DNA of 64,000 nucleotides, from positions 248,001 through 312,000 of IMG/VR virus record IMGVR_UViG_3300023184_000025. One strand, 5' to 3'. The notes below the pieces were generated by a model, which worked only from the letters and a program-made list of their open reading frames with translations, had not been told where the DNA came from and did no database searches. How positions within the stretch are numbered: the first letter of the stretch is position 1; each line of letters begins with the position of its first letter. This document shows, in pieces, positions 1 through 64,000 of the stretch. A program made the translations under genes and the position numbers.

Positions 1-1
1 A

Positions 2-559
2 AACACTGATGGTCGAGATGAGAGTCTTGTTGAGTTTTGCTTTGAACCCAATTATTTTGCCATGTACGATTGTTACAGTACCACCTATCCAAACGGAACG
101 TCGTTTCAGGCCTGGCGAGCAGGATTTAGAGAAGGCGTCAAGATGTGCCTGGACAAAGGTCATAAACCATCAGTGGCTGAATTTAGAGATCGTGTACATA
201 AACGTAATTTTGATCATCTTACAATTTGGCATAATGTAGGAACCGATGCTGAAAACGGCGCCTGGGCCATTGCTGGCAGTAGAATGGGTACTTACATGAC
301 TATGCTAACTGATTGGGATTATCGGCTAGTTCAAAATTTTGATGCGTTAGCAACCTTGTGGGATACTGTTAAAGACCACACTCCGGAAATTGTGTTTGAT
401 AGAATTGCCAACGAATTAAATCAACAATTAGATTTACCTGTTATTGTTTTGGGTCGAGAAGAAAGTGAATTTTTTAAACATCATTACCTAAGCAATTGGC
501 ACAATCGCGGCGTTATGGTACGAGAAATTGATGTTATTCGAAGTCAAGAAGGCTGGTAA
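2..559 (+). CDS. C-terminal part of a phage glycosyltransferase-like protein (5' truncated by window edge); paralog of 19799-21430 C-terminus
   Basis: Frame is open from base 2; FQAWRAGFREGVKM resembles YQTWRTAFREVSKL in 19799-21430. Confidence 0.55.
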   Translation, partial: NTDGRDESLVEFCFEPNYFAMYDCYSTTYPNGTSFQAWRAGFREGVKMCLDKGHKPSVAEFRDRVHKRNFDHLTIWHNVGTDAENGAWAIAGSRMGTYMTMLTDWDYRLVQNFDALATLWDTVKDHTPEIVFDRIANELNQQLDLPVIVLGREESEFFKHHYLSNWHNRGVMVREIDVIRSQEGW

Positions 560-1244
560 TAGCGTTGGCCAGGTCTTGATGTGCTTGCGGCCCGTAGTGA
601 AAGTTATCTCTTGCTTTATCTGATTGAGTTAATGGCGGGATTACATTATCTCCTAATACATCGTAGTCAACTGCCTGGTCATGCCAATTTGGGATGAAGC
701 TATGTACTAATTTGATATTTTTAGCTAACAAACATATTTTTTTAAAATTTGTAAACCAATTACTAAAGTTTTCTTCTGAAGAATAAAATGGCTCGCACTC
801 TGTCCGTTCGTCATCAAACCAGGCAGATTCAGGTCGCTCTCTGCGATGACTAAATGTATAATGTACAATTATAGCACTAGGGTGAAACAATGTTAGTAAC
901 TGTTGAAGTTTTCTTGCAATCCAGTCATTACTTGCTCCGTTTAAGCTAAAATTTAAAACTTGATGTGATAGATGTTGCTCAATGAGATCAGCATACCGTT
1001 TGTTATTATTAACACCTAGTCCTAGAGTAAAACTATCACCTAGTACCAGTATTGCATTAGGATTAAAGGTTGAAACATTGTGTGTTCTAAATCCTATTTC
1101 GTTAAATTGATAAGTTACAGATGGATGTTGCTTGAATACTTGACGATTTGGGCAATGTTCTAAACTGTCTAATCCTAGCTCTGTAGCATGCATGCCAGTA
1201 TAAAAAGGAATATTGATATATTGTTTGACAAGATCTGCATACAT
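534..1244 (-). CDS. SGNH/GDSL-like hydrolase/acyltransferase
   Basis: YQFNEIGFR, LGDSFT, GASN and C-terminal ARDNFH motifs; likely start MYADL at 1244. Confidence 0.65.
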   Translation of the reverse strand: MYADLVKQYINIPFYTGMHATELGLDSLEHCPNRQVFKQHPSVTYQFNEIGFRTHNVSTFNPNAILVLGDSFTLGLGVNNNKRYADLIEQHLSHQVLNFSLNGASNDWIARKLQQLLTLFHPSAIIVHYTFSHRRERPESAWFDDERTECEPFYSSEENFSNWFTNFKKICLLAKNIKLVHSFIPNWHDQAVDYDVLGDNVIPPLTQSDKARDNFHYGPQAHQDLANAITSLLDFE

Positions 1245-1258
1245 AAATATTTTTCTCA

Positions 1259-2350
1259 ATGAACGTTCTAATACTTACCCCCGATCGAGTAGGCTCTACT
1301 TTATTACAAAGATTGATAACAATCTACGCTAATGTCAATGAAAATTATGAGCCATTGACTATTAATTTACATGAGTTAACTAATGGCTTAGTGAGATACG
1401 ACCATGAAACATTTAATAGAAAAGTACTGGGCAAAAAAGCTGATGGTTGGGGATACCATCAAACTCTGCAGACTATTTCAGGATTAATTGACAATTGCGG
1501 CCATGATGTAGTAAGCCGTTTAGCTCACTATCATTTAAAAAATCGTAAAGATAACACAAGTGATCAATTGGCATTTTACAAATATCTCAATGAAAATTTT
1601 TATATTATTGCGGCCCGTCGAGAAAATTTATTTGAGCATGCAATGAGCTGGTGCATTGCGGTTGAGTCTAAAAAATTAAATGTATACTCGTTTGATGAAA
1701 AGTTTAAGACCTACAATGATATATTAAAAAATCCAGTTACCGTACAGGCTGAAATGATCAAGAAGTACCTAACACAGTACAGAGAATACATGGACTGGGT
1801 AGACAACCATTTTCAAGTCAACAGTTATTTTGAGTACGAACGTAATTTACCCAATATTGAAGAGTACATATTTAATTTAAGAGTTTTTCAAAAATATACA
1901 AAACCTCTTACCTGGGCCGACCGTTGGGACATATCCTGGAAGGATTGGAATCAAATGCATTACCTGTTAAGCTTAGTGCCGTTTGATCATAAATTTTCTC
2001 CTGACGAAACAAAATTTATGTCTGACAATATTGACTTATACACTCGGTGTAGGATAGACATACAAGACCTACAAGACCTAGGAGTGCTTGTGTCGGGAGT
2101 ACCTATCAAATTGCACACATTGCATCAGAAAACACAGTTAATTGCCAATGCTCCTGAATGTTTATTACACTATAATAATTGGGCACAACAAACCGCTGTG
2201 CCATATGCATTACCTTATACACCTGAACACATGACTCAAGTTGCAAAATTAGAACATGGTTTTTGGACTCAAGACAGTGGTAATCAACTGTCATACAACG
2301 ATATTAGTCACCAAAAATTACTTAACAGTGATCTAAAAGGATTTGAATGA
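1259..2350 (+). CDS. Sulfotransferase-like P-loop protein
   Basis: N-terminal TPDRVGSTLL, LHE, RRENLFEHAMSW resemble PAPS-binding motifs. Confidence 0.5.
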   Translation: MNVLILTPDRVGSTLLQRLITIYANVNENYEPLTINLHELTNGLVRYDHETFNRKVLGKKADGWGYHQTLQTISGLIDNCGHDVVSRLAHYHLKNRKDNTSDQLAFYKYLNENFYIIAARRENLFEHAMSWCIAVESKKLNVYSFDEKFKTYNDILKNPVTVQAEMIKKYLTQYREYMDWVDNHFQVNSYFEYERNLPNIEEYIFNLRVFQKYTKPLTWADRWDISWKDWNQMHYLLSLVPFDHKFSPDETKFMSDNIDLYTRCRIDIQDLQDLGVLVSGVPIKLHTLHQKTQLIANAPECLLHYNNWAQQTAVPYALPYTPEHMTQVAKLEHGFWTQDSGNQLSYNDISHQKLLNSDLKGFE

Positions 2351-4296
2351 TTATTGCATTTTATCCTGGAGCAGGCGGCAACAGGTATGCTCTAGCCCTA
2401 CAACAATCAATGGTGTTTGAGTCAAATCAAACGTATGATCATTTACTGAAGTCTCAAGATTTTGTCTATAGGTATTTAGAATCTGATACCATTGGTTTGA
2501 AAGATCAGGAATTAATACTCACACATTGTTTAAATGTTCCATTATTAAAATTGCATTTTCCTAATCAGACTGACATAGTAGTGATCATATCGGATCTTGA
2601 ATCTAGTTTAAAACGTGAATTTTATCTCGAAGACCAACACAGAGATAAAGACATGACAGACAAGGTTGAACATGCATTAGCACACATTAGCTTCCATTGT
2701 AGGTACTATAAACAATATCCAGTAAACTTAACCGGCGCTAGTTTAGTAATTGACATCAATAAAGACAACAGTGATTTTACCACAATGATGCGTAACGAAA
2801 TTAACAATATAGTTTGTGAAGAATACAACCAGGCCAGTAAACTTTATAATAAGTTACAACCACAAGATAGAGCAGACTTACCCGGGGATAAGATTGTTGA
2901 CGGTTTTAAATCTAAGTTTCTTGACGATGCTGAAAAAATGAGATTAGAACTAGATAAGTTTAGTCCTAGTTTGTGCTTGGCCAAATGGAAACAGGTTAGC
3001 CTGCACTTAGCAACAGGAATGAATAACAGTTGTTATCACCCGCCCTTGCATAAAATACCCATAGAAGAAATTGGACGTAATCCCGGAGCATTACACAATA
3101 CTCCATACAAGAAAGAACAACGTAAAATGATGCTCAACGGCGAGAGGCCCGCCGAATGTAGTTATTGTTGGACCATGGAAGATCTGGGCAAACTCAGTGA
3201 TAGACACTATCGCAGTGGGGAACCATGGGCCGCGATGGATTTTGGAAAAATTGTAAGTTCGGAGTGGAATGATGATTTTGTACCTAGTTATGTTGAAGTT
3301 AATTTTAATCATGCTTGTAATCTATCTTGTAGCTATTGCAGTCCACAATTTAGTAGTACTTGGCAGGCTGAAGTGGAACGCTCAGGTGGCTATCCTACTA
3401 CTACTATCCATAACGATCCTAGTTACTTCACTGGCAATAATCGACCTATACCCGCTAGTCATGAAAATCCTTATGTAGATGCTTTTTGGAAATGGTGGCC
3501 TACACTTTATCCGCAATTAAAACATTTCCGAATGACCGGTGGCGAGCCTTTGATGGATAAAAATACCTACAAGGTATTTGATTATGTATTAGCACTACCT
3601 AACCCTGAGTTGCACCTAAATGTAACCAGCAATTTCAGCGTAGAGCCGCAGTTATGGAACAAGTATTTTGATTATGTTAAAAAATTGTGCGACACTAACA
3701 TTGAACATTTTATGCAGTATGTTAGTTTAGATTCGGGTGTTTCTGAACATGCCGAATACATTCGCCATGGATTAAATTTTCATAGATTAAAAAGTAGAGT
3801 TAATCATTTCTTACACGATATTCCTAGCCGTAACAGTCTTACATTTATTATCACAATGAATAACCTCAGTGTGTTAGGACTAAAAAAACAACTTGAGTGG
3901 ATATTAGAACTACGAAAACAACATAGCAAGACATATCAACGTGTATGGTTTGACACACCATTACTCAGGCAGCCCACGTGGCAGAGCCTACAAATAATGC
4001 CTCCAGCGTATGCAGGCATACTTGAACGTACTGCTGACTGGATGGAACTTAATTTAGAAAACCCTAACGACCCATTTCACGGATTTAAAGACTACGAAGT
4101 ACAACGCCTTCGAAGAGACATTGCCTGGATGAAAGATGGACAGAAGTTGCAACAAGATTATGTTAATAAAAATCGTGCTGATTTCTATAGATTTTTTAAC
4201 GAACACGACGCTCGACGAGGAACAGATTTCTTAAAGACATTTCCAGAAATGTCAGATTGGTGGAAAGAATGCGAGTACCATGCTAGACAAACGTAA
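2347..4296 (+). CDS. Radical SAM enzyme (N-terminal Twitch/SPASM-like Cys cluster) fused to an extra N-terminal ~190-aa domain
   Basis: CNLSCSYC, TGGEP; upstream CLAKW..SCYH..CSYC; N-terminus IAFYPGAGGN. Confidence 0.85.
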   Translation: MIIAFYPGAGGNRYALALQQSMVFESNQTYDHLLKSQDFVYRYLESDTIGLKDQELILTHCLNVPLLKLHFPNQTDIVVIISDLESSLKREFYLEDQHRDKDMTDKVEHALAHISFHCRYYKQYPVNLTGASLVIDINKDNSDFTTMMRNEINNIVCEEYNQASKLYNKLQPQDRADLPGDKIVDGFKSKFLDDAEKMRLELDKFSPSLCLAKWKQVSLHLATGMNNSCYHPPLHKIPIEEIGRNPGALHNTPYKKEQRKMMLNGERPAECSYCWTMEDLGKLSDRHYRSGEPWAAMDFGKIVSSEWNDDFVPSYVEVNFNHACNLSCSYCSPQFSSTWQAEVERSGGYPTTTIHNDPSYFTGNNRPIPASHENPYVDAFWKWWPTLYPQLKHFRMTGGEPLMDKNTYKVFDYVLALPNPELHLNVTSNFSVEPQLWNKYFDYVKKLCDTNIEHFMQYVSLDSGVSEHAEYIRHGLNFHRLKSRVNHFLHDIPSRNSLTFIITMNNLSVLGLKKQLEWILELRKQHSKTYQRVWFDTPLLRQPTWQSLQIMPPAYAGILERTADWMELNLENPNDPFHGFKDYEVQRLRRDIAWMKDGQKLQQDYVNKNRADFYRFFNEHDARRGTDFLKTFPEMSDWWKECEYHARQT

Positions 4297-5422
4297 ACTT
4301 ATTCTAGATACATTTTGCGAAGTCTACGATCAACTACTACCCTGGGAAGATGAGTCTTTTTATGATTTTAGTAATCACACTATTGTTCCGGGTGCAATTT
4401 ATATTATAGGTCGAACACAATTTAATTTGAATAAAGAGAGAATTCGTGAGTTAGTTGAATCTGACACTATACGTGTTGTATTAAGCAATCCAGCTGAAGG
4501 CAGCGAAACGTTAAAAGCACATTGTGAGAGTGTGCATAACATTGCCGATCTTGTTGTGCAAGGGCGTATTTTATTAATTGGTGGTGGAGACATGGAGCCA
4601 GACTGGCCGTGTTTAGTCTATGATAGTTTCTTGCCCAAGATACATGACTATAAACAAAACCTAATAGAGATTAATCGGTCAGAGGCCTTGTACTCCGCGC
4701 CCAACAAGCCTTTTAAATTTTTGTTTTTAAATGGCCGCTTGAGAGGGCATAGAAAATTCCTAATAGAAAAACTTGATTTAATGGGACTGTTAGATCAAAG
4801 TCTGTGGACTAGTCTAGAATCTAGGCAAAGTATGTACTCAAATCTATGTGTGCCATTTAATGGACAGGATCTGATGTTTACTTTGAGAGAACCACACCTG
4901 TTGCCACCTAAATACGAAGTTGATCGTTATTGCAACAACATTGATCTAGTGCCCAAATTAGGCTTTATTAAACACAAGTTGTTTGATCAAGAATGGGGAG
5001 AAATCTATCTCAAAGCAGAACCCTATATTGATACGTATTTTAGTCTAGTTTCTGAAACAGTCTGTGATTATCCGTATAGTTTTAGAACTGAAAAAATTTG
5101 GAAACCTGTGGCCATTGGGCACCCGTGGATAGCGGCAGCCAATCGAGGATACTATCGAGACATGCGCAATCTGGGATTTCAAACATTTTCACATGTGATT
5201 GATGAAAGTTTTGATGAAATTGATAATACACAGGATAGACTCACACGTATTACACAAATAGTTGAAGATTTGTGTAAACAAGATCTTGATGAATTCCTTA
5301 AATCGTGTTATAATGTATGTAAATACAATCAACAACATCTGCTTGAAATGCGCCAAACTGTGCGTAAAGAATTTCCTAGACGATTCCTGCAATTTATTAA
5401 ACAAAGTCACTTTGATGAATGA
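4280..5422 (+). CDS. Glycosyltransferase-like protein (GT-B/GT10-like C-terminus)
   Basis: SLVSET..FRTEKIWKPVAIGHPW..GFQTF..DESFD; paralog family in window. Confidence 0.55.
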   Translation: MLDKRKLILDTFCEVYDQLLPWEDESFYDFSNHTIVPGAIYIIGRTQFNLNKERIRELVESDTIRVVLSNPAEGSETLKAHCESVHNIADLVVQGRILLIGGGDMEPDWPCLVYDSFLPKIHDYKQNLIEINRSEALYSAPNKPFKFLFLNGRLRGHRKFLIEKLDLMGLLDQSLWTSLESRQSMYSNLCVPFNGQDLMFTLREPHLLPPKYEVDRYCNNIDLVPKLGFIKHKLFDQEWGEIYLKAEPYIDTYFSLVSETVCDYPYSFRTEKIWKPVAIGHPWIAAANRGYYRDMRNLGFQTFSHVIDESFDEIDNTQDRLTRITQIVEDLCKQDLDEFLKSCYNVCKYNQQHLLEMRQTVRKEFPRRFLQFIKQSHFDE

Positions 5423-6758
5423 TTTAGAATTCCGCCAACAAATATTAGATACCAAAAGTTCTAGCTTCTGTGCGGCCAAATGGTACAATGCTACTATATG
5501 GCTAGGATCAGGCCAAACGACTAGCTGTCATCATCCGCCGGCACACGCTATTGATGTAGATGATATTAAACGCAACCCATCAGCGTTACATAACACACAG
5601 AGAAAAAAAGCCGATAGAGAAATGATGCAGAAAGGTGAGCGTCCTAGCGGTTGTGAATACTGCTGGAAAATTGAAGACATGGGCCGTGATGCTATTTCGG
5701 ACCGTGTGTACAAATCTCGAATATATCCTATAGAGGCATTACATGAAGCTTTCAATACCCCTGTCCATGAAGACGTTAATCTCAAAACTCTCGAAATTGC
5801 ATTCGATCGCACTTGCCAATTTGCTTGTAGTTATTGTAACCCTGCTTTCAGTAGCACATGGGTTAATGACATCAAAAAGCACGGCGCCTATACCGGCCTG
5901 GTGTCTGATGGGCGCAACCACTTTACTCATACTCACGATAGTTCTCAACTATACACGTTTAATCAAGCCAATCCTTACGTGGATGCGTTCTTTAAATGGT
6001 GGGAAACAGACCTACACCAAACACTACAAGAACTAAGAATCACTGGTGGCGAACCGTTGATGTCGGGTTATACTTGGAAATTGATTGAATGGTTCAAAAC
6101 AAACCAAGGTAAATCAACAACCAAGTTAGCTATCAACAGCAATCTGGGATTTGAACCTAACAAGCTTCAAGAGTTTATTGATGCTATACACACACTTCCG
6201 CATGTGGATCTATACACCAGCATGGAAGCAGTAGACACACAGGCCGAATATATTCGTGACGGACTTGACTATCAGCAATGGATCAACAATGTGCAATTGT
6301 TACTGGAGTCTGACTCCGTAAAGGCTGTGCATGTGATGTGTACCATTAACGCATTGTGCCTGGATAGTTTGCCTCGCTTGTTGTATCAATTGTTAGAATT
6401 CAAACAGATGTACGGCAGAGAGCGTGTGAATTTTACCTTGAATATACTGCGCTTCCCCAGCTTTCAATCACCATTGGTGCTGCCAGACCACCTACGTGCC
6501 CAGTGCAAGAACCAACTGATTGATTTCTTTGCACGTAATATCAACAACCCATATCTTCAAGAGCACGAAATCAATCATATACAACGATTGATTGACTATT
6601 TAGATATAGTTAAAACGCCGCACTCGGACACATTTGAAATGCCGGTGTTGCACAATGATTTCAAACAATTCTATTCGCAGTACGATGTTCGTAGATCGAA
6701 AGACTTTGTCAACACATTCCCCAATTTTAAAGAATGGTATGACTCAATACAAGTATAA
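5415..6758 (+). CDS. Radical SAM enzyme with N-terminal auxiliary Cys cluster
   Basis: CQFACSYC, TGGEP; CAAKW..SCHH..CEYC; start MNDLEF at 5415. Confidence 0.85.
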   Translation: MNDLEFRQQILDTKSSSFCAAKWYNATIWLGSGQTTSCHHPPAHAIDVDDIKRNPSALHNTQRKKADREMMQKGERPSGCEYCWKIEDMGRDAISDRVYKSRIYPIEALHEAFNTPVHEDVNLKTLEIAFDRTCQFACSYCNPAFSSTWVNDIKKHGAYTGLVSDGRNHFTHTHDSSQLYTFNQANPYVDAFFKWWETDLHQTLQELRITGGEPLMSGYTWKLIEWFKTNQGKSTTKLAINSNLGFEPNKLQEFIDAIHTLPHVDLYTSMEAVDTQAEYIRDGLDYQQWINNVQLLLESDSVKAVHVMCTINALCLDSLPRLLYQLLEFKQMYGRERVNFTLNILRFPSFQSPLVLPDHLRAQCKNQLIDFFARNINNPYLQEHEINHIQRLIDYLDIVKTPHSDTFEMPVLHNDFKQFYSQYDVRRSKDFVNTFPNFKEWYDSIQV

Positions 6759-8004
6759 CAGTACAGACCTAGTGCGTCCTACAGAACTCACCGAGCGTGA
6801 GCGTTTTCTATTAGAAGATTCTAAAACGTTCTGCATCTATCCCTGGATACATTTACACGCTTATCCCACCGGAGAAGCATATCCTTGCTGTCATGCTGAA
6901 ATGAAGCCCGGTGTTGTGGGTAATTGTCGCACAAACACACTAGAAGAAATATGGCGCGACAAACCCATGCAGAAACTACGTGCAGACATGTTGAGCGAAA
7001 CTCCACACGCCGCCTGCACACGCTGTTATGAACAAGAAGAGTCTGGATTCTTTAGTGGCCGCAAAAGCGCCAACAAGCATCACGGACATCAGATAAAGAA
7101 ACTGGAAGAAAATCCCTTTGAAATGACTTACTGGGACATTCGCTTTAGCAATTTGTGCAACTTAAAGTGCAGATCATGTGGACACATCTTTAGTTCACAG
7201 TGGTATCAAGACCAGGCCAAACTGGCCGGCGGTGATTGGAAAGATCGTAATACAGTACTAAACTATGCTGGCCGCACAGAAACAGACATGTGGACACAAT
7301 TAGAGCCTCATTTAGATTATGTAGAACAAATCTATTTTGCTGGTGGCGAGCCACTACTAATGGAAGAACACTACCGAATTCTAGATGAACTAGTGCGTCG
7401 CGGCCGCTTTGATGTACGTTTAATCTACAACACAAATTTTACACACACCGACCTTAAAGGTAATAGTGTATTTGAATACTGGAAACAATTTAATTCGGTG
7501 GCAGTTGGCGCAAGTCTAGATGCAATGGGACCACGTGCGGAGTACATACGCAAAGGCACTGATTGGGCAGTGGTAGAACAAAATCGCAGAGACATGATTG
7601 AGATCTGTCCAGGTGTAGATTTTTATATCAGTCCCACATTGAGTATTATGAATGCCATGCATTTAACACAATTCCATCGTGCATGGGTACAACAAGGCCT
7701 ACTAAAACCACAGGATCTTAATGTAAACATTTTACAAGATCCTGTGCATTATAGGATTGATATTGCCCCTGTTGAATACAAAGAGCGACTCACAGCACAG
7801 TATTATGATCATATCGAGTGGCTGACACAAGTAGGTGATCCGTTGGGTCGTGCCACACAAGGTTTTGAAAGTGCAATCACCTTTATGAATGCCATAGATA
7901 ACACACAGTTAATAGATCAATTTTGGCGTAAGACGCATGATTTGGACGGTATTAGAAACGAAAACATCTTGGATATCATCCCGGAACTAACAGCATTAAA
8001 ATGA
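6739..8004 (+). CDS. Radical SAM/SPASM(Twitch) enzyme
   Basis: CIYPW..PCC..CTRC then CNLKCRSC, AGGEP; start MTQYK at 6739. Confidence 0.88.
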   Translation: MTQYKYNSTDLVRPTELTERERFLLEDSKTFCIYPWIHLHAYPTGEAYPCCHAEMKPGVVGNCRTNTLEEIWRDKPMQKLRADMLSETPHAACTRCYEQEESGFFSGRKSANKHHGHQIKKLEENPFEMTYWDIRFSNLCNLKCRSCGHIFSSQWYQDQAKLAGGDWKDRNTVLNYAGRTETDMWTQLEPHLDYVEQIYFAGGEPLLMEEHYRILDELVRRGRFDVRLIYNTNFTHTDLKGNSVFEYWKQFNSVAVGASLDAMGPRAEYIRKGTDWAVVEQNRRDMIEICPGVDFYISPTLSIMNAMHLTQFHRAWVQQGLLKPQDLNVNILQDPVHYRIDIAPVEYKERLTAQYYDHIEWLTQVGDPLGRATQGFESAITFMNAIDNTQLIDQFWRKTHDLDGIRNENILDIIPELTALK

Positions 8005-9206
8005 ATTTACCACAGGATAAATTTTGTGTACTGCCTTGGATCAGCTTAGAAGCTAGTCCCATTGGTACTGTACGCCCTTGCTGTCTTGCTGAAGATGAGA
8101 TAGTTGATAATGCTGGTAATAAATTTGAATTAACCAAAGCTGACTTCGTTGAGATAAGAAATTCAGATTACATGAAAAATCTTAGACAGCAATTCCTAAC
8201 AGGACAAAAACCCGATACCTGTAAGAAGTGTTGGAATGAAGAAGATTCAGGTAGAACAAGTAAACGAATGCACACTATTGATCGATTAAAACATATTGTT
8301 GGCAATCAGTCCTGGAGCGAAGATGAAAAACCAATGATGTTCTTGGATTTAAAACTAGGAAATATCTGTAATCTTAAATGCCGTATATGTGGTTCGTGGT
8401 CATCAAGTTCGTATGCAACAGAAGAAATGATGGCTGTACCACACCAAGATCGTAAAAAAACATTTGCCTATCAGATGCTACGTGCTGGTAGTTGGCCAAG
8501 AGAAAATAAACAATTTTGGCAACAAATTGATCAATGCCTATCTGACATACACTATATAGAATTCACCGGTGGCGAACCTTTTATGATCAGCGAACATTTT
8601 GATATGTTACAAGGAATTGTAGACAGAGGAATTGCTGGACAAGTAGAGATACATTACAATACAAACGGAACCATAGTTCCTGAACGTGCGCCTGACATTT
8701 GGCGACACTTTAAAACAGTTGAAGTTGCATTTAGCATAGATGATATAGGACCACGATTTGAATACCAACGAATGAATGCCAACTGGAAAGACGTTAACAA
8801 AAATATTTCAGAATTTAAACGATTACAATCTACAATGCCAAACCTACAGTTACAATGCTGTAGTACTGTTAATGTTTTTAATGTACTATATCTTGAAGAG
8901 TTGGATGCATGGCACAAATTGGCTAATTTTGATTTTGTCTATTGGAATATGTTGCACGAAGCATATTATTTTAGCATAGGATCATTGCCCGAACTATCAA
9001 AACAATCTGTTAAACAAAAATTAGAAAGTACAGCAATCTCTGGCAGTACAAAACAGGAAGTTGAAAAAATTATTCAATTCATGATGCAAGGAACAAGTCT
9101 TGATGGTTCTTTGCTACGTGAAAAAATTAAAGAAATAGATCTACGAAGAAACCAGGATCTAAATCAACATCATTCAGAATTGTCTGACATAATTGACTAT
9201 GAATAA
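8001..9206 (+). CDS. Radical SAM/SPASM(Twitch) enzyme
   Basis: CVLPW..PCC..CKKC, CNLKCRIC, TGGEP. Confidence 0.88.
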   Translation: MNLPQDKFCVLPWISLEASPIGTVRPCCLAEDEIVDNAGNKFELTKADFVEIRNSDYMKNLRQQFLTGQKPDTCKKCWNEEDSGRTSKRMHTIDRLKHIVGNQSWSEDEKPMMFLDLKLGNICNLKCRICGSWSSSSYATEEMMAVPHQDRKKTFAYQMLRAGSWPRENKQFWQQIDQCLSDIHYIEFTGGEPFMISEHFDMLQGIVDRGIAGQVEIHYNTNGTIVPERAPDIWRHFKTVEVAFSIDDIGPRFEYQRMNANWKDVNKNISEFKRLQSTMPNLQLQCCSTVNVFNVLYLEELDAWHKLANFDFVYWNMLHEAYYFSIGSLPELSKQSVKQKLESTAISGSTKQEVEKIIQFMMQGTSLDGSLLREKIKEIDLRRNQDLNQHHSELSDIIDYE

Positions 9207-10497
9207 GCCCGAATCTTTGTGTATGGCACCATGGGTGCATACGTATTTAAGCCCACAAACAGAGCGCAGAATGTGCTGTGCTAGCCGTGAGCCTGCACAA
9301 AATTTTCAACAGTACATTGACACATCAGCAGGCACAGGAAAGTATATTCCACTCACACTAGATCAACACTGGAATAGTGATCATATGAAAAGTGTTAGAC
9401 AACGTATGATGGCAGGAGAAACTTTACAAGAATGTGACGTTTGTAATAGTAAACTGTTAAATACTGATGTCTATAGAACATATTTCTGGCACCTATTCAA
9501 ACATCGTTATGAAGAGGCCATGGAACAAACACAGCCCGACGGATCCACAACCATGAAACCAATAAGTTGGGATTATAGGTTTAGCAATCTTTGCAATTTC
9601 AAATGCCGTATGTGTGGGGATATGTTGTCTAGTAGTTGGGAAAGCGAAGAACGCCAACACAATCTTATTGACTATTCAGATCCACGAAATAACTGGATGA
9701 AGCCAGCAGTAAGAACAGAAATTAGCAAATTCCAAGACACACAGATTGAACAAGAGTTTGCACAGGCAGTTGAAGAACATCGTGTGGAAGAAGTTTATTG
9801 GGTCGGTGGAGAACCGTTGATGTATGAACAACATTGGCGGTATATGAAACGTATTATTGAATTAAATGATGGAGGCAGAGTATATGCTAGATATAACACT
9901 AATCTTAGCCGTGTTGATTATCGTGGCCGTAATCTCTATAGAGATATATTGGACCATATCAGGGACTGGCAGATATGCGCCAGCCTTGACGGAACAGGAC
10001 CCACGGGAGAATACATCCGCACAGGCTTGGAATATTCCACCTTCCTAAAAAACTTTAAACAGGGAGTTGAGATACAAAAACATCGCAGACAAATGCGAAT
10101 TGATTTTACACTCACATTGCCTGGACTATTCGAAGTAGACAATATACAGCAGTTATCAACCGAACTTGGTGTTGATATATTAGCCAAAGTAATTTTTAGT
10201 TTTAGCCCGGATATTATTATGAGTCCATTGGCATTGCCTCGTGAGTTACTAGACAGTACAGTAGATCGTCTAACAACTAACTTACCTCATGGTGCGTTGA
10301 AGGATGTGTTACTACAATTAAAATCACGACCAACTTTTGCAGAACAGTGGCCGGATACCTGGGAAAAAGGTCTTGCAAGAGGAAAGTTCAGAATGTTACA
10401 ATTAGAATCTATTAGAAATGATAAATTTGGGCTAGACCAAATACTACAACAGGACAATGAAATATATGGCTGGTGGAAAAATATTAGAACAGATTAA
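9193..10497 (+). CDS. Radical SAM/SPASM(Twitch) enzyme
   Basis: CMAPW..MCC..CDVC, CNFKCRMC, VGGEP. Confidence 0.88.
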   Translation: MTMNKPESLCMAPWVHTYLSPQTERRMCCASREPAQNFQQYIDTSAGTGKYIPLTLDQHWNSDHMKSVRQRMMAGETLQECDVCNSKLLNTDVYRTYFWHLFKHRYEEAMEQTQPDGSTTMKPISWDYRFSNLCNFKCRMCGDMLSSSWESEERQHNLIDYSDPRNNWMKPAVRTEISKFQDTQIEQEFAQAVEEHRVEEVYWVGGEPLMYEQHWRYMKRIIELNDGGRVYARYNTNLSRVDYRGRNLYRDILDHIRDWQICASLDGTGPTGEYIRTGLEYSTFLKNFKQGVEIQKHRRQMRIDFTLTLPGLFEVDNIQQLSTELGVDILAKVIFSFSPDIIMSPLALPRELLDSTVDRLTTNLPHGALKDVLLQLKSRPTFAEQWPDTWEKGLARGKFRMLQLESIRNDKFGLDQILQQDNEIYGWWKNIRTD

Positions 10498-11554
10498 AGT
10501 TGAACTTAAAAATAGAAACTTTGATAAACTTCACTCAGTTTATATTGACGTCTATGATAATTCGTTATCTCGTAAATGGTTAAATGCACTAAACGGGTTA
10601 TTAACAAACAACTCTCATTTAGAAAAAAATTTTTGTTTCTTAGGATTTACTCAAAGTCAGCGCAATGGGTGGTACATTCTTGAACAAGTAAACAAATCAA
10701 TAGATGCAATTAACCAGGCAAATATTGGATACGTCATTGATGATTATTTTACAATGGAAAACACTATCACCAATGATCCTGTAGGGTCAAGAACAGTTGG
10801 TAGGAATATGATTCATGAACGTTTAAATTGGTTGCATCGTTACTTTGAAGACCTGCAAGGTGTAAGCGGTAGCATGTCGGTTTATTTTAATCACGCCAGT
10901 GCTGACATACGTTGGCACATAAGACAATTAAATTTACTTTGTCATGAGTTTGAAACATGGGCATTAAGTTATCGTAAAGAAATAGAAGCACCCGAGTGGC
11001 AAAGACCCAGCCAACTAATGTGTTGGTTAAACGCACCAAGATTCACTCTTGACGAAAACGACTATGATTTATTTGGAGTTGAAACAATAAACCGCAGTCT
11101 TGGAGGAGTATTTGTTGGAGTCAACAAGGCAATTGGAAAACATCATTGGGAAGTATTCATGGATGAAGGCCGTGACAGTCGAGTTAGTGAATTAATCACT
11201 ACTTCTATGCGCAGTCAGACTGAAGCCGCTGGAGATTTTGATATTGAGTGGGCAAATAATCCAGGTAACCATAGCTGGCAACAAATTAAACTAGCTGAAT
11301 TTAAAGAGTGGTTACTGGTCAATGGGTTTGACCCCGATGATAAACTATTAACCATTGGACATCCTCAAGTGGGACAAGTAGATTTAAAACGTAGTTTTAA
11401 CACAGAAGATTACCTAACTATTTGGAATCAATTAAATAATAGTCTAGACGTATACAGCGTGAGTACTAGCAATAATTGTGCCGTATACGATTATCACTGG
11501 TCTGATTCAGACTTTATAGACCGTCAAATAAAAATAATTAATCGAAAGAACTAA
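10457..11554 (+). CDS. Hypothetical protein (LNWLHRYFE / LNLLCHEFE, possible metal-binding helices)
   Basis: Long ORF coupled within the operon; two HxxE-like motifs. Confidence 0.6.
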   Translation: MKYMAGGKILEQIKVELKNRNFDKLHSVYIDVYDNSLSRKWLNALNGLLTNNSHLEKNFCFLGFTQSQRNGWYILEQVNKSIDAINQANIGYVIDDYFTMENTITNDPVGSRTVGRNMIHERLNWLHRYFEDLQGVSGSMSVYFNHASADIRWHIRQLNLLCHEFETWALSYRKEIEAPEWQRPSQLMCWLNAPRFTLDENDYDLFGVETINRSLGGVFVGVNKAIGKHHWEVFMDEGRDSRVSELITTSMRSQTEAAGDFDIEWANNPGNHSWQQIKLAEFKEWLLVNGFDPDDKLLTIGHPQVGQVDLKRSFNTEDYLTIWNQLNNSLDVYSVSTSNNCAVYDYHWSDSDFIDRQIKIINRKN

Positions 11555-11555
11555 T

Positions 11556-11657
11556 ATGAACTGGCTAAAAAATTTAATCAAACGAATTCGCATGGACATT
11601 CGTTATCGTAAAAAGCTAAACGAATTGCGTAACAAAAAGCCTTTTATATACTGGTAA
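11556..11657 (+). CDS. 33-aa basic peptide MNWLKNLIKRIRMDIRYRKKLNELRNKKPFIYW (copy A; not in ORF track)
   Basis: Translated by hand; TAATG overlap with next gene; paralog at 12175. Confidence 0.8.
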   Translation: MNWLKNLIKRIRMDIRYRKKLNELRNKKPFIYW

Positions 11658-12178
11658 TGAAACAGCAAATCGAACAAGACATTTGGCAATGGATAACCGA
11701 ATACATAGAAGTCAATCACGAATTCTATGCTCACAAGTTTCCGCCTTGCCCTTATGCACGTGGCGCAAGATTAAAAGGCAGTTTGGATGTTGTTGCCTGG
11801 ACTTCCGGTAATACTAGAATCTTTATTAATACACAAACTGCCGATTTGCTACTGTCTGACAAGACTGTGCGTGTAATGGTATTCCCTCCCAGTTTACGAT
11901 GGAATTGGTTAACACGCTGGCACATTGCAAATCTAAATAAAACTATGATTCCCCAGGACTACTATATACAATATGGCGGAGCTGTGGGAACTACTAGTAG
12001 ATACCCTGGATTGCCTGGTGCGTATGTAATTGTAATTATTAATCAATTGAGCGATGTACTAGCAGGGCACACCGCATTGAAATCTACTCCGTATTATCGC
12101 AACTGGAGCAACACACACTATCACAATGTTGTGGAGCGCAGACAAGATATGTATAATCGTTATAAGGATATAAAATGA
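11657..12178 (+). CDS. Hypothetical protein (PPCPYA motif)
   Basis: Translationally coupled to both flanking peptides. Confidence 0.65.
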   Translation: MKQQIEQDIWQWITEYIEVNHEFYAHKFPPCPYARGARLKGSLDVVAWTSGNTRIFINTQTADLLLSDKTVRVMVFPPSLRWNWLTRWHIANLNKTMIPQDYYIQYGGAVGTTSRYPGLPGAYVIVIINQLSDVLAGHTALKSTPYYRNWSNTHYHNVVERRQDMYNRYKDIK

Positions 12179-12276
12179 ACTGGTTAAAAAACTTAATCAA
12201 TAGAATTAAACTTGAAATAAGATATAGAAAAAAACTCAAAGAGTTGCGTAAACGAGATCCATTTATCTACAAATGA
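12175..12276 (+). CDS. 33-aa basic peptide MNWLKNLINRIKLEIRYRKKLKELRKRDPFIYK (copy B; not in ORF track)
   Basis: ATGA overlaps with both neighbours; paralog of 11556. Confidence 0.85.
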   Translation: MNWLKNLINRIKLEIRYRKKLKELRKRDPFIYK

Positions 12277-13769
12277 AAAAATATTTAGGTATAAGTGCTG
12301 GATTCCATGATGCCGCTGTGTCTGTGATCACGGGTCACGGCGATATTTTATTTGCTGGTCACGCCGAACGCTACAGTAAAAACAAGCATGACCCTCATAT
12401 CAATCAAGACCTAATGGCCGAGGCATTGTTGCATGGTGAGCCGGATGTTGTTGCTTTTTACGAAAAACCTTGGCTTAAAAAGCTGAGAAACTTTTATGCA
12501 GGACAATATAATGAAGCATTGGATTTTACCGATATTACTGTTTGTAAGTATTTGCATAAACATGTACCTATATCTTTTCATAAGAAGCCACTATTTTTAC
12601 ATGCTGGACATCATTTGTCCCATGCTGCCGCAGGATTCCAAACCAGCCCCTTTACCAAGGCCACCGTTGTCGTTATAGATGCTATAGGAGAATGGGATAC
12701 TATTAGCATATGGGCCGCAACATATAATAGCAGTAATCAAGCAACATACAAAAAACTATGGAGTCAGAAGTATCCGCACAGTATTGGATTGTTTTATAGT
12801 GCAATTACTAAACGGATTGGACTACATCCAATGGATGAAGAATATATTACAATGGGTATGTCCGCCTGGGGCCGCTCTGTGTGGTATAATAAAATGAATT
12901 ATGATCTTGTTGCAGACCTTGATAAAATAGAATTTAAAAATAATTTACATCTTGGTCTGGATTCAACGTATTTAGAAGCTGGAACTAACGAAGACATTGC
13001 CGCATCAGCACAAGAATTAGTTGAAGAGTTAATTGGAAATGTAATGAAACTTGCCAGATCTTTTAACTGGAGCAATAATCTTGTTTATATGGGCGGTGTT
13101 GCTCTTAACTGTTTGGCAAATCGTAACCTAGGAGAATATTTTGAAAACATTTGGATTATGCCTAACCCTGGTGATGCTGGTAGTAGTCTCGGCGCTGCCG
13201 CTTATGCCTATCGTGGTAAAATCAATTGGAATAACGCTTATCTTGGCAGTGATATTAGCGGACCTTATCCTGTTAATGATATTATTGATGAGTTACTTTC
13301 TAGACAAATTGTCGGCGTGGCTTCCGGAAGAGCAGAGTTTGGTCCTAGAGCACTTGGCAACCGCAGTCTACTGGCAGACCCAAGAGGTTCCGAAATCAAG
13401 GACAAAGTAAATGAAATTAAACGTAGACAAAAGTTCAGACCATTTGCCCCAGTTATGTTGGAGGAACATGTTGATATGTATTTTGACATGCCTTGCGGTT
13501 TCAGTAACAGTAGGTATATGCAAGTCATCAGTCGCTGTAGGCATCCTGAGTTATTTCCTGCTATCATTCATCGGGATGGGACTAGTCGTGTTCAAACAGT
13601 ACCGCGAGATGGCTCAGGAATTAGACAGCTACTAGAAGCTTGGTATGCAAAGACTGGATGCCCGATGTTGCTTAATACCAGCTTAAATGTTAGAGGAGAG
13701 CCCATGGTAAATGACAGAGTAGACGCTGATCGTTTTGAATACCTTTATGGAGTTAAAGTATGCAGTTGA
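12273..13769 (+). CDS. O-carbamoyltransferase (CmcH/NodU/TobZ family)
   Basis: HDAA, AERY, HHLSHAA, GGVALNC, EFGPRALGNRS, RPFAP, LNTSLN. Confidence 0.95.
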   Translation: MKKYLGISAGFHDAAVSVITGHGDILFAGHAERYSKNKHDPHINQDLMAEALLHGEPDVVAFYEKPWLKKLRNFYAGQYNEALDFTDITVCKYLHKHVPISFHKKPLFLHAGHHLSHAAAGFQTSPFTKATVVVIDAIGEWDTISIWAATYNSSNQATYKKLWSQKYPHSIGLFYSAITKRIGLHPMDEEYITMGMSAWGRSVWYNKMNYDLVADLDKIEFKNNLHLGLDSTYLEAGTNEDIAASAQELVEELIGNVMKLARSFNWSNNLVYMGGVALNCLANRNLGEYFENIWIMPNPGDAGSSLGAAAYAYRGKINWNNAYLGSDISGPYPVNDIIDELLSRQIVGVASGRAEFGPRALGNRSLLADPRGSEIKDKVNEIKRRQKFRPFAPVMLEEHVDMYFDMPCGFSNSRYMQVISRCRHPELFPAIIHRDGTSRVQTVPRDGSGIRQLLEAWYAKTGCPMLLNTSLNVRGEPMVNDRVDADRFEYLYGVKVCS

Positions 13770-15247
13770 CAGATATACCCGTTAAGTTTAATTTTTCTAA
13801 ACATATCTTTGGAAAAAAGTTAGGCAATAAGATTGCACTAATTGACGATAGCAGTTCTATTAGCTACGAAATGCTCGAGCATAGATCTCGAGGATTTGCT
13901 AAAAGTCTCACAGACATGGGATTAACAAGAGAAGATCGTGTATTGATATTGATGCCGGACACTATCGAGTGCGGCATTGCAATACTGGGCTGTATATTAG
14001 GAGGATTTGTTCCAGTTATTGGAAACCCGTGGTCGCCTAAGAACACTATTTGTCATTTCATTGAATCCAGTGCCGCAAAAGTTATTATTTTTGCAAATAA
14101 TAGAACAACACAAAATCAATCCATTGACAGTTACCTTGCCGAAACTACGCATAAGCCCAAGCATGTGTTATCTATTGAACAAGTAAATATACTGAGTACT
14201 CCATCAAGTTTTGATCCTCCAACAACTCTCAGAGACGGCGAAGCATTTTGGTTATTTACTTCGGGTACCACAGGAGAATCTAAATCAGTTGTACATTCTC
14301 ATAAATCAATGATTGGTACAGGGTTAGGTTACGGAATCAATGTAGGTTATAAGTCTGACGATATTGTTTTTGCTACATCAAAATTGTTTTTTAGTTGGGG
14401 AATAAGTAGTGCATTTATATCTCCATTGACAGTGGGTGCCACAACAATATTGCATGGTAAATTACATACCCCTAGTACCGCGGCCAGGATATTTAAAAAA
14501 CACAAACCTACTTTATTTGGATCAGTTCCGTCTTTCTATGTTGGGTTGTTAAATGAAAATTTACCAATTAACTATGGGTCTTTAAGATTGTGTGTAAGTG
14601 CCGGTGAAGCAATAACATCTACTATGCAACAACAATGGCAGGAGTTAACAAAATTACCTATTATCGACGTGTACGGCAGTACAGAATTTCTACCAGTAAT
14701 TGTTTCAGGAAAATTATTACCAGGATTTTCAGGAATGGTAAAAGATGCTAACAATTGTGTTGTACAAAATCAAGTGGGAGAATTGTATATTGATGGTCCG
14801 TCAGTGGCTCTAAGATATCAAAATGAAACCAAAAAGTCCCAAGAAACTTTTATAGGTAAATGGTGTAGAACAGGAGACAAATTTATACAACATGGTGATA
14901 CATATCAATTTGTCGGGCGTTCTAAAGATATGCTAAGAGTAAATGCCAAATGGGTCAGCCCAACAGAAATAGAAAATTTATTAATATCGCACGAATTGGT
15001 ATTTGAAGCTGGTGTGTCGGGTATCGAGAACAGCGATGGGTTAACAGAGATTGTTGCATATATTGTACTAGCGCCCGATGTAGAAATCCCTAAAAATCTT
15101 GATCACCAATTAAAATCAGTGATCAAACACAAATTGGAGTATTTTAAGTGTCCTAAGTACATTCGTGTAACCAAGGAATTACCCAAAAATATCAATGGAA
15201 AAATACAAAGGTACTTGTTAAATGAAACATATGAACAATCAAATTAA
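13760..15247 (+). CDS. Aryl/acyl-CoA ligase (benzoate-CoA ligase-like, ANL family)
   Basis: FWLFTSGTTGESK, SKLFFSWG, SAGEA, YGSTE, TGD, GRSKD, LPKNINGK. Confidence 0.9.
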   Translation: MQLTDIPVKFNFSKHIFGKKLGNKIALIDDSSSISYEMLEHRSRGFAKSLTDMGLTREDRVLILMPDTIECGIAILGCILGGFVPVIGNPWSPKNTICHFIESSAAKVIIFANNRTTQNQSIDSYLAETTHKPKHVLSIEQVNILSTPSSFDPPTTLRDGEAFWLFTSGTTGESKSVVHSHKSMIGTGLGYGINVGYKSDDIVFATSKLFFSWGISSAFISPLTVGATTILHGKLHTPSTAARIFKKHKPTLFGSVPSFYVGLLNENLPINYGSLRLCVSAGEAITSTMQQQWQELTKLPIIDVYGSTEFLPVIVSGKLLPGFSGMVKDANNCVVQNQVGELYIDGPSVALRYQNETKKSQETFIGKWCRTGDKFIQHGDTYQFVGRSKDMLRVNAKWVSPTEIENLLISHELVFEAGVSGIENSDGLTEIVAYIVLAPDVEIPKNLDHQLKSVIKHKLEYFKCPKYIRVTKELPKNINGKIQRYLLNETYEQSN

Positions 15248-16469
15248 ATCCATTGTAGTCGTAGGAGGCGGCACAGCTGGCTGGATGAGTGCATGCTATA
15301 TGGTTAAGCAAGGATTTGATGTAACATTAGTTGAAAGCTCTAATGTTCCTACCATCGGAGTAGGTGAGAGCTGTTTGCCTGCAATAGGTATTTTCTGTGA
15401 TTCTCTCGGATTAAAAGAAGAAGAATGGATGCCCGAATCAAATGCCAGACATAAAATAGGGATCTTCCATTATAATTGGCTCAGAGAAAAAGATACTGTA
15501 TGGAAACACTTCTTCTGCTATGATCGTAACAATTGTAATGGACAATATTATTTAGAGTCAGGAATATTGCCGCCAGTTAAAGAAGGCAAGTATGCTTATC
15601 ATATTGATGCAATAGCGTTTGGACAAATGCTCCGGCGCCGAGTAGCAGAACCTGCTGGAGTAAAATATCTACAAGCACATATTGTTGATATTAAACAATA
15701 TGAAAATGGTTATGTTAGCGGACTTTTATTAGACAACGGGCAAACATTAAGCGCAGACTTTTATATTGATTGCTCGGGACCTACTAGACTTTTTGCAGAT
15801 AAAGTTGGAATTAAATTCAGCAAGTATGGAGATATACTTAATGATCGTGCTATGGTTTGTCCACAAGAACTTGATTCAGGCCCACAACCGCAATATACAA
15901 TTACCTATGCAGGAAAAGCAGGATGGATTTGGGACACAGGATTAGCTCATAGGAGAGGTTGTGGATATACTTACAGCAGTCAGTTTATCACTGACGAACA
16001 AGCGTGTAATGAATACCTAACATATTTTCCTAAAACAAACGTAGACAAACTTCGAGTCATCAAGTATGATAGCATGTATTCGCATAATCCTTTAGAAAAA
16101 AATGTATTAGCAGTTGGGCTGTCATCAGGATTTATAGAACCATTGGAAGCAACCAGCATATATCTTGTACAATACTACCTTGAAGCATTTGCAAGATTTG
16201 TTAACACCGGTCGAGATACAAAAATTTACAACAAAGCAACATTAAATTTAACCAAACAGTTATATGATTTTGTTTTGACCAATTACACATTGACTCAACG
16301 CAACGACACTGAACATTGGCGGTATTATCAAGATCTTGAACGTAAAATAAACACTAAAGAACTAACACGTTTTTGGGCTAACCAGCCGGACGTTGGCGTC
16401 TGGGAACTAACAAGAATGTTTTCACCTTTTAATTGGTGGAGCAAGGCCAAACACTTTGAGTTGTTGTGA
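15222..16469 (+). CDS. Flavin-dependent tryptophan halogenase-like protein
   Basis: GGGTAG, IGVGES, catalytic-Lys region ARHKIGI, IDCSG, GWIWDT, FIEPLEAT. Confidence 0.88.
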   Translation: MKHMNNQIKSIVVVGGGTAGWMSACYMVKQGFDVTLVESSNVPTIGVGESCLPAIGIFCDSLGLKEEEWMPESNARHKIGIFHYNWLREKDTVWKHFFCYDRNNCNGQYYLESGILPPVKEGKYAYHIDAIAFGQMLRRRVAEPAGVKYLQAHIVDIKQYENGYVSGLLLDNGQTLSADFYIDCSGPTRLFADKVGIKFSKYGDILNDRAMVCPQELDSGPQPQYTITYAGKAGWIWDTGLAHRRGCGYTYSSQFITDEQACNEYLTYFPKTNVDKLRVIKYDSMYSHNPLEKNVLAVGLSSGFIEPLEATSIYLVQYYLEAFARFVNTGRDTKIYNKATLNLTKQLYDFVLTNYTLTQRNDTEHWRYYQDLERKINTKELTRFWANQPDVGVWELTRMFSPFNWWSKAKHFELL

Positions 16470-16470
16470 T

Positions 16471-17532
16471 TTATAGATAAGTCTCTAATCCGCCTCGACG
16501 GCGAATGTCTTGAGTACAACAACTGATGCCCCCGTCAAAGAAATATTTGTGTCGCAACTCTGAAATTATTGGTTCAATGTTATGTTTTTTGCAAAAATCA
16601 AAAACCATCTTATTATAAGAACTAAAGATAACATGGTGTTCGTCTAACACCAAACAGTTAACATCAAACACAGTTTCTTTAACATATCCAGTCCACTTGG
16701 TTAGATATGTATCAACAAATTTAGCAAACTCAGTGGTTGGATTCTGACCTTGTACATACCAGCGTCCATTAAAGTTTTCTTGACGAAATTTTCCAACCTC
16801 CATGGCAGCAAAAATACTTGCGTCCCAAATTTTACACACTTCCCATCCAGGAAAATTTTCTTTGTAGTTGATGTCACCATCGTGCATGGTACTTAATATT
16901 ACCCCTGGTTTTAATATAGCAAAAACACTATCCCCGTGCCCATTTGTAACAGCTCTACGAAGTTTATATCGGCTATCTAGTACATTGTCTTGAATCCATT
17001 CCATCTGACCATCAGTTAGCCACTCGCTGTTGTCAAAGAATATGTCTGTGCCTACACGAACAATACAACTGGCAACTGCGTCTACCATAACGTGGGTAGG
17101 GTCATATATGTTATTGCGTGTATCAAAATTTTTATTGTGCGGATCAATTATGCTGCCTGGCTGTTTCTGTTCGTAGTCACGACATATAGTGTTCATTTCC
17201 GCAACATTCAATACTCTTAATAATTTTTCACCTAGAGTAATTTGCCAATCTCTAGGTGTTAGTGGTGGGATTGGGACACCTCGATCTGTTATTTGTAAAC
17301 TTTGCCATTGTTTAATTTTTGGAAGATCTGGTCTTTTAACTACTGCTCCATACGATTCGATTACTTTTTGTAAATTATCTAAATCTTCTGCAGACTCTTC
17401 AAGTATTTTAGTCATTTGACCTTTAACTTGTTCATCCTGGATAAAGTTAAAATATTCTGGCGTATAAACACGACCAACAATTACTTCTTCAAGTGGTTGC
17501 CAACTGGTGTAACTATTAATAATATTAGACAT
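16471..17532 (-). CDS. Amidinotransferase (glycine / inosamine-phosphate amidinotransferase family)
   Basis: NSYTSWQPLEEVIVG, PRD, GHGD, FDVN, DGGISCCTQD. Confidence 0.9.
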   Translation of the reverse strand: MSNIINSYTSWQPLEEVIVGRVYTPEYFNFIQDEQVKGQMTKILEESAEDLDNLQKVIESYGAVVKRPDLPKIKQWQSLQITDRGVPIPPLTPRDWQITLGEKLLRVLNVAEMNTICRDYEQKQPGSIIDPHNKNFDTRNNIYDPTHVMVDAVASCIVRVGTDIFFDNSEWLTDGQMEWIQDNVLDSRYKLRRAVTNGHGDSVFAILKPGVILSTMHDGDINYKENFPGWEVCKIWDASIFAAMEVGKFRQENFNGRWYVQGQNPTTEFAKFVDTYLTKWTGYVKETVFDVNCLVLDEHHVIFSSYNKMVFDFCKKHNIEPIISELRHKYFFDGGISCCTQDIRRRGGLETYL

Positions 17533-18685
17533 TTAATTTTCCTATTATTCTATTTAACTCTTCATATCCTGTGGACAAAAACAATTTCTGGTTGTGTCTG
17601 ACATCTTCTATGCATTGTTGATAAATCAATTCTGGATTAGAATTGATTTGTGTTAGTGTATCGACAATTGCCATCCACCGATTAGTATTATCCTGTATAC
17701 TATCATATTTGTTGTCAATACAATGATCAAAGGTTTTATAACCACGTTCTCTAAGAGTTGCCAGACTATTTGATGAACCAACAATTATAAAAGGTTGACC
17801 AAATTTAATTGCTTTCCATGTTTTTTCTGTTAAAAACGTACCCCCACTTTGGTCAGCATCAAAGTGTGTTTCTAGTATAATATGTATGTAGGATTGTGTA
17901 TATAAACTTGCATTGACAATGTGATGATCGTTGTGTTCTTTTTCTGATTGATTGTCGCAACTATATGGACCATTGTTTACAAAATAATCTAGTTCATTTC
18001 TTATTTTTATATAATCAATTTGAATTGGGTTATCATCAAAGTTATCATCGATGATGCATTTTGTATTGTAACTCCATAAACTGTTTTCTAATAATCCTTT
18101 GCGTTTTAAGTCTGCCAGGCAAGTGGCTCTCCACCACTTGTGAGTCCTACATAGTGCAGTAAATGTATACTGACGTTTTTCTGTGTTTATAGGAACAGCC
18201 ACCTGATCTCTATTGATATAACGAAAGAAAAACTCATGATCAGAAAAGTAATTTTCAGCCGCTGAATTAGCACTTATAAACGTGTAACATTTTATATCAA
18301 TGTTATGTTGATGACACAAGTTGTCTAGTCTTTGTGTTATTCTAGTTGGGTTATCGCCTTCGTGATAATAAAATAAAACATGTATTTCTTTGTCTTTTAT
18401 CTTTTTTAATGTATTAACAGGAATTAAAGAAAAATAATCGCATTGAAAATCAAACCATCCTATTGATATTGGGTATACTGACCCCTGTGGAGAAACCAAT
18501 GCTGAGTGTATGTTATACGGAATTTTGTAATATTGAAAATAATATAAAAGACGCAATGGTACAGTATACGGCCAGTGACTGTCAAATTTTCTCCAACTAG
18601 GAGTATATGGAACTGCGTCAAGAGTTGCTAAGTTTGGATATCCAATACTTGGAGTAGACAACACATCATAACAAAAGTTGATCAT
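17525..18685 (-). CDS. Glycosyltransferase-like protein (GT10-like C-terminus)
   Basis: ILET..FLTEKTWKAIKFGQPF..GYKTF..YD; start MINFC overlapping upstream stop. Confidence 0.55.
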   Translation of the reverse strand: MINFCYDVLSTPSIGYPNLATLDAVPYTPSWRKFDSHWPYTVPLRLLYYFQYYKIPYNIHSALVSPQGSVYPISIGWFDFQCDYFSLIPVNTLKKIKDKEIHVLFYYHEGDNPTRITQRLDNLCHQHNIDIKCYTFISANSAAENYFSDHEFFFRYINRDQVAVPINTEKRQYTFTALCRTHKWWRATCLADLKRKGLLENSLWSYNTKCIIDDNFDDNPIQIDYIKIRNELDYFVNNGPYSCDNQSEKEHNDHHIVNASLYTQSYIHIILETHFDADQSGGTFLTEKTWKAIKFGQPFIIVGSSNSLATLRERGYKTFDHCIDNKYDSIQDNTNRWMAIVDTLTQINSNPELIYQQCIEDVRHNQKLFLSTGYEELNRIIGKLNV

Positions 18686-19800
18686 TAATAAAAATCTTTT
18701 TTTATTTTTTCTAACATACTTTGTGCTTCTTTCCAAAGTATTTCTTCAAAGCCGCCGTTGTAAAAGTGATTCCAGTTGTGCTCTATAACTTCTTGTGCTC
18801 GATTAAACAAATCTTTTTTGCCGCTTGGTGTTAATTCGTCCAGGCTACGTAACAGGCTACTGATACGTTCGATACGAACGCCATCGTTGGCATAGTCATA
18901 GCTCTCGTCCCAGATGCCTTCAAATGTACGAAATCCATAACTGCGTAAGTATTCTAAACTACCCTGAGTACCTACAATAACAAACGGCATGCCCAAGGCA
19001 ATGGGTTTGAATGTTTTTTCAGTTAGATGTAGTCGACGTCCTGTGTACACAGTTTCTGTGACCAAATACAATAAACTATCTGCGGCTTCGTCGAACAAAC
19101 TAAGCCAGCACGAATGCATAGGATGATCAGTTTCGCCAGCAAATTGTATAGGTAAAGGTGTGCAAGCAAACACTGACTCAATGTCAGGATAACGTTCAGC
19201 CAGGGGTTTGATAGCTTCATGTATACTGATATTTTCTACAGGACATATCTCAGGACAACTGATATGATTATCCAACATTTGATTTTTAAATATGTGATAT
19301 AACATTTCCAGTCGGTGTTTGCGTTCACCGGCAATAATACGATTTGGAGCAATAAATGTTTTGGTGATCTTTCTCTTATCAGGTGTAGTAATTAGGAATG
19401 TTTTGTCGTACCCACGATACCAATCCAGTGCCGCCCACCCATGAAAAAAATAATAATAAGATTTCCAATTGTATTTTTTACACAGCTCCTCCACTGACTC
19501 ACTGTTAAACTCACTGGTTACTATTCCGTGGCACCGCCTTGCATCAACATAACTAATATTATCCAATGGATTTCTATCATAAACTTCAGCAAATAAATCG
19601 GCGTATATATCCAAATGAATTGGCTCTTGGTCGTGAAAGAATATATAATTAATCATATCTATGCTATTACCGCCAAAGTGAATCAAACTGTCAGGGTTGG
19701 TATTGCCCGGCGGATCGCAACAATACAATTTTGTATTTGGCACTTGATTTTTTATAAATGGCCAAAAAGTATTACCATAAATTTCGTCAATTCTAATCAT
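18685..19800 (-). CDS. Glycosyltransferase-like protein (GT10-like C-terminus)
   Basis: LVTET..LTEKTFKPIALGMPF..GFRTF..DESYD. Confidence 0.55.
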   Translation of the reverse strand: MIRIDEIYGNTFWPFIKNQVPNTKLYCCDPPGNTNPDSLIHFGGNSIDMINYIFFHDQEPIHLDIYADLFAEVYDRNPLDNISYVDARRCHGIVTSEFNSESVEELCKKYNWKSYYYFFHGWAALDWYRGYDKTFLITTPDKRKITKTFIAPNRIIAGERKHRLEMLYHIFKNQMLDNHISCPEICPVENISIHEAIKPLAERYPDIESVFACTPLPIQFAGETDHPMHSCWLSLFDEAADSLLYLVTETVYTGRRLHLTEKTFKPIALGMPFVIVGTQGSLEYLRSYGFRTFEGIWDESYDYANDGVRIERISSLLRSLDELTPSGKKDLFNRAQEVIEHNWNHFYNGGFEEILWKEAQSMLEKIKKDFY

Positions 19801-21430
19801 GTTTGATATATTCTATATAGGAAAAAAACCAGGGTTATTTGTGCATGAATGTGCAGTAACAAGCACGGAGCAGGCCTGTGAACTGAGTCGCACTCGATAT
19901 TGTTGGGTTGTAAATTACTTATCGAGCTATTCAGAGTTTAATTTTCTTTGGGAGCCGTCGCCCTGGCAAGCAAATCAACAACATGTATTTCCTAGTCAGT
20001 GGCAAAAAGACTCAGGTACATATCTAGTACCAAAAACTGGATTCACAGATATCAATTACCGCACAGACATGGTTGTTCAGACTAGACAATCTAGTGATGT
20101 ATACTTAATAGATCATATGGATAATTCTCTAGAATTGTCATTGAATACTCTGTCAGAAAAAATCACAATTAAAAAAGTGGTTAGATATTTTGACAATTAT
20201 CTTGACACTCTAACACGCATTGCTAAAACAGCCAACAATGACAATCTTGAATACGTTTGGATTTGCTCTACAATTTGTGATTATACTAATTTTGACTTTA
20301 CATGGCATCCTGATCCTTGGCAAAAAGAGTTGTTACATGTATTTCCTAGTAATGAACAAAAGTTTGGTGACACATTTTTAATGCATGTGCCAACGTTTAT
20401 TGAAAGAATCAAGGGTAGAGAATTACTTGAGTGGTATGATTTAAATTTTGTTGATTTACAGATCAAACGTAATCCAGTTCCAATAATTCAACATTCCTGT
20501 GACACACAAGTTACTGCACTAGATCCTGACTCTTTTTATGGTCCAGTAGGATTGTTTACTGTTCAAAATCCTCCAGCGGTGTACCCAACTGTTAATCTAT
20601 GGAGAGAACGAACCAAGACAGTTATTACATTGTCCCCAAACAACGATTGTGCGTTGATTCCACGAACAGCATTGTCTACAATCAACGCACAAGTCTACGA
20701 TTATCCGTACATTGATAAAACTCAGATTAGTCAAGATCTTGCATTGCAAGATATTGTGTTTATTAGCTACGACGAACCCGAAGCTGATGCAAACTATGAA
20801 AAATTGTTAACAAAATTTCCTCGAGCAAAACGTGTGCATGGCGTGGTTGGAATGGAAAATGCTCTGGCCGAAGCCGCTAGAGTTAGTCAAACACCTTGGT
20901 ACTTTGCAGTATTTGGAAAGACAGAGTTACACCCTGATTTTGATTTTACATTCCAACCAGACTATTTCCAACAACCTAAACATTATATCTTTTACAGCGA
21001 GAATCGTGTAAACAAATTGGTCTACGGAGAAATGGCTGTTATTATGTACAATTGCAATCTTATATTAGATAACATTGGCCAGGAATTTGGGTTAGATTAT
21101 ACAATGAGTTTCCCACACGAGGTTGTGCCAGTTATTAGCACCTATGGTAATTTTAACACAAGTCCATATCAAACCTGGAGAACTGCATTCAGAGAAGTCA
21201 GTAAATTATATGATATACAGTCTCGAACGCCAACAATTGAAACTGATTATAGAATTAATATTTGGGAAACAGTCGCCGACGGCAACTATGCTGAGTGGGC
21301 ATTGATAGGAGCCAAAGATGGCCGAGAATTTTATCTAGCATACAAAGATAACTATGAATACAGAAAAAATAGTTTTGACTGGCAATGGTTAAGAAATTAT
21401 TTTTCTGAACGTTACGGCAACGTTAGTTAA
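19799..21430 (+). CDS. Phage glycosyltransferase-like protein with three internal repeats
   Basis: Repeats FNFLWEPSPWQ..HVFPS / FDFTWHPDPWQ..HVFPS / FDFTFQPDYFQ; DIVFISYDEP. Confidence 0.5.
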   Translation: MFDIFYIGKKPGLFVHECAVTSTEQACELSRTRYCWVVNYLSSYSEFNFLWEPSPWQANQQHVFPSQWQKDSGTYLVPKTGFTDINYRTDMVVQTRQSSDVYLIDHMDNSLELSLNTLSEKITIKKVVRYFDNYLDTLTRIAKTANNDNLEYVWICSTICDYTNFDFTWHPDPWQKELLHVFPSNEQKFGDTFLMHVPTFIERIKGRELLEWYDLNFVDLQIKRNPVPIIQHSCDTQVTALDPDSFYGPVGLFTVQNPPAVYPTVNLWRERTKTVITLSPNNDCALIPRTALSTINAQVYDYPYIDKTQISQDLALQDIVFISYDEPEADANYEKLLTKFPRAKRVHGVVGMENALAEAARVSQTPWYFAVFGKTELHPDFDFTFQPDYFQQPKHYIFYSENRVNKLVYGEMAVIMYNCNLILDNIGQEFGLDYTMSFPHEVVPVISTYGNFNTSPYQTWRTAFREVSKLYDIQSRTPTIETDYRINIWETVADGNYAEWALIGAKDGREFYLAYKDNYEYRKNSFDWQWLRNYFSERYGNVS

Positions 21431-22541
21431 AAAAATCCATTACAGCTCTGGCCACAATTTCTGCCTGTGCAGTGGTAATTTGTGCATGCACTGGTAAACT
21501 CAAGCATGAGTCTGCTAGCCTTTCACTATTTGGAAAACTATCTGGGCCTGATACCCTAACATACACTGGTTGTTTATGTAACGCTAATGGAAATTGTATA
21601 CCAGTTTCAATTCCACGACTCAGAAGAAATTCTTTTAATTCATTTCTACGATCTGTTGCAATAACAAATTGATTATACACGTGAGTACTCACATCACTGT
21701 TTACTTTTGGTAATTGTATTTTATCACAACTTGATAAAATATTGTAATAAACAGATGCATTCTCTGTACGTCGTTGATTCCAGGTATCTAAGTGATCTAG
21801 TTTGGCTGATAAAATTGCTGCCTGCATAGAATCTAGTCTTTCATTCCAGCCAATGGTCTCGTGTACGTATTTTTCTTTTCTTCCATGATCTCTAAGCATT
21901 TTAACAATTTTAACTAATTCTTGACGGCCTGTAACTGCACCTGCATCTCCCATGGCACTTAAATTTTTTCCTGGATAAAAACTAAAACATGTTAAATCTG
22001 CTTGGCTGCCAATTGAATTTCCAAGGTATTTACATCCTGAACTCTGAGCCGCATCTTGTATGATTGGAATGCCGTTGGCGATTTTTTTGAGCTTTTTCAT
22101 ATCCACGGTTTGACCATACAGATCCACCACAATAATTGCTTTGGTTTTATTTGTAAGTGTTGATTCAATTTGATCAAGGTCCATGGTATAGTATTGATCA
22201 ATGTCGATAAAACGAGGACGAGCACTTAGTTGACTAGCGCACTCAGCTGACGCAACAAAGCTCATACTTGGAACAAGTACTTCGTCAGCAGGACGAACTC
22301 CTACTGCCCATAGACATAGCATTAACGCACTGGTTCCACTGCTTACACCTGCGCAGTCTTCGGATTGGGTATAGTCTTTCCAGGCAGTTTCAAAATTCAA
22401 AACTTCTTCCCCGCCAATAAATGAACTGTTGGTAATGCAACGTTCAATAGCCTGATCAACAGGAGTTTTTACTTCTAGGTATTCGCTATATAAATTTGCG
22501 TATGGTATTGTTATCGGCATTTTACTGGTCCTTGGTTCCAC
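21423..22541 (-). CDS. DegT/DnrJ/EryC1/StrS PLP sugar aminotransferase (DesV/EryCI-like)
   Basis: SSGTSAL, DAAQS, SFYPGKNLSAMGDAG, NERLDSMQAA. Confidence 0.93.
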   Translation of the reverse strand: MEPRTSKMPITIPYANLYSEYLEVKTPVDQAIERCITNSSFIGGEEVLNFETAWKDYTQSEDCAGVSSGTSALMLCLWAVGVRPADEVLVPSMSFVASAECASQLSARPRFIDIDQYYTMDLDQIESTLTNKTKAIIVVDLYGQTVDMKKLKKIANGIPIIQDAAQSSGCKYLGNSIGSQADLTCFSFYPGKNLSAMGDAGAVTGRQELVKIVKMLRDHGRKEKYVHETIGWNERLDSMQAAILSAKLDHLDTWNQRRTENASVYYNILSSCDKIQLPKVNSDVSTHVYNQFVIATDRRNELKEFLLSRGIETGIQFPLALHKQPVYVRVSGPDSFPNSERLADSCLSLPVHAQITTAQAEIVARAVMDFFN

Positions 22542-23893
22542 GAGATTCCAAATTTTTCATCGTCTCGAGCTTGATTAATTAATCTACTTACCACATGGTC
22601 GAATGCATCTAAGTATCCAACATCAGGTGGTAACGGTCTTATTGTTTTTTTAGAGTTAACAAATTCTTGCACTACAGTCTCTATACTACTATTAACTGTA
22701 TTTCCAATTATGTATCTTTCAGCGCCCGGGCGATCTAAAAATCCACTTTCGTGATATACATATACATCTCCCTTGACATCAACTGCCACAGCCACTTGAG
22801 GGAAGCTAGTTGGCACCATTTCTTTCCAGGAAATCATTGACAATGGTCCTGAATTTTTTCCATGTACCAGCGGTTCTAGTGCATATCCAAAATCCCAATG
22901 TGTAGTAGGCCATTTATTTGTTTTAAAATCTTTAATCAAATCAAAAATATCAACAAGATGCACTCTTTCTTCGTCGCTGATGATGCGAACATTTTGGCTA
23001 AAGTCTTCCCGCAATGTTACAAAATCTACAGGACGCTTGGTCCGTGAATTAATATAGTCAATAATGTTTATTAACTTAACAACATCCTTTGAGTGCCCAG
23101 GAAGTATAATCCAGTTAACTCCCACACGAACGTTGTCCGTTGAATTGATATACTCAATGATATTTTCAACAATACGATGATAGCTTTCAGAATGGCGAGT
23201 CACTTTAAATGCACTTTGTTCATCAACCCCGTACAGACTAAAACGAACAGCATGAAGGTCTTTCATTCCAGGATGTTGTTCTATGTATTTCCGAGTCATC
23301 ATATAGCCGTTGGTGTACAATTGCATTTTGTATCCACGTTCGGCGCCGTAGGTAATAATGTTGCCTAGATACTTGTTAGTCAGCGGCTCTAGACCCCCAC
23401 TAATGCGAAAACGGTCATCCCAGAATGCATCAGTTTTAATATCTTGATCAATGATCTGTTTGAAAATATCAAATCCATACTGCTCAAATTTCTTTTCGTA
23501 TTTGGCCACAGGATTTCGACCGCAGAAGTTGCAGTAAAACATACAGCTCATACCAGTGTACAGTCCAATACGATTTGGGTACATATAACTATGATCAATG
23601 GCCGCATGCAATGATCCGTTTGTTAGCAATGGAGTAATTGTGTTGGTCCAATATTTTGTACCGCCACCGTGATACAATATGTAATTCTGAGCTGGTTGAT
23701 TTTCTCTGAGCCCACTAGATATTATTAGTAGTTCGTTGGCAGATATTGATAGCTGTTTTGCAATTTCTCTTTGACTAATAAACGGATCATCAGCCAGTAA
23801 CTTACACACCTGTTGAGACACTGAGTCTAGGTGTGTAATATCTGCATTTAGCGGAGTAGCGACGTCGCTGTGTGTGTAACCTAATCTTGTCAT
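22511..23893 (-). CDS. desII: DesII-like radical SAM NDP-4-amino-4,6-dideoxyhexose deaminase
   Basis: YWTNTITPL..YP..IGLYTGMSCMFYCNFC, SGGLEPLTN, LYTNG, SLYG, TLREDFS, DVKGDVYVY.ESGF, YLDAFDHVV match DesII as I recall it. Confidence 0.85.
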   Translation of the reverse strand: MTRLGYTHSDVATPLNADITHLDSVSQQVCKLLADDPFISQREIAKQLSISANELLIISSGLRENQPAQNYILYHGGGTKYWTNTITPLLTNGSLHAAIDHSYMYPNRIGLYTGMSCMFYCNFCGRNPVAKYEKKFEQYGFDIFKQIIDQDIKTDAFWDDRFRISGGLEPLTNKYLGNIITYGAERGYKMQLYTNGYMMTRKYIEQHPGMKDLHAVRFSLYGVDEQSAFKVTRHSESYHRIVENIIEYINSTDNVRVGVNWIILPGHSKDVVKLINIIDYINSRTKRPVDFVTLREDFSQNVRIISDEERVHLVDIFDLIKDFKTNKWPTTHWDFGYALEPLVHGKNSGPLSMISWKEMVPTSFPQVAVAVDVKGDVYVYHESGFLDRPGAERYIIGNTVNSSIETVVQEFVNSKKTIRPLPPDVGYLDAFDHVVSRLINQARDDEKFGISWNQGPVKCR

Positions 23894-24993
23894 TTAACTA
23901 TATCAATCAGTTGATCTGCAATGTATTCCACTTCTAAATCTGTCAGCTCGGGGTATATGGGTAAACTCAATACTCGCCTGGCTAATGCACTGGCTTTGGA
24001 AAACATCCCAGGGCCAACAATCGATTCATATAATGGAATTTCGTGCAACGGAAGTTCGTAGTGTACTTTTGTTTCAATTTTTCTAAGCATTAGTTCTTTT
24101 TTAACTTCATTACGATTGTCTACGTCAACAACAAACTTGTGATTACAATGGTCAACATAATTTGATTTGTCAGTTAATGTTCTGATGTTTTGTTTAGAAA
24201 AATGCTCAATCCAATATCCTGCAATTTTACTTCTACGTTGCTGCCATTGATCAATGTATTTTGTTTTAACCATCATAGTAGCACAGTCAACTTCACTCAT
24301 ACGACTATTACTGCCAGTCATGGTATGTCCAGGTTTTCCGTTGTCCCTCCAACCCAACGCATATTCTTGCAACTTTGAATCATCAGTGACCACTGCACCA
24401 CCATTGCCGTAACAACTTAGATTTTTCATTGGATCGAAACTAATAGCTGTTGCATGTCCTATTCGTCGACCACGATCACTCAGCCAATGTTGTGCGGCAT
24501 CTTCAATTATGGTATTTGCCATAAGTTCCCAACCGTTGCGTATAGACGCACCATACAGCCCAACTAACACAATAGCATTGTAATTAACTAATTCAGGTAT
24601 TGCATAGTCTCGATCCATTATTCCATATGCATCTGTATCAACAATAGTAACGTCCCATCCTGAACGCAAAAATGCATTGATGGTAGCTGGATATGTAATT
24701 GCCGGAACTAACACATGGCAACGGTGGCCCCAGTCTCTTGATATGTAGTACTGTGCAATTATTTCCAATGCCTGTGTTCCACTATGACAAGTTATGGCAT
24801 ATTTGCTATTGTTTTTCTTGGCTAACCATGTTTCGAATTCTTTGGTATAGATTCCATTCATGAGATTACCAGATCGTAATACACAATCTGTAGCATCTAG
24901 AATTTCTTCTTTGATGTTGTTATACTGTTTTTGGAGCCCAGTAAAGGGAATTGTTAAGCCAGCTGTAGTAATTTTGAAATCCTTCGTGAACAT
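23890..24993 (-). CDS. DegT/DnrJ/EryC1/StrS PLP sugar aminotransferase
   Basis: HSGTQAL, EDAAQ, SFDPMKNL..GNGG, NSRMSE. Confidence 0.92.
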   Translation of the reverse strand: MFTKDFKITTAGLTIPFTGLQKQYNNIKEEILDATDCVLRSGNLMNGIYTKEFETWLAKKNNSKYAITCHSGTQALEIIAQYYISRDWGHRCHVLVPAITYPATINAFLRSGWDVTIVDTDAYGIMDRDYAIPELVNYNAIVLVGLYGASIRNGWELMANTIIEDAAQHWLSDRGRRIGHATAISFDPMKNLSCYGNGGAVVTDDSKLQEYALGWRDNGKPGHTMTGSNSRMSEVDCATMMVKTKYIDQWQQRRSKIAGYWIEHFSKQNIRTLTDKSNYVDHCNHKFVVDVDNRNEVKKELMLRKIETKVHYELPLHEIPLYESIVGPGMFSKASALARRVLSLPIYPELTDLEVEYIADQLIDIVK

Positions 24994-25888
24994 CGACTTT
25001 GGGATCGTAACCTAACATGGCACGAGCCTGATTAATATTTAACGCACCGCGACTGGGGAAGTCTGCATCTTTATCCCTGCACTCAATCTCGCCGCTGCCT
25101 ACTATACTTACAATCATTTCTGCCGCTTGTAATAAAGACACAGAGTGTGATTTAGTAATGTTAAATGTGTGATTTTTAGCACCGGGCATGGTGGCCGCGG
25201 CAACAATGCCATCGGCGGCATCGTCAACATAGGTAAAGTCTAAGGTTTCGTTGGCACCGTTTACTTTTAATGTGCCACCACGCATGGCAGTAAGCATAAA
25301 TTTAGCAACCACACGATCTTCCACATCCAGGGGTCCATACACAGCACTGGGACGAATGATAACAAATTCCATGCCAGTTCGTCGAGCATAGTCTTTGACC
25401 AACCACTCCCCTGCCAGCTTCATAATACCATACTGTCCCTGAGGGTTGCAGACAGCATCTTCTTCAACTTGATCAGTAAAGTCGCCATATACCATTGAAC
25501 TACTAATGTAAACAAATCGACGAACACCGTGCTTTTTGGCACTCTCAAGCAGATTAATCAAGCCCTCCATCATAACACGACTGCCATTGGCTGGATTGGC
25601 ATTGACAACTTTTTGCCTTGGAAAACTTGCCATGTGTACAACCACTTCGGGTTGTTGCACCTGCATCACATAATCAACTGTGTCTGCAGTCTCAATAGAT
25701 GCATTATAAAAACCAGGATGGGGGATTTTTTTAATACGCTCTTCCATCAAATAGTCCAACTCACTTTGTGGAATAATACCATAGGTTGTTTTGTTATCAA
25801 TGATTGAGGTTGTATGGTCAAGATTTTGTAATCTTGCTATGACGTTGTGACCAATAAGGCCTAACCCACCTGTTACTAGTATTTTCAT
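24920..25888 (-). CDS. NAD-dependent NDP-sugar epimerase/dehydratase (extended SDR)
   Basis: TGGLGLIG, SSSMVYG, YGIMK, VYGP, DFTYVDD. Confidence 0.92.
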   Translation of the reverse strand: MKILVTGGLGLIGHNVIARLQNLDHTTSIIDNKTTYGIIPQSELDYLMEERIKKIPHPGFYNASIETADTVDYVMQVQQPEVVVHMASFPRQKVVNANPANGSRVMMEGLINLLESAKKHGVRRFVYISSSMVYGDFTDQVEEDAVCNPQGQYGIMKLAGEWLVKDYARRTGMEFVIIRPSAVYGPLDVEDRVVAKFMLTAMRGGTLKVNGANETLDFTYVDDAADGIVAAATMPGAKNHTFNITKSHSVSLLQAAEMIVSIVGSGEIECRDKDADFPSRGALNINQARAMLGYDPKVDVHEGFQNYYSWLNNSLYWAPKTV

Positions 25889-25889
25889 T

Positions 25890-27071
25890 TTATATTGCCT
25901 TGTTTGTATTATCTATTTCTGGATTGTAGAACAATCTAGCCAGTGGAACAGCACTCACAGTACTGATCAAACTCATAATCACTACGGCAGCAAACATATT
26001 AACACTAATAATGTTGGCTGTCAATAACATGGTGACTAAAAAGATTTCCATTAGGCCTTTGTTTTGTAGCAAAGCAGTTTTGAAACAAACAACTCTGAGC
26101 CCTTGATCTCTGTAAGCCAACCAAACACCCACAAACTTAGTCCCGACAGCAATGATATACATTACAACTGCGCCTAGTAGGATAGTTTCTAAATCTAAGG
26201 TCCACGATGTCTTCAAACCAGCCCAAATAAAGAATACAGGCATCAACCAGACCATTTGCTGTTCAGCCATTCCTTCGTTCCATTCGATAGTGTGTCGTGG
26301 AGTAATCATACCTGCCAAGAACGCACCCAATACATAGTGCAATCCGGCCCAGTGACTAAAAGCCGCCATACACAATACCATGGCAACTGTTAAATTAGCA
26401 TAGGCATGTTTGCCAGCTAACTCTAAAATCTTTGGCCATGTATAATATAGAACTGTTAGTACTGCAAAGAAGATGCCTGAATAAAGAGCATACTTACCCA
26501 TACTTACAATTACAGCAACAGTGACCCACAAGACCAAATCGTCAAAGGTGACTAGAGCAAGTAATTTACGATACATGTCGCTACCGTACAATCCAACTTC
26601 TTTACAAGCTATGACCAACATCGGCATAGCAGTAATACAGGTAGCCACACCCATGCCCCAGGCATACTGCCAGAAAGGTCGTTCGGTAGTGTGCCAAACA
26701 GGATTGTCAAAGAACAACATGAAAGCACCACCGGCTAACAGGATGGGCACAATGATCACATTGAACGCTTGGCCCCAAATCTTGTTACCTTCTTGTGCTA
26801 TAACTTCTTTGGGTTTAAGTTCGATGCCAGCAATAAAGGCAAAGATTGAAATTGCTAAAATTTGAATAGCATCTAATCCTGTTTTGATTGGCGTAGTAAA
26901 TATTGTGCTAAACAGTTCGGGATAAAACTGTCCCAATGCACTTGGTCCCATGCAGATACCAAAGGCAATCTGCGCCATTGGTAACGGAATCCACTTTTCT
27001 AAACGTGTAATTTTTAAAATTAGCCACGGTACAAATACCATTGCGGCTATAATGAATAGTAAATTTCCCAT
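25890..27071 (-). CDS. Cation:proton antiporter (CPA2 family)
   Basis: Highly hydrophobic; ITAMPML, TFDD, LGAFLAG, PVFF..AGL, KG. Confidence 0.85.
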   Translation of the reverse strand: MGNLLFIIAAMVFVPWLILKITRLEKWIPLPMAQIAFGICMGPSALGQFYPELFSTIFTTPIKTGLDAIQILAISIFAFIAGIELKPKEVIAQEGNKIWGQAFNVIIVPILLAGGAFMLFFDNPVWHTTERPFWQYAWGMGVATCITAMPMLVIACKEVGLYGSDMYRKLLALVTFDDLVLWVTVAVIVSMGKYALYSGIFFAVLTVLYYTWPKILELAGKHAYANLTVAMVLCMAAFSHWAGLHYVLGAFLAGMITPRHTIEWNEGMAEQQMVWLMPVFFIWAGLKTSWTLDLETILLGAVVMYIIAVGTKFVGVWLAYRDQGLRVVCFKTALLQNKGLMEIFLVTMLLTANIISVNMFAAVVIMSLISTVSAVPLARLFYNPEIDNTNKAI

Positions 27072-27072
27072 A

Positions 27073-27333
27073 TTATTTCCCTTGTGTTTTTATCCAGAGT
27101 TCGTAGTAAGGGTCAAATCTCCAGTCCTGCGGCGGATCAAGCGGATCAAACTTCCAGGGATGTGTTTCTGGAGTTTCTGCAGGTATTGGAAATCTTTTTT
27201 GATAGCTAGAAAGAATATAGTCTCGAATCTGCTGATTACTGTATTGATCAGCGTACATTCCATCCACCAAAGGCTCAGGACTTTCAATTGATTTGAAAAA
27301 CCTAAAGATATTTATCCCCATCTGAGTTTCCAA
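27073..27333 (-). CDS. Hypothetical protein
   Basis: ORF in operon; TPETHPWKFDPLDPP. Confidence 0.55.
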   Translation of the reverse strand: METQMGINIFRFFKSIESPEPLVDGMYADQYSNQQIRDYILSSYQKRFPIPAETPETHPWKFDPLDPPQDWRFDPYYELWIKTQGK

Positions 27334-27641
27334 TAAGTTTCGCTTTGCTCGCTGAGTCTGGCTATAATACGATACAAGTGCCCATAACTAGAAATATCTG
27401 CTTGACGAATCCAGTAAGGTTTGTCCACAGCATGTTCCATGATAAACTTACCAGCGTCTGATTCCTGCCACTCATATATAGGTTGTGCCACATACAAATC
27501 AGGATCTTCTACATCGCCCATGCGGATCTCGTGTACACATACATCACGAAACTTTACAGCCCGATCTCTAATGATTTTAACCTGTTCGGGTTGCCATTGC
27601 TTGTATTCTGATTTGTGATCATAGATATCCGACATCGTCAT
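27312..27641 (-). CDS. Hypothetical phage protein (ends YWKLRWG; member of small paralog family)
   Basis: GDVEDPDLY motif; C-terminal family motif. Confidence 0.65.
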   Translation of the reverse strand: MTMSDIYDHKSEYKQWQPEQVKIIRDRAVKFRDVCVHEIRMGDVEDPDLYVAQPIYEWQESDAGKFIMEHAVDKPYWIRQADISSYGHLYRIIARLSEQSETYWKLRWG

Positions 27642-27659
27642 ATTATAACAAGTTTTTAT

Positions 27660-28868
27660 TTAAAGAGCAATGGCAGTAGCTAGTTCTGGAAAAGTATCTT
27701 TGAAATTTTCATTACGTATGACATCTAATGCTTGACTAATAGATAAAAATTTGTCCCAGGCATTTGAGTCAGCAGGTTGATTTATTACATTGATAATATC
27801 GTTGAATTCGGGATCAGTTTGTAATTTTGCAATGACCTTTTCTTTTATTTTATTGGGCATATTTTTAATAAAAAGATGATCTGGATTAACCAACAAATTC
27901 CAAAAAGGAGATTGTGGTAACAGTTTTGTTATCTCTTGTTTTATTTCTGGCAGACTGAATACATTAAACACATTAACTGTGGTAATACAATCAATAAAAA
28001 ATTTGGTGTTTTTTTCTTTAAAATATTTCTGCCATAGTAAAATATTATCAACAACGTCTTTGTATTTGATCCCATGGCGAATATATTCAAATTGTTTATC
28101 AATGCCGTCGATACTTACACCAATTTCAACTTCATTGAATTCATGTATTCTGGGAACTTTGTCAATGAGATTAACACTACCATTGGTGTTGATATATAAA
28201 TTTAATTGTTTGCTATGTCCATTTTCTGCAATTCGATCTAGTAGACCCAGCACTTTTTTATTGTATAACGGCTCGCCACCAAACAACTCTAGTCTTTTTA
28301 AATTTTTAGATAATTCATATATTTCGTCAAGTTGTTCCGTGCTCCAATTTTTTTCTGATACATTGATTGCATAGTGCCCTGGACCTATTGCCTGAGCTAA
28401 CTTATTGGCATCTTCGACCCAGCGACTACTATCTCCTGGATGGCACACACGACATTTAGCATTGCACACATTGCCATTTTTAATAGTTAGTATTTTAGGA
28501 CCTTTTAGATATTCTTTTTGTGCCAGTCCTTCTATCATTTCTTGTACAATGGTAGAATTATTAATAACAGAATAATCGCTGGTTTTGGTTTGAGAATTGT
28601 ATAATCTCAAACGGAGACTTTGTTTGTTGTTGTCTTCTTCATGCCAACATCGTTGACACATGTCGGGTCGTTGGTTATTCAAAAATTGATGTCTTAATGA
28701 CTCTAGATCTGCACTGGCCCATCGTTGCTGAATGGTACCATAATCTTGTGTCCAAGTGGTGCCACCTAGATACGGACACGGACTAAATGATTTCGTGGGA
28801 TGAGTTGTTAACTGTAAGAAAGGTGCTACACAAAAATTTTGTGGTAAGTTAAACATCTGTGTTGGCAA
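27660..28868 (-). CDS. Radical SAM/Twitch enzyme
   Basis: CVAPF..PC..CQRC, CNAKCRVC, FGGEP. Confidence 0.88.
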   Translation of the reverse strand: MPTQMFNLPQNFCVAPFLQLTTHPTKSFSPCPYLGGTTWTQDYGTIQQRWASADLESLRHQFLNNQRPDMCQRCWHEEDNNKQSLRLRLYNSQTKTSDYSVINNSTIVQEMIEGLAQKEYLKGPKILTIKNGNVCNAKCRVCHPGDSSRWVEDANKLAQAIGPGHYAINVSEKNWSTEQLDEIYELSKNLKRLELFGGEPLYNKKVLGLLDRIAENGHSKQLNLYINTNGSVNLIDKVPRIHEFNEVEIGVSIDGIDKQFEYIRHGIKYKDVVDNILLWQKYFKEKNTKFFIDCITTVNVFNVFSLPEIKQEITKLLPQSPFWNLLVNPDHLFIKNMPNKIKEKVIAKLQTDPEFNDIINVINQPADSNAWDKFLSISQALDVIRNENFKDTFPELATAIAL

Positions 28869-29526
28869 CTAATTCCGCCGCCAATGGGAAGATTGCTGTA
28901 ATGGCTTCAGCACAGGCTCGGGCAACTTCTTGGTGTTCTTTTTGTGTACCGTTGGCACTACGCAATTCAATAAAGTGAATCCATGAACGCAAGGTGCCAT
29001 TCATGTATAGTCTGCTTTCAATCAGGCCTTCGGGCAACACAGCTCGAGCTTGTTCTTTTGCAATGCCTTTTTCTATAGCTTCTGCGTAGGTTTGTTTGAC
29101 AGTTTCAATAATGAATTTTTGTTTAGCATCCCACCAGGCAGTTAGTTCTGCATTATTGATTTCTATGCTGTTCTGTCTATTTTTTACGTCTTGGAGTCTA
29201 GCTTCTCTCGTAACAAAATTGAGATCCTTCGTTGGATCAGCATAGCGTTGACTGAACTCTTGAAAGCTGAAACTTCTGTGTCTAAGGATTTGTCTGGCAA
29301 TATCTCTTGTGGTTGTGATTTCCATGCAGGCTGACACCATTTCGAGTGGACTCCAGTGCTGGTGCTTGACCAAGTATCGGATAAGTTTGTCTGATGTATC
29401 TGTGTTGAGCTGATTGGAGGGATTGCTGACACGGGCGCAATACGCAATGAGTTCCTGCGCATCTGCGATTCCCATATCTGCAAATCTCTCTGTTGGCTGT
29501 GAATAGGATAGTAATTGAACATCCAT
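28849..29526 (-). CDS. thyX: FAD-dependent thymidylate synthase
   Basis: HWSPLE, RQILRHRSFSFQEFSQRY, ARAVLP, QKEH. Confidence 0.97.
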   Translation of the reverse strand: MDVQLLSYSQPTERFADMGIADAQELIAYCARVSNPSNQLNTDTSDKLIRYLVKHQHWSPLEMVSACMEITTTRDIARQILRHRSFSFQEFSQRYADPTKDLNFVTREARLQDVKNRQNSIEINNAELTAWWDAKQKFIIETVKQTYAEAIEKGIAKEQARAVLPEGLIESRLYMNGTLRSWIHFIELRSANGTQKEHQEVARACAEAITAIFPLAAELVANTDV

Positions 29527-29531
29527 GATAT

Positions 29532-29834
29532 TTATAAATTGCCTAATAGTTTATCTGTTTCGGGTTGAAGAATATCAGCCACAGCCTCGATGTCAAGAAT
29601 AAAATCCATGTTAACAATGTCATCTTGGTTTTCTTGAATAAAACGTTCAACAACTACATGAATATCATCAATGTTAAGGCCTTGCTTTTTTAATGCTTGA
29701 AAGTTGATGGTTTTTTGCTTTTTATCAACAAGTTTAAAAACCATTTTCTTAACACACTCAAGAGGAATATGATTTAAATCAACATCATTGATAATCGCCT
29801 CCCACTTTTTTAAAAAGTCCTCACCTCGTTGCAT
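29532..29834 (-). CDS. Hypothetical phage protein
   Basis: ORF in operon. Confidence 0.65.
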   Translation of the reverse strand: MQRGEDFLKKWEAIINDVDLNHIPLECVKKMVFKLVDKKQKTINFQALKKQGLNIDDIHVVVERFIQENQDDIVNMDFILDIEAVADILQPETDKLLGNL

Positions 29835-30513
29835 CCGCTACCGCCTTTTTTGTTCTAGTGCGTTTGGTGGTAGTTTTAGTTTGTGGTACTCCTGACATTT
29901 GTGCGGCTTCTGACTTTAATCTGGCACTCTCAGCCAATAAGCCTTGTGCTTCTCTTTCCATGCGATCTGCTTGAGCCAATCGATCCTGGGCAAGCTGTAC
30001 ATCGTCTAGTGCCAGTGCGGCATCAGATCCTGCAACATTTGATCCTCGTTGTAGATTTGATCCTGAACCAACTTCGCGACCAAAGTCGTCTCGACGATTT
30101 ACTTTTCCGGTCATTCCACGATTTTTGTCAAGGTCAGCCATTTCACGAATAGCACTTTCTCCCAACCTCATCTTACGAATGATGCCATTCATTTCTTCAA
30201 GATTGACATGGCTAGATGCACTAGCAGTAACAGTGACCTGTTTTGCCTGCACCTTTTTAATCATGCCTTCTGCATGTAAAGTTTGTAGCATGGGACGACC
30301 ATCAGAAAACAATGTACGGAATAATGCATCCCCGAGATTTTCTGCTGACTGACCCTCCGGTGACTCTAATGTACGCATGATAGAATCATGTAAATGTACT
30401 GCCAGGGTGTCTGGGTAGACAACCAACGCCATGTGCTCTTCACCGGGCACTTCTCTAAAAACAATAGCAACCTTGCGATCACCGTGTTTACCAATATGTT
30501 TAATCATATTCAT
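29821..30513 (-). CDS. Hypothetical phage protein with C-terminal coiled coil and basic tail
   Basis: ORF with RBS; heptad pattern. Confidence 0.7.
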   Translation of the reverse strand: MNMIKHIGKHGDRKVAIVFREVPGEEHMALVVYPDTLAVHLHDSIMRTLESPEGQSAENLGDALFRTLFSDGRPMLQTLHAEGMIKKVQAKQVTVTASASSHVNLEEMNGIIRKMRLGESAIREMADLDKNRGMTGKVNRRDDFGREVGSGSNLQRGSNVAGSDAALALDDVQLAQDRLAQADRMEREAQGLLAESARLKSEAAQMSGVPQTKTTTKRTRTKKAVADATR

Positions 30514-30716
30514 TCTCCTTTGTTGTTTTCTTCTTCGGCAATTGATGCCTCTGCACGTGATATAACTGAGTTTACAAAAATAGCAAGTTTGTCATATACG
30601 TCACCAATTGATTTCATCTCGTCGGCTCTAAAAGCGCCGCGACTACAAGCCAAATCTATGATGTTCTTAATCACAATAAGATCTGTGATTTTAATTTGAT
30701 TGTCGGTATCATCCAT
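30510..30716 (-). CDS. Hypothetical phage protein (IIDLACSRGAF motif)
   Basis: Coupled ORF. Confidence 0.65.
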   Translation of the reverse strand: MDDTDNQIKITDLIVIKNIIDLACSRGAFRADEMKSIGDVYDKLAIFVNSVISRAEASIAEEENNKGE

Positions 30717-30733
30717 ACTGATATTTACTGAAT

Positions 30734-30767
30734 AAAAAACCCGGAAGAATAAAATCCTCCGGGTTTA
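30734..30767 (-). terminator. Intrinsic terminator after vWA gene
   Basis: aaacccgga..tccgggttt stem with U-tract on - strand. Confidence 0.75.
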
Positions 30768-30785
30768 TTACGAGTTTTGGACAAA

Positions 30786-32078
30786 TTAGTCTTGGTCGCC
30801 TTCGCCGTACAATGCCCAAACACCAAATGGTGGATCAGGATTACGGTCACCGTGTATGATCCACAGCGTATCACAGTAGTTGGGATCACCCCAGCTACCA
30901 AACGGATAGCCGTCTGTGAATACCACAAGCTTTTTAGGCTCAATCTCGGCACCCTTGAGGTACTTGAAAATAGCATCAAAGTCTGTGCCACCGCCACCTT
31001 GGATGTCGTATTCAGTAATGTCTTCTAGATTATCGCTGTCATACTGCTGTGGATTGTATGTTTCTGTGTCAAATGTAAACACATGAATACGATACGAGTC
31101 AAACGATTCCATGATACCCTGTATCTCGCTCAGGAAGTCTTTGCATTGTTCAGGGCTAATTGAACCTGACGTGTCAATGGCCACAGCAATGTCAATGGCG
31201 TCATTGGTCTTCATTCCAGGCATCACAGCATCCATATCCCAACCTTTGCGGCTGGTACGCATCCAGGAGTAGTCACTTTTAATAGTGCTCTCTAATTGCA
31301 TACGAAGCATCTCACGCCAGTCCATCTGTGGCTCTGTTAATTCTTGAAGCATACGCTTGACACCTGCGGGTAAATTACCAGCATCGCAGGTTTGTGCGGC
31401 ACTTAAAACAGCAGACTTGATCTCGTCACGAATACGATCTTTTTCTTCTTGCGAAAGTTTTGGTCGTCCTTTGCCTTCTTTGTCGCCATCACCATCACTA
31501 TCACCACTGCCGTCACTCTCATCATCACCATCCATGTGCTCGTCGAGCATTTTGTCAATAAGCTGATCTATATTAAGTTTTTCTGCGTTTTCGTACAAGA
31601 TATCATAGATCTCTTCTGAGCTTTTACCTTCGTATTTTTGATCATACAAACATGGTACGCTGGTGATGAATTCACCTACTTTGTGTTTCTTTAAATCTGC
31701 GTTAACACAATAATCGTTTGCAATATTCCAAAGTTGATGGTCGCGGTTGCCTTTGCGACCAAAGTGATCGTAGACACAATGTAGTACTTCGTGTCCAAAC
31801 AAAAACTCAATTTCTTTGGGTTTAAGCAGTTTAATAAAACGGGTATTGTAATAGAAGTTGCGGCCATCTGTAGCGGCAGTACTGCACCATTCATCTGCGT
31901 TTACTAGTTTTAACCGAGTTGCTAGGTTGCCAAAGAAGCTGGTCCGGAGCAACATGCCAACTCTTGCAGTAACAAGTAATTCACGAACTTCTCTGTCCAA
32001 TTTAGGATCTGTTGGACCAATTAGATTTTTAAACTTTTTAGAAAGTTCTTTTTTGTTTTCGGTAGTTGCGGTACTCAT
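30786..32078 (-). CDS. Metallopeptidase-like (HExxH) + vWA domain protein, MoxR partner
   Basis: TAATDG, GHEVLH, DTSGS MIDAS, GGGTDF, FTDG. Confidence 0.88.
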   Translation of the reverse strand: MSTATTENKKELSKKFKNLIGPTDPKLDREVRELLVTARVGMLLRTSFFGNLATRLKLVNADEWCSTAATDGRNFYYNTRFIKLLKPKEIEFLFGHEVLHCVYDHFGRKGNRDHQLWNIANDYCVNADLKKHKVGEFITSVPCLYDQKYEGKSSEEIYDILYENAEKLNIDQLIDKMLDEHMDGDDESDGSGDSDGDGDKEGKGRPKLSQEEKDRIRDEIKSAVLSAAQTCDAGNLPAGVKRMLQELTEPQMDWREMLRMQLESTIKSDYSWMRTSRKGWDMDAVMPGMKTNDAIDIAVAIDTSGSISPEQCKDFLSEIQGIMESFDSYRIHVFTFDTETYNPQQYDSDNLEDITEYDIQGGGGTDFDAIFKYLKGAEIEPKKLVVFTDGYPFGSWGDPNYCDTLWIIHGDRNPDPPFGVWALYGEGDQD

Positions 32079-32104
32079 TTAGGCTCCTTGTTTAACTATA
32101 CTGT

Positions 32105-32133
32105 ATTATAGCAATTATTGATTTATTGGTCAA
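32105..32133 (-). promoter_or_regulatory. Sigma70-type promoter TTGACC-17-TATAAT
   Basis: Direct match, 17-bp spacer. Confidence 0.75.
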
Positions 32134-32143
32134 CTACAGATTG

Positions 32144-32515
32144 CTACTTGTCATTTGTATGTGCCAGTTGAAAATAGGCCAGTTCTTTGTCTGTGGCCAG
32201 GTAAATTCTGAGATCATTGTAGCAATTGGTCCAGGACCAATGTGGGTTGCATTCAGATGGTAGATCTTTGAAACCTGGTTTAATCCAACCACCCTTGGCT
32301 GCCATCATTGGTACTTTGGTTACTAACCAACTGTGAATCTCTTCATATTGCCTAACTTCGGCACTCCAGCCATAGGCCTTAGTTAGAAATTGCAATGCTT
32401 GATTGTAGGCCAGCGGCCCTTCTCCGTTGCTCATGCGTTGACTAAATCCAACGTAGTATTCAAACCAACTACGGTATCTATAGCGGCCGTCTAATTTGTA
32501 TGTATTGTATTTCAT
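32144..32515 (-). CDS. Hypothetical phage protein
   Basis: Coupled ORF; C-terminal family motif. Confidence 0.65.
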   Translation of the reverse strand: MKYNTYKLDGRYRYRSWFEYYVGFSQRMSNGEGPLAYNQALQFLTKAYGWSAEVRQYEEIHSWLVTKVPMMAAKGGWIKPGFKDLPSECNPHWSWTNCYNDLRIYLATDKELAYFQLAHTNDK

Positions 32516-32748
32516 CTTAGATATTTAAGGCCAAATAAAGTAGCATCGTATGGATCTTTAAAAATAAAATCCACAGTCCAGGTATTAATCAGAGCGTCTA
32601 GATCTAGTACAGGGCTTTGGTAGTACCAACGACTTTTATCTCTGCCAAAATCTTGATAGACTTTTCTCAAAAAAGTCTGGACTTGGTTATGACTGTACGG
32701 ATCAAAACTAATCCGTACAGTAGCATAAGAGGGAGTCCGTTCATGCAT
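32512..32748 (-). CDS. Hypothetical phage protein (FxFxD..A..F.LK family)
   Basis: C-terminal DFIFKDPYDATLFGLKY. Confidence 0.65.
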   Translation of the reverse strand: MHERTPSYATVRISFDPYSHNQVQTFLRKVYQDFGRDKSRWYYQSPVLDLDALINTWTVDFIFKDPYDATLFGLKYLR

Positions 32749-32791
32749 AGCCCTATGCCCTCATCCAAGAAGTTGAACGGACTCCAAACAC

Positions 32792-33892
32792 TTAGCCGTT
32801 AGCCTGCAAGATGTACTTGCCGTAACGTTGATGAAACTCGTCAAAGTTCTTGAGTTTGGTAGGCATGAACGGCAAGTTGTATGTGGTAAGCGCAATACGA
32901 GCACCCATAACAACTAACTCGGTTTCAAAGTTCTTCATCATGTAACCGATAAAGTTATCTGCCATCTCGTGGAACTTCTTGTCATCAACTTTGGCCTCAA
33001 CAGCATCTTTAAGTTCGTAGCACATTGACACTACCAACGAATACATGGCACTTACTTCTTTGACTTTTAGTTCTGTCTCTTTACCACGCAAGATATCTTC
33101 CGGCTTGGGCAGTTTACTAGCAATCTTACGATGAGCCATAAACTTAACAGCAAGTCCTTCACCGACAGAACCTGCAATTAAGTCTGTAAGTGTGGTGTCG
33201 TCTGTGTCCTCGTCTGCCAACAGTTCGCTAACAAAGGTCCACGAACGTGGTGTAGCAAAGGCACGGCTGGAGCTCTTGGCATCAAAGTCGTACAAGTCTT
33301 GTTTGGCAAATGTAATGTAGCCAACAACGTCTTTGTGAATCTGATTGCGAACAGCCCAGTCTTGCCAGCTTGAAAAGTCCACACGCATCTCCACGTGAAC
33401 AAAACGGTTCGCTAATGGAGTAGGCATACGATATGTAACACCTTTGTCGCTTTCACGATTACCTGCGGCAATCATTACAACATTGTCGGGCAATTTATAT
33501 TTGCCAATGCGACGATTCAAAACAAGTTGGTAAGCCGCGGCCTGTACAGCAGGAGCCGCTGAATTCATTTCATCCATGAACAAAACTACAACTGGATACT
33601 TACTGGCCAACTCTTCATCAGGCAAGTCGATGGGAGGTGCCCAATCCATCTTACCAAGTTCTTTGTTATAGAACGGAATACCTCGAATATCTGTAGGATC
33701 CATTTGACCCAAACGAAGGTCGATCATAAAGCCGCCGAGATCTTGGGTAATCTCTGCAACAACGTCGGACTTGCCAATGCCGGGGGGACCCCACAAGAAC
33801 AAGGGACGTTTTTTAGCAAAACATTTTTTAATTGCACGACGAGCACCTTCTGAGGTAACTGTACGGTGATCTGATGCTGATACTTTTGGCAT
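32792..33892 (-). CDS. MoxR-family AAA+ ATPase
   Basis: GPPGIGKS, FMDEMN, AAGN, PLANRF, TPRSW. Confidence 0.92.
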   Translation of the reverse strand: MPKVSASDHRTVTSEGARRAIKKCFAKKRPLFLWGPPGIGKSDVVAEITQDLGGFMIDLRLGQMDPTDIRGIPFYNKELGKMDWAPPIDLPDEELASKYPVVVLFMDEMNSAAPAVQAAAYQLVLNRRIGKYKLPDNVVMIAAGNRESDKGVTYRMPTPLANRFVHVEMRVDFSSWQDWAVRNQIHKDVVGYITFAKQDLYDFDAKSSSRAFATPRSWTFVSELLADEDTDDTTLTDLIAGSVGEGLAVKFMAHRKIASKLPKPEDILRGKETELKVKEVSAMYSLVVSMCYELKDAVEAKVDDKKFHEMADNFIGYMMKNFETELVVMGARIALTTYNLPFMPTKLKNFDEFHQRYGKYILQANG

Positions 33893-33928
33893 AGGGCTAT
33901 TTCTTTCTTAAGTTGTTACAATACTAAT

Positions 33929-33957
33929 ATTATACAAAAATCTGTTTTACTGGTCAA
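33929..33957 (-). promoter_or_regulatory. Sigma70-type promoter TTGACC-17-TATAAT
   Basis: Direct match. Confidence 0.75.
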
Positions 33958-34385
33958 CTGTTTTCTGCAAGTTCTTCTTCTTCATTGTCCCAGTCTGAGT
34001 CACTAGAGGTTTCAATTTCTATATGACCAAACTTGAGCAACCCGGCCTCTGCAGAAACTTCAAACGGGTATTCAAATTCAACGAATGCACCAAGTTCCTG
34101 CAAAAATTCTTCAGAGTATTCTTTGTCACGGATGTCTTCAACACGTATGCAACCAATACTGCCCGAATCCACCGAGTGGCTAGTTCTCATGTTGGAGCCG
34201 TAAGTACCGTCACCGTATGCAGTACCAAAGCTGGCAAAGCGCCGACCATCTTTGAGTGTAAACTCACCTTCTACACCGCGACCAAGTGCGCCAGGCGGAA
34301 AGAACAAACCAACACATTCTCCCCAGGCATCGTGCATGACATAGCACAGATCACCAACATAGTATTTTCCTGCGGGCATTGTCAT
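33954..34385 (-). CDS. Hypothetical phage protein (GDLCY / TAYGDG / VDSGSIG)
   Basis: ORF with RBS. Confidence 0.7.
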   Translation of the reverse strand: MTMPAGKYYVGDLCYVMHDAWGECVGLFFPPGALGRGVEGEFTLKDGRRFASFGTAYGDGTYGSNMRTSHSVDSGSIGCIRVEDIRDKEYSEEFLQELGAFVEFEYPFEVSAEAGLLKFGHIEIETSSDSDWDNEEEELAENS

Positions 34386-34394
34386 ACTAATTCC

Positions 34395-34562
34395 TTAAGA
34401 GTTAACAGTTTGATACGGGCTAAGATCTTCGTCACTGTCTGTGTCAGAAGCTTCATAAACCCAAGTAATCGGCACTTCCAAAATCCTTGCCACAGTCACA
34501 GGCAAATAGCCTTCTTCGAGCAAGTCGTTGATCTCAATTGATAAGTCTGCCATTCTGCTCAT
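34395..34562 (-). CDS. 55-aa protein MSRMADLSIEINDLLEEGYLPVTVARILEVPITWVYE.., HTH-like (not in ORF track)
   Basis: Hand translation; fills gap between neighbours. Confidence 0.65.
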   Translation of the reverse strand: MSRMADLSIEINDLLEEGYLPVTVARILEVPITWVYEASDTDSDEDLSPYQTVNS

Positions 34563-34565
34563 AGT

Positions 34566-34796
34566 TTAACCCCAGTCCTTTTTGTCACCATATTGTTCGT
34601 TCCAGTCGTAACCGGCATTGTATTCTGCAATTTCTTCATCTGACATAGCAGTGACCTTGTCACCGTTGTATGTTCCTTCGGGGAACCAGTGAGGATTACG
34701 GTCACGATGATAGTAAGAATCGGCACTACCACGATCGTACAAGGATCCGTGACGTTGACGATCAAACTGTGGTAGCATCTCAAGTGTAACTGTCAT
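34566..34796 (-). CDS. Hypothetical phage protein (HGSLYDRGSADSYY)
   Basis: ORF with AAGGAG RBS. Confidence 0.75.
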   Translation of the reverse strand: MTVTLEMLPQFDRQRHGSLYDRGSADSYYHRDRNPHWFPEGTYNGDKVTAMSDEEIAEYNAGYDWNEQYGDKKDWG

Positions 34797-34820
34797 TTTT
34801 TACTCCTTTACTATACCTAT

Positions 34821-34849
34821 ATTATAGTAGAATTGGAATTATTGGTCAA
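34821..34849 (-). promoter_or_regulatory. Sigma70-type promoter TTGACC-17-TATAAT
   Basis: Direct match. Confidence 0.75.
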
Positions 34850-35018
34850 GTGGTACAAACAACTTGGTGCCTTCGCCCATGACAACCTTGTATGCTTCTA
34901 TAGTGGACTGAGGCTGTGCCAAGGGATTTTTTTGGATAAATTGCAGGGTTTCCAAAAAGCCCATGCCCAAAAACTCTGACTCTTTTTTTATAACTTTGAT
35001 TGCTGTACGTATTTGCAT
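34839..35018 (-). CDS. 59-aa hypothetical protein MQIRTAIKVIKKESEFLGMG.. (not in ORF track)
   Basis: Hand translation; AAGGAG RBS and own promoter. Confidence 0.7.
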   Translation of the reverse strand: MQIRTAIKVIKKESEFLGMGFLETLQFIQKNPLAQPQSTIEAYKVVMGEGTKLFVPLDQ

Positions 35019-35047
35019 ACTGGCTCCTTTTTGTTAAACTATGCTAT

Positions 35048-35076
35048 ATTATAGCAAATTGGGAAATACCGGTCAA
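35048..35076 (-). promoter_or_regulatory. Sigma70-type promoter TTGACC-17-TATAAT (extended -10 TG)
   Basis: Direct match. Confidence 0.78.
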
Positions 35077-35082
35077 CCAAAA

Positions 35083-35466
35083 TTAAACCCAGCTGTCCAC
35101 CATCAAGACGGGCTTCTTAAGCACTCGTTTTACAAAGTCCTCGGGCTCGTCATCTGCACGTACCAGCACAAAGCCCATGCTCTCTACCAAGTCCACCTCG
35201 CATACTTGCAGGTCCACTGCGGCGGCCTCAAAGGCAATGTTCATCTTGGTCAGGGCATACTTGACGCCTGCTTGGAATGCCTCGTACTCGTTTGCACCCG
35301 TTTCATCAAAGTCAAACTCTGTTTCCATAATGTGCGCAAACTCTTGTCCATCTGCCACAATGAACTTGTTTATCTTCTTCCAGTTGCTCTGCTTCTCACT
35401 GTCAAAGTGGTCACAGCATTCGTTAATGTCAAAACTAGCAAAGTTGTCATAGTTTACTGTAGTCAT
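35083..35466 (-). CDS. Hypothetical acidic phage protein
   Basis: ORF with RBS and promoter. Confidence 0.7.
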   Translation of the reverse strand: MTTVNYDNFASFDINECCDHFDSEKQSNWKKINKFIVADGQEFAHIMETEFDFDETGANEYEAFQAGVKYALTKMNIAFEAAAVDLQVCEVDLVESMGFVLVRADDEPEDFVKRVLKKPVLMVDSWV

Positions 35467-35497
35467 TTCTCGCTCCCTTTTGTGTTAACATGTGTAT

Positions 35498-35602
35498 ATT
35501 ATAGCAAATAGGCAAATTCTGGTCAACCACAAGAATTGTGGTATTTTTGCAACAAAAAACCCTACAAAATGTAGGGTTTTTATGTGTTGTTTTAACGCAA
35601 CA
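35498..35602 (-). promoter_or_regulatory. Sigma70 promoter plus two TGT(T/G)G-N8-CAACA palindromes flanking a hairpin/terminator
   Basis: TTGACC-17-TATAAT 35498-35526; palindromes 35537-35554 and 35585-35602; aaaaaccctaca..tgtagggttttt. Confidence 0.7.
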
Positions 35603-35613
35603 GTTGGTCAGAT

Positions 35614-36783
35614 CTATGCCATTAAATGATCATTTTTTTGTAGATAAAAATGACCGTTTAGCATGCCCACAAATCCATCAAACTTGTTGTCAAAAGTATA
35701 TTTTAAATATTTTTTATCAATATTTTTTTCAATATGTTCTATACCTTTGAACCAACATTGATATTCTTTGGTATTTTTGAACCCTTGGAAAAACCAGTCG
35801 TCCCACTCGCACCAAATTGGGCTGGATGATTTTTGAACTTGAAATGTGTCTAATTTCCAATTTGGATAGATTATACCGCGAGAAATCACTTCATAAGCTT
35901 GCCGACTTGCAAAACCAGGAGTGGGCCAGGTCAATATAGATTTTAACATTGGATTTTGCTCAAACCATGACATGATCATGTGCGATTGTTTAATTATAAT
36001 TTCAGGCAGGTCTGGACTCCAGTAAAATAATACCAACTCTGCATTATCATAGTCTTGATTATTGAGTCCACCTTGGCAATTGTTAACCAGAGTATCTAGA
36101 AAATAAACAGCATATTTGTTGTCCTTGATACACACCCGAGGTTTATCGATACCCACAACAATTGCAGTTTTTAATCCTCGGTCCAGGTTTACCAGTTGCC
36201 CTTTTTCGCGAGTGTTTGAATAACGAGTTACAAAGTGAGGATTAAGATGTTCTCTAGTTGTTTTTAACCACTCTTCTCCGTCGTAGTTTTGAAAACTATC
36301 AACAGTTGCCTGCGACACATCGTAATAGGTTATTTTTGTATTGGGACTGCGAGATCGTATTTGGTCTAGTCCCATACGAGTTGTTAACTCAAATTCTGCT
36401 TCGATGTTTCTTGCATCAGTCACACCACGATTGGCAATAACAGTAGGAGTGTGTGACCGATTCCAGATGGTTACAATTTCATCAATATGACATCCAGCAT
36501 CAAAAAAAGCATCAACTAGAGTTTGGCTGTCACTTCCACCGCTATAATTTACTATAACATAGTCGTATTTTTCTCGTATCTGACGGGCTCGAATCTTATA
36601 CAGGTCCAGTATACTAATCTCTGGTTCGTGTGTCCAATTAGCGGTATTCCAGACATTATCACAAAACTGCCACTGTGGGTAGTTTTTTGTTTTGGTCCCA
36701 GCAATACATGCATCTATTTTGCTTCTGTATTGCTGGGCACCAACTGTATAAAACCCAAGTTTGGGATTGATACCATTGATCAT
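35614..36783 (-). CDS. PP-loop (N-type ATP pyrophosphatase-like) protein
   Basis: RARQIREKYDYVIVNYSGGSDS. Confidence 0.65.
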   Translation of the reverse strand: MINGINPKLGFYTVGAQQYRSKIDACIAGTKTKNYPQWQFCDNVWNTANWTHEPEISILDLYKIRARQIREKYDYVIVNYSGGSDSQTLVDAFFDAGCHIDEIVTIWNRSHTPTVIANRGVTDARNIEAEFELTTRMGLDQIRSRSPNTKITYYDVSQATVDSFQNYDGEEWLKTTREHLNPHFVTRYSNTREKGQLVNLDRGLKTAIVVGIDKPRVCIKDNKYAVYFLDTLVNNCQGGLNNQDYDNAELVLFYWSPDLPEIIIKQSHMIMSWFEQNPMLKSILTWPTPGFASRQAYEVISRGIIYPNWKLDTFQVQKSSSPIWCEWDDWFFQGFKNTKEYQCWFKGIEHIEKNIDKKYLKYTFDNKFDGFVGMLNGHFYLQKNDHLMA

Positions 36784-37715
36784 TGGACTGTTAAATTAAG
36801 CTGTTTAGAAATAATTAAGAATTTTCTTTTCTCTTCTTTTAAGAACTCAGCTGGGGAAAAGTCTTTTGCAGGTGCCATGTATAAAGATTTCAATTCACGT
36901 TGAACTTCTGCAGAACTGGCCACGGTCCTGATATATTGTAAAATTTCAGGATCAGCTCCTCGATTGGCTATCAACACTGACCATCTGTAGTATTGATGAT
37001 CGTTAATTTTGAGTTCTTGAAGAGTGGGAACATTTTTAAAAGCGTCTACTCTGGTAGGACTACCCACAGCCACAGGCACTAGTTTGCCAGAACTGATGTA
37101 CTGGTCAAGCAACATTGCGGATTCGTTAAGATAAGTCAATTGGCCTCCCAACAAATCTGCTATAGCAGGACCTTTGTAAGGCACATGAACAAAATTGCTT
37201 TTGTCGCCGGCAACCAGGGCTGATATAGTATGTCCAGCACCGCCAACGCCTGAGCTTCCGTAGTTTACCTCTCTAGTTTTGGTATAGGTCACAAAGTCCT
37301 GCCAATTCTTTATTCCAGTTTGAGAATTAACCACCACCACTGAGGGCTCTGTTCCTAGATGAGCTACAGTAACAAAATCTGTGCTTGGATCATAAGCGTT
37401 GGTGCTTGGATTTAAAATAGGCAAACTAACCAAAGAAGGTCCAGCAACCAACAGTACAGTTTCCCCAGGAGTTTTTAGTGCAGCCATATGGGCGTGAGCA
37501 ATTCCGCCACCTGCTCCCAGTTTGTATTCAACTTGAACTCGATATCGATTTTTGTCAATAGCTGACTCGATCACACGAGCAACACGGTCAGCACTTCCGC
37601 CAGCGGAGTACTGCACCATAATTTTGATTTCTTTGGGTGGCTGGTTAGCCATGCTGGACATCGAAAGTGTACCTAGCAATAAACCAAAACAAAATGATAA
37701 TGATTTTTTAAACAC
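36780..37715 (-). CDS. Bug/TctC tripartite tricarboxylate transporter substrate-binding protein
   Basis: Signal peptide, YSAGGSAD, KLGAGG, YGSSGVG, VHVPYKG, VPTLQE; GTG start at 37715 with AAGGA RBS. Confidence 0.9.
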   Translation of the reverse strand: MFKKSLSFCFGLLLGTLSMSSMANQPPKEIKIMVQYSAGGSADRVARVIESAIDKNRYRVQVEYKLGAGGGIAHAHMAALKTPGETVLLVAGPSLVSLPILNPSTNAYDPSTDFVTVAHLGTEPSVVVVNSQTGIKNWQDFVTYTKTREVNYGSSGVGGAGHTISALVAGDKSNFVHVPYKGPAIADLLGGQLTYLNESAMLLDQYISSGKLVPVAVGSPTRVDAFKNVPTLQELKINDHQYYRWSVLIANRGADPEILQYIRTVASSAEVQRELKSLYMAPAKDFSPAEFLKEEKRKFLIISKQLNLTVQ

Positions 37716-37885
37716 GTAATATTTCCTTAAAAAGTTGAATTGTAATGCTTGTGGAAGAATTCCACTTACAGTAGGCGTTCTGTTATAGTATAACAGTAAA
37801 GACATCACTATGTCAAGTGTCAATTTGATCTGACGTCGGCCCTTGCCGGCGTTGCAAAATTATTTATAAATTGAAATAACTTGGT

Positions 37886-37917
37886 CAAAAAAAAGCCCAC
37901 CATTGGTGGGCTTTTTA
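37886..37917 (-). terminator. Intrinsic terminator
   Basis: aaaaagcccacc..ggtgggcttttt. Confidence 0.85.
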
Positions 37918-37924
37918 ATATATG

Positions 37925-38824
37925 TTAAGCTACAAACGGAGTGTATTCAATACCTGTTGTGGCCAAGCCAACTAGGCCAATAGTGGTTTCAAATGCTGGC
38001 AACTCACTAGCAATAACTAGCACATCTGCTTGACTTAACTTGTTGTTGGTCATCCAAGTTGTGTATTCTGTTACTTGTGCCAATGTAGCTGTGCTACCAA
38101 ATACGTTTTTATAAACTTGTTTAATAAATGTTTCATCACTAACACCGCCGGCGTCTGCTTTGTAAACATCAGTGGCCAACAATGCTGTGGCCAATTGTTT
38201 GTTTGTCCAGCCTGCGTCAGCAAGATAGATGCCAATGCCTTCATATGCTTTAGTAACATCTGCAACACCAAGTGCGGCTGCCAGCAATGCATATACATCG
38301 CCTGCGCGACCTGCGGCATCATAGGCAATGGCTTTGTTGGTGAACACCACACGCTCATGATCAGCAAGATTGAATTCCATGTTGCTAACTAATGCGCTTG
38401 CCAAAGTTACTTTGCTGGCAGTTTTAGTAATGGTATACTCTGTGCTAGCGCCACCCATTGTGTAAGTGTCAACGCCAGCGGTACCCGTAACATCAACAAC
38501 AATGTCAACAGTACCATCGCCAACACGACCCGTGCCCACCACACCAAATGTAGCGACTTTACCAGCAGTACCAACTGTGGCAACTGTGACAATCAAGTTG
38601 TTTGTACTTGTACCGCCCAACGCTGTGCCCGCAAGGGTGATTGTATCACCTGCCGCATAACCCGAGCCTGCACTGGCTACCAAGCTGTCAAGAACAACGG
38701 AGTATACCCCGTCAGTTTTGGTAACATCAAAAGCGGCGCCAGTGCCTGTACCTCCTGTTAACCCTGTAACATTTTGGTATGTGGCATTAACTGCTTTGTC
38801 TTTGATTGTGATTGTTGTTGTCAT
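37925..38824 (-). CDS. Thr/Gly/Ala-rich surface protein with DUF4214/S-layer-like C-terminus
   Basis: ERVVFTNKAIAYD..AGDVYAL..FIKQVYKNVFG..VGLATTGIEY. Confidence 0.6.
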   Translation of the reverse strand: MTTTITIKDKAVNATYQNVTGLTGGTGTGAAFDVTKTDGVYSVVLDSLVASAGSGYAAGDTITLAGTALGGTSTNNLIVTVATVGTAGKVATFGVVGTGRVGDGTVDIVVDVTGTAGVDTYTMGGASTEYTITKTASKVTLASALVSNMEFNLADHERVVFTNKAIAYDAAGRAGDVYALLAAALGVADVTKAYEGIGIYLADAGWTNKQLATALLATDVYKADAGGVSDETFIKQVYKNVFGSTATLAQVTEYTTWMTNNKLSQADVLVIASELPAFETTIGLVGLATTGIEYTPFVA

Positions 38825-38950
38825 TATTTTTCCTTATAAAATGAATATCAACTAGTATATAGCGTTTTTACTAAGAAGTCTAGAAAAGACCAACTGAACT
38901 TGTGCGTATGCGCACATGTTTGTCACGGAAAAATGATTTTTTGGCAAAAG

Positions 38951-39190
38951 TTATCCGTAAAAATGCTTGTATAACATACCGGCTGTGTAAATGGTCAGCA
39001 ATACAGCATTGGATGTGATCATTGATTTGTGTTTCATTCGTATGCTAACAGCCAACCACAGTCCAGTTTCCAAAAAACACATGATTGCACCCAGCGGATA
39101 AAAGTCCAAAGAAACGCAGACAGCACCAACAATTGAAATTGTGGTAGCAGTCCATTCAACTATTGCTTCTCTGTTCAGCTTCATACCCAA
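38951..39190 (-). CDS. Small 3-TM membrane protein
   Basis: Hydrophobic segments. Confidence 0.65.
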   Translation of the reverse strand: MGMKLNREAIVEWTATTISIVGAVCVSLDFYPLGAIMCFLETGLWLAVSIRMKHKSMITSNAVLLTIYTAGMLYKHFYG

Positions 39191-39223
39191 CTAGTATAAC
39201 ACAGACAAGAATGCACAGTCAAG

Positions 39224-39252
39224 AAAAAGCCCACCAATTAGTGGGCTTGTTT
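39224..39252 (-). terminator. Intrinsic terminator
   Basis: aagcccac..gtgggctt with U-tract. Confidence 0.8.
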
Positions 39253-39270
39253 TATCTAATCTACTAGAAA

Positions 39271-39825
39271 TTAGAAACTACGTGTGTAGAATACATTGTA
39301 ACCATCTTGACGTGAATCACCGGTGATTCGGTCGAAACGGAAACCAACTGCATCCTTCTTGTTGATTGCATAAGTTACGCCAACACGAACTGTATCGGTG
39401 GTGTCTTTGTTTACATTGGCATTGTCTGCCGCTGTACGATAACGGTAAGCAACCTTAGCTGTCAAGCCAGAGCTCAATGGTACAGTAACACCTGGCTCAA
39501 TTGAGTAGTATGTAAACTGACCGCTGGTGCTGTACTTTTGGCCCAATGCCACTTTAGCGTAGCCTTTAACTGGTCCAAACAATGTAGTAGTTGCAGTACC
39601 GCCAACTTCTAAACGTGTGCTAACTGAATTTGTGTTGTCAGTTTGCGTTGATGAAAGTTGTGTGTGTACACCAAATGTATCATTGATACTTTCACTTAGA
39701 GCGAAGTTGGTACTCATTTGGTCATTGCCACCGATGGTGTTTAATTTTGTGCCTTCTACAGTAACTGATCCGGCAAACGCTGTGCTACTAATTGCAATAG
39801 CAATAAATGCTAAGATTTTCTTCAT
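39271..39825 (-). CDS. Outer-membrane beta-barrel protein
   Basis: Sec signal MKKILAF..AFA, alternating strands, C-terminal YTRSF BAM signal. Confidence 0.8.
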   Translation of the reverse strand: MKKILAFIAIAISSTAFAGSVTVEGTKLNTIGGNDQMSTNFALSESINDTFGVHTQLSSTQTDNTNSVSTRLEVGGTATTTLFGPVKGYAKVALGQKYSTSGQFTYYSIEPGVTVPLSSGLTAKVAYRYRTAADNANVNKDTTDTVRVGVTYAINKKDAVGFRFDRITGDSRQDGYNVFYTRSF

Positions 39826-39922
39826 TTTTATTTTCCTTAAAAAAAGAATGAGTTTTAAATCATTCACTATTATGTATCAGTGTTTGCAACAATGTTAATT
39901 AAAATTGGGGGTATTTTGGTCC

Positions 39923-39947
39923 AAAAAAAACCCGCCGAAGCGGGTTC
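39923..39947 (-). terminator. Intrinsic terminator ending the tmRNA
   Basis: aacccgc-ttcg-gcgggtt + U-tract. Confidence 0.9.
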
Positions 39948-39949
39948 TG

Positions 39950-40222
39950 AGTTTCTGTTACGAGGTATGTCTTACCCTAGACGGCTTTTATCAAGCTGCC
40001 AATGCGAACTGTTCGTCGTTTGCGTTTACGTTTTTTGCTTGATTTACGGTCATCGCCTACCGTGCTGTCCACTCTGTTACTCTTTGCCCTGTCAAAACCA
40101 TGCTCACCCCCGACAAGAATATACTAACCTAGTATACTCTTGGTGGAAGTGCCGGGGCTCGAACCCGGGTCCAAGACAACTTTCTCTTCGCCTCTTCCCT
40201 TTCGGGGTTTACAGCAATATTC
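39950..40222 (-). ncRNA. ssrA: tmRNA, circularly permuted (two-piece); tag ANDEQFALAA
   Basis: T-arm/acceptor ..GGGTTCGAGCCCCGGCACTTCCACCA (ends 40141) precedes 5' GGGGGTG (40111); G3:U70 pair; tag ORF 40023-39991. Confidence 0.93.
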
Positions 40223-40855
40223 TTATTTAATCAATCTACGCTTTTGTAAATTCAATTCTGCTATTTTAGCATCGTCTGGCTTTAGATAGTAATTCTTCTC
40301 ACCATCGTTATACCAGTGTCTACCAAACGCATTGTTGTTTTTATTCTTGCGTAGTTGAGTCCATTCAATTGTTGTTATCCAACCTTCTGGAATTTGTTCT
40401 TTATTATACTTTTTGCGTGATGACAAGTCAACCGCATCTTTACCCACACACCAAACTTTTCCAAACTGCGAATTGTTTTCTTTCTGTTGGTGTTGCTTTT
40501 CAGCAAAGGTCTTCTTACGCTTTTCCATTGCTGAGTCAGTGTTTGCCAAATCACACACCTTCTTTTGATGTTCTTTGTTTACAGAAAAATTGTGTTCAGT
40601 GCGAATACCTGTAAATGGATTTGGGTGTAGTTGATGACGCAACTTTCCCGCTTCTCGTTGTCTTATTCTTACTAATTCTTCTTTTGGGCTTAACTTTGCT
40701 AAACCCTGCCACGCAACATAATCTTGCCAACGACCATATTCTTCATATAACTTGCGATGTGCTTCTGCGTGGTCATCAACAGATAATTCTACAAGATTGC
40801 TTGGATCGTCTGTTCCGCCTGCGTGTTTAGGAATAATATGATGTTTGTGGCTCAT
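40223..40855 (-). CDS. HNH homing endonuclease
   Basis: HHIIPKHAGGTDDPSNLVELSVDDHAEAH; C-terminal repeat modules; TATAAATA upstream. Confidence 0.85.
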   Translation of the reverse strand: MSHKHHIIPKHAGGTDDPSNLVELSVDDHAEAHRKLYEEYGRWQDYVAWQGLAKLSPKEELVRIRQREAGKLRHQLHPNPFTGIRTEHNFSVNKEHQKKVCDLANTDSAMEKRKKTFAEKQHQQKENNSQFGKVWCVGKDAVDLSSRKKYNKEQIPEGWITTIEWTQLRKNKNNNAFGRHWYNDGEKNYYLKPDDAKIAELNLQKRRLIK

Positions 40856-40894
40856 ACAAGTATTTATACCTGTCGAACCAAAGTCCAGGATTAG

Positions 40895-41206
40895 TTAAAT
40901 ATTTCCTAATCCTACACGACTATAACCCAACTTGGATTTAATCTCTTTACGGTCTCGATTCTTCTCTGGTTTCCACGCCCGTGGGTCGACGGTTTCACCA
41001 GTTAGTTCATAACGAAAGTCTGGATCGTAAACCATATATCCCAGTTTGTTCCATTTGATTACCCCATCGTCAAATAGAAAAATACAACCACGACACATAC
41101 AGAAACTGGCACCGTTTTCACTCATTACATTACCATTCACCGTGCCAACATATTTGACCACATTACCCTGGTGCATTTCTTTAAGTGCTTCGTAGTAGTC
41201 AATCAT
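40895..41206 (-). CDS. Hypothetical protein
   Basis: Coupled ORF. Confidence 0.6.
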   Translation of the reverse strand: MIDYYEALKEMHQGNVVKYVGTVNGNVMSENGASFCMCRGCIFLFDDGVIKWNKLGYMVYDPDFRYELTGETVDPRAWKPEKNRDRKEIKSKLGYSRVGLGNI

Positions 41207-41433
41207 TCATCAACTCCAAAAACAAACTTGATACGATTGGCAACCACCTTGCCATCATATCGGGTGTCGTTAGCAACATCTAAACATTCATTGATGATTA
41301 GTTCTGCGAATTTTTCTAAACGGATCTTATCCCATTCTTGAATTTTGAATCCATCTTTGGGATCAAATTGGTATATCTTATCAGCAGATAAGTTAGCCTG
41401 TTCAGTAAGTTGTTTTATCTTCTGTTCGTTCAT
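41203..41433 (-). CDS. Hypothetical phage protein (EKFAELIINEC family)
   Basis: MNE.IK.L..QA..EKFAELI..EC pattern. Confidence 0.7.
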   Translation of the reverse strand: MNEQKIKQLTEQANLSADKIYQFDPKDGFKIQEWDKIRLEKFAELIINECLDVANDTRYDGKVVANRIKFVFGVDE

Positions 41434-41459
41434 AGTGGTCTTTGCGGTGTCCTACCCTT

Positions 41460-41502
41460 GCGTCCAGAACACTTTTCTCTTTGCTTCATACAGCAATAAC
41501 TC
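41460..41502 (-). pseudogene. Remnant of a second tmRNA acceptor-piece 5' segment
   Basis: gtcca..tttctctt..acagcaata..ctta aligns with 40169-40225 but breaks at the T-arm. Confidence 0.6.
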
Positions 41503-42147
41503 TTACTTATTGATTATACTGTCAACAAAGTCTAATAGCAATGCATAATGGCTACCTTGATGATATTTGCCCTTCATCCAACTGTAACTATCATACCAAT
41601 GCCGTTCACTTTCAGGATGACACCCTATTAATCCAATTTGGTTTTGAATTATGGCCATTGGATCACCATTGGCATAACGAGCAACAGTTTCGAACTTAGA
41701 CTCGTCTCCAACTAAAGCGCACCCGTCATACCAAAACATGTTTGTGGGAGTGCCGTTCCAGGTTATACTGATATTTTTTGCATGCGGCCTGCGAGTATCA
41801 GTGTCAGGGCGTGTTATATACTGTACTGCATCAACGCCGTCTAGCAAATTAAAATACTCACTGCCAGCCCAGTATGCACCCATACAGATACCAAGGTATG
41901 CTCCACCACGATTAACAAATTCCTGTATCCTAAGTCCGTTTTCTCTAGTTAAAAAATTAAAATTACTGGCATCTCCCAGACCACCGGGAAAACATATCAT
42001 GTCAACATCGTCAAAAAAATCCGCCTCTAATTCCTGGCGGGTGAATATTTTAAATGTGTAGTTTGACGAAAGGGCTTTAATGATACCGTTGCCACTTTGC
42101 ACGGAGCAATATGGTTGGTGCAAAAATAATGCAATGCGACCGTTCAT
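41503..42147 (-). CDS. Class I glutamine amidotransferase-like protein (BPL_N-like)
   Basis: FPGG, YLGICMGAY, HPE. Confidence 0.85.
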   Translation of the reverse strand: MNGRIALFLHQPYCSVQSGNGIIKALSSNYTFKIFTRQELEADFFDDVDMICFPGGLGDASNFNFLTRENGLRIQEFVNRGGAYLGICMGAYWAGSEYFNLLDGVDAVQYITRPDTDTRRPHAKNISITWNGTPTNMFWYDGCALVGDESKFETVARYANGDPMAIIQNQIGLIGCHPESERHWYDSYSWMKGKYHQGSHYALLLDFVDSIINK

Positions 42148-42149
42148 GA

Positions 42150-42281
42150 TTATTTGTGTGGTTTTAAAAAGTCATCGTCTTTTGAATCTTCATCAAATTT
42201 GGACCAATCGTAGGTAGCAACTGAATATATCCAATATCCATACAGTCCAAAAATTAAAATTAATAAAATTAGATTAGACAT
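42150..42281 (-). CDS. 43-aa single-TM protein (not in ORF track)
   Basis: MSNLILLILIFGLYGYWIYSVATYDWSKF.. Confidence 0.55.
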   Translation of the reverse strand: MSNLILLILIFGLYGYWIYSVATYDWSKFDEDSKDDDFLKPHK

Positions 42282-42295
42282 ACTACTCGAGATAT

Positions 42296-42808
42296 TTAGT
42301 CAACAGTTTTATTGACTGTTACCCCGGACTTTTCTAAAAATTTTACCCCTGAATCATCTCGGTATGCTTCTCCGTAAAATACTCTGCGTATTCCGGATTG
42401 ATAAATCAGTTTAGCGCATTCAATGCAGGGAGCATGAGTAACAAACAAATCAGCACCGTCGCCACTTTCTGTGCTCTTGGCCAATTTTGCAATGGCGTTA
42501 GTTTCAGCATGAAGTACCTCTGGTTTAGTTTTTAATCCGTATCTATACTCTTCTTCAGCATCTTCGTTATATTCTGTATACGGATACATCGATTCAAACT
42601 CATCGGGACTAATCCATCCTCCTGCTCCAGAGTCATATACTTTATCTTCGCAATTATTATCCCAACCAGCCGGCATACCATTGTAGCCAATTGAGATGAT
42701 TCTATCATCCTTGACCACAATAGCACCCACATGCAATCTACGAGCATGACTAAGTTTGGCAAATGTTTTAGCAACATCCATATAGGCCTGAATAAATTTC
42801 TGTTTCAT
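42296..42808 (-). CDS. dCMP deaminase
   Basis: GYNG, HAETNAI, PCIEC. Confidence 0.95.
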   Translation of the reverse strand: MKQKFIQAYMDVAKTFAKLSHARRLHVGAIVVKDDRIISIGYNGMPAGWDNNCEDKVYDSGAGGWISPDEFESMYPYTEYNEDAEEEYRYGLKTKPEVLHAETNAIAKLAKSTESGDGADLFVTHAPCIECAKLIYQSGIRRVFYGEAYRDDSGVKFLEKSGVTVNKTVD

Positions 42809-42809
42809 A

Positions 42810-43415
42810 TTAGTCTACACTTGGCCCATTGCCGTTTTTAAAGCCCACCTTTCCACCTTCAGATTCAATGCGTTTGATCACATCTTCGAATAAAATGGGT
42901 GTGTAATCGGTTTGCTCCACGCACACACAGTGATATCGCGGATCAATGTAGTTGCTGTAGATAACTTCTCCAGTATCAGCGTGTGCGCCACGAGGCTTCA
43001 TCACACGGTTAGCGTGAGTGTGTCCGTGAATGTTCACACCAAAGCGACCCAAACTTGCTTCATGCACAGGGATGTGGCTCAAGATCATTCCGTTCATCAC
43101 ATGATATGCTCGCAACTCACGAAAGTATTTGCGATATTCCTCATCACGAAAGATATCGTGATTACCACGGATCAGGACCTTGTCACCATTCAAGCGGGCC
43201 ATTGTTGGTAATGCTTTACGATTGATGACCACATCACCCAAATGATAGACCTTGTCGTTGGGCCGCACACGGTCATTCCAACGACAAATCATTTCTTCAT
43301 CCATTTCCTCAGCCGAGTCCCAGGGACGAAGTTTTGTAACACCATCGTTACGTGTGAAGCGACATACACCAGTATGTCCAAAATGTGTGTCGCTGACTAA
43401 AAATACACTAGGCAT
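42810..43415 (-). CDS. Calcineurin-like metallophosphoesterase
   Basis: SDTHFGH, LGD, GNHD, HGHTH. Confidence 0.92.
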   Translation of the reverse strand: MPSVFLVSDTHFGHTGVCRFTRNDGVTKLRPWDSAEEMDEEMICRWNDRVRPNDKVYHLGDVVINRKALPTMARLNGDKVLIRGNHDIFRDEEYRKYFRELRAYHVMNGMILSHIPVHEASLGRFGVNIHGHTHANRVMKPRGAHADTGEVIYSNYIDPRYHCVCVEQTDYTPILFEDVIKRIESEGGKVGFKNGNGPSVD

Positions 43416-43439
43416 ATATTGCTCCTTTCTTTAACTTAG

Positions 43440-43468
43440 ATTATACAATTGTTTGAGTTACCAGTCAA
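43440..43468 (-). promoter_or_regulatory. Sigma70-type promoter TTGACT-17-TATAAT
   Basis: Direct match. Confidence 0.7.
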
Positions 43469-43485
43469 CTGTTTTTGTAATAAAA

Positions 43486-43687
43486 AATAGTTAAAGGCAC
43501 TACCCTGTGTTTAAAGCATTAGGTTTTATCAACGGTATCAGCGTTGCCGTAACACTCCCATCAGCATGTTCAACCAAGTGCCACTTGGCTCGGCCAGTAT
43601 ATCGGCTACAGTAGGCTATGGGTGATCACTTCCCTGGTAGTTAGGATCTGCTGGCTAAGCTTTCTTTCGCTCACGCCTTTAACTATT
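43486..43687 (-). ncRNA. Candidate ~200-nt structured RNA closed by a 13-bp perfect stem
   Basis: aatagttaaaggc / gcctttaactatt; internal hairpins; no ORF. Confidence 0.55.
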
Positions 43688-43690
43688 ACA

Positions 43691-43939
43691 TTAAAAAACT
43701 TTGTCAGAACGTCTAGGTCGACGGTCTGGATTTTTCACTTCTGTAGGTTTTAACAAATACTCTCTACCCACATGTCCTGCTTCAATTTCCTTAAGAGCAG
43801 TGACTACTGCTCCGTTGGTGGAAGCAATGTGTGAGCGATAACCATTGCGAAGTTCTCTAACTCTGCGAGTTGCAATTAGCACAAGATCAAATCGGTTACC
43901 AACTTGTTCTACTGCGTCTTCTGATGTAATTCTTGCCAT
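43691..43939 (-). CDS. rpoZ: RNA polymerase omega subunit
   Basis: MARITSEDAV..NRFDLVLIATRRVREL..VTALKEIEAG. Confidence 0.92.
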   Translation of the reverse strand: MARITSEDAVEQVGNRFDLVLIATRRVRELRNGYRSHIASTNGAVVTALKEIEAGHVGREYLLKPTEVKNPDRRPRRSDKVF

Positions 43940-43947
43940 GTTAATCC

Positions 43948-45123
43948 TTAAAGGTATTTTTGATGTAGGCGTTGTGAGTCATCGCCTAAGTCTTTTATTA
44001 ATTTAGCATTGTAATAAAAGTGTTCTGTGTGATTGTTGTAATAGTTTTTTAAATCATTAATGCTGTGATCTGCAATTAATTTTTTAATTGATTGTATAGC
44101 CATTGATACCCTGTCATGAAAATCACGCACTCCTTGATACCTGTAATCAATTAAGTCATGCGGAAACCAAAATCCTTGTGCTTCTAAATTGCTTACTGCG
44201 TTATAACAAAGAGGTATAGCTACCAAATGATGCCAGAAAGCTCTCATGGTTTTCTCTGTGAATGCTTGATGTAAATCATTATTTTTTGTTTCTCTAATTA
44301 CCGAAGCAAAGCAACAGCGGTTGTTATTCCATGTAAAACTATCAACAAAACAAAATTGTTGAACTCTTTTTTTAATTGCAGTATTGTTGTTGATATTTTT
44401 TATTTTAACCTCACCATCGCTGTTGACTTTTGTGTCATACAATGATGATATCAAATCAATAGTGTCCTGACTTTTAAAATAAGTGATCTGTTCTGCATAG
44501 TCTAATAACACTTGTTTTGGTGGCAATTTATACAGGCTATCAAATAAACAATGATCTAAAAACTCTAATACTCGCATTGCAATATATGATCTATCATTGT
44601 AGTGTTTTGTACCACCAGCCCAATAACTAAAATGATATTGCATCATTTTATTTTTTTCAGTGACTATGTCTGGGTGACTAACAAATTCACCAGGACTAAA
44701 ACAAGTACGATAAGCACTTTCGCAATAGGCCCAGGACAACTCAACAATTGAAAACGATTTTTCGTGATAAATGTTGCACCATTCTTTCCACCAATTTTTC
44801 ATTCCTAAACTCTGACTTAACACCACAGTGATGTTTTCTATATCAGCACATTTTGTTCGTAACCACTGATGTAGATAAACCATTAACTCTTCGCTGATGT
44901 ATTCTTGGTACAATATAGCCACAGGCTGTGCAAAACTTGTACCAAAATCAAAATGTTGTGTTAATGCATCAAGTTTAGAAAAAACAAACTGTTTTAATTC
45001 AGTAGAATTTAACGTATCAGTGTTGGATATAAGATCGTCGCCAATTCTACAGGCTATTTTGTAGTTTGCTGGTTGTTGATGTGTTCTGATGTACCTAACA
45101 ACATCTTCGTTGGCAACGTTCAT
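43948..45123 (-). CDS. Glycosyltransferase-like protein (GT10-like paralog)
   Basis: VIRET..FTEKTMRAF..GF. Confidence 0.5.
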   Translation of the reverse strand: MNVANEDVVRYIRTHQQPANYKIACRIGDDLISNTDTLNSTELKQFVFSKLDALTQHFDFGTSFAQPVAILYQEYISEELMVYLHQWLRTKCADIENITVVLSQSLGMKNWWKEWCNIYHEKSFSIVELSWAYCESAYRTCFSPGEFVSHPDIVTEKNKMMQYHFSYWAGGTKHYNDRSYIAMRVLEFLDHCLFDSLYKLPPKQVLLDYAEQITYFKSQDTIDLISSLYDTKVNSDGEVKIKNINNNTAIKKRVQQFCFVDSFTWNNNRCCFASVIRETKNNDLHQAFTEKTMRAFWHHLVAIPLCYNAVSNLEAQGFWFPHDLIDYRYQGVRDFHDRVSMAIQSIKKLIADHSINDLKNYYNNHTEHFYYNAKLIKDLGDDSQRLHQKYL

Positions 45124-45554
45124 GAGTATTCGTAATTGACAGTTGAATCGTTGACTCTAAAGGTATTTGCGCCGTTTTTGATGTGAAATTTTCTAGCCAT
45201 TTCAGTGGGTGGACTAAGAGTAACAAATCTTTTAATATTGGGTTTATTTTCTCTTATGTGTCGAACTGCATCAAAGATGAGTTCGCGGCCTGCACCAGGA
45301 GCATAACTCCAGATAGTGTAGAATACTACAATACTAGGATCGTTTACTGGTTCAAATAATTCGCTTTCATCAAGCGGAACAATGTTTTGGTAGCTAGCAC
45401 AAGTGATGGCTTTGGCTTTACCACTTTCGTCACGGAGTACAAATATATCTCTATTTGTGCCTATGCGACTACTGGTTGGGATGTGAGGACGAACTGGATC
45501 TTCTTTGAGCAGTTCAATGATGTTGTCTGAAAATGATTGTACAAAGTGTAGCAT
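45120..45554 (-). CDS. Hypothetical phage protein, possibly GNAT-like
   Basis: EDPVRPHI, FYTIWSYAPGAGREL, VTLSP; true start 45554 (longer ORF overlaps tRNA). Confidence 0.65.
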   Translation of the reverse strand: MLHFVQSFSDNIIELLKEDPVRPHIPTSSRIGTNRDIFVLRDESGKAKAITCASYQNIVPLDESELFEPVNDPSIVVFYTIWSYAPGAGRELIFDAVRHIRENKPNIKRFVTLSPPTEMARKFHIKNGANTFRVNDSTVNYEYS

Positions 45555-45607
45555 GTTAACCTTATATATGACGTTATGTGTGTATTTAATATTAAAGACT
45601 AATATAA

Positions 45608-45682
45608 TGGCCGGTCCTGAGAGGATCGAACTCCCACCCTCTGTTTCGAAGACAGAGATGATATCCATTTCACCAAGGACCG
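45608..45682 (-). tRNA. tRNA-Arg(TCG)
   Basis: Cloverleaf, loop ctTCGaa, CCA encoded. Confidence 0.9.
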
Positions 45683-45685
45683 ATG

Positions 45686-45759
45686 TGGTGCTCTCAACAA
45701 GAATTGAACTTGTGTTTCGCCCTTACCAAGGGCGTGTAATGCCATTATACTATGAGAGC
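45686..45759 (-). tRNA. tRNA-Thr(GGT)
   Basis: Cloverleaf, loop ttGGTaa. Confidence 0.9.
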
Positions 45760-45800
45760 AGAATTTGTAATATTGATAAAGTTTTAATGTAAATAAAAAC

Positions 45801-46526
45801 ATGCCTAATTATGATTCCTTTTATAAAAATCTTGCTAACAAAACTGTAGACTGGTTGCCCATGGACACTGAAGAATTATACAAGAAAAATCTTGACAAAC
45901 GCCACGGTGATCTAGTACTACAGGGCTGGATAGATAATCACTTTACATATGAATTTAACTCACATGGGTTTAGGTGTAAAGAGTTTACCGACAAACCTAG
46001 TATCATGTTTCTTGGATGTAGTTTTACAATGGGTATGGGATTACCTGTAGACTTAATTTGGCCTGAGTTAGTATCAAAGAATCTAAATTTACAATGTGTT
46101 AATCTTGGCATTGCCGGCTCCTCTGCTGATACAGCATTTAGGTTATGCCATGGATGGCTAGATAAAATTAATCCAAACACAGTTATTTTTATGCAACCCC
46201 CGGGCATAAGATGTGAACTGGTAACCGACGATAGTATTAAAAATGTAGATATTGAAGATCCATCAACAAAAGAGTTTATCAAACTTTGGACAGTAGACGA
46301 AAATAATAATTATTTCAACACTGAAAAAAATACATTAGGTATACAAATGCTGTGTACTGCCAAAGGAATCAAGTTTGTTACAGTTAATGCTAACACACTC
46401 ACATCAAGCTACTCTAATTCATTTGGTAGAGACCTTTGCCATCCGGGCATTGACAGGCATCGAGTTTTTGCTGAACGATTGTCAATGAAGCTTGGAGCGG
46501 GTAGAGAGAATCGAACTCTCAACTAA
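45801..46526 (+). CDS. SGNH-like protein (paralog of 534-1244), antisense to tRNA array
   Basis: YEFNSHGFR, LGCSFT, NLGIAGSS, RDLCHPG. Confidence 0.7.
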   Translation: MPNYDSFYKNLANKTVDWLPMDTEELYKKNLDKRHGDLVLQGWIDNHFTYEFNSHGFRCKEFTDKPSIMFLGCSFTMGMGLPVDLIWPELVSKNLNLQCVNLGIAGSSADTAFRLCHGWLDKINPNTVIFMQPPGIRCELVTDDSIKNVDIEDPSTKEFIKLWTVDENNNYFNTEKNTLGIQMLCTAKGIKFVTVNANTLTSSYSNSFGRDLCHPGIDRHRVFAERLSMKLGAGRENRTLN

Positions 46527-46566
46527 ACCTTGGCAAGGTCTCGGGTTACCATTACACCATACCCGC
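46493..46566 (-). tRNA. tRNA-Gly(GCC)
   Basis: Cloverleaf, loop ttGCCaa. Confidence 0.9.
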
Positions 46567-46576
46567 ATTAAATAAC

Positions 46577-47047
46577 TCAAGCTACTTTTAAAGTTTTGAA
46601 ACGATCAGCGGCATAGCTTGCGGCAAATGCGTTGGGTTTAACAAACGGTACAACATTACATGTTCCTTTAATATAGCCAATAGCCTGGCTAATAACACAG
46701 CTAGATCCATACTGATCATCAGGGTTAATGTCCAAGTGGACTTGAACCTGTCTACCTTCAAATACATCTGCTAGCTTTAGGTACAACTCGCTAACTTTAT
46801 ACACTTCGGACATGAGGCGCATTGCTGGCCTATTGACTTTGTGATCGTAATCACGTTCACGTTGTACCTCACCAAATAACTTACAACCGTTATTTCCGTT
46901 AATGTGTACAACAATAGCCAAGACGTAGTCAGCATACCACTGACCGTCAACACGCATACGTTCAGAATCACAGCCTAGATAAATTTTAGTATCTGGCCCT
47001 TGCGCTTCAATAAAGCTCTTGATTTCTTCTAGATTAATTTTTTTCAT
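46577..47047 (-). CDS. RNase H-like YkuK/DUF458 family protein
   Basis: IYLGCDS, RLMSEV, VHLDIN, KPNAFAASYAAD. Confidence 0.85.
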   Translation of the reverse strand: MKKINLEEIKSFIEAQGPDTKIYLGCDSERMRVDGQWYADYVLAIVVHINGNNGCKLFGEVQRERDYDHKVNRPAMRLMSEVYKVSELYLKLADVFEGRQVQVHLDINPDDQYGSSCVISQAIGYIKGTCNVVPFVKPNAFAASYAADRFKTLKVA

Positions 47048-47058
47048 GATTACCTCAG

Positions 47059-47838
47059 TTACGAGCTGGCATCAAGTACATGACTATACATGATGTCCTT
47101 TACTGTAGCAGTCCTTTCATTTTTGTTTTTGCTTCCCAATACCACAATCACGTAGTCTTTGTCTTTTTGTGTCACAAACAAACTCATACACCAACCTGCG
47201 GCATTGGTAAGACCAGTTTTGCTAATCACAATGTTGTTAAATTCAAACAACAATGGTTGATTGGTATTGGTTAAGTTTACAATTTGAGATTTTTTCTTGA
47301 CCTGTGTTTCAATTGAAACAGTTTTCTTAACTGATGCTTCTTTAATAAACCAATAGCCGGATGCTGTTTGCACCATGTTGGCCACGTCATATACTGTGCT
47401 TACATTAAACACACTTAGGCCAGTTGGGTCAATAAATGCAGTATTATTCATTCCCCACACTTTGGCATGTAGGTTCATTTGTTTAACAAATTCGCTTCTT
47501 CCACCAGGATAATCTTCAGCAATAGTTTCGGCCGCGGCGTTGTCACTGCGAACTAGCATTGCATTTAACAGTTCGTATCTGGTGTAATATTGTCGTGGAA
47601 TACTACTTGGAACACGACCACTAAGTAAAAGTTTTCTACCTAGGTCTTTGTTGTAGTCAAGTGTGACCATTGCGGTCATTAATTTAGTAATACTAGCAAT
47701 AGGACGAATTTCTTCACCGTTGTGTACATATTGTGGTTTGTTGGAGACCACATCCAAGACTAATATACTTGAATCACTAGGAAATGCATAAGTGGGTATG
47801 CTAACCAGCATTGCAAGCATTATAAAAAGTCTCTTCAT
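47059..47838 (-). CDS. D-Ala-D-Ala endo/carboxypeptidase (S11, PBP7/PbpG-like)
   Basis: Signal peptide, ASITK, SDN, DPTGL, KTG. Confidence 0.92.
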   Translation of the reverse strand: MKRLFIMLAMLVSIPTYAFPSDSSILVLDVVSNKPQYVHNGEEIRPIASITKLMTAMVTLDYNKDLGRKLLLSGRVPSSIPRQYYTRYELLNAMLVRSDNAAAETIAEDYPGGRSEFVKQMNLHAKVWGMNNTAFIDPTGLSVFNVSTVYDVANMVQTASGYWFIKEASVKKTVSIETQVKKKSQIVNLTNTNQPLLFEFNNIVISKTGLTNAAGWCMSLFVTQKDKDYVIVVLGSKNKNERTATVKDIMYSHVLDASS

Positions 47839-47871
47839 GATGCTTCCTTTGTTCTATTATATATGCTAAAT

Positions 47872-47948
47872 TGGTGCCCCAGAGGAGACTCGAACTCCTA
47901 AAATTTGGCTTCTAAGACCAACACGTATACCAATTCCGTCACCGGGGC
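47872..47948 (-). tRNA. tRNA-Leu(TAG) with short variable loop
   Basis: Loop ctTAGaa; 77 nt, no long V-arm. Confidence 0.85.
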
Positions 47949-48111
47949 TTTAAATACAGTATGATTAATTGTAACACATCTACTGATATATTGTATGAGA
48001 AATTGGCAAAACAGTCTTATATTTCTCCAACTTACCATAGCACACATCGTGTGTTTGTTCCTGATCCACTGCTGAATACACCCAAACCTAAGTTTATTCC
48101 TGATCCATTAT

Positions 48112-48187
48112 TGGTACCAAGAGACGGGATCGAACCGTCCACACCCGGATTTTCAGTCCGGTGCTCTACCAACTGAGCTATCTTGGC
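48112..48187 (-). tRNA. tRNA-Phe(GAA)
   Basis: Cloverleaf. Confidence 0.93.
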
Positions 48188-48189
48188 AT

Positions 48190-48265
48190 TGGGGTAACTA
48201 ATGGGAATCGAACCCATATTAACGGAATCACAATCCGTGGTGTTAACCTTTACACTATAGTCACC
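48190..48265 (-). tRNA. tRNA-His(GTG)
   Basis: Cloverleaf, G-1:C73. Confidence 0.92.
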
Positions 48266-48270
48266 ATAGA

Positions 48271-48555
48271 TTAATCTTGGTCAGGCGGTAATCCATTACT
48301 GCGTCGATCACGAAGAGTATCAGTGTTCTGAAACATTCGTTTCTCTTGCTGTGTCAACTCTTTAAACGTTTTCCTGGGATTACCGCACATTACACAATTT
48401 GGGTTGCCACAGTTCATAGCATGATGCTTGGCAAACTTATGTGGTTCTTCAACTGGTATCCCAAATTCTTTGGCAATCTTTACCTGCTTGTTAATAGCAT
48501 TATCATCTTTAAGCAATCGCTTGCTATGTTTGAATTTATCGTTTTCGTCTGACAT
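48271..48555 (-). CDS. Basic protein with CGNPNCVMCGNPRK Cys cluster
   Basis: AGGAG RBS, Cys motif. Confidence 0.75.
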   Translation of the reverse strand: MSDENDKFKHSKRLLKDDNAINKQVKIAKEFGIPVEEPHKFAKHHAMNCGNPNCVMCGNPRKTFKELTQQEKRMFQNTDTLRDRRSNGLPPDQD

Positions 48556-48569
48556 TGAATACTCCTATA

Positions 48570-48659
48570 TGGTGGAAGCGGTGAGATTCGAACTCACGGA
48601 CCCTTGCGAGCCGACAGTTTTCAAGACTGTTGCCATAAACCTGACTCGACCACACTTCC
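48570..48659 (-). tRNA. tRNA-Ser(TGA)
   Basis: Long V-arm, loop ctTGAaa. Confidence 0.92.
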
Positions 48660-48662
48660 TGA

Positions 48663-49100
48663 TTATTCTACTTCAGGGGCAGGTTTAACTTTCCCCCATT
48701 CAATAAAATTAAATACTCTCTCTACAATAAAGAAAAAAGTCATATTTGTCAATGCCTGTGCTATTGCAAATAGCACAGCGTCGGACCCACTGCTTTTAAT
48801 AATGAATATGGCTATGAGATATCCAACAAACATAGTTATTGCACGATAGATAATGGTTTTAATTACACTACGTTTGATATTGTCAACTCCTGAATTGTTT
48901 CTTGCCCAACCAGTAAGCAACCACAACCTGTCATGCACATAATAAATTGCTGTGCCTACTACAATTATAATTAAGCCAACCATACCAGCTGACGACATGC
49001 TGGCGCCAACCAGCAGTGATAACAACATGGCAGCTACCACAGAGAAAAATCTGTATATAACTGCTTTTACTATTGTTCTTGTTTGTGTTTCTTTTATCAT
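48663..49100 (-). CDS. Tandem DUF2061-like membrane protein
   Basis: ET..RTIVKAVIYR..YYVHDRLW repeated as RSVIKTIIYR..FFIVERVF. Confidence 0.75.
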   Translation of the reverse strand: MIKETQTRTIVKAVIYRFFSVVAAMLLSLLVGASMSSAGMVGLIIIVVGTAIYYVHDRLWLLTGWARNNSGVDNIKRSVIKTIIYRAITMFVGYLIAIFIIKSSGSDAVLFAIAQALTNMTFFFIVERVFNFIEWGKVKPAPEVE

Positions 49101-49122
49101 ATTACTTCCTTATATTTAATAC

Positions 49123-49196
49123 TGGCGTACCCACTAGGACTCGAACCTAGACTGACGGTTTTGGAGACCGCGATGCTGCCATTACACTATGGATAC
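49123..49196 (-). tRNA. tRNA-Trp(CCA)
   Basis: Cloverleaf. Confidence 0.92.
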
Positions 49197-49200
49197 AAAT

Positions 49201-49278
49201 TGGAACAACGGGTGAGATTTGAACTCACGACTTTACGGATTTGCAATCCGTTGCTTTTGACCACTCAGCCACCGTTGC
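49201..49278 (-). tRNA. tRNA-Cys(GCA)
   Basis: Cloverleaf, U73. Confidence 0.9.
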
Positions 49279-49283
49279 ATAAT

Positions 49284-49360
49284 TGGTCGGAATAGTAGGA
49301 TTCGAACCTACGACCTCCTGGTCCCAAACCAGGCGCACTACCAGGCTGTGCTACACTCCG
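49284..49360 (-). tRNA. tRNA-Pro(TGG)
   Basis: Cloverleaf. Confidence 0.93.
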
Positions 49361-49366
49361 AATAAC

Positions 49367-49441
49367 TGGTGGGTGATGAGAGGATCGAACTCCCGACAAA
49401 CTGCGTGTAAGGCAGCGACTCTACCGCTGAGCTAATCACCC
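49367..49441 (-). tRNA. tRNA-Val(TAC)
   Basis: Cloverleaf. Confidence 0.93.
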
Positions 49442-49447
49442 TAAACA

Positions 49448-49521
49448 TGGAGCGGGGTAAGAGAATCGAACTCTCAGCATTAGCTTGGAAGGCTAAGGTA
49501 TTACCACTATACGAACCCCGC
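49448..49521 (-). tRNA. tRNA-Gly(TCC)
   Basis: Cloverleaf. Confidence 0.93.
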
Positions 49522-49539
49522 ATTGTAATTTACTTATAT

Positions 49540-49614
49540 TGGTAGCCATGGACAGTTTCGAAATGTCGACCCCGACCTTATCAAGATCGTGCTCTTCCTC
49601 TGAGCTACACGGCT
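49540..49614 (-). tRNA. tRNA-Ile(GAT)
   Basis: Loop ttGATaa; T-stem closes with T-A. Confidence 0.88.
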
Positions 49615-49620
49615 AAAATC

Positions 49621-49697
49621 TGGCAGGAGATATAGGATTCGAACCTATGCGTGTCGGAATCAAAATCCGATGCCTTAACCAACTTGGCGAATCTCCA
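49621..49697 (-). tRNA. tRNA-Gln(TTG)
   Basis: Cloverleaf. Confidence 0.92.
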
Positions 49698-49705
49698 ACA
49701 AAGCC

Positions 49706-49781
49706 TGGTGGTAATGGCTGGACTCGAACCAGCGATAGACTGCGTATGAAGCAGTTGCATTGGCCACTATGCTACATTACC
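49706..49781 (-). tRNA. tRNA-Met(CAT), elongator (Ile2 not excluded)
   Basis: Loop ttCATac. Confidence 0.8.
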
Positions 49782-49896
49782 ATATAGAGGCACTCTCAAC
49801 AGCAGGCCTAGGAGGCAATCTGGTTGCTGAAACTTTTGCATCTGCAGATACTCAGTTTCTTCTCCTGCTTTGACTTACGCCAAGAATGCTTTTATA

Positions 49897-49972
49897 TGGT
49901 AGGACGTATTGGATTCGAACCAATGACCAATAGATTAAAAGTCTACTGCTCTACCAACTGAGCTAACGTCCC
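49897..49972 (-). tRNA. tRNA-Lys(TTT)
   Basis: Cloverleaf. Confidence 0.93.
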
Positions 49973-50023
49973 ACTAATCTTCTCACTCTTATCACTGTCC
50001 ATGTGGACTCTCCTTAAAAACTA

Positions 50024-50099
50024 TGGTGGAGGATACAGGGATCGAACCTGCGACCTACTGGTTGCAAACCAGTCGCTCTCCCAACTGAGCTAATCCCCC
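50024..50099 (-). tRNA. tRNA-Ala(TGC)
   Basis: Cloverleaf, G3:U70. Confidence 0.93.
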
Positions 50100-50105
50100 A
50101 AATAC

Positions 50106-50182
50106 TGGTACCACCTGAGCGAGTTGAACGCCCTACCCCCAAGTTCGTAGCCTGGTGCTCTATCCAAATGAGCTAAGGTGGT
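50106..50182 (-). tRNA. tRNA-Arg(ACG)
   Basis: Cloverleaf. Confidence 0.9.
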
Positions 50183-50188
50183 ATAAAA

Positions 50189-50264
<76 letters not shown>

Positions 50265-50269
50265 TTGTT

Positions 50270-50345
50270 TGGCTCCTCGACCTGGGCTCGAACCAGGGAC
50301 AACTTGATTAACAGTCAAGTGCTCTACCAACTGAGCTATCAAGGA
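50270..50345 (-). tRNA. tRNA-Asn(GTT)
   Basis: Cloverleaf. Confidence 0.93.
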
Positions 50346-50534
50346 ATAAAATAGTTAACACACTCCGAGGAATGTGTGTATTAAAGCACTCTAAAATACT
50401 TAGGCTGCCTGTTCTTAAAGAATGCTTTAATACGCTGTAATTTTTCCCTACACAAGAGTAGTTCCATCCTACAGGCCGCCCATTTGCCCATGTTTAGAGT
50501 GCAGGCTAGGATCTCGTTTCCTATAACACTTTGG

Positions 50535-50708
50535 CTAATTTACACTAAACGTTGACAATTTGGTCAACGCTTCGTGATGTTTTCTAGCACGTTCAAACTT
50601 ATCTTGAATAAGTTTTTGAAGCTGTTCTTTGGACATCTCTCCGAGAGCAGTTTCATAAGCTTGTTCTACGATTCGTTCGTTTAATTTTTTGTAATCTATC
50701 TGTTTCAT
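50535..50708 (-). CDS. 57-aa helical protein MKQIDYKKLNERIVEQAYE.. (not in ORF track)
   Basis: AAGGA RBS right after the attenuator terminator. Confidence 0.65.
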   Translation of the reverse strand: MKQIDYKKLNERIVEQAYETALGEMSKEQLQKLIQDKFERARKHHEALTKLSTFSVN

Positions 50709-50720
50709 TTTTTCCTTTGT

Positions 50721-50760
50721 AAAAACAAAAAACCCCAGGGTGTTTAGTCCTAGGGTCCTT
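50721..50760 (-). terminator. Intrinsic terminator of attenuator 2
   Basis: GGACCCUAGG..CCUGGGGUUU + U-tract. Confidence 0.8.
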
Positions 50761-50781
50761 TTAGAATTTGATGTATTTTTA

Positions 50782-50913
50782 TTACATCTTGTCTCCTACG
50801 GACCCTTGATTTTCTGGAATTGTAATTGCACAGTTAAAATTAAAACCGCGTGACCAGGCAGATGCTGTCTGGAGCATAACGGGTTTTAACGATAACATGT
50901 AATGTTTGTTCAT
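50782..50913 (-). CDS. 43-aa putative attenuator leader peptide MNKHYMLSLKPVMLQTASAWSRGFNFNCAITIPENQGSVGDKM
   Basis: Directly after promoter 50924-50952; contains AGGGUCC complementary to terminator 5' arm. Confidence 0.7.
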   Translation of the reverse strand: MNKHYMLSLKPVMLQTASAWSRGFNFNCAITIPENQGSVGDKM

Positions 50914-50923
50914 CTTAGTTTCT

Positions 50924-50990
50924 ATTGTACTTTATTTATATCTTAAAGTCAACCTTTAAGGTAAAAATGTTGTGTTGTATAGATACAACA
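50924..50990 (-). promoter_or_regulatory. Promoter TTGACT-17-TACAAT with embedded TATAAATA and upstream TGTTG-N8-CAACA
   Basis: Direct motif matches. Confidence 0.75.
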
Positions 50991-50999
50991 CTCCTGAGT

Positions 51000-51074
51000 T
51001 GGTTGCGGGGGAAGGATTCGAACCTCCGTCTTCCGGGTTATGAGCCCGATAGTCTACCACTGACGTACCCCGCG
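51000..51074 (-). tRNA. tRNA-fMet(CAT)
   Basis: C1:A72 mismatch, three G-C pairs in anticodon stem. Confidence 0.92.
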
Positions 51075-51096
51075 GTAAAAGTTAGAGTTTTTATAT

Positions 51097-51172
51097 TGGC
51101 GGTCTTAGGGGGTAACGATCCCCACTCTTACGGCGTGACAAGCCGTCGTGCGTCCATGAACACTTTAAGACC
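51097..51172 (-). tRNA. tRNA-Asp(GTC), atypical T-loop ATCGTTA
   Basis: Loop ttGTCac, G73. Confidence 0.85.
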
Positions 51173-51175
51173 AAA

Positions 51176-51605
51176 TTTTTATAGTCAAGCACCGAGTATG
51201 CCAATTTAGGAGTCCGGTGCTTCCGTTCCAAAGCCGATGCAGTTATATCAGGATCCGCCTCCGGCCGATGGGACCCGAATAGTGTATGCGTCCATACACG
51301 ATACCTTATCGATGCTTGACTATAAAAACATATTGAAACACACTAACTACCTTGGTATGTACTAAAGTTCATAGAACCGCTACGACCCTATCTTTAATGT
51401 GCTTCAATATGCTCTGCATCCCCCGGCGGTAATTATAGAGTATCAAGATACGACGCTATCGTACCCATCACACACTCCTTCCACCCGCTTCCCGACAGGG
51501 ACCGTTCTCGCATTGCTAGCGGCCTTTTGGTTCGAAGACTACCACCCGTACATGTCACTGTACTTCTCATCGTGTGGGTCACACTATCCGGAGACACCCG
51601 GAACG
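51176..51605 (-). ncRNA. Cluster of candidate structured RNAs (stem-closed 51176-51328 and 51329-51411; GC-rich 51412-51605)
   Basis: 16-bp and ~18-bp terminal stems; no credible ORF. Confidence 0.5.
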
Positions 51606-51608
51606 TTC

Positions 51609-51695
51609 TGGTGGATGAGGTTGGACTTGAACCAACAATGCCATTACGACGGAAGATTTACAGTCTCCTGGGGTTACCAATTTTCCTACACATCC
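51609..51695 (-). tRNA. tRNA-Tyr(GTA)
   Basis: Long V-arm, loop ctGTAaa. Confidence 0.9.
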
Positions 51696-51887
51696 AAAAT
51701 TAGGATAAGCTACTTGTTTTCCAAACAAGCCCTTAATTGAGCGGTTACTCTGTCCATCTCTTTTATTCTAATGTCTGTGTGCAGAGAGATACTGCCTATC
51801 AGATTCTGGATTGCTCCGCTAACGGTCTTCTGCCACCGGACCTCTATCGCTAGTCAAGCGCCATTTTAACGAAAATAGTAACGGGAT

Positions 51888-51963
51888 TTGGTACTGGGTA
51901 CGGGAATCGAACCCGTCTTACAAACGTGAAAGGCTTGTGTCCTAACCGATAGACGAACCCAGC
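51888..51963 (-). tRNA. tRNA-Glu(TTC)
   Basis: Loop ctTTCac. Confidence 0.9.
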
Positions 51964-52088
51964 ATAAAGAAAAACCCTATAGCAGTCCAGTTAAGCAACC
52001 GAACAGGGCCGTGTTAAAGAGAGAAGCCACGGTTGCAGGACCTAGTGCTCTTGCGAGGAAGTATCCAGGCGATGTGGCTTCAAAAACT

Positions 52089-52178
52089 TGGCGGAGCGAC
52101 TGGGAGTCGAACCCAGTCAACGCTTTAACACGTTGTACGGATTAGCAATCCGCTGCCTTACCGTTCGGCCACCGCTCC
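52089..52178 (-). tRNA. tRNA-Ser(GCT)
   Basis: Long V-arm, loop ttGCTaa. Confidence 0.92.
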
Positions 52179-52187
52179 AAAAAAAAT

Positions 52188-52425
52188 GCTATATTAAAAT
52201 ACACTAAAGGAACCATTGTGCATCTATGTCTACACTATACGAACGTCTCGTATAGGCCTGCACGGTCATTACTGCCTACATACTCCGCCGCTTCTCTGGG
52301 ATTAGTTCCGTATCATCTAAACGGACCCCGGTTTCATAGACTGTAAGATTGCGTAGGGCGGCCCCTGTGCTCGCGTCTTACAGTCCCTAACGGTGTAGGT
52401 AACCTTTAATACATTTTAATATAGT
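52188..52425 (-). ncRNA. Candidate ~240-nt RNA closed by a ~22-bp stem
   Basis: ctatattaaaatgtattaaagg / cctttagtgtattttaatatag with G-U pairs. Confidence 0.55.
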
Positions 52426-52460
52426 AACCCTTGCGGGTTACTACATAAAAACTCTAAAAT

Positions 52461-52554
52461 TTTTAAAGAACATTGTTGATTTCTCAACGTATGCATCAAT
52501 TATATGACACTTTGCGATTTTTGTCAACTACTTGTTTGTTGTATTTTTACAACA
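52461..52554 (-). promoter_or_regulatory. Consensus promoter TTGACA-17-TATAAT, upstream TGTTG-N8-CAACA, downstream rrn-like boxA TGTTCTTTAAAA
   Basis: Promoter 52499-52527; palindrome 52537-52554; boxA 52461-52472. Confidence 0.78.
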
Positions 52555-52624
52555 CTCTGTTGTTGTCCGGAATTGCTTCCTTCATGTTTCTATTGTACTA
52601 GATCTGCCAATTTTGGTCTACCTA

Positions 52625-52657
52625 TAAAAAGAAAACCCGCCTAGTTGGCGGGTCTTT
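52625..52657 (-). terminator. Intrinsic terminator of attenuator 1
   Basis: AAAGACCCGCC-aacua-GGCGGGUUUUCUUUUU. Confidence 0.88.
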
Positions 52658-52675
52658 GTTGATAGTACTTTCTAG

Positions 52676-52780
52676 TTATCTAGATTTCTCAAGACCCGCA
52701 TCAGACATGTGTTCATAGTCATAACTCACAAAATCTCGTGTGTTACTATTAGTGTGCATAGACAATGGTTGATAGTTCAT
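52676..52780 (-). CDS. 34-aa putative attenuator leader peptide MNYQPLSMHTNSNTRDFVSYDYEHMSDAGLEKSR
   Basis: TATAAT 6 nt before ATG (leaderless); GCGGGUCUU is a perfect 9-nt complement of terminator 5' arm. Confidence 0.7.
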   Translation of the reverse strand: MNYQPLSMHTNSNTRDFVSYDYEHMSDAGLEKSR

Positions 52781-52883
52781 AGTACTATTATATATCCATA
52801 ATCTTTAAAAATTAATTTTTTCCTAGTTTTTTTACCAAAGCAACTACCCGGGTCCAAATAAATAAATTTTTAAAAAGTATCAA

Positions 52884-53588
52884 ATGATCAATACTAATAC
52901 AGATAAAATAATAATTATATGTTATTCTAGTTTTAGCGGCGGAAAATTTTTAGTTAACAGTCTAGGGTTAAGCAATAAAATTGTATTACAAGATATCAAC
53001 TTGGCAACACAGCAAGCAAATGGAAATTTCTCAAAACAGGAAAAGTTTGAATATTTTGTTACAAAATTAAACGAAAATGGACCCACTAAAGAATGGAACG
53101 ATCTTGGACTAGGGTGTTTTCAGTTTTTTGGTGTTCTTGACAAGGAATACTTGCAAAACAAAGTCACTGTAGAAAGATTTGACAACAAAATTTCAAATAT
53201 CATTGACAATGATCTAACATTTTTTCTAGTTGCACATAATTACATTTTTTTGCCAAAATATTTAGAGGTATGGAAGAATGCAAAAATTATAGTGTTTGAA
53301 AACTCTGATTTGTTTATTAAATGGAGAACAAACGGAAAACAGACTGACAATGGTGCGTTTTCAAGAGAGAAATTTTTAGATAAAAATGTAATACACTATT
53401 TTGACAATAATAATTATTTTTCAAAAATCAAGACCCTAGACGAGATTGAAAAAATGCATCAGGTATTAGACTTACCTGACTTTGATAAAGAGTTAGTATC
53501 AAACTACTATGATTTATGGATGAGCAAGTTACTAGAAAATAAAATATACTGGGAAAAAAGTAATAAATCTGGCAGAATCAATTTTTAA
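52884..53588 (+). CDS. Hypothetical protein (sulfotransferase-like N-terminus ICYSSFSGGKFL)
   Basis: AT-rich ORF; N-terminus resembles that of 2347. Confidence 0.55.
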   Translation: MINTNTDKIIIICYSSFSGGKFLVNSLGLSNKIVLQDINLATQQANGNFSKQEKFEYFVTKLNENGPTKEWNDLGLGCFQFFGVLDKEYLQNKVTVERFDNKISNIIDNDLTFFLVAHNYIFLPKYLEVWKNAKIIVFENSDLFIKWRTNGKQTDNGAFSREKFLDKNVIHYFDNNNYFSKIKTLDEIEKMHQVLDLPDFDKELVSNYYDLWMSKLLENKIYWEKSNKSGRINF

Positions 53589-53669
53589 GTATGTTTATTT
53601 CCTTTTTGTATCATTGGTTTAAATATTATATAAATCAAAGCCGTAGCTGGCATCATAAAGGAGTAATCA

Positions 53670-54404
53670 ATGGTTACCAAGAAAGCACCAGTCAGAAAGG
53701 CACCTGTCAAGAAAGTAGTTGCTAAAAAAACACCTGTTAAAAAGGCACCCGTTAAAAAGACAACCACAGCACCAATTGTGATTGATGTCAGTAGCACTAC
53801 TAAATCAGCATCATCCATGTTGGACAAGGCCATAGACCTAATCAAGTGGGTGGACACACCGTTCAAACTGTTTGAAGTTATCTTGTTGGCCAGCGTGTTC
53901 TTTTTTGGCTATTTCGCCTGGGACAGCAGAACTGTTATTTTAAATGCAATAACACAAAGCAGTCATATAACAAATCTCAAAGAAGTAAATCATCTTATAC
54001 CAGTTGCTGTTGGTCTACAAAAAGACTTGGATGCGGTATCTGTAGTAGTACACAAAGCCAGTTTAGTTACCAACACCCGAACAACCATGTTAGCTTTTGG
54101 TCCTAAGGGCAGAGATAATGCATTAGACGGGTTGGTTTCCAGTTTGTTCAACAAAGATCCCATACGCAATGCCGCTATCATTGGCATGCTCAACGGTGAA
54201 GTTGTTTGCGATAAGTTAGAAGTAACAGGCAAGACTTCAGAATGGGAAGTCAAGCAAGGCGCCACATTTATCTGTCGTGGTGGTATTCCTCCAGAAGTGG
54301 GAGATTTTGATGGATACGTGTCAGTTGGATTCAAAACAGAACCAACAGAACTAACTGTGGTTAAAACTAGAATTAATCTAGCCACATCTGAGATGTCGCA
54401 ATGA
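53670..54404 (+). CDS. Single-TM protein with KKAPV repeats and periplasmic domain; possible T4 T-type holin
   Basis: Basic repeat tail, one TMD, two Cys in C-domain, AAGGAG RBS. Confidence 0.5.
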   Translation: MVTKKAPVRKAPVKKVVAKKTPVKKAPVKKTTTAPIVIDVSSTTKSASSMLDKAIDLIKWVDTPFKLFEVILLASVFFFGYFAWDSRTVILNAITQSSHITNLKEVNHLIPVAVGLQKDLDAVSVVVHKASLVTNTRTTMLAFGPKGRDNALDGLVSSLFNKDPIRNAAIIGMLNGEVVCDKLEVTGKTSEWEVKQGATFICRGGIPPEVGDFDGYVSVGFKTEPTELTVVKTRINLATSEMSQ

Positions 54405-54745
54405 AATGGCTAATAGTATTTTTATTACTGCTAATTTCATGTATACCAAGTTCAAGTCAGCCGTGTGATGATTGTATAGGTGGAGTTGTTGCTACAGATA
54501 CTAACACTTGTTTGGTATCTAATTTTTATAAAATTGCTTATTCAATTCATGACCCTGGTTTACGACACCAACAGTTATCATCGTGGTTAACAACCAACGG
54601 AAACAAATGTGACAGCAAACAACTTGTTATAATTTGGAATCGTCTTGCTGAATGGGGTGGCGCCGCCGACTCAGCAGAATTGCGAGGCAAACTACTTTAT
54701 TATTTTTCTAGAGCCGAAGAGAGGGAACGCAAGGAAAAATCATAA
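54401..54745 (+). CDS. Secreted Cys-containing protein
   Basis: Signal peptide; coupled to previous gene. Confidence 0.6.
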   Translation: MKWLIVFLLLLISCIPSSSQPCDDCIGGVVATDTNTCLVSNFYKIAYSIHDPGLRHQQLSSWLTTNGNKCDSKQLVIIWNRLAEWGGAADSAELRGKLLYYFSRAEERERKEKS

Positions 54746-54978
54746 TGGATGCAATCAGATGGTTCCCAATAGTGCAACCAAGTTACGCAAATGTAGATGG
54801 TATTTTAGCCGATGTTCACGCAAGAAAAAATGAAGAACGCTGGGCTGAATACAACAAAGAGTTAGTTGAAAAAATACATTTCAGGGACTATTTGTATGAT
54901 TTGTATTTGAAAAGAGCACACGAAAATCACATACGCATGGAAATATTCAACGTGAGTACCATAGATTATTATGTTTAA
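54745..54978 (+). CDS. Hypothetical protein
   Basis: Coupled ORF. Confidence 0.55.
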   Translation: MDAIRWFPIVQPSYANVDGILADVHARKNEERWAEYNKELVEKIHFRDYLYDLYLKRAHENHIRMEIFNVSTIDYYV

Positions 54979-54987
54979 TTAAAATTG

Positions 54988-56076
54988 TTATATAACTTTA
55001 TCAGCGGTATTAACTAGGTCGTCAAACTGTTTAATTTGCCATTGATGCTTTTTGGCAAGATTGAGAATATTATCAACATTATTGCAAGCTAATTTTATTA
55101 AATTTTGATGATTGTGTTTGATATCGTTAATTAAATCATTCTCCAAGGCACCGATGTTATTAACTAAAAATTCCACGTTTTCAACAATTGCATTTAATCG
55201 TTGTTCGTGGTCAAGTATGTTGTCATATTTGATAGGCAAATATTCTTCAAAGGTTTTGAATCCCATAATTGATAGTTGTTTGAGTACTCCGGGAATTCCA
55301 GCAATTATAAAAGCATGATTATTTAATATTGGAATCCAGGTTTTTTCTGTGAAAAAAACAGCATCAACCGAATTTGTATTATTAAAAATAGTTTCGGGCA
55401 CAATTGAAAAACCTGTGTTATCATAAAGTTTAACGTCGTAAGGTACCGGAAGAAAAAAATAAGAGTAACCAAACGGTTTAAATTTAACACTATCTGGTTG
55501 ACGTTGATATTTGTTTGTAAAATCAATGTATTCGTCAACTGTTATTTCAGGCACAGTTGAATGTTCTTGATTAATTTTATCTTTAATTGGATAAAACGAC
55601 CATATGCTGTTTTCTAACAAATTCTTTTGTTGTAACTTATATAGCAATCGAGTTCTGTTGAGTTTAGATGGTTTGCCGGTCAAGAATAAAAATGTATTTT
55701 TTACATTGGGTATTTTTTTAAAATCGCATAGTTTTTTAACTACAACTTCGTTGTAGATTCTTACTAAAAAATAATCTATTAGTAGAACATCATCAACAGC
55801 TGGATCCAACAGGTCTTGGTAATAAGGTTGATACCAGGAATCAAGTATAACAAAAATTCTTCCTTTCAATTTTCTCTTTGCTGTTTGCACTAGCGTTTTA
55901 TACCCTTGTCTCCAGTTAGTAGACATTTTATAATAAGGTACTTCCCATACACTAGCTAAAATAGTATCACAGTCTGTGTTGTACTCTTTAAGAAAATTTT
56001 CAGCCTGCTCAACGGAAAAAGTATCTCCTTGGAAGATATATTCTTCACATCTGATAACTTGAAACTTATTGTTCAT
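54988..56076 (-). CDS. Glycosyltransferase-like protein (GT10-like paralog)
   Basis: FLFLTGK..R, SIVPET..FFTEKTWIPILNNHAF..GFKTF..YD. Confidence 0.55.
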   Translation of the reverse strand: MNNKFQVIRCEEYIFQGDTFSVEQAENFLKEYNTDCDTILASVWEVPYYKMSTNWRQGYKTLVQTAKRKLKGRIFVILDSWYQPYYQDLLDPAVDDVLLIDYFLVRIYNEVVVKKLCDFKKIPNVKNTFLFLTGKPSKLNRTRLLYKLQQKNLLENSIWSFYPIKDKINQEHSTVPEITVDEYIDFTNKYQRQPDSVKFKPFGYSYFFLPVPYDVKLYDNTGFSIVPETIFNNTNSVDAVFFTEKTWIPILNNHAFIIAGIPGVLKQLSIMGFKTFEEYLPIKYDNILDHEQRLNAIVENVEFLVNNIGALENDLINDIKHNHQNLIKLACNNVDNILNLAKKHQWQIKQFDDLVNTADKVI

Positions 56077-56094
56077 ACTCTATTTAAACTTGTT

Positions 56095-56119
56095 AAAAAG
56101 CCCGGTTGCCCGGGCTTTT
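56095..56119 (-). terminator. Intrinsic terminator after groEL
   Basis: aaaagcccgg..ccgggctttt. Confidence 0.88.
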
Positions 56120-56122
56120 AGA

Positions 56123-58041
<1,919 letters not shown>

Positions 58042-58151
58042 ATTTTTCTCCTTTAAAGTAAGCAAGATTTTATTCATGACCCGCGAACGGCATCACGAAT
58101 CAATATTTATAATTCGTTATTTTATACTATACAAAAAATATTTGCAACCAA

Positions 58152-58508
58152 TTAGGTAAAAGATAACTCAGCTGTGATTTTGTGCAAGCGATCAAATCTG
58201 AAACTACGCCATTCTTCTTTTTCCAAGTCATATACACGCACAACATCCTCTGTGGGTTCTTTGCGTTCTTTCTTGGGAAGTGCCGATTCTGTTACAGCTT
58301 CCCATTTGATTAAGTCATTATTAAGAGTACATTTCATTTGTCGAATTGTACCATCAGCTTTGACAAACTCAATGCTGACAGAGCCTGCTTGTAGTAAGCC
58401 ACGTACCCAATCTCGTATGACAATTTTCTGCGTGTCATCTGCTTCTTGATATTGTGTGCCTGGCGCACTTTTAAGAAGACGAACCATTTCTTGTTTAGAC
58501 CAATCCAT
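58152..58508 (-). CDS. WYL-like/SH3 beta-barrel phage protein
   Basis: FVKADGTIRQMKCTL..VYDLEKEEWRSFR. Confidence 0.75.
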   Translation of the reverse strand: MDWSKQEMVRLLKSAPGTQYQEADDTQKIVIRDWVRGLLQAGSVSIEFVKADGTIRQMKCTLNNDLIKWEAVTESALPKKERKEPTEDVVRVYDLEKEEWRSFRFDRLHKITAELSFT

Positions 58509-58515
58509 AATTACC

Positions 58516-58740
58516 TCACTTGTGTTTTAATGCAAACCAACTGGCAGTTGCATTGTTATAAAAGAAAAAAATTGTATATTTAGGGTTCATTTGATGTCCA
58601 TTTATTGCATCAAACTTGGGAGGATAATATTGAAAGTCAAAGTCTGAACCTTGCCGAAGACCGCTGTCTCTCAACTCTTGTACTATTTCCATAACACGAG
58701 TTGGGTTGTGTCCTTCGAGCGTTACTTCAATCATGCCCAC
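58516..58740 (-). CDS. Hypothetical phage protein (F.F...A..F.LK family)
   Basis: C-terminal IFFFYNNATASWFALKH. Confidence 0.65.
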   Translation of the reverse strand: MGMIEVTLEGHNPTRVMEIVQELRDSGLRQGSDFDFQYYPPKFDAINGHQMNPKYTIFFFYNNATASWFALKHK

Positions 58741-58949
58741 CTCAGTAAGAACAATGTTAACATTTTTTCATCTCTAAACTCAAATACACCTTCTCCAATG
58801 AATCTCCAACCATCTATTGCAGTATTTCCAAATTGTTCTTTGCACCATTCTATACATGGCGTCCAGCCCACATACACATGTTTAGAAACACTACCGTTTA
58901 CAGGAGGCATAATACTGGCCACATACCACCCTGATAAACTGTTAATCAT
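58731..58949 (-). CDS. Hypothetical phage protein (WC..FG..W..FEFRD..F.LRW family)
   Basis: Start likely 58949; family motif. Confidence 0.65.
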   Translation of the reverse strand: MINSLSGWYVASIMPPVNGSVSKHVYVGWTPCIEWCKEQFGNTAIDGWRFIGEGVFEFRDEKMLTLFLLRWA

Positions 58950-59493
58950 CTTCCCATTCAACAGGTGCCCATCCAAGTTTACGTAGATCTTCCCGGATCT
59001 CTTGGGTGACCACACCTTCGGGCACATAGTCACGTCCGTCTGGATCAGTAGTGGGCTCATAATGATCTAAACCAAAACCGGATTCTTTGTTACCAATGCC
59101 AGAACAGTACCAATCAATGTAATCGCCTTTTTCCTGCATGTCAGCAACAATGCCTCCGCTGTGCCGCCAACTGCAACTCCAACGTTGGTTTTTTAAGATA
59201 GGCCAGGTTTCCAATTTTTGAAACTGCATGTTGCACATGGCCGCATACAAGTTCTGTGCATAATTGTCGCTGGCTTTTACTTTGTCACAGATCCATTCAG
59301 TGCCACGGAGATCGTATTCCATATTGTCTTTTTGCCATTCTGGATCTGCAACATTAGCTTCATCCTGCTCACGCCAAGTTTTATACATTTCTATATAGTC
59401 AGGATTGGGCAACTTGCCTTGTTCCTCACAGCGTTTAACATATCCTTCCTTTTGAAAGGTATGTCGTTCTGGACTGCTGTTTATCTTGGTCAT
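58942..59493 (-). CDS. Hypothetical phage protein (YAQNLYAAMCN, WSCSWR, GDYIDWYCSG)
   Basis: Coupled ORF. Confidence 0.75.
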   Translation of the reverse strand: MTKINSSPERHTFQKEGYVKRCEEQGKLPNPDYIEMYKTWREQDEANVADPEWQKDNMEYDLRGTEWICDKVKASDNYAQNLYAAMCNMQFQKLETWPILKNQRWSCSWRHSGGIVADMQEKGDYIDWYCSGIGNKESGFGLDHYEPTTDPDGRDYVPEGVVTQEIREDLRKLGWAPVEWEDD

Positions 59494-59735
59494 TGTAGTT
59501 TTCTTGTGGATTCTTCGTCAAAACTGTTTAACAGTTTTTCTGCCAACGCAGGATCTTCTTCCATGAGTTCTTCAAAGTCAACAGGACGACTTTGTTCTGC
59601 TAATTCTTCTGGTGTTAGATTAGAAAACATCTCAATAAGCTCTTTCTGCAGAGCATCAAGTTCTTCTTGTGTTCCATCAAAATCATCAAATGCACCAGGT
59701 GCAAACTCTACTTTTGATTTCTGCGAATTAGTCAT
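59490..59735 (-). CDS. Acidic hypothetical protein
   Basis: RBS, coupled. Confidence 0.7.
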   Translation of the reverse strand: MTNSQKSKVEFAPGAFDDFDGTQEELDALQKELIEMFSNLTPEELAEQSRPVDFEELMEEDPALAEKLLNSFDEESTRKLQ

Positions 59736-59750
59736 TGTGAATCCTTGTTA

Positions 59751-59825
59751 TGGTCCGGCCTACAGGAATCGAACCTGTATTGATAGCTTAGAAGGCTACT
59801 GTTCTATCCATTGAACTAAGGCCAG
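59751..59825 (-). tRNA. tRNA-Arg(TCT)
   Basis: Cloverleaf. Confidence 0.92.
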
Positions 59826-59830
59826 GTTGT

Positions 59831-59916
59831 TGGTGCGACTGGCCGGAATCGAACCGGCACGCCATTACAGCGAGAGATTTTAAGTCTCTTGTGTCTACCT
59901 ATTTCACCACAGTCGC
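59831..59916 (-). tRNA. tRNA-Leu(TAA)
   Basis: Long V-arm. Confidence 0.93.
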
Positions 59917-59917
59917 T

Positions 59918-59992
59918 TGGTGGGCCCACTTGGAATTGAACCAAGACTCGACCGATTATGAGTCGGTTGCTTTACCATTAAGCTATAAGCCC
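59918..59992 (-). tRNA. tRNA-Ile2(CAT, lysidine type)
   Basis: GGGC acceptor, loop ctCATaa. Confidence 0.8.
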
Positions 59993-60008
59993 AGTACGAG
60001 TAATTATA

Positions 60009-60545
60009 CTAAAATTTGTTTTCAACTTCGTTCAACTTGTGTTGCGCAATGGCTTCTGTGAGTGCTTGCACAACAAACTGATTGAATGTTACATCTTGCT
60101 CATGTGCAAGTTTCATGTATTTTAACAGCTCTTCATCACTAAAGTCAAGTGGCACTTGCACACGAGTATCATACACCTCGCCTGCCTTGATAGCCAAACA
60201 CTTCTGAATAAAGTCGTCATCCACTTCTAGATCCACATAGTCAACATTGTCCCAGGCTTGGTTCAGCATTTCGCCGCGAGTCTTGGCTTCTTTGTTGTAC
60301 TTTTTAACATAGTCAGAATTGATCATGCGATATGCACGATTGTTTGTGTAGTCGCAGACTGCCACTTCATAGACCTTTTGACTCTTAGTGCTGAATACAA
60401 CATTGAAACTCCAACCGCCTTCATCGTGAACACCGTTCCAGCTACTCAACTGATAACTATTTGATCCGTAACAGTTCCAACCAAAATCACCACCTTCGGT
60501 GATTTTATAGTCAACTAATTCCATCCATTCTTTCATTGTGATCAT
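60009..60545 (-). CDS. Hypothetical protein with C-terminal ribbon-helix-helix-like segment
   Basis: AGGAG RBS; LAHEQDVTFNQFVVQAL. Confidence 0.7.
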   Translation of the reverse strand: MITMKEWMELVDYKITEGGDFGWNCYGSNSYQLSSWNGVHDEGGWSFNVVFSTKSQKVYEVAVCDYTNNRAYRMINSDYVKKYNKEAKTRGEMLNQAWDNVDYVDLEVDDDFIQKCLAIKAGEVYDTRVQVPLDFSDEELLKYMKLAHEQDVTFNQFVVQALTEAIAQHKLNEVENKF

Positions 60546-60579
60546 ATGATATACTCCTGATTAGATACTAATTATACAC

Positions 60580-60732
60580 TTATACAATTTTAAAGTCAAC
60601 GGCACAACAACATGTTTGATGTTTTTCACGTCGTTGGTATGCCGTTTTCAATTCTTCTTTGCGCATGCGATATTTTGGTGTGCGCAAATCTTTGGCAACA
60701 AGGTTTTTGGGTTTGAGTTGTTTAATTTTCAT
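60580..60732 (-). CDS. 50-aa ArfA-like basic peptide (not in ORF track)
   Basis: KNLVAKDLRTPKYRMR..AYQRREKH. Confidence 0.55.
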   Translation of the reverse strand: MKIKQLKPKNLVAKDLRTPKYRMRKEELKTAYQRREKHQTCCCAVDFKIV

Positions 60733-60741
60733 ACTGCACCA

Positions 60742-61083
60742 TTAAAAGTTAACTCCACGAACATCAGTATTTAAGTTGGGCTTCATGCTACGGATCAAAT
60801 CACGTTCAAAATTGTGAGCTTCTGTCTTGCCACGTACCACAGCCATCACACGAACAGTGAATGTGTCAGTACCACGCTCACGCATGGTCTCGTACAACAT
60901 CCAGGATTTGTCTTCTGAACGCATACGATAAACGTGTTTGTTGCAACGAACCAACACACTTTTCTTAACAGTACTCATTGTTTTAGCTGTGACACCAATG
61001 TAGAAGTCTGTACCGCTTTCAATCATATAAATGATGTGAGTGCGGTCTGTACGCTTTTTACGGGTTACTGTTTTTGTGTTCAT
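60742..61083 (-). CDS. GIY-YIG-like endonuclease
   Basis: IYMI..FYIGVT..R..H..E..LN; start 61083 behind promoter 61090-61118. Confidence 0.7.
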   Translation of the reverse strand: MNTKTVTRKKRTDRTHIIYMIESGTDFYIGVTAKTMSTVKKSVLVRCNKHVYRMRSEDKSWMLYETMRERGTDTFTVRVMAVVRGKTEAHNFERDLIRSMKPNLNTDVRGVNF

Positions 61084-61089
61084 GTATAT

Positions 61090-61146
61090 ATTATAGCAAA
61101 ATGGGCATTTCCAGTCAACCAAAACCAGTGTTGTTTTTATACAACA
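61090..61146 (-). promoter_or_regulatory. Promoter TTGACT-17-TATAAT with upstream TGTTG-N8-CAACA
   Basis: Direct motif matches. Confidence 0.75.
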
Positions 61147-61264
61147 TGCTGGAATATACACTGGATTAAGCTGGATTAATATTAGATAATCCAATAATAT
61201 TATCGGGGATTATTGATAATATTAACTCTATATTCACTTATTATAGCAAAATGGTAATTATTGG

Positions 61265-61624
61265 TCAACCTGAATAATTATCGAGAAACTTTTGTAAATC
61301 CCCGTACAAAGTTGCCAGCATTGCTTCTTTACTGGAAAACATAACTATTTGTTTATTTTTTAAATCAATATAATAAGGAAAAGTCAACTTACGATCTAAC
61401 GCCAGTAATCCTTTCTTATTGAGATTTTTTTTAATCTCAATTGCAACAGTCCAACTTTCAATTTCTAAAAATTGAAAAGCCTTATATCCGTTGTCAGTGA
61501 GCCTTAACCCACCACTGGATCGGATATTGCAGTACCAAGTTTTAAGTGCTTTTTCTGTGGTTACAGACAATGAATTGGGTAACAATTCAACTAACGTTTG
61601 CGTTAGTTCATTTTTGTTTACCAT
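61265..61624 (-). CDS. Hypothetical phage protein (GGLRLTD.G, PYY)
   Basis: Coupled ORF. Confidence 0.7.
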   Translation of the reverse strand: MVNKNELTQTLVELLPNSLSVTTEKALKTWYCNIRSSGGLRLTDNGYKAFQFLEIESWTVAIEIKKNLNKKGLLALDRKLTFPYYIDLKNKQIVMFSSKEAMLATLYGDLQKFLDNYSG

Positions 61625-61910
61625 CTGGAAAAATCTGGGGGCCTTGCTTTAACAACACCACTGAGAATTTGTCAGTCTTAAATTGTGTGTTAAGTTTTTT
61701 TGCTAGATTAATTGCATGACCGCTATTGGAAAAACTAACCTTCTTGTACTTTGGACCGGGGTATTGAACTAGCATGTTTGATGTTTTAAGATTGATAGGT
61801 AGCCCGTCAAAGAACACAGCCCAGATCCCTTCAGCCGCAAGTACCTGCTCAGTCTTGTAATTGACTTTGTTGGTTAGTTCTACTAGAACTTTAGGTTTTG
61901 GTCTGCTCAT
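61608..61910 (-). CDS. Hypothetical basic phage protein (MSRPKP.., KYKKVSFSN.GHA)
   Basis: AGGAG RBS. Confidence 0.75.
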   Translation of the reverse strand: MSRPKPKVLVELTNKVNYKTEQVLAAEGIWAVFFDGLPINLKTSNMLVQYPGPKYKKVSFSNSGHAINLAKKLNTQFKTDKFSVVLLKQGPQIFPDGKQK

Positions 61911-61963
61911 TGTTAAACTCCTACTTTTATTTATCCCGTTATGTAGGTAGTTTTTAGGTAGTT

Positions 61964-62170
61964 TTAGAATGAGCCGCCGGCGACCTCAATGCTGGTTATA
62001 GGTTCTACAGGGGTTGCAGTAGACTGTTCACGTAGTACTTGAAGACTTAACAATAATTTTGTAATATCCCCATGCAAGTCTCTGGCTTCGTTGACAGTCA
62101 TGATCAAGTCACGTTGACTTCTGCTTTCTGCTGCCTTGACTCGATCAATGAATTTGTTGATGTGTAACAT
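61964..62170 (-). CDS. Hypothetical phage protein
   Basis: Coupled ORF. Confidence 0.65.
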   Translation of the reverse strand: MLHINKFIDRVKAAESRSQRDLIMTVNEARDLHGDITKLLLSLQVLREQSTATPVEPITSIEVAGGSF

Positions 62171-62535
62171 TATGTTCTTTTTAGATAAGGTGCTAGATTA
62201 GGAGGAGTCCACCCCACTGGCTTTAACACCTTACCATCTTCACGTTTGCGCACCTTGCCAGTTAACCGGTCAATTTTAGCAAAGTTTGTTGACATAACTT
62301 GTTTCCAAGCGCCTTCACCGTCGAACCCAGCAGATTGAATAGCACCAATGGTAACAACTAAAATATCAATTAATGCATCCAGTGCTTCAGCATCATCAGC
62401 AATGCCTGCTTTGAGCTCGTTGTATTCTTCGTCGATTAGATCTAAATACATTGTGTATTGATCGTTATTGCGTACACCCACTGTTTGGTCGCAGGCTCGC
62501 ATGAATTTTTCTTGATCTCTAAACGGATTTGTCAC
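62170..62535 (-). CDS. MazG-like NTP pyrophosphohydrolase
   Basis: IDEEYNEL, DALIDILVV, TNFAK, REDGKVLKP; GTG start 62535. Confidence 0.85.
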   Translation of the reverse strand: MTNPFRDQEKFMRACDQTVGVRNNDQYTMYLDLIDEEYNELKAGIADDAEALDALIDILVVTIGAIQSAGFDGEGAWKQVMSTNFAKIDRLTGKVRKREDGKVLKPVGWTPPNLAPYLKRT

Positions 62536-62965
62536 AGGCTTCTTCCTCGGTATAAAATGGTCCAGTGTATGAATAACGCTGAAGTGTAATAAGTTTTGGA
62601 CATTGCACAACATCCCAGACTCGTCCTGTCTTTAGCCGATACCATCCTGCGGCAAACCACGACTTGGATTTTTCTTCCTGTGTCCAAATGGGTAGTTGGC
62701 GCTTGACATCAAAAATTGGATTATATGGATGGTCTGTGGTTGGATATCCATGTACTTGGTTAGGTTCAGGTACAGATCTTTGTTTAATAGGTTCAAAGTC
62801 AATGCCAATACGTTGTTGCACCATACTCAGTGTTTTAAAACACGTGGTTAGATCTTTTATTTTAACAGAAAATCCGTCAGGTCCAGATTCAATGTTACCA
62901 ATCTTACGATCGTTTTCTTTCAAGATCCAATATTGATTTGGAATAACTGCTTTAGCTATGATCAT
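62519..62965 (-). CDS. Hypothetical phage protein
   Basis: Coupled ORF. Confidence 0.7.
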   Translation of the reverse strand: MIIAKAVIPNQYWILKENDRKIGNIESGPDGFSVKIKDLTTCFKTLSMVQQRIGIDFEPIKQRSVPEPNQVHGYPTTDHPYNPIFDVKRQLPIWTQEEKSKSWFAAGWYRLKTGRVWDVVQCPKLITLQRYSYTGPFYTEEEACDKSV

Positions 62966-63959
62966 TTAATACTCCTTGATATGTTGCGTTTAGCCAGCGA
63001 GCAAACTGTTCGGGGTTTTCGCTGATACGACTGAGCTCGTACTTGCCACAAAACTTCATAAATCTGACACCAACTTGTCCAATGTCTCGATGGCTGATCT
63101 GTTCATGTATTGCTTGATCAACTTGTTGTTTAATTTCTTCTGGCTGTTCGCCAAGATCAATCAAATGTCGATTGCGTTCGTAGTCATCTAACACACGATG
63201 TTCTAGACCGTTGTGGTCTGTCCAACGCTGAAGCATCATATTATTCCAAGCATATCCTTTTTTATTCATATCTTCGAATGCTTCTTGTAGGCCAATTTTA
63301 TTTTTAGTTCCTTTAAGGCGTACCCCAGGATAGGCACTAAAAACATTATCGGATGTATCACCACGCATACATTTTTCAAATAGAAGCCATTTTGGATTTG
63401 GAATAGTTTTAGGTTGTTTTGTTTTTTTATCAATTACAGGTTTACCTTTGGCATCAAATATGCCATTGATTGTAAGTAGCTCATCAGTTATGCCATTGTA
63501 CTGTTGCACATTGTTGGCCAGTAACTGCACAAAATCTGTGTCACTCGAAATAATAATATGATTGTCTTGTGGGTGCAGAGCAGTCCAACGTGCAATTACA
63601 TCATCTGCTTCTGCATTGGGTTGTCGGATTACTGAACAGTTTGTTTGCTCTAGCAAATATTTAGTCAGATTATCATAGGTTTCCCAGAACAATTTGTCTT
63701 CTTCTTGCTCTTTTTCTGACATGGCCGCACGTGATTCTGCACGGTTTGCTTTGTAGGGCTTGTAAAAATCCTTACGCCAGCTACGACCTTCGAGTGCAAA
63801 TACCACATGGTCTGCATTAAATTGTCGTGCTACTTTGTTAATTGACGCCAGCGTAATGTGCAATGCATATCCAATTTTTTCCCAAGCATCCTCTGCCCTG
63901 TAGGCCACATGCCTAGCACGAAAAAACATGTTAGAAGTATCGATTAAAAGATATTGCAT
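62952..63959 (-). CDS. rnh: 5'-3' exonuclease / T4-type RNase H (FEN family)
   Basis: LIDTSN, WRK..YKANR, EADD, SSDTDF.QL, GDTSDNV. Confidence 0.92.
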   Translation of the reverse strand: MQYLLIDTSNMFFRARHVAYRAEDAWEKIGYALHITLASINKVARQFNADHVVFALEGRSWRKDFYKPYKANRAESRAAMSEKEQEEDKLFWETYDNLTKYLLEQTNCSVIRQPNAEADDVIARWTALHPQDNHIIISSDTDFVQLLANNVQQYNGITDELLTINGIFDAKGKPVIDKKTKQPKTIPNPKWLLFEKCMRGDTSDNVFSAYPGVRLKGTKNKIGLQEAFEDMNKKGYAWNNMMLQRWTDHNGLEHRVLDDYERNRHLIDLGEQPEEIKQQVDQAIHEQISHRDIGQVGVRFMKFCGKYELSRISENPEQFARWLNATYQGVLNDHS

Positions 63960-64000
63960 GTTGACTCAAATCAAATGGTTACTAATAACATATTGTAGCA

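What the first reader, a model, noticed from the sequence alone, without database searches (positions are those of the whole stretch)
2..28868. ~29-kb secondary-metabolite-like tailoring island in a phage
Seen: seven radical SAMs, a carbamoyltransferase, an amidinotransferase, an aryl-CoA ligase, a halogenase-like flavoprotein, two aminotransferases, an SDR, several GT-like, SGNH-like and sulfotransferase-like ORFs and a CPA2 antiporter, mostly translationally coupled. Established: amidinotransferase plus carbamoyltransferase plus DegT enzymes typify aminoglycoside-type clusters, amidinotransferase/carbamoyltransferase/sulfotransferase/GDSL genes co-occur in the saxitoxin cluster, and CPA2 antiporters often accompany halogenases. 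Inference: the product is a heavily decorated glycan on the virion, host surface or DNA, or a diffusible small molecule. The target cannot be read from sequence.
Basis: partly seen in the sequence, partly recalled or inferred. Interest (0 to 1): 0.72.

Follow-up and report, generated by a model that had tools for sequence, protein, structure and literature searches.

The report
Conserved phage glycan-tailoring locus with peptide
A giant lake phage carries, next to its tail-fibre genes, a 30-kb block of sugar-building and sugar-decorating enzymes (seven radical SAM enzymes among them) plus a tiny, almost invariant 33-residue peptide; the block is shared by hundreds of related uncultured phages and its product is still unknown.

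Summary
There are seven radical SAM genes: six of NCBIfam 'N-terminal twitch' type and one DesII-like. The carbamoyltransferase, amidinotransferase, benzoate-CoA-ligase-like enzyme, Trp-halogenase-family flavoprotein, two DegT aminotransferases, SDR and CPA2 antiporter are also present, and nearly all junctions overlap. Only 'sulfotransferase-like' found no support.

The contig is a 345-kb IMG/VR jumbo phage. It is not a one-off island. Its core recurs in the same order in over 100 viral contigs at 60-85 % identity, continues at least 3.6 kb upstream of the window, and directly follows tail-fibre-like genes. The core is g01, five tandem rSAMs, g05, g10, a 33-aa ORF, the carbamoyltransferase, the amidinotransferase and g16-g18.

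The CoA ligase plus halogenase, DesII plus DegT, SGNH plus g03, g11, the CPA2 antiporter and the seventh rSAM are swappable cassettes.

g05, g16 and g17 are one GT-B-like family. g10 has no known fold. The unannotated 33-aa peptide is under strong purifying selection, sits before the carbamoyltransferase, and also occurs in cultured Ralstonia phage RsoM2USA.

Best reading: a cytoplasmic glycoconjugate assembly and tailoring locus, acceptor unresolved. Aminoglycoside or saxitoxin kinship is not supported.

The parts
1..559 (+). g01: 3' part of a 308-aa gene that starts 367 nt upstream of the window. Its family is shared with the C-terminal half of g18. It has an invariant D-G-D-N motif and may be GT-A-like.
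   Evidence: full ORF L220:9632-10558; hhalign 99.4 % to g18; invariant columns; 2 of 47 members weakly hit Glyco_tranf_2_3; syntenic in 114 viral stretches
534..1259 (-). g02: weak SGNH/GDSL-like hydrolase or acyl-esterase; a variable cassette
   Evidence: Pfam Lipase_GDSL 23.6 bits, at the cut-off; present in few of the loci sampled
1259..2350 (+). g03: 363-aa protein of unknown family; a variable cassette.
   Evidence: no hit; 1623 metagenomic clusters, none with a Pfam domain
2347..4296 (+). g04: N-terminal-twitch radical SAM (649 aa) with an extra 200-aa N-terminal domain. It follows g01 in most of the distant relatives as well as the close ones.
   Evidence: NF033640 315 bits; CX3CX2C at residue 324; synteny
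4280..5422 (+). g05: GT-B-fold glycosyltransferase-like protein, paralogue of g16 and g17
   Evidence: AF2 pLDDT 90. Foldseek PDB: 17 of the top 20 hits are GT-B enzymes, best E 1.4e-3, prob 0.93. BFVD: giant-virus glycosyltransferases down to E 4e-6. hhalign 99.9 % to g16 and g17. 3279 clusters.
5415..6758 (+). g06: N-twitch radical SAM of the g04 type; 53 % identical orthologue in Ralstonia phage RsoM2USA
   Evidence: NF033640 307 bits
6739..8004 (+). g07: N-twitch radical SAM
   Evidence: NF033640 391 bits; Pfam SPASM E 3e-12 N-terminal to the rSAM core
8001..9206 (+). g08: N-twitch radical SAM
   Evidence: NF033640 339 bits; 142 relatives in IMG/VR at 60-66 % identity
9199..10497 (+). g09: N-twitch radical SAM
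   Evidence: NF033640 291 bits
10466..11554 (+). g10: conserved 362-aa protein with no known fold. It has many invariant His, Glu and Asp residues, so it may be a metalloenzyme.
   Evidence: AF2 pLDDT 81.6, pTM 0.81; no PDB fold match, best E 0.5; 4979 clusters, all 'hypothetical'; invariant columns
11556..11657 (+). 33-aa peptide ORF, diverged copy, coupled to g10 and g11
11657..12178 (+). g11: 173-aa lineage-specific insert of unknown function between the two peptide copies
   Evidence: only one unique sequence among the loci; phrog_28122, unknown function, E 8e-7
12175..12276 (+). 33-aa basic peptide ORF (net charge +9), canonical copy. Its TGA stop overlaps the carbamoyltransferase ATG.
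   Evidence: Residues 14-33 are almost invariant in 40 unique sequences while codons vary: Leu21 and Leu24 use all 6 codons and Pro29 all 4. Found in more than 120 viral contigs and 111 50 %-identity clusters. 118 of 128 copies lie directly upstream of the carbamoyltransferase.
12273..13769 (+). g12: O-carbamoyltransferase of the NodU/CmcH/TobZ family
   Evidence: Pfam Carbam_trans_N and Carbam_trans_C; 46 % identical to RsoM2USA ORF199
13760..15247 (+). g13: aryl/acyl-CoA (AMP-forming) ligase, benzoate-CoA-ligase-like; a lineage-specific cassette together with g14
   Evidence: TIGR02262 362 bits against a cut-off of 375; only 4 unique sequences among the loci
15231..16469 (+). g14: flavin-dependent halogenase-family protein
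   Evidence: PF04820 E 4.5e-91; GxGxxG present; canonical WxWxIP absent, replaced by W-I-W-D-T-G; 6 viral loci only
16471..17532 (-). g15: amidinotransferase-superfamily enzyme; part of the core
   Evidence: PDB AGAT, StrB1, SxtG, HsvA, E 7e-12 to 4e-8; 58 loci at 61-72 %
17525..18685 (-). g16: GT-B-like paralogue of g05
   Evidence: hhalign 99.9 %
18685..19800 (-). g17: GT-B-like paralogue of g05. Extra copies occur at variable positions in relatives.
   Evidence: hhalign 99.9 %
19841..21430 (+). g18: 529-aa protein whose C-terminal half is homologous to g01
   Evidence: hhalign 99.4 %, residues 300-495
21423..22541 (-). g19: DegT/DnrJ/EryC1 sugar aminotransferase; a cassette together with g20
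   Evidence: Pfam E 5e-97; few loci
22511..23893 (-). g20: DesII-like radical SAM (amino-deoxy-sugar deaminase type)
   Evidence: TIGR04426 341 bits, below the cut-off of 450; CX3CX2C at residue 117
23890..24993 (-). g21: second DegT-family aminotransferase; frequent in relatives
   Evidence: Pfam E 4.5e-58
24920..25888 (-). g22: NDP-sugar epimerase/4,6-dehydratase-type SDR
   Evidence: Pfam Epimerase E 1.4e-44; TIGR01181 117 bits, below its cut-off
25890..27071 (-). g23: CPA2 cation:proton antiporter. It is the only membrane protein of the locus and is lineage-specific.
   Evidence: Pfam Na_H_Exchanger E 1.3e-21; 7 TM-like segments; absent from the other loci sampled
27073..27641 (-). g24 and g25: two small unknown ORFs (86 and 109 aa)
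   Evidence: no family hits
27660..28868 (-). g26: seventh rSAM (N-twitch type), specific to this phage
   Evidence: NF033640 291 bits; found only in this phage's own two contigs
28849..29526 (-). ThyX thymidylate synthase: conserved backbone gene that marks the right border
   Evidence: TIGR02170 160 bits; follows the sugar arm directly in relatives L071 and L075

Best explanation
The region is the window's share of a locus of at least 33 kb in an uncultured freshwater jumbo myophage. The locus is cytoplasmic, assembles and tailors a glycoconjugate, and lies directly downstream of tail-fibre-like genes.

Proposed working:
1. An NDP-sugar, with activation left to the host, is converted to amino- and deoxy-amino sugars by the SDR, the two DegT aminotransferases and the DesII-like rSAM.
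2. Three GT-B-like proteins (g05, g16, g17), and probably the g01/g18 family, string sugars onto a cytoplasmic acceptor.
3. The product is then decorated by O-carbamoylation (g12) and amidination with arginine as donor (g15).
4. In this lineage it is also decorated with a possibly halogenated aryl-acyl group (g13, g14) and by (de)acylation (SGNH).
5. The six N-twitch rSAMs carry out C-H-activating steps on the sugars or on the acceptor.

The acceptor is most likely a virion protein made next door (tail fibre or capsid decoration), or the invariant 33-aa peptide that always travels with the carbamoyltransferase.

Shown: the enzyme families, the GT-B-like fold, synteny, cassette turnover, selection on the peptide, and the absence of membrane or export proteins.

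Inferred: the order of steps, the substrates of the rSAMs, and the acceptor.
For: - Enzyme families.
- GT-B-like fold of g05 and homology to g16 and g17. BFVD hits include Mimivirus L138 and other giant-virus glycosyltransferases.
- The g01 family has an invariant D-G-D-N motif and weak GT2 hits.
- Position right after a 1358-aa protein with a baseplate-hub stretch and a 476-aa tail-fibre-like protein, syntenic across relatives.
- A conserved core with variable numbers of rSAM, GT and tailoring cassettes, the pattern typical of surface-glycan loci.
- All proteins except CPA2 lack TM segments. No flippase, polymerase or ligase is encoded, so the acceptor is cytoplasmic.
- Literature: T4-like marine myophages carry tail-fibre 'host recognition clusters' with glycosyltransferases, LPS-sugar genes and rSAM cassettes (PMC7029224). 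Campylobacter phages CP220 and CPt10 carry a module of five rSAMs plus an amidinotransferase (PMC2853527). A cyanophage amidinotransferase was detected in the virion proteome (PMC12801897).
Against: - No glycan, acceptor or nucleotidyltransferase is identified.
- The GT-B assignment rests on modest Foldseek scores (PDB best E 1.4e-3, TM 0.3-0.4).
- N-twitch rSAMs have no characterised member that I could find.
- SPASM/twitch rSAMs are best known as peptide maturases.
- The RsoM2USA mini-module has the rSAM, peptide, SGNH-like genes and carbamoyltransferase but no detectable GT-B-like gene. The peptide, rSAM and carbamoyltransferase unit may therefore work without glycosyltransfer.
- ThyX sits at the right border.
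- The other 281 kb of the contig were not searched for base-modifying enzymes.
Confidence: 0.45

Rival explanations
1. Peptide-centred pathway. The 33-aa basic peptide is a ribosomal precursor or scaffold (RiPP-like or cofactor-like, as in PQQ or mycofactocin). The twitch rSAMs modify it near its invariant C-terminal D-P-F-I-Y-K. It is then carbamoylated, amidinated and possibly glycosylated.
For: - The peptide is real and under strong purifying selection.
- It is present in more than 120 viral contigs and 111 diverged clusters that keep the C-terminal motif.
- It is always translationally coupled inside the enzyme operon.
- It persists with an rSAM and the carbamoyltransferase in the GT-less RsoM2USA module.
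- It is the only strongly basic product (+9) among acidic enzymes.
- SPASM/twitch rSAMs are classic peptide maturases. NCBIfam gives weak side hits to cyclophane, sactipeptide and ranthipeptide maturases.
Against: - No RRE/PqqD-like domain, leader peptidase or exporter was found by Pfam or NCBIfam.
- The twitch domain is N-terminal, unlike in known maturases.
- The peptide tracks the carbamoyltransferase, not the number of rSAMs.
- The whole peptide is conserved, with no variable core.
- The maturase hits are far below their cut-offs.
Confidence: 0.2
2. Nucleic-acid hypermodification. The locus builds a sugar, carbamoyl or amidino adduct on phage DNA bases, or on the phage's many tRNAs, to evade host nucleases. 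The basic peptide would be a nucleic-acid-binding helper.
For: - Phage GT-A and GT-B enzymes do hypermodify DNA with diverse glycans (bioRxiv 10.1101/2023.12.21.572611).
- ThyX abuts the locus.
- The carbamoyltransferase fold is shared with Kae1/TsaD-type tRNA enzymes (general knowledge).
- All proteins are cytoplasmic.
- The peptide has net charge +9.
- The phage encodes 28 tRNAs.
Against: - No hydroxymethylase, 5-hmdU kinase, DpdA, TET/JBP-like or methyltransferase gene lies in or beside the locus.
- The g05 model did not retrieve T4 beta-glucosyltransferase among its top 50 PDB hits, whereas published DNA GT-B enzymes do so at E 1e-5 to 1e-7.
- The locus lies among tail-fibre genes, not replication genes.
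Confidence: 0.12
3. Remodelling of the host envelope. The enzymes alter host LPS, capsule or peptidoglycan during infection, for example to block superinfection, as proposed for glycosyltransferases of pelagimyophages.
For: - The literature proposes this for the analogous clusters (PMC7029224).
- SGNH and O-carbamoyl chemistry is typical of surface polysaccharides.
- The cassette diversity fits.
Against: - No membrane-bound initiating transferase, flippase, polymerase or ligase is encoded. Every enzyme is soluble.
- The locus has a large conserved core across phages that presumably infect different hosts.
- The phage appears to be lytic and large, so the pathway would depend wholly on host export machinery.
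Confidence: 0.1
4. A diffusible small-molecule natural product (aminoglycoside-like or guanidine-alkaloid-like).
For: - The locus combines an amidinotransferase, carbamoyltransferase, DegT enzymes, rSAMs, a CoA ligase and a halogenase.
- SxtG and StrB1 are among the PDB hits of g15.
- A CPA2 transporter is present.
Against: - No scaffold-forming enzyme was detected: no cyclitol synthase, SxtA-type enzyme, PKS or NRPS.
- The halogenase, CoA ligase and CPA2 are lineage-specific add-ons, not core.
- No exporter belongs to the core.
- The similarity is only at superfamily level.
Confidence: 0.08

Closest known systems
Tail-fibre 'host recognition cluster' of T4-like marine myophages (pelagimyophages and cyanomyophages; PMC7029224)
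   Same: A large region beside tail-fibre genes holds glycosyltransferases, deoxy-sugar enzymes and radical SAM cassettes that are gained and lost between close relatives. Its function is unproven.
   Different: - This locus has a strongly conserved syntenic core (60-85 % identity) rather than a non-syntenic hypervariable island.
- The phage is a 345-kb jumbo phage nearer to PA5oct, RsoM2USA and XacN1-type phages.
- The locus carries the 33-aa peptide, which I did not find next to cyanophage or pelagiphage carbamoyltransferases.
Five-rSAM plus glycine-amidinotransferase module of Campylobacter phages CP220 and CPt10 (PMC2853527)
   Same: Five radical SAM genes sit together with an amidinotransferase in a 10-12-gene replaceable module of a large myophage. 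The function is unknown.
   Different: No sequence match to g08 or g15 was found in those phages at E 1e-5. Whether they have GT-B-like genes, a carbamoyltransferase or the peptide was not tested.
Ralstonia jumbo phage RsoM2USA, ORF199-203 (MG752970)
   Same: It has a g06 orthologue (53 %) and a carbamoyltransferase orthologue (46 %). It also has an unannotated peptide ORF ending Q-D-P-F-I-Y-K, coupled to the next gene.
   Different: It is a mini-version with one rSAM and SGNH-like genes. No GT-B-like, amidinotransferase or sugar arm was detected. All genes are annotated as hypothetical, and the paper does not mention them.
Virus-encoded virion glycosylation clusters (Mimivirus fibril glycans; mycobacteriophage capsid and tail glycans)
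   Same: These viruses encode their own rare-sugar pathways plus glycosyltransferases. The g05 model resembles giant-virus glycosyltransferases, including Mimivirus L138.
   Different: To my knowledge no radical SAM battery, carbamoyl or amidino tailoring, or peptide is known there. Virion attachment is not shown here.
Desosamine-type deoxy-amino-sugar pathway (4,6-dehydratase, DesI, DesII, DesV)
   Same: The SDR, a DegT enzyme, a DesII-like rSAM and a second DegT enzyme lie in one minus-strand operon.
   Different: - DesII and the SDR both score below their equivalog cut-offs.
- There is no nucleotidyltransferase and no N,N-dimethyltransferase.
- The DesII and DegT1 pair is a lineage-specific cassette.

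Membership tests
NCBIfam NF033640 N_Twi_rSAM (twitch domain-containing radical SAM) | Full-length HMM score above the curated cut-off (170 bits) | tested here: met
   Six proteins score 291-391 bits over model positions 1-398.
NCBIfam NF033640 N_Twi_rSAM | CX3CX2C SAM-cluster motif preceded by an N-terminal Cys-rich auxiliary (twitch/SPASM-like) domain | tested here: met
   CX3CX2C is present in all six, and four conserved N-terminal Cys align. Pfam SPASM hits lie N-terminal to the core in g07 and g08. Cluster binding itself is not testable here.
DesII (TIGR04426, dTDP-4-amino-4,6-dideoxy-D-glucose ammonia-lyase) | Equivalog HMM score of at least 450 bits | tested here: not met
   341 bits. 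It is DesII-like, not a confirmed DesII. Neighbouring DegT genes fit the pathway.
Flavin-dependent (tryptophan-type) halogenase | PF04820 domain and the GxGxxG flavin motif | tested here: met
   PF04820 scores 306 bits. GGGTAG lies at residue 12.
Flavin-dependent (tryptophan-type) halogenase | Canonical WxWxIP motif | tested here: not met
   The regular expression finds none. The nearest stretch reads W-I-W-D-T-G. Halogenating activity is therefore uncertain, and 'halogenase-family flavoprotein' is the safe name.
Amidinotransferase (AGAT/StrB1/SxtG superfamily) | Sequence similarity over the catalytic domain, including the C-terminal catalytic Cys region | tested here: inconclusive
   PDB phmmer gives E 7e-12 to 4e-8, with the best-scoring stretch over the last 65 residues; three entries have a second matched stretch. 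There is no Pfam or NCBIfam hit at E 0.01. tblastn covers 86-98 % of the protein against amidinotransferase genes of marine viruses at 21-31 % identity.
NodU/CmcH/TobZ O-carbamoyltransferase | Both Carbam_trans_N (Kae1-like) and Carbam_trans_C (YrdC-like) domains | tested here: met
   E 7.8e-36 and 1.5e-47, both above their cut-offs. It is not an equivalog of NodU (130 bits against 1000).
GT-B fold glycosyltransferase | Two-Rossmann-domain fold similar to solved GT-B enzymes | tested here: met
   The g05 model has pLDDT 90. Of the top 20 PDB hits, 17 are GT-B enzymes (E 1.4e-3 to 0.16, TM up to 0.41). BFVD gives named glycosyltransferases down to E 4e-6. g16 and g17 are linked by hhalign at 99.9 %. 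No CAZy family is assigned and donor binding was not tested.
Aminoglycoside-type biosynthetic cluster | A cyclitol-forming enzyme (2-deoxy-scyllo-inosose synthase or the myo-inositol route) and resistance or export genes | tested here: not met
   No such family appears among the Pfam or NCBIfam hits of any ORF from 1 to 30513.
Saxitoxin (sxt) cluster | An SxtA-type PKS-like starter enzyme plus the sxt-specific cyclases and oxygenases | tested here: not met
   Only the superfamily-level amidinotransferase, carbamoyltransferase and SGNH resemblances exist. No SxtA-like protein was detected.
Radical-SAM RiPP cluster | A short precursor peptide encoded beside SPASM/twitch rSAM maturases | tested here: inconclusive
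   A conserved 33-aa ORF is present, but it tracks the carbamoyltransferase rather than the rSAMs.
Radical-SAM RiPP cluster | An RRE/PqqD-like recognition domain, a leader peptidase and an exporter | tested here: not met
   None was detected by Pfam or NCBIfam in the locus. Structure-level detection of an RRE was not done for the rSAMs.
T4-like 'host recognition cluster' | Located among structural genes next to tail fibres, with GT, sugar and rSAM cassettes | tested here: inconclusive
   Tail-fibre and baseplate-like proteins lie directly upstream. The flanking markers VrlC and gp14 were not examined, and the phage is not shown to be T4-like.

The most novel reading that the evidence does not exclude
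The invariant 33-aa peptide is a ribosomally made scaffold or precursor. A battery of N-terminal-twitch radical SAM enzymes processes it, and it is then carbamoylated, amidinated and glycosylated. That would be a phage-encoded peptide-glycoconjugate (RiPP-like or cofactor-like) pathway present in thousands of freshwater phage genomes. It would also give the uncharacterised N_Twi rSAM family and the fold-less g10 family their first function.
Probability: 0.17. Interest if true: 0.85.

Novelty: new variant of a known kind. Interest (0 to 1): 0.64.

Why it matters
Large aquatic phages are known to carry sugar-enzyme and radical SAM cassettes beside their tail fibres, but nobody has shown what these make. 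This locus differs from the hypervariable examples described so far.

- Its core is conserved gene for gene in hundreds of uncultured phages.
- Its protein families number thousands of sequence clusters that are all annotated 'hypothetical'.
- It contains a protein with no known fold.
- It contains an overlooked peptide that is more conserved than any enzyme around it.

A cut-down version sits unannotated in a cultured phage (RsoM2USA), so the question of what phage radical SAM batteries do becomes directly approachable. The answer bears on how abundant lake phages disguise or arm their particles or genomes. It also bears on the chemistry of an uncharacterised radical SAM subfamily.

Tried and rejected
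- Near-identity DNA search of the locus against 50,697 phage records found nothing. The rest of the window matched only at tRNAs.
- Single-sequence PDB searches found nothing for g03, g05, g10, g16, g17 and g18. A profile PDB search for g05 also found nothing.
- PHROGs found nothing for 9 of the 10 unknown island proteins tested.
- A fold search of the confident g10 model found no match. The top hits were kinases at TM 0.1-0.17 and were rejected.
- Lead that u6 and u7, upstream of the window, are GT8/glycogenin-like: the only hit was glycogenin-2 at E 0.94, and none of 65 members hit a GT Pfam family. Not supported.
- Lead that the g01 family is GT-A: only 2 of 47 members hit weakly. Kept as 'possible'.
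- Looked for the peptide beside the carbamoyltransferases of P-SSM2, HTVC008M, S-CAM8 and Stenotrophomonas phage CM1, and in the K566 and S-SCSM2R regions. None was found.
- Looked for the peptide in 185,579 species genomes. It occurs on only six contigs of five metagenome-assembled genomes, probably mis-binned phage DNA.
- Literature on N-terminal twitch rSAMs, on phage RiPPs and on RsoM2USA gave no functional data.
- The first look-up of g01 by exact sequence failed because the window cuts the gene.
- Two relatives' g10 coordinates from my own ORF picker gave one in-frame stop each and were dropped from the attempted g10 alignment. That alignment was not completed, and g10 was aligned from database homologues instead.
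- One hhalign batch timed out and was rerun on a smaller set.
- The aminoglycoside and saxitoxin memberships were rejected for lack of scaffold enzymes.

Full report
**What the window is.** The window is bases 248,001-312,000 of JGI/IMG contig Ga0214919_10000007 (345,154 bp), which IMG/VR lists as UViG 3300023184_000025.
- It carries 28 tRNA genes and a permuted tmRNA.
- It also carries GroEL, a MoxR ATPase with a VWA/DUF2201 partner, ThyX and an exonuclease. The exonuclease is about 50 % identical to those of PA5oct-like Pseudomonas and Erwinia jumbo phages.
- No cultured phage is close at the DNA level.
- Just upstream of the window lie a 1358-aa protein with a baseplate-hub-like stretch and a 476-aa protein with tail-fibre PHROG hits and a weak intramolecular-chaperone domain.

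This is a jumbo phage. The tmRNA fits Rfam's betaproteobacterial model best (120 bits), which hints at the host.

**Observation check.** The listed genes exist where stated.
- Six of the seven radical SAM proteins are full-length members of NCBIfam NF033640, 'twitch domain-containing radical SAM protein' (291-391 bits, cut-off 170). Their Cys-rich auxiliary domain lies N-terminal to the CX3CX2C core.
- The six are deeply diverged paralogues (16-33 % identity), all with intact cluster motifs.
- The seventh is DesII-like but below the equivalog cut-off (341 against 450 bits).
- The amidinotransferase is 16471-17532(-). Only comparison with solved structures found it.
- The halogenase-family protein has the flavin motif but not the canonical WxWxIP motif.
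- Every junction of the plus-strand operon 1259-16469 overlaps or leaves at most 1 nt.
- 'Sulfotransferase-like' found no support.

**True extent.** The first ORF is cut by the window edge. It is a 308-aa gene (L220:9632-10558). Five further unknown genes (u4-u8) lie between it and the tail-fibre-like genes, and they are syntenic with it in relatives. On the right, ThyX (28849-29526) belongs to the conserved backbone.

**Not a one-off island.**
- A single rSAM (g08) retrieved 142 relatives in IMG/VR. The g01 fragment retrieved 114.
- Mapping all island proteins onto those loci shows one gene order: u2/u4-u8, g01, g04, g05, g06, g07, g08, g09, g10, a small ORF, the carbamoyltransferase, then on the other strand the amidinotransferase, g16 and g17, then g18, and often DegT2 and the SDR. 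Identity is 60-85 %.
- The g10, g05 and g03 families hold 4979, 3279 and 1623 sequence clusters, all unnamed.
- Several elements are found in few lineages or only in this one: SGNH plus g03, g11, the CoA ligase plus halogenase (6 loci), DegT1 plus DesII, CPA2, and the seventh rSAM (this phage only).
- Even a 93-97 % identical relative differs by three cassettes.
- More distant relatives keep u4-u8, g01 and in most cases g04. They then carry variable numbers of g07-like rSAMs, g05-like genes and the carbamoyltransferase.
- GC content does not set the region apart.

**The unknown proteins.**
- Profile-profile comparison joins g05, g16 and g17 into one family (99.9 %), g01 with the C-terminal half of g18 (99.4 %), and u6 with u7 (99.4 %).
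- An AlphaFold model of g05 (pLDDT 90) retrieves mostly GT-B glycosyltransferases from the PDB, 17 of the top 20 hits: glycogen synthases, exostosin, BshA, GtfC/Gtf3 and trehalose-phosphate synthases. Scores are modest.
- From the viral structure library the same model retrieves giant-virus glycosyltransferases, including Mimivirus L138.
- g10 folds confidently (pLDDT 82, pTM 0.81) but matches no solved fold. Its invariant residues are rich in His, Glu and Asp.
- Apart from CPA2, no protein of the locus has a membrane segment. The chemistry is therefore cytoplasmic, and no lipid-linked export route is encoded.

**A missed element: the 33-aa peptide.**
- Between g10 and the carbamoyltransferase lie two 33-aa ORFs that flank g11 (11556-11657 and 12175-12276), each coupled to its neighbours by overlapping stop and start codons.
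- In 40 unique sequences from relatives, residues 14-33 are almost invariant while synonymous codons vary freely. Both invariant Leu positions use all six codons and the invariant Pro uses all four. Selection therefore acts on the peptide, not on the DNA or RNA.
Among 185,579 species genomes it occurs on only six contigs of five metagenome-assembled genomes.
- An exhaustive protein search finds 111 diverged clusters. They keep an N-terminal amphipathic stretch, a Y-R-K-K centre and the C-terminal D-P-[F/Y]-x-Y-[K] end.
- It is tied to the carbamoyltransferase: 118 of 128 copies lie directly upstream of it, including in distant loci that lack g10.
- Inserted cassettes at this spot tend to bring a second copy, as in this window and in L069.
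- It carries net charge +9, while all the enzymes around it are acidic or near neutral.

**Cultured relatives and literature.**
- Ralstonia jumbo phage RsoM2USA has a cut-down module: an SGNH-like gene, a g06 orthologue (53 %), ORF201, an unannotated peptide ORF with the same C-terminal motif, a second SGNH-like gene, and a carbamoyltransferase (46 %). Its paper does not discuss these genes.
- Vibrio phage K566 has four N-twitch-like rSAMs in one cluster.
- Campylobacter phages CP220 and CPt10 were reported in 2010 to carry a replaceable module of five rSAMs plus a glycine amidinotransferase.
- A cyanophage paper lists amidinotransferases with DegT-type and rSAM genes, and found one amidinotransferase in the virion proteome.
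- Pelagimyophage 'host recognition clusters' combine tail fibres, glycosyltransferases, sugar genes and rSAM cassettes.
- I found no functional study of N-terminal-twitch rSAMs.

**Most likely working.** I read the locus as a cytoplasmic glycoconjugate assembly and tailoring line.
1. The SDR, DegT and DesII-like enzymes make amino- and deoxy-amino sugars.
2. The GT-B-like trio, and perhaps g01 and g18, join them.
3. The carbamoyltransferase, amidinotransferase, SGNH enzymes and, in this lineage, an aryl-CoA ligase with a halogenase-family flavoprotein decorate the product.
4. The rSAM battery does C-H chemistry on sugars or on the acceptor.

Three things favour a virion protein as acceptor: the position beside the fibre genes, the glycan-locus-like cassette turnover and the lack of export genes. 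The peptide is the alternative acceptor or scaffold.

The enzyme families, the fold, the synteny and the selection are shown. Substrates, order of steps and acceptor are inferred. I give this reading 0.45.

Rivals:
- a peptide-centred RiPP-like pathway (0.20);
- DNA or tRNA hypermodification (0.12);
- host-envelope remodelling (0.10);
- a diffusible metabolite (0.08).

**Comparison with known systems.**
- It works like the tail-fibre-adjacent sugar and rSAM regions of T4-like marine phages, and like virus-encoded virion-glycan clusters.
- It is not a member of aminoglycoside or saxitoxin clusters, because the scaffold enzymes are absent.
- It is not shown to be a RiPP cluster, because no recognition domain, peptidase or exporter was found.
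- DesII, the 4,6-dehydratase and NodU identities fail their equivalog cut-offs and should be quoted as '-like'.

**Novelty and weight.** The kind of locus is known, but this version is new in four ways:
- a conserved core in hundreds of phages;
- a battery of an uncharacterised rSAM subfamily;
- a protein with no known fold;
- a hyper-conserved, unannotated peptide with a cultured carrier.

I score interest at 0.64 and file it as a new variant of a known kind.

- I saw about 74 kb of the 345-kb contig, so base-modifying genes elsewhere are untested.
- Only two structures could be predicted.

Noticed in passing
window 39900-40269 (-): A permuted (two-piece type) tmRNA gene. ARAGORN reads the tag peptide as ANDEQFALAA. 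The best Rfam model is betaproteobacterial tmRNA (120 bits), a hint that the host is a freshwater betaproteobacterium.
   Followed up: partly
window 45608-52178 and 59751-59992 (-): 28 tRNA genes, all on the minus strand, with at least one gene for each of the 20 amino acids. Some are 85-90 % identical to tRNAs of other jumbo phages (XacN1, Hena1, FLC1-1B).
   Followed up: no
window 30786-33892 (-): A MoxR-type AAA ATPase (32792-33892) paired with a DUF2201 metallopeptidase/VWA protein (30786-32078). PHROGs labels the latter family 'HNH endonuclease', which looks like a mislabel.
   Followed up: no
window 56123-57742 (-): A phage-encoded GroEL chaperonin (phrog_5725, E 8e-175).
   Followed up: no
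L301 about 15020-15137 (+) (Ralstonia phage RsoM2USA, MG752970): An unannotated short ORF that ends Q-D-P-F-I-Y-K. It lies between ORF201 and ORF200 and is homologous to the window's 33-aa peptide. The neighbouring rSAM and carbamoyltransferase are annotated only as hypothetical proteins.
   Followed up: partly
L213 and L217 (NZ_JBBAKG010000003.1, 148 kb; NZ_JBBAKG010000001.1, 183 kb): Two long contigs of a 'Haliscomenobacter sp.' MAG carry the phage peptide and homologues of g17 and g18. They are probably phage contigs binned into a bacterial MAG. The same applies to the Legionellales, Lishizhenia and beta-proteobacterium MAG contigs.
   Followed up: no
L009/L010/L015 (IMGVR_UViG_3300043570_001980 and relatives): The 93-97 % identical sister lineage has two halogenase-family genes in tandem, one 94 % and one 44 % identical to g14. 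It lacks g02, g03 and g11. This shows cassette turnover between near-identical phages.
   Followed up: partly
L069 about 13530-14413 (+): A second example of a duplicated peptide ORF flanking an inserted gene, with a diverged copy upstream and a canonical copy next to the carbamoyltransferase, as in the window. The peptide gene may serve as the junction at which cassettes are exchanged.
   Followed up: no
window 2347-2950 (+): The first 200 residues of g04 form an extra domain that is absent from the other five N-twitch rSAMs. It begins with a Gly-rich loop. No family was assigned.
   Followed up: no
L220 7736-9305 (+), 0.7-2.3 kb upstream of the window: u6 and u7 are tandem paralogues (hhalign 99.4 %) with an invariant Asp-containing motif. 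The GT8/glycogenin-like lead was not supported (E 0.94; no Pfam hit in 65 members).
   Followed up: yes

What the first reader, a model, noticed from the sequence alone, without database searches (positions are those of the whole stretch)
2347..10497. Tandem array of five radical SAM paralogs with an N-terminal auxiliary Fe-S motif
Seen: each has C-x(~19)-C[C/H/Y]-x(~40)-CxxC ahead of the CxxxCxxC core, with a sixth copy at 27660. Established: SPASM/Twitch domains are normally C-terminal, and Twitch enzymes such as BtrN oxidise sugar or cyclitol hydroxyls. There are two subtypes (SC[Y/H]HPP and CC), and 2347 has an extra N-terminal domain. Inference: a diversified set of sugar dehydrogenases/epimerases, or peptide maturases.
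Basis: partly seen in the sequence, partly recalled or inferred. Interest (0 to 1): 0.6.

Follow-up and report, generated by a model that had tools for sequence, protein, structure and literature searches.

The report
Phage radical-SAM array in sugar island
A 345-kb freshwater T4-like phage carries eight old paralogs of an already catalogued but never studied radical SAM family whose extra iron-sulfur (Twitch) domain sits at the front, interleaved with a new glycosyltransferase family and amino-sugar tailoring genes, so they most likely tailor sugars of a phage-made glycan rather than peptides.

Summary
Five + strand genes (2347-4296, 5415-6758, 6739-8004, 8001-9206, 9199-10497), a sixth at 27660-28856 (-) and two more elsewhere in the genome match NCBIfam NF033640, "N_Twi_rSAM", full length at 203-392 bits (cut-off 170). 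All eight keep C-x17/18-C-x24-52-CxxC ahead of CxxxCxxC. The N-terminal Twitch architecture is therefore already a curated family, not a new one. I found no paper on its chemistry.

The window lies in a 345,154-bp T4-like jumbo phage from lake metagenomes. The five-gene array is kept in 76-77 of 77 related viral loci. Each paralog forms its own orthogroup, in two deep subtypes.

The gene that interrupts the array (4280-5422) has a GT-B glycosyltransferase fold, with no Pfam hit for any of 95 members scanned, and has eight paralogs in the genome. Neighbours are an amidinotransferase, an O-carbamoyltransferase, two DegT aminotransferases, a DesII-like radical SAM and an NDP-sugar epimerase/dehydratase.

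Best reading: sugar or glycan C-H oxidising tailoring enzymes, with the reaction itself inferred. Novelty: new members of a known family in an undescribed phage context.

The parts
2347..4296 (+). rSAM copy 1 (649 aa, subtype A, SCYHPP). Residues 1-200 (2347-2946) are an extra domain with a P-loop kinase / sulfotransferase-like lead. Residues 206-638 are N_Twi_rSAM.
   Evidence: NF033640 at 315 bits. The Atlas lead for residues 1-200 scores 0.90 to viral sulfotransferase clusters, with TM about 0.5 to cytidylate/uridine kinases. The N-domain is a separate gene in L076, L057, L048 and others.
4280..5422 (+). GT-B fold glycosyltransferase of an unnamed family (380 aa), inserted between rSAM copies 1 and 2.
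   Evidence: AF2 model with pLDDT 96.0 and pTM 0.92. All 50 best VIA matches are GT-B glycosyltransferases over residues 1-380, at Z 13.6 to 9.2, including T4 beta- and alpha-glucosyltransferases and alpha1,3-fucosyltransferases. None of the 95 members scanned has a glycosyltransferase Pfam hit. The family has eight paralogs in the genome.
5415..6758 (+). rSAM copy 2 (447 aa from ATG 5415; the frame is open from 5262), subtype A, SCHHPP.
   Evidence: NF033640 at 307 bits. A homolog is present in 77 of 77 related loci, median 69% identity.
6739..8004 (+). rSAM copy 3 (421 aa), subtype B. It is the most conserved copy and the one modelled.
   Evidence: NF033640 at 391.5 bits and Pfam SPASM at 47 bits on the N-terminal region. 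AF2 model with pLDDT 95.1. More than 7,900 homologs, the top 120 at 82-95% identity.
8001..9206 (+). rSAM copy 4 (401 aa), subtype B. Its ATG overlaps the stop of copy 3.
   Evidence: NF033640 at 338.6 bits and Pfam SPASM at 28.1 bits on residues 9-78.
9199..10497 (+). rSAM copy 5 (432 aa), subtype B.
   Evidence: NF033640 at 291 bits. It has its own orthogroup with 100% SH-aLRT support.
10457..11554 (+). Conserved partner of unknown fold (365 aa). It overlaps the end of copy 5 by 41 nt.
   Evidence: A homolog is present in 67 of 77 loci. More than 6,500 homologs, all unnamed and without Pfam domains. No PDB or Pfam hit.
11556..11657 (+). 33-aa basic peptide gene, copy 1 (ends PFIYW). Its stop touches the ATG of the 173-aa ORF at 11657-12178.
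   Evidence: 75% identical to the copy at 12175-12276. Found only in this phage and its near-identical relative L008; L044 has a more divergent second copy.
12175..12276 (+). 33-aa basic peptide gene, copy 2 (ends RKRDPFIYK). Its stop overlaps the ATG of the carbamoyltransferase (AAATGA).
   Evidence: Found in over 70 related loci with a nearly invariant C-terminal half. Codon-position diversity is 6.5 / 3.6 / 13.5, the signature of a translated gene. Kept in the distant relatives L093 and L094.
12273..13769 (+). O-carbamoyltransferase (NodU/CmcH/TobZ type).
   Evidence: Pfam Carbam_trans_N and Carbam_trans_C. Nearest solved structures are NovN at 2e-45, GdmN and TobZ. Present in 63 of 77 loci.
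16471..17532 (-). Amidinotransferase (AGAT / StrB1 type).
   Evidence: phmmer against the PDB gives AGAT at 6.8e-12, inosamine-phosphate amidinotransferase StrB1 at 1e-10, and SxtG. The alignment includes the C-terminal catalytic-Cys segment. 64% identical in L093.
17528..19800 (-). Two further paralogs of the GT-B family (17528-18736 and 18688-19800).
   Evidence: Iterated HMM search among the fetched loci and the window. Genome-wide scores are 247 and 244 bits.
21423..25888 (-). Deoxy-amino-sugar block: DegT aminotransferase, DesII-like radical SAM, DegT aminotransferase, NDP-sugar epimerase/4,6-dehydratase.
   Evidence: Pfam DegT twice and Epimerase/GDP_Man_Dehyd. TIGR04426 rSAM_desII at 341 bits, full length, below the 450 equivalog cut-off. 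For the DegT at 23890, the nearest solved structures are Gln:scyllo-inositol transaminase at 4e-41 and QdtB.
27660..28856 (-). rSAM copy 6 (398 aa), subtype B. Its ATG overlaps the stop of ThyX (28849-29526).
   Evidence: NF033640 at 290.6 bits. The ThyX-to-rSAM order is kept in L093 at 63% identity.
534..1259 (-). GDSL/SGNH-type hydrolase (variable accessory gene).
   Evidence: Pfam Lipase_GDSL at 23.6 bits, exactly at the cut-off. Present in 7 of 77 loci.

Best explanation
The five genes, with a sixth at 27660 and two more elsewhere in the genome, are ancient, non-redundant paralogs of the N_Twi_rSAM family. Each has an N-terminal Twitch domain with four conserved Cys, expected to hold a fully ligated auxiliary [4Fe-4S] cluster. 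This is followed by a partial TIM-barrel radical SAM core with the CxxxCxxC cluster.

They belong to a conserved island of a T4-like freshwater jumbo phage. Eight paralogs of a new GT-B glycosyltransferase family are interleaved with or lie near the rSAMs. Next to them sit a StrB1/AGAT-type amidinotransferase, a NovN/TobZ-type O-carbamoyltransferase, sugar aminotransferases, a DesII-like rSAM and an NDP-sugar epimerase/dehydratase.

Inferred mechanism: the glycosyltransferases assemble a multi-sugar product from host nucleotide sugars, since the phage has no nucleotidyltransferase. Each rSAM abstracts a hydrogen from one particular sugar (or cyclitol) position and passes the second electron to the Twitch cluster. 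This is a BtrN/anSME-style two-electron oxidation to a ketone. The ketone is then aminated, and the amines and hydroxyls are amidinated and carbamoylated. The product would most likely decorate the virion or the infected cell surface.

Shown here: family membership, Cys conservation, fold, gene context and conservation. Inferred: cluster binding, sugar substrate, oxidation chemistry and the destination of the product.
For: Family and architecture:
- NF033640 matches full length and above cut-off in eight copies.
- Pfam SPASM sits on the N-terminal region and there are seven invariant Cys.
- The AF2 model has pLDDT 95.1. Its core matches BlsE (Z 14.1), anSME (13.7), viperin (13.0), SuiB (13.0), SkfB (12.9) and MoaA (12.3).

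Conservation:
- Array copies 1-5 are present in 76-77 of 77 related viral loci.
- Each paralog has its own orthogroup with 100% support, in two deep subtypes.

Gene context:
- The interleaved gene family has a GT-B glycosyltransferase fold. The genome holds eight GT-B and eight N_Twi copies.
- Neighbours are an amidinotransferase, an O-carbamoyltransferase, DegT, DesII-like and epimerase genes.
- Distant viral relatives L093 and L094 keep rSAM + carbamoyltransferase + DegT + epimerase.
- Unrelated members sit among GT2/GT4 glycosyltransferases, DegT and other rSAMs: an Elusimicrobiota MAG (L088/L089) and the L090 contig.
- The fusion of copy 1 to a P-loop kinase/sulfotransferase-like domain points to a small-molecule substrate.

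Chemistry:
- Invariant Arg108 and Arg271 and near-invariant Asp261, with no conserved non-cluster Cys, fit an anionic (nucleotide-sugar-like) substrate. They also fit oxidation better than Cys-dependent epimerisation.
- A four-Cys Twitch cluster as electron acceptor is the role proposed for BtrN (PMC9012708).
Against: - No reaction, substrate or metal content was measured.
- Structural matches cover only the generic rSAM core, and the best ones include both sugar/nucleotide enzymes and peptide maturases.
- I could not read model coordinates, so the position of the Twitch site relative to the active site is unverified.
- TPR repeats fused to several family members would suit protein or peptide substrates.
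- Recognisable GT2/GT1 genes are few and no nucleotidyltransferase is present, so the sugar donor supply is assumed to come from the host.
- Five to eight dedicated oxidases for one glycan is more than any known pathway uses.
- The acceptor (virion protein, lipid, DNA or free product) is unknown.
Confidence: 0.5

Rival explanations
1. The rSAMs are peptide or protein maturases. They would install cross-links, epimerisations or other radical modifications on the conserved 33-aa basic peptides (11556-11657, 12175-12276) or on a virion protein, as most SPASM/Twitch enzymes in RiPP clusters do.
For: - The 33-aa ORFs are real translated genes in the same gene string. Their C-terminal half (LEIRYRKKLKELRKRDPFIYK) is nearly invariant in over 70 loci and in the distant relatives L093 and L094.
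- Structural neighbours include SuiB, SkfB, CteB and anSME.
- TPR repeats are fused to several family members.
Against: - No RRE/PqqD domain is present in any of the six copies in the window or in the ten fusion proteins scanned.
- The peptide gene lies about 1-1.7 kb downstream of the array, after an unrelated 365-aa gene.
- Its stop overlaps the ATG of the carbamoyltransferase in 55 loci, which ties it to that enzyme rather than to the rSAMs.
- tblastn found no such peptide in the non-phage loci L088-L091; L092 was not searched.
- One 33-aa peptide is a poor match for five to eight distinct, individually conserved enzymes.
- The neighbours are sugar enzymes, not proteases or exporters.
Confidence: 0.2
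2. The island makes a diffusible aminoglycoside-like (aminocyclitol or amino-sugar) small molecule during infection, for example to suppress competitors or to manipulate the host. The rSAMs would act as BtrN-like cyclitol or sugar dehydrogenases on free intermediates.
For: - The enzyme set mirrors aminoglycoside logic. It has a StrB1-type amidinotransferase, a TobZ/NovN-type carbamoyltransferase, a transaminase closest to Gln:scyllo-inositol transaminase and glycosyltransferases.
- This phage lineage also has a benzoate-CoA-ligase-family enzyme and a Trp-halogenase-family enzyme.
- A T4-like cyanophage with aminotransferase + rSAM + amidinotransferase genes was described as carrying 'antibiotic synthesis genes' (PMC12801897).
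Against: - No inositol-phosphate synthase, 2-deoxy-scyllo-inosose synthase, resistance gene or exporter was recognised among the genes scanned.
- The ligase and halogenase are absent from all 77 more distant relatives, so they are not core.
- Eight GT-B paralogs suggest a polymer or a protein-linked glycan rather than a pseudo-trisaccharide.
Confidence: 0.15
3. The rSAMs and GT-B enzymes hypermodify phage DNA or nucleotides, for example by glycosylating and further tailoring modified bases as a defence against restriction.
For: - The GT-B model matches T4 beta- and alpha-glucosyltransferases at Z 11.9 and 11.5.
- rSAM copy 6 is translationally coupled to ThyX, and this order is kept in L093.
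- Core structural neighbours include nucleotide-using rSAMs: BlsE, viperin and MoaA.
Against: - No ThyA-type dCMP/dUMP hydroxymethylase is present in the 99%-complete genome.
- T4 glucosyltransferases are only two of fifty equally scored GT-B matches.
- Amidino-, carbamoyl- and amino-transferases of the sugar or natural-product type are not known parts of DNA modification pathways (my knowledge).
Confidence: 0.1

Closest known systems
NCBIfam NF033640, N_Twi_rSAM (twitch domain-containing radical SAM protein)
   Same: All eight copies match the whole 398-position model above its curated cut-off. They share the defining order, a Twitch-type 4-Cys domain followed by the CxxxCxxC radical SAM core.
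   Different: The family is a curated sequence model without a characterised member. Full-text search for the family name or accession found no paper about it. The multi-copy phage array, the two subtypes and the pairing with GT-B genes are not part of the family description as far as I can tell.
BtrN (butirosin 2-deoxy-scyllo-inosamine dehydrogenase), the archetypal Twitch radical SAM
   Same: One auxiliary cluster site with four Cys ligands (PMC9012708). The Cys spacing is C-x17/18-C-x~40-CxxC, which I recall as BtrN-like. The context is amino-sugar or cyclitol genes with a partner aminotransferase.
   Different: In BtrN the Twitch domain is C-terminal; here it is N-terminal. No sequence match to BtrN appeared in a PDB profile search at E up to 1. 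The substrate here is unknown.
BlsE (cytosylglucuronate decarboxylase) and anSME, the closest solved structures
   Same: The radical SAM core superposes at Z 14.1 (219 residues, rmsd 3.5) and Z 13.7 (223 residues, rmsd 3.8). BlsE acts on a nucleoside-sugar.
   Different: Only residues about 130-390 align. Identity is 15-19%. Their auxiliary domains follow the core, and anSME has two auxiliary clusters.
DesI / DesII / DesV deoxy-amino-sugar route (desosamine)
   Same: The window has the same gene set side by side: a DegT aminotransferase, a DesII-like rSAM (341 bits to TIGR04426), a second DegT and an NDP-sugar dehydratase/epimerase.
   Different: The DesII-like gene is below the equivalog cut-off (450). 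This block concerns a different rSAM family from the finding and was not found in the more distant relatives within the DNA fetched.
Sugar and 'antibiotic synthesis' genes of T4-like cyanophage S-SCSM2R (PMC12801897)
   Same: A T4-like phage carrying an amidinotransferase, a DegT-type aminotransferase and a radical SAM gene. The authors state that the role is unclear.
   Different: Its amidinotransferase is only 29.5% identical. It sits with KdsA/KdsB, GT24 and 2OG-Fe(II) oxygenases, not with N_Twi rSAM arrays. A protein search with ORF3 (tblastn) against 50,697 phage records did not find it.

Membership tests
N_Twi_rSAM (NF033640) | Full-length match to the curated HMM above its cut-off of 170 bits | tested here: met
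   Scores are 291-392 bits for the five array genes. The sixth copy scores 290.6, and the two copies outside the window score 234.6 and 203.2.
N_Twi_rSAM (NF033640) | Twitch-type Cys motif placed N-terminal to the CxxxCxxC radical SAM motif | tested here: met
   Four invariant Cys lie before the invariant CxxxCxxC in all eight copies. Pfam SPASM covers model positions 1-67 of 67 on the N-terminal region of ORF3 and ORF4, above the gathering score. SPASM lies N-terminal of Radical_SAM in every fusion protein where Pfam detected both domains.
N_Twi_rSAM (NF033640) | Two [4Fe-4S] clusters actually bound | not testable with these tools
   This needs Fe/S analysis, EPR or Mossbauer spectroscopy of reconstituted protein and Cys variants. 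Model coordinates could not be read here.
Full SPASM domain enzymes (two auxiliary clusters) | Seven or eight conserved Cys, including CX2CX5CX3C | tested here: not met
   Only four Cys are conserved in the auxiliary domain. No Cys is conserved after the CxxC or in the C-terminal region.
BtrN-type Twitch dehydrogenases | Twitch domain C-terminal to the core, and sequence kinship to BtrN | tested here: not met
   The domain order is reversed. A profile search of the PDB at E up to 1 lists BlsE, viperin, SkfB, MoaA and YydG but not BtrN.
BtrN-type Twitch dehydrogenases | Two-electron oxidation of a sugar or cyclitol hydroxyl | not testable with these tools
   Inferred only from the four-Cys auxiliary site and from the aminotransferase-rich context.
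RiPP radical SAM maturases | RiPP recognition element (PqqD-like) or another leader-binding domain | tested here: not met
   No PqqD/RRE family hit appears in Pfam or NCBIfam scans of the six copies in the window or of ten fusion proteins.
RiPP radical SAM maturases | Precursor peptide gene next to the maturase | tested here: inconclusive
   Conserved 33-aa ORFs exist 1-1.7 kb downstream, but each is coupled to the gene after it (pep2 to the carbamoyltransferase). None was found in the non-phage loci L088-L091. The binding prediction could not be run.
GT-B glycosyltransferases (for the interleaved gene 4280-5422) | Two-Rossmann-domain GT-B fold over the whole protein | tested here: met
   AF2 model with pLDDT 96. 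All 50 top VIA matches are GT-B glycosyltransferases at Z 13.6-9.2, spanning residues 1-380.
DesII (TIGR04426) (for the neighbour 22511-23893) | Equivalog-level HMM score of 450 bits or more | tested here: not met
   341 bits, full length. It is filed as DesII-like only.

The most novel reading that the evidence does not exclude
N-Twitch radical SAMs are a large, unstudied class of glycan C-H oxidising or rearranging enzymes. In this phage clade, serial glycosyltransferase + rSAM + aminotransferase / amidinotransferase / carbamoyltransferase steps build a cationic, aminoglycoside-like glycan. The virus would display it on the virion or release it. That would be a virus-encoded, radical-SAM-driven glycan pathway with no described counterpart.
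Probability: 0.25. Interest if true: 0.8.

Novelty: new member of a known kind. Interest (0 to 1): 0.5.

Why it matters
The family is very large. A profile of the eight copies finds 7,563 clusters (at 50% identity) with E below 1e-30, and 32,352 with E below 1e-3, among 1.84 billion representatives. I found no member with known chemistry.

This phage clade is abundant in lakes: 223 viral contigs were found, and sequencing runs from 14 studies hold the DNA. It offers an unusually clean test bed. Eight diverged paralogs each have clear orthologs, they sit next to their probable partner glycosyltransferases and tailoring enzymes, and the operon is compact enough to express.

Assigning a reaction would annotate thousands of genes. 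It would also show what a T4-like phage does with a dozen oxygen-sensitive radical SAM enzymes and an amidino/carbamoyl amino-sugar pathway.

Tried and rejected
- Megablast of the array against 50,697 phage records gave no match. Megablast of 40000-60000 hit only tRNA genes and a GroEL stretch.
- A protein search with ORF3 (tblastn) found only Vibrio phages K566/K567 (21% identity) and RsoM2USA (26%).
The family's spread in cellular genomes is therefore known only from two contexts, an Elusimicrobiota MAG and the L090 contig.
- A PDB profile search with the N-terminal domain alone (A3) gave nothing meaningful; the best hit was RicF at E 1.1. The Twitch assignment therefore rests on Pfam SPASM and NCBIfam, not on a solved structure.
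- The PDB profile search with the GT family (A4) returned TAL-effector and ubiquitin repeats built from many sub-threshold pieces. I rejected these as spurious.
- The promoter/terminator scan was not above shuffled controls.
- phmmer against the PDB gave nothing for 10457-11554, 19799-21430 and 1259-2350.
- The 'moraphage' jumbo-phage paper (PMC12619734) does not mention radical SAM and predicts Bacteroidota hosts for most genomes, so I took it for a different lineage.
No binding claim is made.
- Read laying was not used, because all listed runs are DNA contigs. No alternative genetic code was needed.

Full report
**What is there**

The region 1259-11554 is one string of + strand genes whose starts and stops overlap. 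The genes are:
- 1259-2350, unknown function.
- 2347-4296.
- 4280-5422.
- 5415-6758 (frame open from 5262).
- 6739-8004 (frame open from 6610).
- 8001-9206.
- 9199-10497.
- 10457-11554.

Five of them match the NCBIfam model NF033640, 'N_Twi_rSAM, twitch domain-containing radical SAM protein', over essentially all of its 398 positions. E-values run from 1e-86 to 5e-117 and scores from 291 to 392 bits, against a curated cut-off of 170. Pfam places its SPASM model (positions 1-67 of 67) on the N-terminal part of ORF3 and ORF4, above the gathering score, and places Radical_SAM behind it.

The genome holds two more copies above the cut-off, at 67.4 kb and 118.3 kb. It also has one weak relative and three other radical SAM genes.

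**The motif**

I aligned the eight copies (A1). They are only 18-28% identical to ORF3, yet seven Cys are invariant. The exact spacing is C-x17/18-C-x24-52-C-x2-C-x43-60-C-x3-C-x2-C. Also invariant are GGEP (the SAM-binding strand), R108, S152, N233, S259, Y269 and R271.

In a wider alignment of 89 family members the picture is the same, and no other Cys is conserved (A2). There are four auxiliary Cys and no CX2CX5CX3C. That makes this a Twitch (one cluster), not a full SPASM domain.

The literature describes SPASM and Twitch domains as C-terminal extensions, and describes BtrN's auxiliary cluster as ligated by four Cys (PMC9012708). The N-terminal placement is genuinely unusual among studied enzymes, but it is already the defining trait of a curated family. 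A search of the ESM Atlas by shape returns a cluster automatically named 'putative twitch domain-containing radical SAM protein', at TM 0.96.

**Structure**

An AlphaFold2 model of ORF3, built with 89 sequences, has mean pLDDT 95.1 and pTM 0.92. Solved structures align only to the core, residues about 130-390:

| Structure | Z | Aligned residues | rmsd |
|---|---|---|---|
| BlsE | 14.1 | 219 | 3.5 |
| anSME | 13.7 | 223 | 3.8 |
| viperin | 13.0 | 204 | 3.9 |
| SuiB | 13.0 | 224 | 5.0 |
| SkfB | 12.9 | 211 | 3.4 |
| MoaA | 12.3 | 224 | 4.4 |

These rows are tied within about one to two Z units and mix sugar/nucleotide enzymes with peptide maturases. The fold alone therefore does not name a substrate.

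The N-terminal domain is modelled as a short strand pair, then helices that carry the CxxC. I could not read coordinates, so the distance between the cluster sites is untested. A PDB profile search with the N-terminal domain alone found nothing.

**Where the window comes from**

The window is bases 248001-312000 of a 345,154-bp virus record that CheckV rates 99% complete.
- The record has a T4-type major capsid protein (Pfam Gp23, 333 bits).
- The window holds 28 tRNA genes and a tmRNA that matches Rfam's betaproteobacterial tmRNA model at 120 bits.
- The DNA is held by freshwater, lake and river metagenome runs from 14 studies.
- No cultured phage is close.

This looks like an uncultured T4-like jumbo phage of lakes, probably with a betaproteobacterial host. 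The host is an inference.

**Conservation**

ORF3 has more than 7,900 homologs, and the best 120 are 82-95% identical. IMG/VR holds 223 viral contigs with an ortholog.

Among the 80 best loci, an HMM built from A1 finds the same five-copy array at the same spacing in nearly all of them. Some loci have one to three additional, more divergent copies. By BLAST, copies 1-5 have homologs in 76-77 of the 77 loci that are not near-identical to the window.

A quick maximum-likelihood tree of 71 domains shows several things (the careful search did not finish):
- Each window paralog has its own orthogroup with 100% SH-aLRT support.
- Two deep subtypes are split by a branch with 99% support. Subtype A is ORF1 and ORF2, with the SC[Y/H]HPP motif. 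Subtype B is ORF3-6 and the two outlying copies.
- Members from the unclassified L090 contig (whose triple-fused protein falls with subtype A), a marine contig and an Elusimicrobiota MAG fall inside these subtypes.

The paralogs are therefore old and individually maintained, which argues for distinct jobs.

The family as a whole is very large: 7,563 clusters at 50% identity with E below 1e-30. Many proteins carry two or three fused copies.

**The interrupting gene and the neighbourhood**

The 380-aa gene at 4280-5422 has no Pfam, NCBIfam or PHROG hit. An iterated search shows it belongs to a family with 235 members in the fetched loci, interleaved with the rSAM genes. The family has eight paralogs in this genome.

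Its AF2 model has pLDDT 96.0. It matches only GT-B glycosyltransferases, over its whole length:
- a glucosyltransferase at Z 13.6;
- a chlorella-virus glycosyltransferase at 12.1;
- T4 beta- and alpha-glucosyltransferases at 11.9 and 11.5;
- alpha1,3-fucosyltransferases at 11.4-10.9.

The other neighbours are:
- 12273-13769, an O-carbamoyltransferase. Pfam assigns both domains, and the nearest solved structures are NovN, GdmN and TobZ.
- 16471-17532 (-), an amidinotransferase. The nearest solved structures are AGAT at 6.8e-12 and StrB1 at 1e-10, and the alignment includes the catalytic-Cys segment. Pfam missed this gene.
- 21423-25888 (-), a block of DegT aminotransferase, DesII-like rSAM (341 bits, below the 450 equivalog cut-off), a second DegT (nearest solved: Gln:scyllo-inositol transaminase and QdtB) and an NDP-sugar epimerase/dehydratase.
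- 534-1259 (-), a borderline GDSL hydrolase.

The distant viral relatives L093 and L094 have rSAMs only 25-65% identical to the window's, and L094 has eight copies in a row. They keep the module of rSAMs + carbamoyltransferase + DegT + epimerase. L093 also keeps the amidinotransferase and two GT-B paralogs.

Two contexts outside this viral clade place family members among GT2 and GT4 glycosyltransferases, DegT, B12-rSAMs, GDSL hydrolases and TPR proteins. The phage itself has no sugar nucleotidyltransferase and only one clear GT2. It also has no ThyA-type hydroxymethylase.

**The extra domain of ORF1**

Residues 1-200 are a separate gene of 183-234 aa just upstream of copy 1 in several relatives. 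They are fused to copy 1 in six loci. Atlas leads point to viral sulfotransferase clusters (score 0.90) and to P-loop nucleoside-kinase folds (TM about 0.5). This is a lead, not an assignment.

**The 33-aa peptides**

The second has an ortholog in over 70 related loci, and its C-terminal half (LEIRYRKKLKELRKRDPFIYK) is almost invariant.

Diversity across the three codon positions is 6.5 / 3.6 / 13.5, which is the signature of a translated gene. In 55 loci its stop overlaps the carbamoyltransferase ATG as AAATGA. The pairing survives in L093, and in L094 as a 38-aa version ending KNDPFIYR.

The first copy precedes the 173-aa ORF in the same way. It occurs only in this phage and its near-identical relative L008; L044 has a more divergent second copy.

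These are real small genes of unknown role. They could be a partner or substrate of the carbamoyltransferase, a translational leader, or an rSAM substrate.

**Interpretation**

The best-supported reading is that these are sugar or glycan tailoring enzymes of a phage-encoded glycan pathway. The specific chemistry I favour is hydrogen abstraction followed by electron transfer to the four-Cys Twitch cluster, giving a keto-sugar that the aminotransferases can use. That rests on:
- analogy with BtrN and anSME;
- the absence of a conserved non-cluster Cys that an epimerase would need as hydrogen donor;
- invariant Arg and Asp residues that would suit an anionic nucleotide-sugar and a catalytic base.

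None of this is shown. I put it at about 0.5.

The rivals are:
- peptide or protein maturation, 0.2;
- a free aminoglycoside-like metabolite, 0.15;
- DNA or nucleotide modification, 0.1.

The closest published notice is a T4-like cyanophage whose aminotransferase, rSAM and amidinotransferase genes were called 'antibiotic synthesis genes' of unclear role (PMC12801897). Its locus is only loosely similar.

**Verdict**

These are new members of a known but uncharacterised family, in an undescribed and widely conserved phage context that makes the family's function testable.

Noticed in passing
window 11556-11657 and 12175-12276 (+); L093:16128-16226 (-); L094:14457-14573 (+): Two 33-aa, very basic peptide genes. 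The second is conserved in over 70 related phage loci with a nearly invariant C-terminal half (RYRKKLKELRKRDPFIYK). Its stop codon overlaps the ATG of the carbamoyltransferase. It could be a small subunit, a substrate or a translational leader.
   Followed up: partly
window 39925-40269 (-) and 45608-59992 (-): A phage-borne tmRNA that matches Rfam's betaproteobacterial (two-piece) tmRNA model at 120 bits, with tag peptide ANDEQFALAA, plus 28 tRNA genes. This suggests a betaproteobacterial host.
   Followed up: partly
window 4280-5419, 17528-18736, 18688-19800, 43951-45123, 54991-56076; genome 88786-90171, 120786-121892, 146649-147608: A GT-B glycosyltransferase family without a Pfam model has eight paralogs in the genome, the same number as the N-Twitch rSAMs. 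One outlying rSAM (genome 118271-119350) lies 1.4 kb from one of them. Whether they work as pairs is untested.
   Followed up: partly
window 13760-16469 (+): A benzoate-CoA-ligase-family adenylating enzyme (362 bits to TIGR02262) and a tryptophan-halogenase-family flavoenzyme (306 bits). They are present only in this phage and its near-identical relatives (L008-L010) and absent from 77 other related loci. This looks like a recent insertion of natural-product-type genes.
   Followed up: partly
window 27660-29526 (-): ThyX is translationally coupled to rSAM copy 6 (8-nt overlap). The same order is kept in the distant relative L093. The reason is unknown.
   Followed up: partly
window 25890-27071 (-): A Na+/H+ exchanger family membrane protein (Pfam, 77 bits) encoded by the phage between the sugar block and rSAM copy 6. 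No homolog appears in the related DNA fetched, though most loci do not extend this far.
   Followed up: no
window 30786-33892 (-) and 36780-37823 (-): A DUF2201 metallopeptidase/VWA protein with a MoxR-type AAA ATPase nearby, and a TctC-family (tripartite tricarboxylate receptor) protein. A TctC-like gene also sits inside the rSAM array in relative L006.
   Followed up: no
genome 193317-194306 (-), outside the window: The T4-type major capsid protein match (Gp23, 333 bits) contains one in-frame TAA within the matched stretch. This could be two ORFs, an intron or intein, or an assembly error.
   Followed up: no
P0121-P0148 (representative proteins); P0128, P0240, P0247: Many family members are fusions of two or three N-Twitch rSAM units (800-1,400 aa). 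Several carry TPR repeats at either end, which hints at protein-bound or scaffolded substrates in some lineages.
   Followed up: partly
window 56123-57742 (-): A 539-aa ORF whose DNA has an 85.5% identical 69-nt stretch in a Vibrio phage gene annotated as the 60-kDa chaperonin. It is probably a phage GroEL. No family scan was run.
   Followed up: no

Follow-up and report, generated by a model that had tools for sequence, protein, structure and literature searches.

Two PFIY-tailed 33-residue peptides in a freshwater jumbo phage as candidate dedicated partners of a carbamoyltransferase and a P422-like protein

The DNA analysed here (64 kb in all, hereafter the window) corresponds to bases 248001-312000 of a virus record of 345,154 bp that is 99% complete. 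Its source is a freshwater jumbo phage of 345 kb, which has been seen in lake and freshwater metagenomes from several studies and carries 28 tRNA genes together with a tmRNA of the betaproteobacterial type; its ORFs are read without need for an alternative genetic code. The closest cultured relative of the carbamoyltransferase in the window comes from RsoM2USA, a 344-kb Ralstonia jumbo phage. The genes around this enzyme are tightly packed (Table 1). The 365-aa ORF ends 1 nt before peptide A, which runs into the 173-aa gene through TAATG, and the 173-aa gene is joined to peptide B, and peptide B to the carbamoyltransferase, through ATGA, with the start of the enzyme lying within the stop codon of peptide B. 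An earlier note made from the sequence had described two related 33-aa ORFs flanking a 173-aa gene through stop/start overlaps, and the coordinates and the three junctions bear this description out.

Table 1. Coordinates of the peptide-carbamoyltransferase locus in the window
Feature	Position	Strand	Description
365-aa protein	10457..11554	+	Without family match; repeatedly found upstream of peptide-carbamoyltransferase pairs
Peptide A	11556..11657	+	33 aa; net charge +9; tail KKPFIYW; member of the subfamily preceding the 173-aa gene
173-aa protein	11657..12178	+	Invariant motif FPPCPYA (Cys31); remote P422/DUF6875 relative, probably haem-binding
Peptide B	12175..12276	+	33 aa; net charge +9; near-invariant tail KELRKRDPFIYK; putative carbamoyltransferase partner
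Class III (NodU/TobZ/GdmN-type) carbamoyltransferase	12273..13769	+	498 aa

Peptide A ends in PFIYW, and peptide B in PFIYK. When the phage genome was searched with copy A, copy B was recovered at 75% identity (E 5.5e-12) and no third copy was found in the whole genome, which contains exactly two; the likeness of the two copies is beyond chance. Their 33 codon pairs comprise 13 identical pairs, 11 with synonymous differences (CGN/AGA and CTA/TTA switches among them), and 9 with non-synonymous differences. The earlier proposal of selection on the protein, made from CGA/AGA and CTA/TTA differences, is upheld by this codon analysis and by the synonymous variation in the family described below. 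Other parts of the earlier description need qualification: the peptides are indeed basic, with the same net charge in both, whereas the helical hydrophobic moment behind the term "amphipathic" is matched by 26-61% of shuffles; and they are unannotated in that no function is assigned, although gene callers do call the ORFs, always as "hypothetical protein". In the five genomes that have both copies, the N-terminal halves show a nucleotide identity of 0.74 within a genome versus 0.62 across genomes, which suggests gene conversion or repeated duplication.

Both peptides belong to a large and so far unnamed family of ~33-residue mini-proteins. A profile made from 25 peptides of related loci matched 185 clusters (E <= 0.001) among 1.84 billion protein representatives, with nearly all of the matches finishing at the last residue of the protein, and the members are found mostly in phages and a few in bacteria. 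In the 90%-identity cluster of copy B, which has 262 members, every name given is "hypothetical protein". No model of Pfam, NCBIfam, or PHROG matches the peptides, and a literature search on the tail motifs returned nothing relevant. The family, with at least 185 clusters, would be an addition to the family libraries. Its architecture consists of a strongly basic helix followed by a C-terminal P-[F/Y]-I-Y, after which at most one more residue is present. The Pro, Ile, and Tyr of the tail are invariant, while the last residue varies, being usually Lys, and several members end at the Tyr. The C-terminus is the most conserved part, and conservation extends over the whole C-terminal half, exposed basic residues included. 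Rare relatives of 51 aa (loci L099 and L124) have a hydrophobic segment at the N-terminus. The family peptides are under selection at the protein level: among the matches listed, 13 loci with an identical 12-residue stretch, which lies outside the DNA pattern that found the loci, have 13 different nucleotide versions of it, which on average differ at 7 of the 36 positions, every difference being synonymous. The population variants listed inside copy B, three in number, are likewise all synonymous.

The subfamily of copy B, with the tail RKRDPFIYK, is strongly linked to the carbamoyltransferase. A survey from the peptide side, using the tail as a DNA pattern, yielded 75 loci with a downstream ORF among the matches listed; in these, the gene directly downstream is a carbamoyltransferase in 47/75 and an SGNH/DUF6071-like gene in 12/75, and mostly overlaps the peptide stop as ATGA. 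Seen from the enzyme side, a family peptide is nearby in 67 of 78 viral carbamoyltransferase loci (59 with a peptide <=2 kb upstream by HMM, and 8 with divergent adjacent copies). The conservation beside carbamoyltransferases presumed in the earlier note is thus confirmed for copy B by both surveys, while the tblastn route, with peptide B and the 173-aa protein as queries against 50,697 GenBank phages, gave no match. In RsoM2USA, an unannotated ORF (locus L216, 4014-4136) ending in DPFIYK precedes the SGNH-like gene 200 and the carbamoyltransferase gene 199; this copy came to light by reading the locus and was missed by tblastn. Other enzymes found behind a family peptide include a nucleotidyltransferase and a hexapeptide transferase. 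A common gene order is 365-aa gene, peptide, and carbamoyltransferase (e.g., L095, L097, L138, L145, L167, L209, and L210, and also two Haliscomenobacter MAG contigs), and the window shows this order with an extra unit of peptide plus 173-aa gene in between. The idea that the duplication marks an insertion of the 173-aa gene is accordingly correct in part, the extra unit relative to the common layout being the peptide together with the 173-aa gene. Among the loci surveyed from the 173-aa protein, a second peptide copy, with the near-invariant tail, is confined to those that have a carbamoyltransferase (the window, L003, L007, L012, and L015).

Copy A appears to have a different partner. Among 38 homologues of the 173-aa protein and 80 viral loci surveyed, 29/31 assessable loci have a family peptide ahead of the homologue, either directly or beyond an intervening SAM methyltransferase, and most of the loci with a 173-aa homologue have no carbamoyltransferase in reach. 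A search for the carbamoyltransferase elsewhere on five contigs with both the peptide and the 173-aa gene carries little information, as these contigs cover 6-17% of their genomes. The typical order is primase, peptide, methyltransferase, 173-aa gene, and DnaB helicase; the trio of peptide, methyltransferase, and 173-aa (haem-type) gene is found in L011, L013, L022, and L026, and the methyltransferase is fused to the 173-aa protein in L030. An unbiased scan for the acidic PYIYK tail returned 21 stretches, in which the downstream gene is the 173-aa gene in 14/21, a lone SGNH-like gene in 5/21, and a carbamoyltransferase in 1/21. Judged from this linkage, copy A would be the companion of the 173-aa gene rather than of the carbamoyltransferase, an association missed in the earlier note, and each enzyme type seems to have its own peptide subfamily (B-type for the carbamoyltransferase and A-type for the 173-aa protein).

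The 173-aa protein is probably a haem-binding, P422-like protein, as a remote relative and not as a member of that family, although the haem assignment is weak. DUF6875 has recently been described as cytochrome P422, comprising thiolate-haem tryptophan-modifying enzymes with a conserved Cys-Pro loop. The PF21780 model (cut-off, 24.5 bits) did not match the protein in the window, and gave sub-threshold matches in 7/37 of its homologues (best E, 0.0075) and scores of 16-18 bits for more distant viral relatives. In hhalign comparisons, the invariant Cys31 was aligned on the haem cysteine of the family with a probability of 66.7% (E 5e-5), and with 76% and 99.3% when an intermediate viral group was used. 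The structure model of the 173-aa protein (pLDDT 87) found its best PDB match in AglA, with a Z-score of 6.2 over 142 residues that is within the common chance range; a Foldseek search of the PDB gave nothing at E <= 0.001, and PDB sequences searched with a profile yielded no usable match. The neighbours of the model in the structure atlas are viral clusters, some of them DUF6875 or DUF1415, at TM 0.64-0.76. With P422 and the thiolate-haem YqcI/YcgG enzymes such as AglA, the protein may share an N-terminal helix, a Cys-Pro loop aligned on the haem cysteine, and a four-stranded alpha/beta sandwich. Unlike in P422, neither the substrate motifs nor the R-x-G portion of the haem motif can be recognised; the protein represents a viral clade marked by an invariant FPPCPYA motif of its own, and its gene partners are a peptide and, in many cases, a SAM methyltransferase. 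A viral, peptide-paired branch may be added to the newly described thiolate-haem P422 superfamily.

The enzyme behind peptide B is, by its sequence, a class III carbamoyltransferase of the TobZ/NodU/GdmN type. It matches the Pfam models Carbam_trans_N (E 7.8e-36) and Carbam_trans_C (E 1.5e-47), and its catalytic His12 and metal ligands His113, His117, and Asp136, which align with H27, H133, H137, and D156 of GdmN, are invariant in 31 sequences. For co-folding, the carbamoyltransferase was supplied with an alignment of 31 rows and peptide B with an alignment of 25 peptides. Three runs gave ipSAE values of 0.62, 0.76, and 0.68, with a score of 0.68 versus 0.00 for the best of three controls, both kinds of control scoring 0.00; this mark is reached by 58/80 solved complexes and 2/110 mismatched pairs, a calibration that is only rough because self-made alignments were supplied. 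Each partner had a pLDDT of at least 79, and at least 95% of the contacts were common to the runs. The co-folding check proposed in the earlier note thus came out in favour of predicted binding. In the predicted complex, peptide B makes contact through residues 9, 13, 14, 16, 17, 20, 21, and 24, which form one helix face, and through the tail residues 29-33, whereas the contacts of the enzyme are residues 11, 76-78, 81, 137-138, 168, 173, 176-177, 180, 186-187, 214, and 222-228. The acceptor pocket of GdmN is made up of six elements (loop 1, helix 1, loop 2, helix 2, loop 3, and loop 4'), and each of these receives contacts when residues 11, 76-78, 137-138, 173-180, 186-187, and 222-228 are transferred to GdmN by means of its pocket definition and the sequence alignment; the same contacts flank the equivalents of the GdmN base H27 (H12) and Fe ligand D156 (D136).

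Comparison of the enzymes lends independent support to this predicted complex, since motifs at the predicted interface co-occur with the peptide. The window enzyme has the conserved subfamily motifs AGQ (76-78) and NLHLG (224-228), and peptide-associated enzymes have in common [AS]GQ at 76-78 and N-x-H-x-G at 224-228, whereas both motifs are absent from four cultured cyanophage/pelagiphage enzymes without peptide and also from DUF5989-linked carbamoyltransferases. Peptide B is predicted to bind the carbamoyltransferase with its conserved tyrosine tail in the substrate pocket. The placement of Tyr32 at the catalytic centre is reached by elimination, because the co-fold gives no coordinates, and hydrophobic tails tend to get modelled into clefts. 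As regards the earlier view of the peptides as possible accessories of the carbamoyltransferase, copy B is linked to the enzyme and predicted to bind it, whereas copy A would go with the 173-aa gene.

A precedent for a carbamoyltransferase acting on a protein tail is HypF, a YrdC-like plus Kae1-like superfamily carbamoyltransferase, which carbamoylates the last residue of HypE, in the tail P-R-I-C. The window enzyme is of the same superfamily and matches the HypF model weakly, and the peptides of the window and their relatives have P-F-I-Y at their end, which may be followed by one more residue. In contrast to HypF-HypE, the putative acceptor is a tyrosine oxygen and not a cysteine sulphur, the partner is a peptide of 33 residues versus an ATPase of 330 residues, and no hydrogenase genes are present. 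With this precedent, the reading that we favour, with some hesitation, is that of a docking peptide with the invariant tyrosine as acceptor. Each copy would serve as dedicated partner to the tailoring enzyme encoded immediately after it, copy B to the carbamoyltransferase and copy A to the P422/DUF6875-like 173-aa protein. One helix face would dock onto the enzyme, and the tail would be fed into the acceptor-substrate pocket, beside the catalytic histidine and the metal site. The carbamoyltransferase would O-carbamoylate the invariant tyrosine, just as the homologous HypF carbamoylates the cysteine that ends the PRIC tail in HypE, and in copy A oxidation of the tyrosine would fall to the 173-aa enzyme; the peptides would then serve as substrates or group carriers and not as inert subunits. 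Four points favour the tyrosine as the acceptor: its invariance as the last or last-but-one residue, the predicted reach of the tail to the catalytic centre, the HypF-HypE case, and the plausibility of a phenol as a target shared by all of the enzyme types that follow the peptides. Three considerations point the other way: the conserved exposed basic residues suit a permanent subunit or a third partner, enzyme-specific peptide subfamilies are unusual for a shared substrate, and the carbamoyltransferases of the saxitoxin pathway and of Streptomyces NRPS loci are expected to act on a small molecule.

The acceptor model makes a concrete prediction, namely a tail in the acceptor pocket and possibly +43 Da on one tyrosine. 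Should such a modification take place, phages would possess peptide-directed carbamoyltransferases, which could explain the purpose of the common "Nol-like" auxiliary genes of large phages. In a wider form of the model, phages would encode a widespread class of ribosomally made peptides acting as carriers or substrates, and the enzyme encoded behind each copy would decorate the tyrosine near its C-terminus (by carbamoylation, hydroxylation, methylation, or acylation), an extension that we consider unlikely as a whole. O-carbamoyl-tyrosine is an aryl carbamate, and the carbamoyl group could thus pass to the serine of an SGNH partner or to a host target; if this is true, the unit of peptide, SGNH enzyme, and carbamoyltransferase would be a carbamoyl relay.

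The main rival, which we regard as possible but rather doubtful, is a passive accessory or specificity subunit similar to SxtK, which would be bound non-covalently and remain unmodified, lining or gating the acceptor pocket or tethering the enzyme to an anionic target or membrane. The earlier note had stated that DUF5989 proteins ending in PFIY sit beside carbamoyltransferases, and this proved right in the sampled Bacteroidota genomes: true DUF5989 is present in 44/121 of them, and directly follows the carbamoyltransferase in 15/15 loci, with the enzyme being 30-36% identical to that of the window. In the saxitoxin cluster, sxtK is listed as unknown beside sxtI, sxtJ, and the GDSL gene sxtL, and SxtI has been proposed to act with SxtJ and SxtK on a small molecule. 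A small ORF ending in SYIYD is located behind the carbamoyltransferase at NRPS loci of Streptomyces. The phage peptides share with SxtK/DUF5989 the small size, the basic N-terminal helix, the C-terminal PFIY, and, for copy B, the position beside a NodU/SxtI-type carbamoyltransferase, and, as with sxtL, a GDSL/SGNH gene is often in the unit (a DUF6071-like gene in L007 and RsoM2USA). The co-fold of peptide B with the enzyme, the co-occurrence of the interface motifs with the peptide, the conserved exposed basic residues with enzyme-specific subfamilies, and the 51-aa relatives with their hydrophobic N-terminal segment would also suit such a subunit. On the other hand, the predicted contacts on all six pocket elements leave little room for another acceptor, the class III enzymes TobZ, NovN, and GdmN to our knowledge function without a comparable small subunit, and the same tail would have to fit the unrelated SGNH, methyltransferase, 173-aa, nucleotidyltransferase, and hexapeptide transferase proteins.

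The resemblance to DUF5989 is real with respect to the tail and the gene context, but membership fails on the family model, length, transmembrane helix, and gene order. The PF19451 model (cut-off, 27 bits) gave no match at E <= 10 in a Pfam scan and a six-frame search of the phage genome, whereas it scores 70-94 bits on the Bacteroidota genes; no true DUF5989 member was found in four bacterial genomes with close relatives of the window enzyme. DUF5989 proteins have 49-54 residues, with a basic N-terminal helix, a hydrophobic stretch of ~17 residues, and the tail PFIYTLF, whereas peptides A and B, at 33 residues, lack any hydrophobic run or transmembrane helix. Moreover, the phage peptide precedes the enzyme and DUF5989 follows it, and the phage family pairs with other enzymes too, the copy A subfamily also occurring without a carbamoyltransferase nearby. 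The positive-inside rule would place the DUF5989 tail and the enzyme on opposite sides of the membrane, and the tail-in-pocket model is thus not simply transferable to DUF5989. The PFIY-tailed proteins beside carbamoyltransferases (SxtK/DUF5989) have been without function since they were first listed, a question that becomes testable with the phage family, whose members are soluble, short, abundant, and easier to test, and of which the cultured phage RsoM2USA carries an unannotated copy. The acceptor model, if true, would provide the first testable function for the long-unexplained SxtK-type proteins.

It is improbable that the peptides are independent of the enzymes, acting as upstream ORFs that set translation or as co-transcribed basic peptides that bind membranes or nucleic acids. 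The stop/start overlap with whichever enzyme follows, the net charge of +9, and the location of the peptide between primase and helicase genes in several phage lineages would all be in keeping with such a role; however, conservation of the amino acids of the full tail with free synonymous change exceeds the needs of a coupling device, and neither the specific co-fold, in which both kinds of control score 0.00, nor the subfamily-specific enzyme motifs at the predicted interface would be expected from it.

We give a smaller chance still to the view of the earlier note that nearby radical SAM enzymes and a tryptophan-halogenase-like enzyme process the peptides as RiPP precursors. Like RiPP pairs, of which cittilin (peptide, P450, and methyltransferase) is an example, the phage units have a short ORF directly upstream of putative modifying enzymes, with a C-terminal aromatic-Ile-Tyr. 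Several N-terminal-twitch radical SAM genes are located upstream in carbamoyltransferase-bearing clusters, copy A ends in Trp, and tryptophan is the substrate of P422 enzymes, which are found together with halogenases in thienodolin clusters. Against this view, a radical SAM gene is the direct neighbour at only 2 of ~113 positions (1/75 downstream and 1/38 upstream, among the matches listed), and the halogenase is found in this phage only among the compared loci, which argues against these enzymes as processing partners. The last residue is usually Lys and sometimes absent, the tail and not a leader is the most conserved part, and each enzyme has its own peptide subfamily, unlike in RiPPs. The neighbour survey revealed no recurrent protease, transporter, or RRE, a Peptidase_S11 gene being present in L003 only. 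A link between the halogenase and the terminal Trp was considered and rejected: the Trp occurs only in the window and in L003, and the latter has no halogenase within 6 kb. Finally, chance ORFs or a non-coding repeat, as might be suspected from very short reading frames in AT-rich DNA, are refuted to near certainty by the 185 clusters found in 1.84 billion proteins, the constant length of ~33 residues, and the synonymous nature of the variation.

Within the region, conservation is highest at the junction between copy B of the 33-aa peptide and the downstream carbamoyltransferase gene, as judged from lake metagenome contigs. Many of these contigs, which belong to other phages, align over positions 12224–12337 of the window, covering the 3′-terminal codons of copy B together with the initial codons of the carbamoyltransferase gene, with divergence directly past the stop. 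In their N-terminal halves (11556–11603 and 12175–12222, and the equivalent pairs in the loci L003, L007, L012, and L015), copies A and B showed a nucleotide identity of 0.74 within a genome and 0.62–0.63 between genomes (n = 5 genomes). This closer likeness within than between the five genomes suggests gene conversion or repeated duplication of the two copies.

The pairing of peptide and carbamoyltransferase recurs in the cultured Ralstonia phage RsoM2USA, in which a family peptide precedes gene 200 (SGNH-like) and gene 199, encoding a carbamoyltransferase 46% identical to that of the window. The peptide ORF carries no annotation in the GenBank record, and its locus offers a cultured system for testing the peptide family. 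Two Streptomyces loci represent the pairing in a bacterial natural-product setting: a small ORF follows the gene of a carbamoyltransferase (48% identical to the window enzyme), and lies between an NRPS gene and a gene that, from its sequence alone, appears amidinotransferase-like.

Features of the window and of related loci
Feature	Location	Strand	Remark
Radical SAM gene 1	window 6634–8004	+	N-terminal twitch
Radical SAM gene 2	window 8001–9206	+	N-terminal twitch
Radical SAM gene 3	window 9193–10497	+	N-terminal twitch
Fourth radical SAM gene	window 2347–4296	+	weak match
DegT-type aminotransferase	window 21423–22541	opposite to radical SAM genes	
tRNA genes (28)	window 45608–52178 and 59751–59992	−	nearly all amino acids covered
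tmRNA	window 39900–40269	−	phage-encoded; Rfam match
Family peptide	L216:4014–4136		RsoM2USA, MG752970.1; ends in DPFIYK
Small ORF	L214:4253–4417 and L215:1655–1819		Streptomyces; ends in SYIYD
Methyltransferase fusion	L030:3143–4243		natural fusion of SAM methyltransferase and 173-aa protein

Two peptide units occur in tandem within a single reading frame in some metagenomic ORFs, such as P0039 (75 aa) and P0042 (59 aa). The locus with the methyltransferase fusion has no separate peptide. The C-termini of the fusion protein (CPFHF) and of L026:4995–5555 (CPFHRF) loosely resemble the peptide tail, and are possibly that tail joined in cis. A second viral clade (contigs L035–L088) consists of well-conserved proteins of ~160 aa, which are 26–28% identical to the 173-aa protein, have the FPPCPYARSARLK motif in common with it, and link it to DUF6875 in profile comparisons; no family peptide was found near their genes in these contigs.

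Upstream of the peptides, the three N-terminal-twitch radical SAM genes are consecutive, and all four, together with the DegT-type aminotransferase gene, form a large putative tailoring island. In Rfam, the tmRNA of the window scores highest against beta_tmRNA (120 bits), followed by permuted tmRNA (112 bits), which hints at a betaproteobacterial host.
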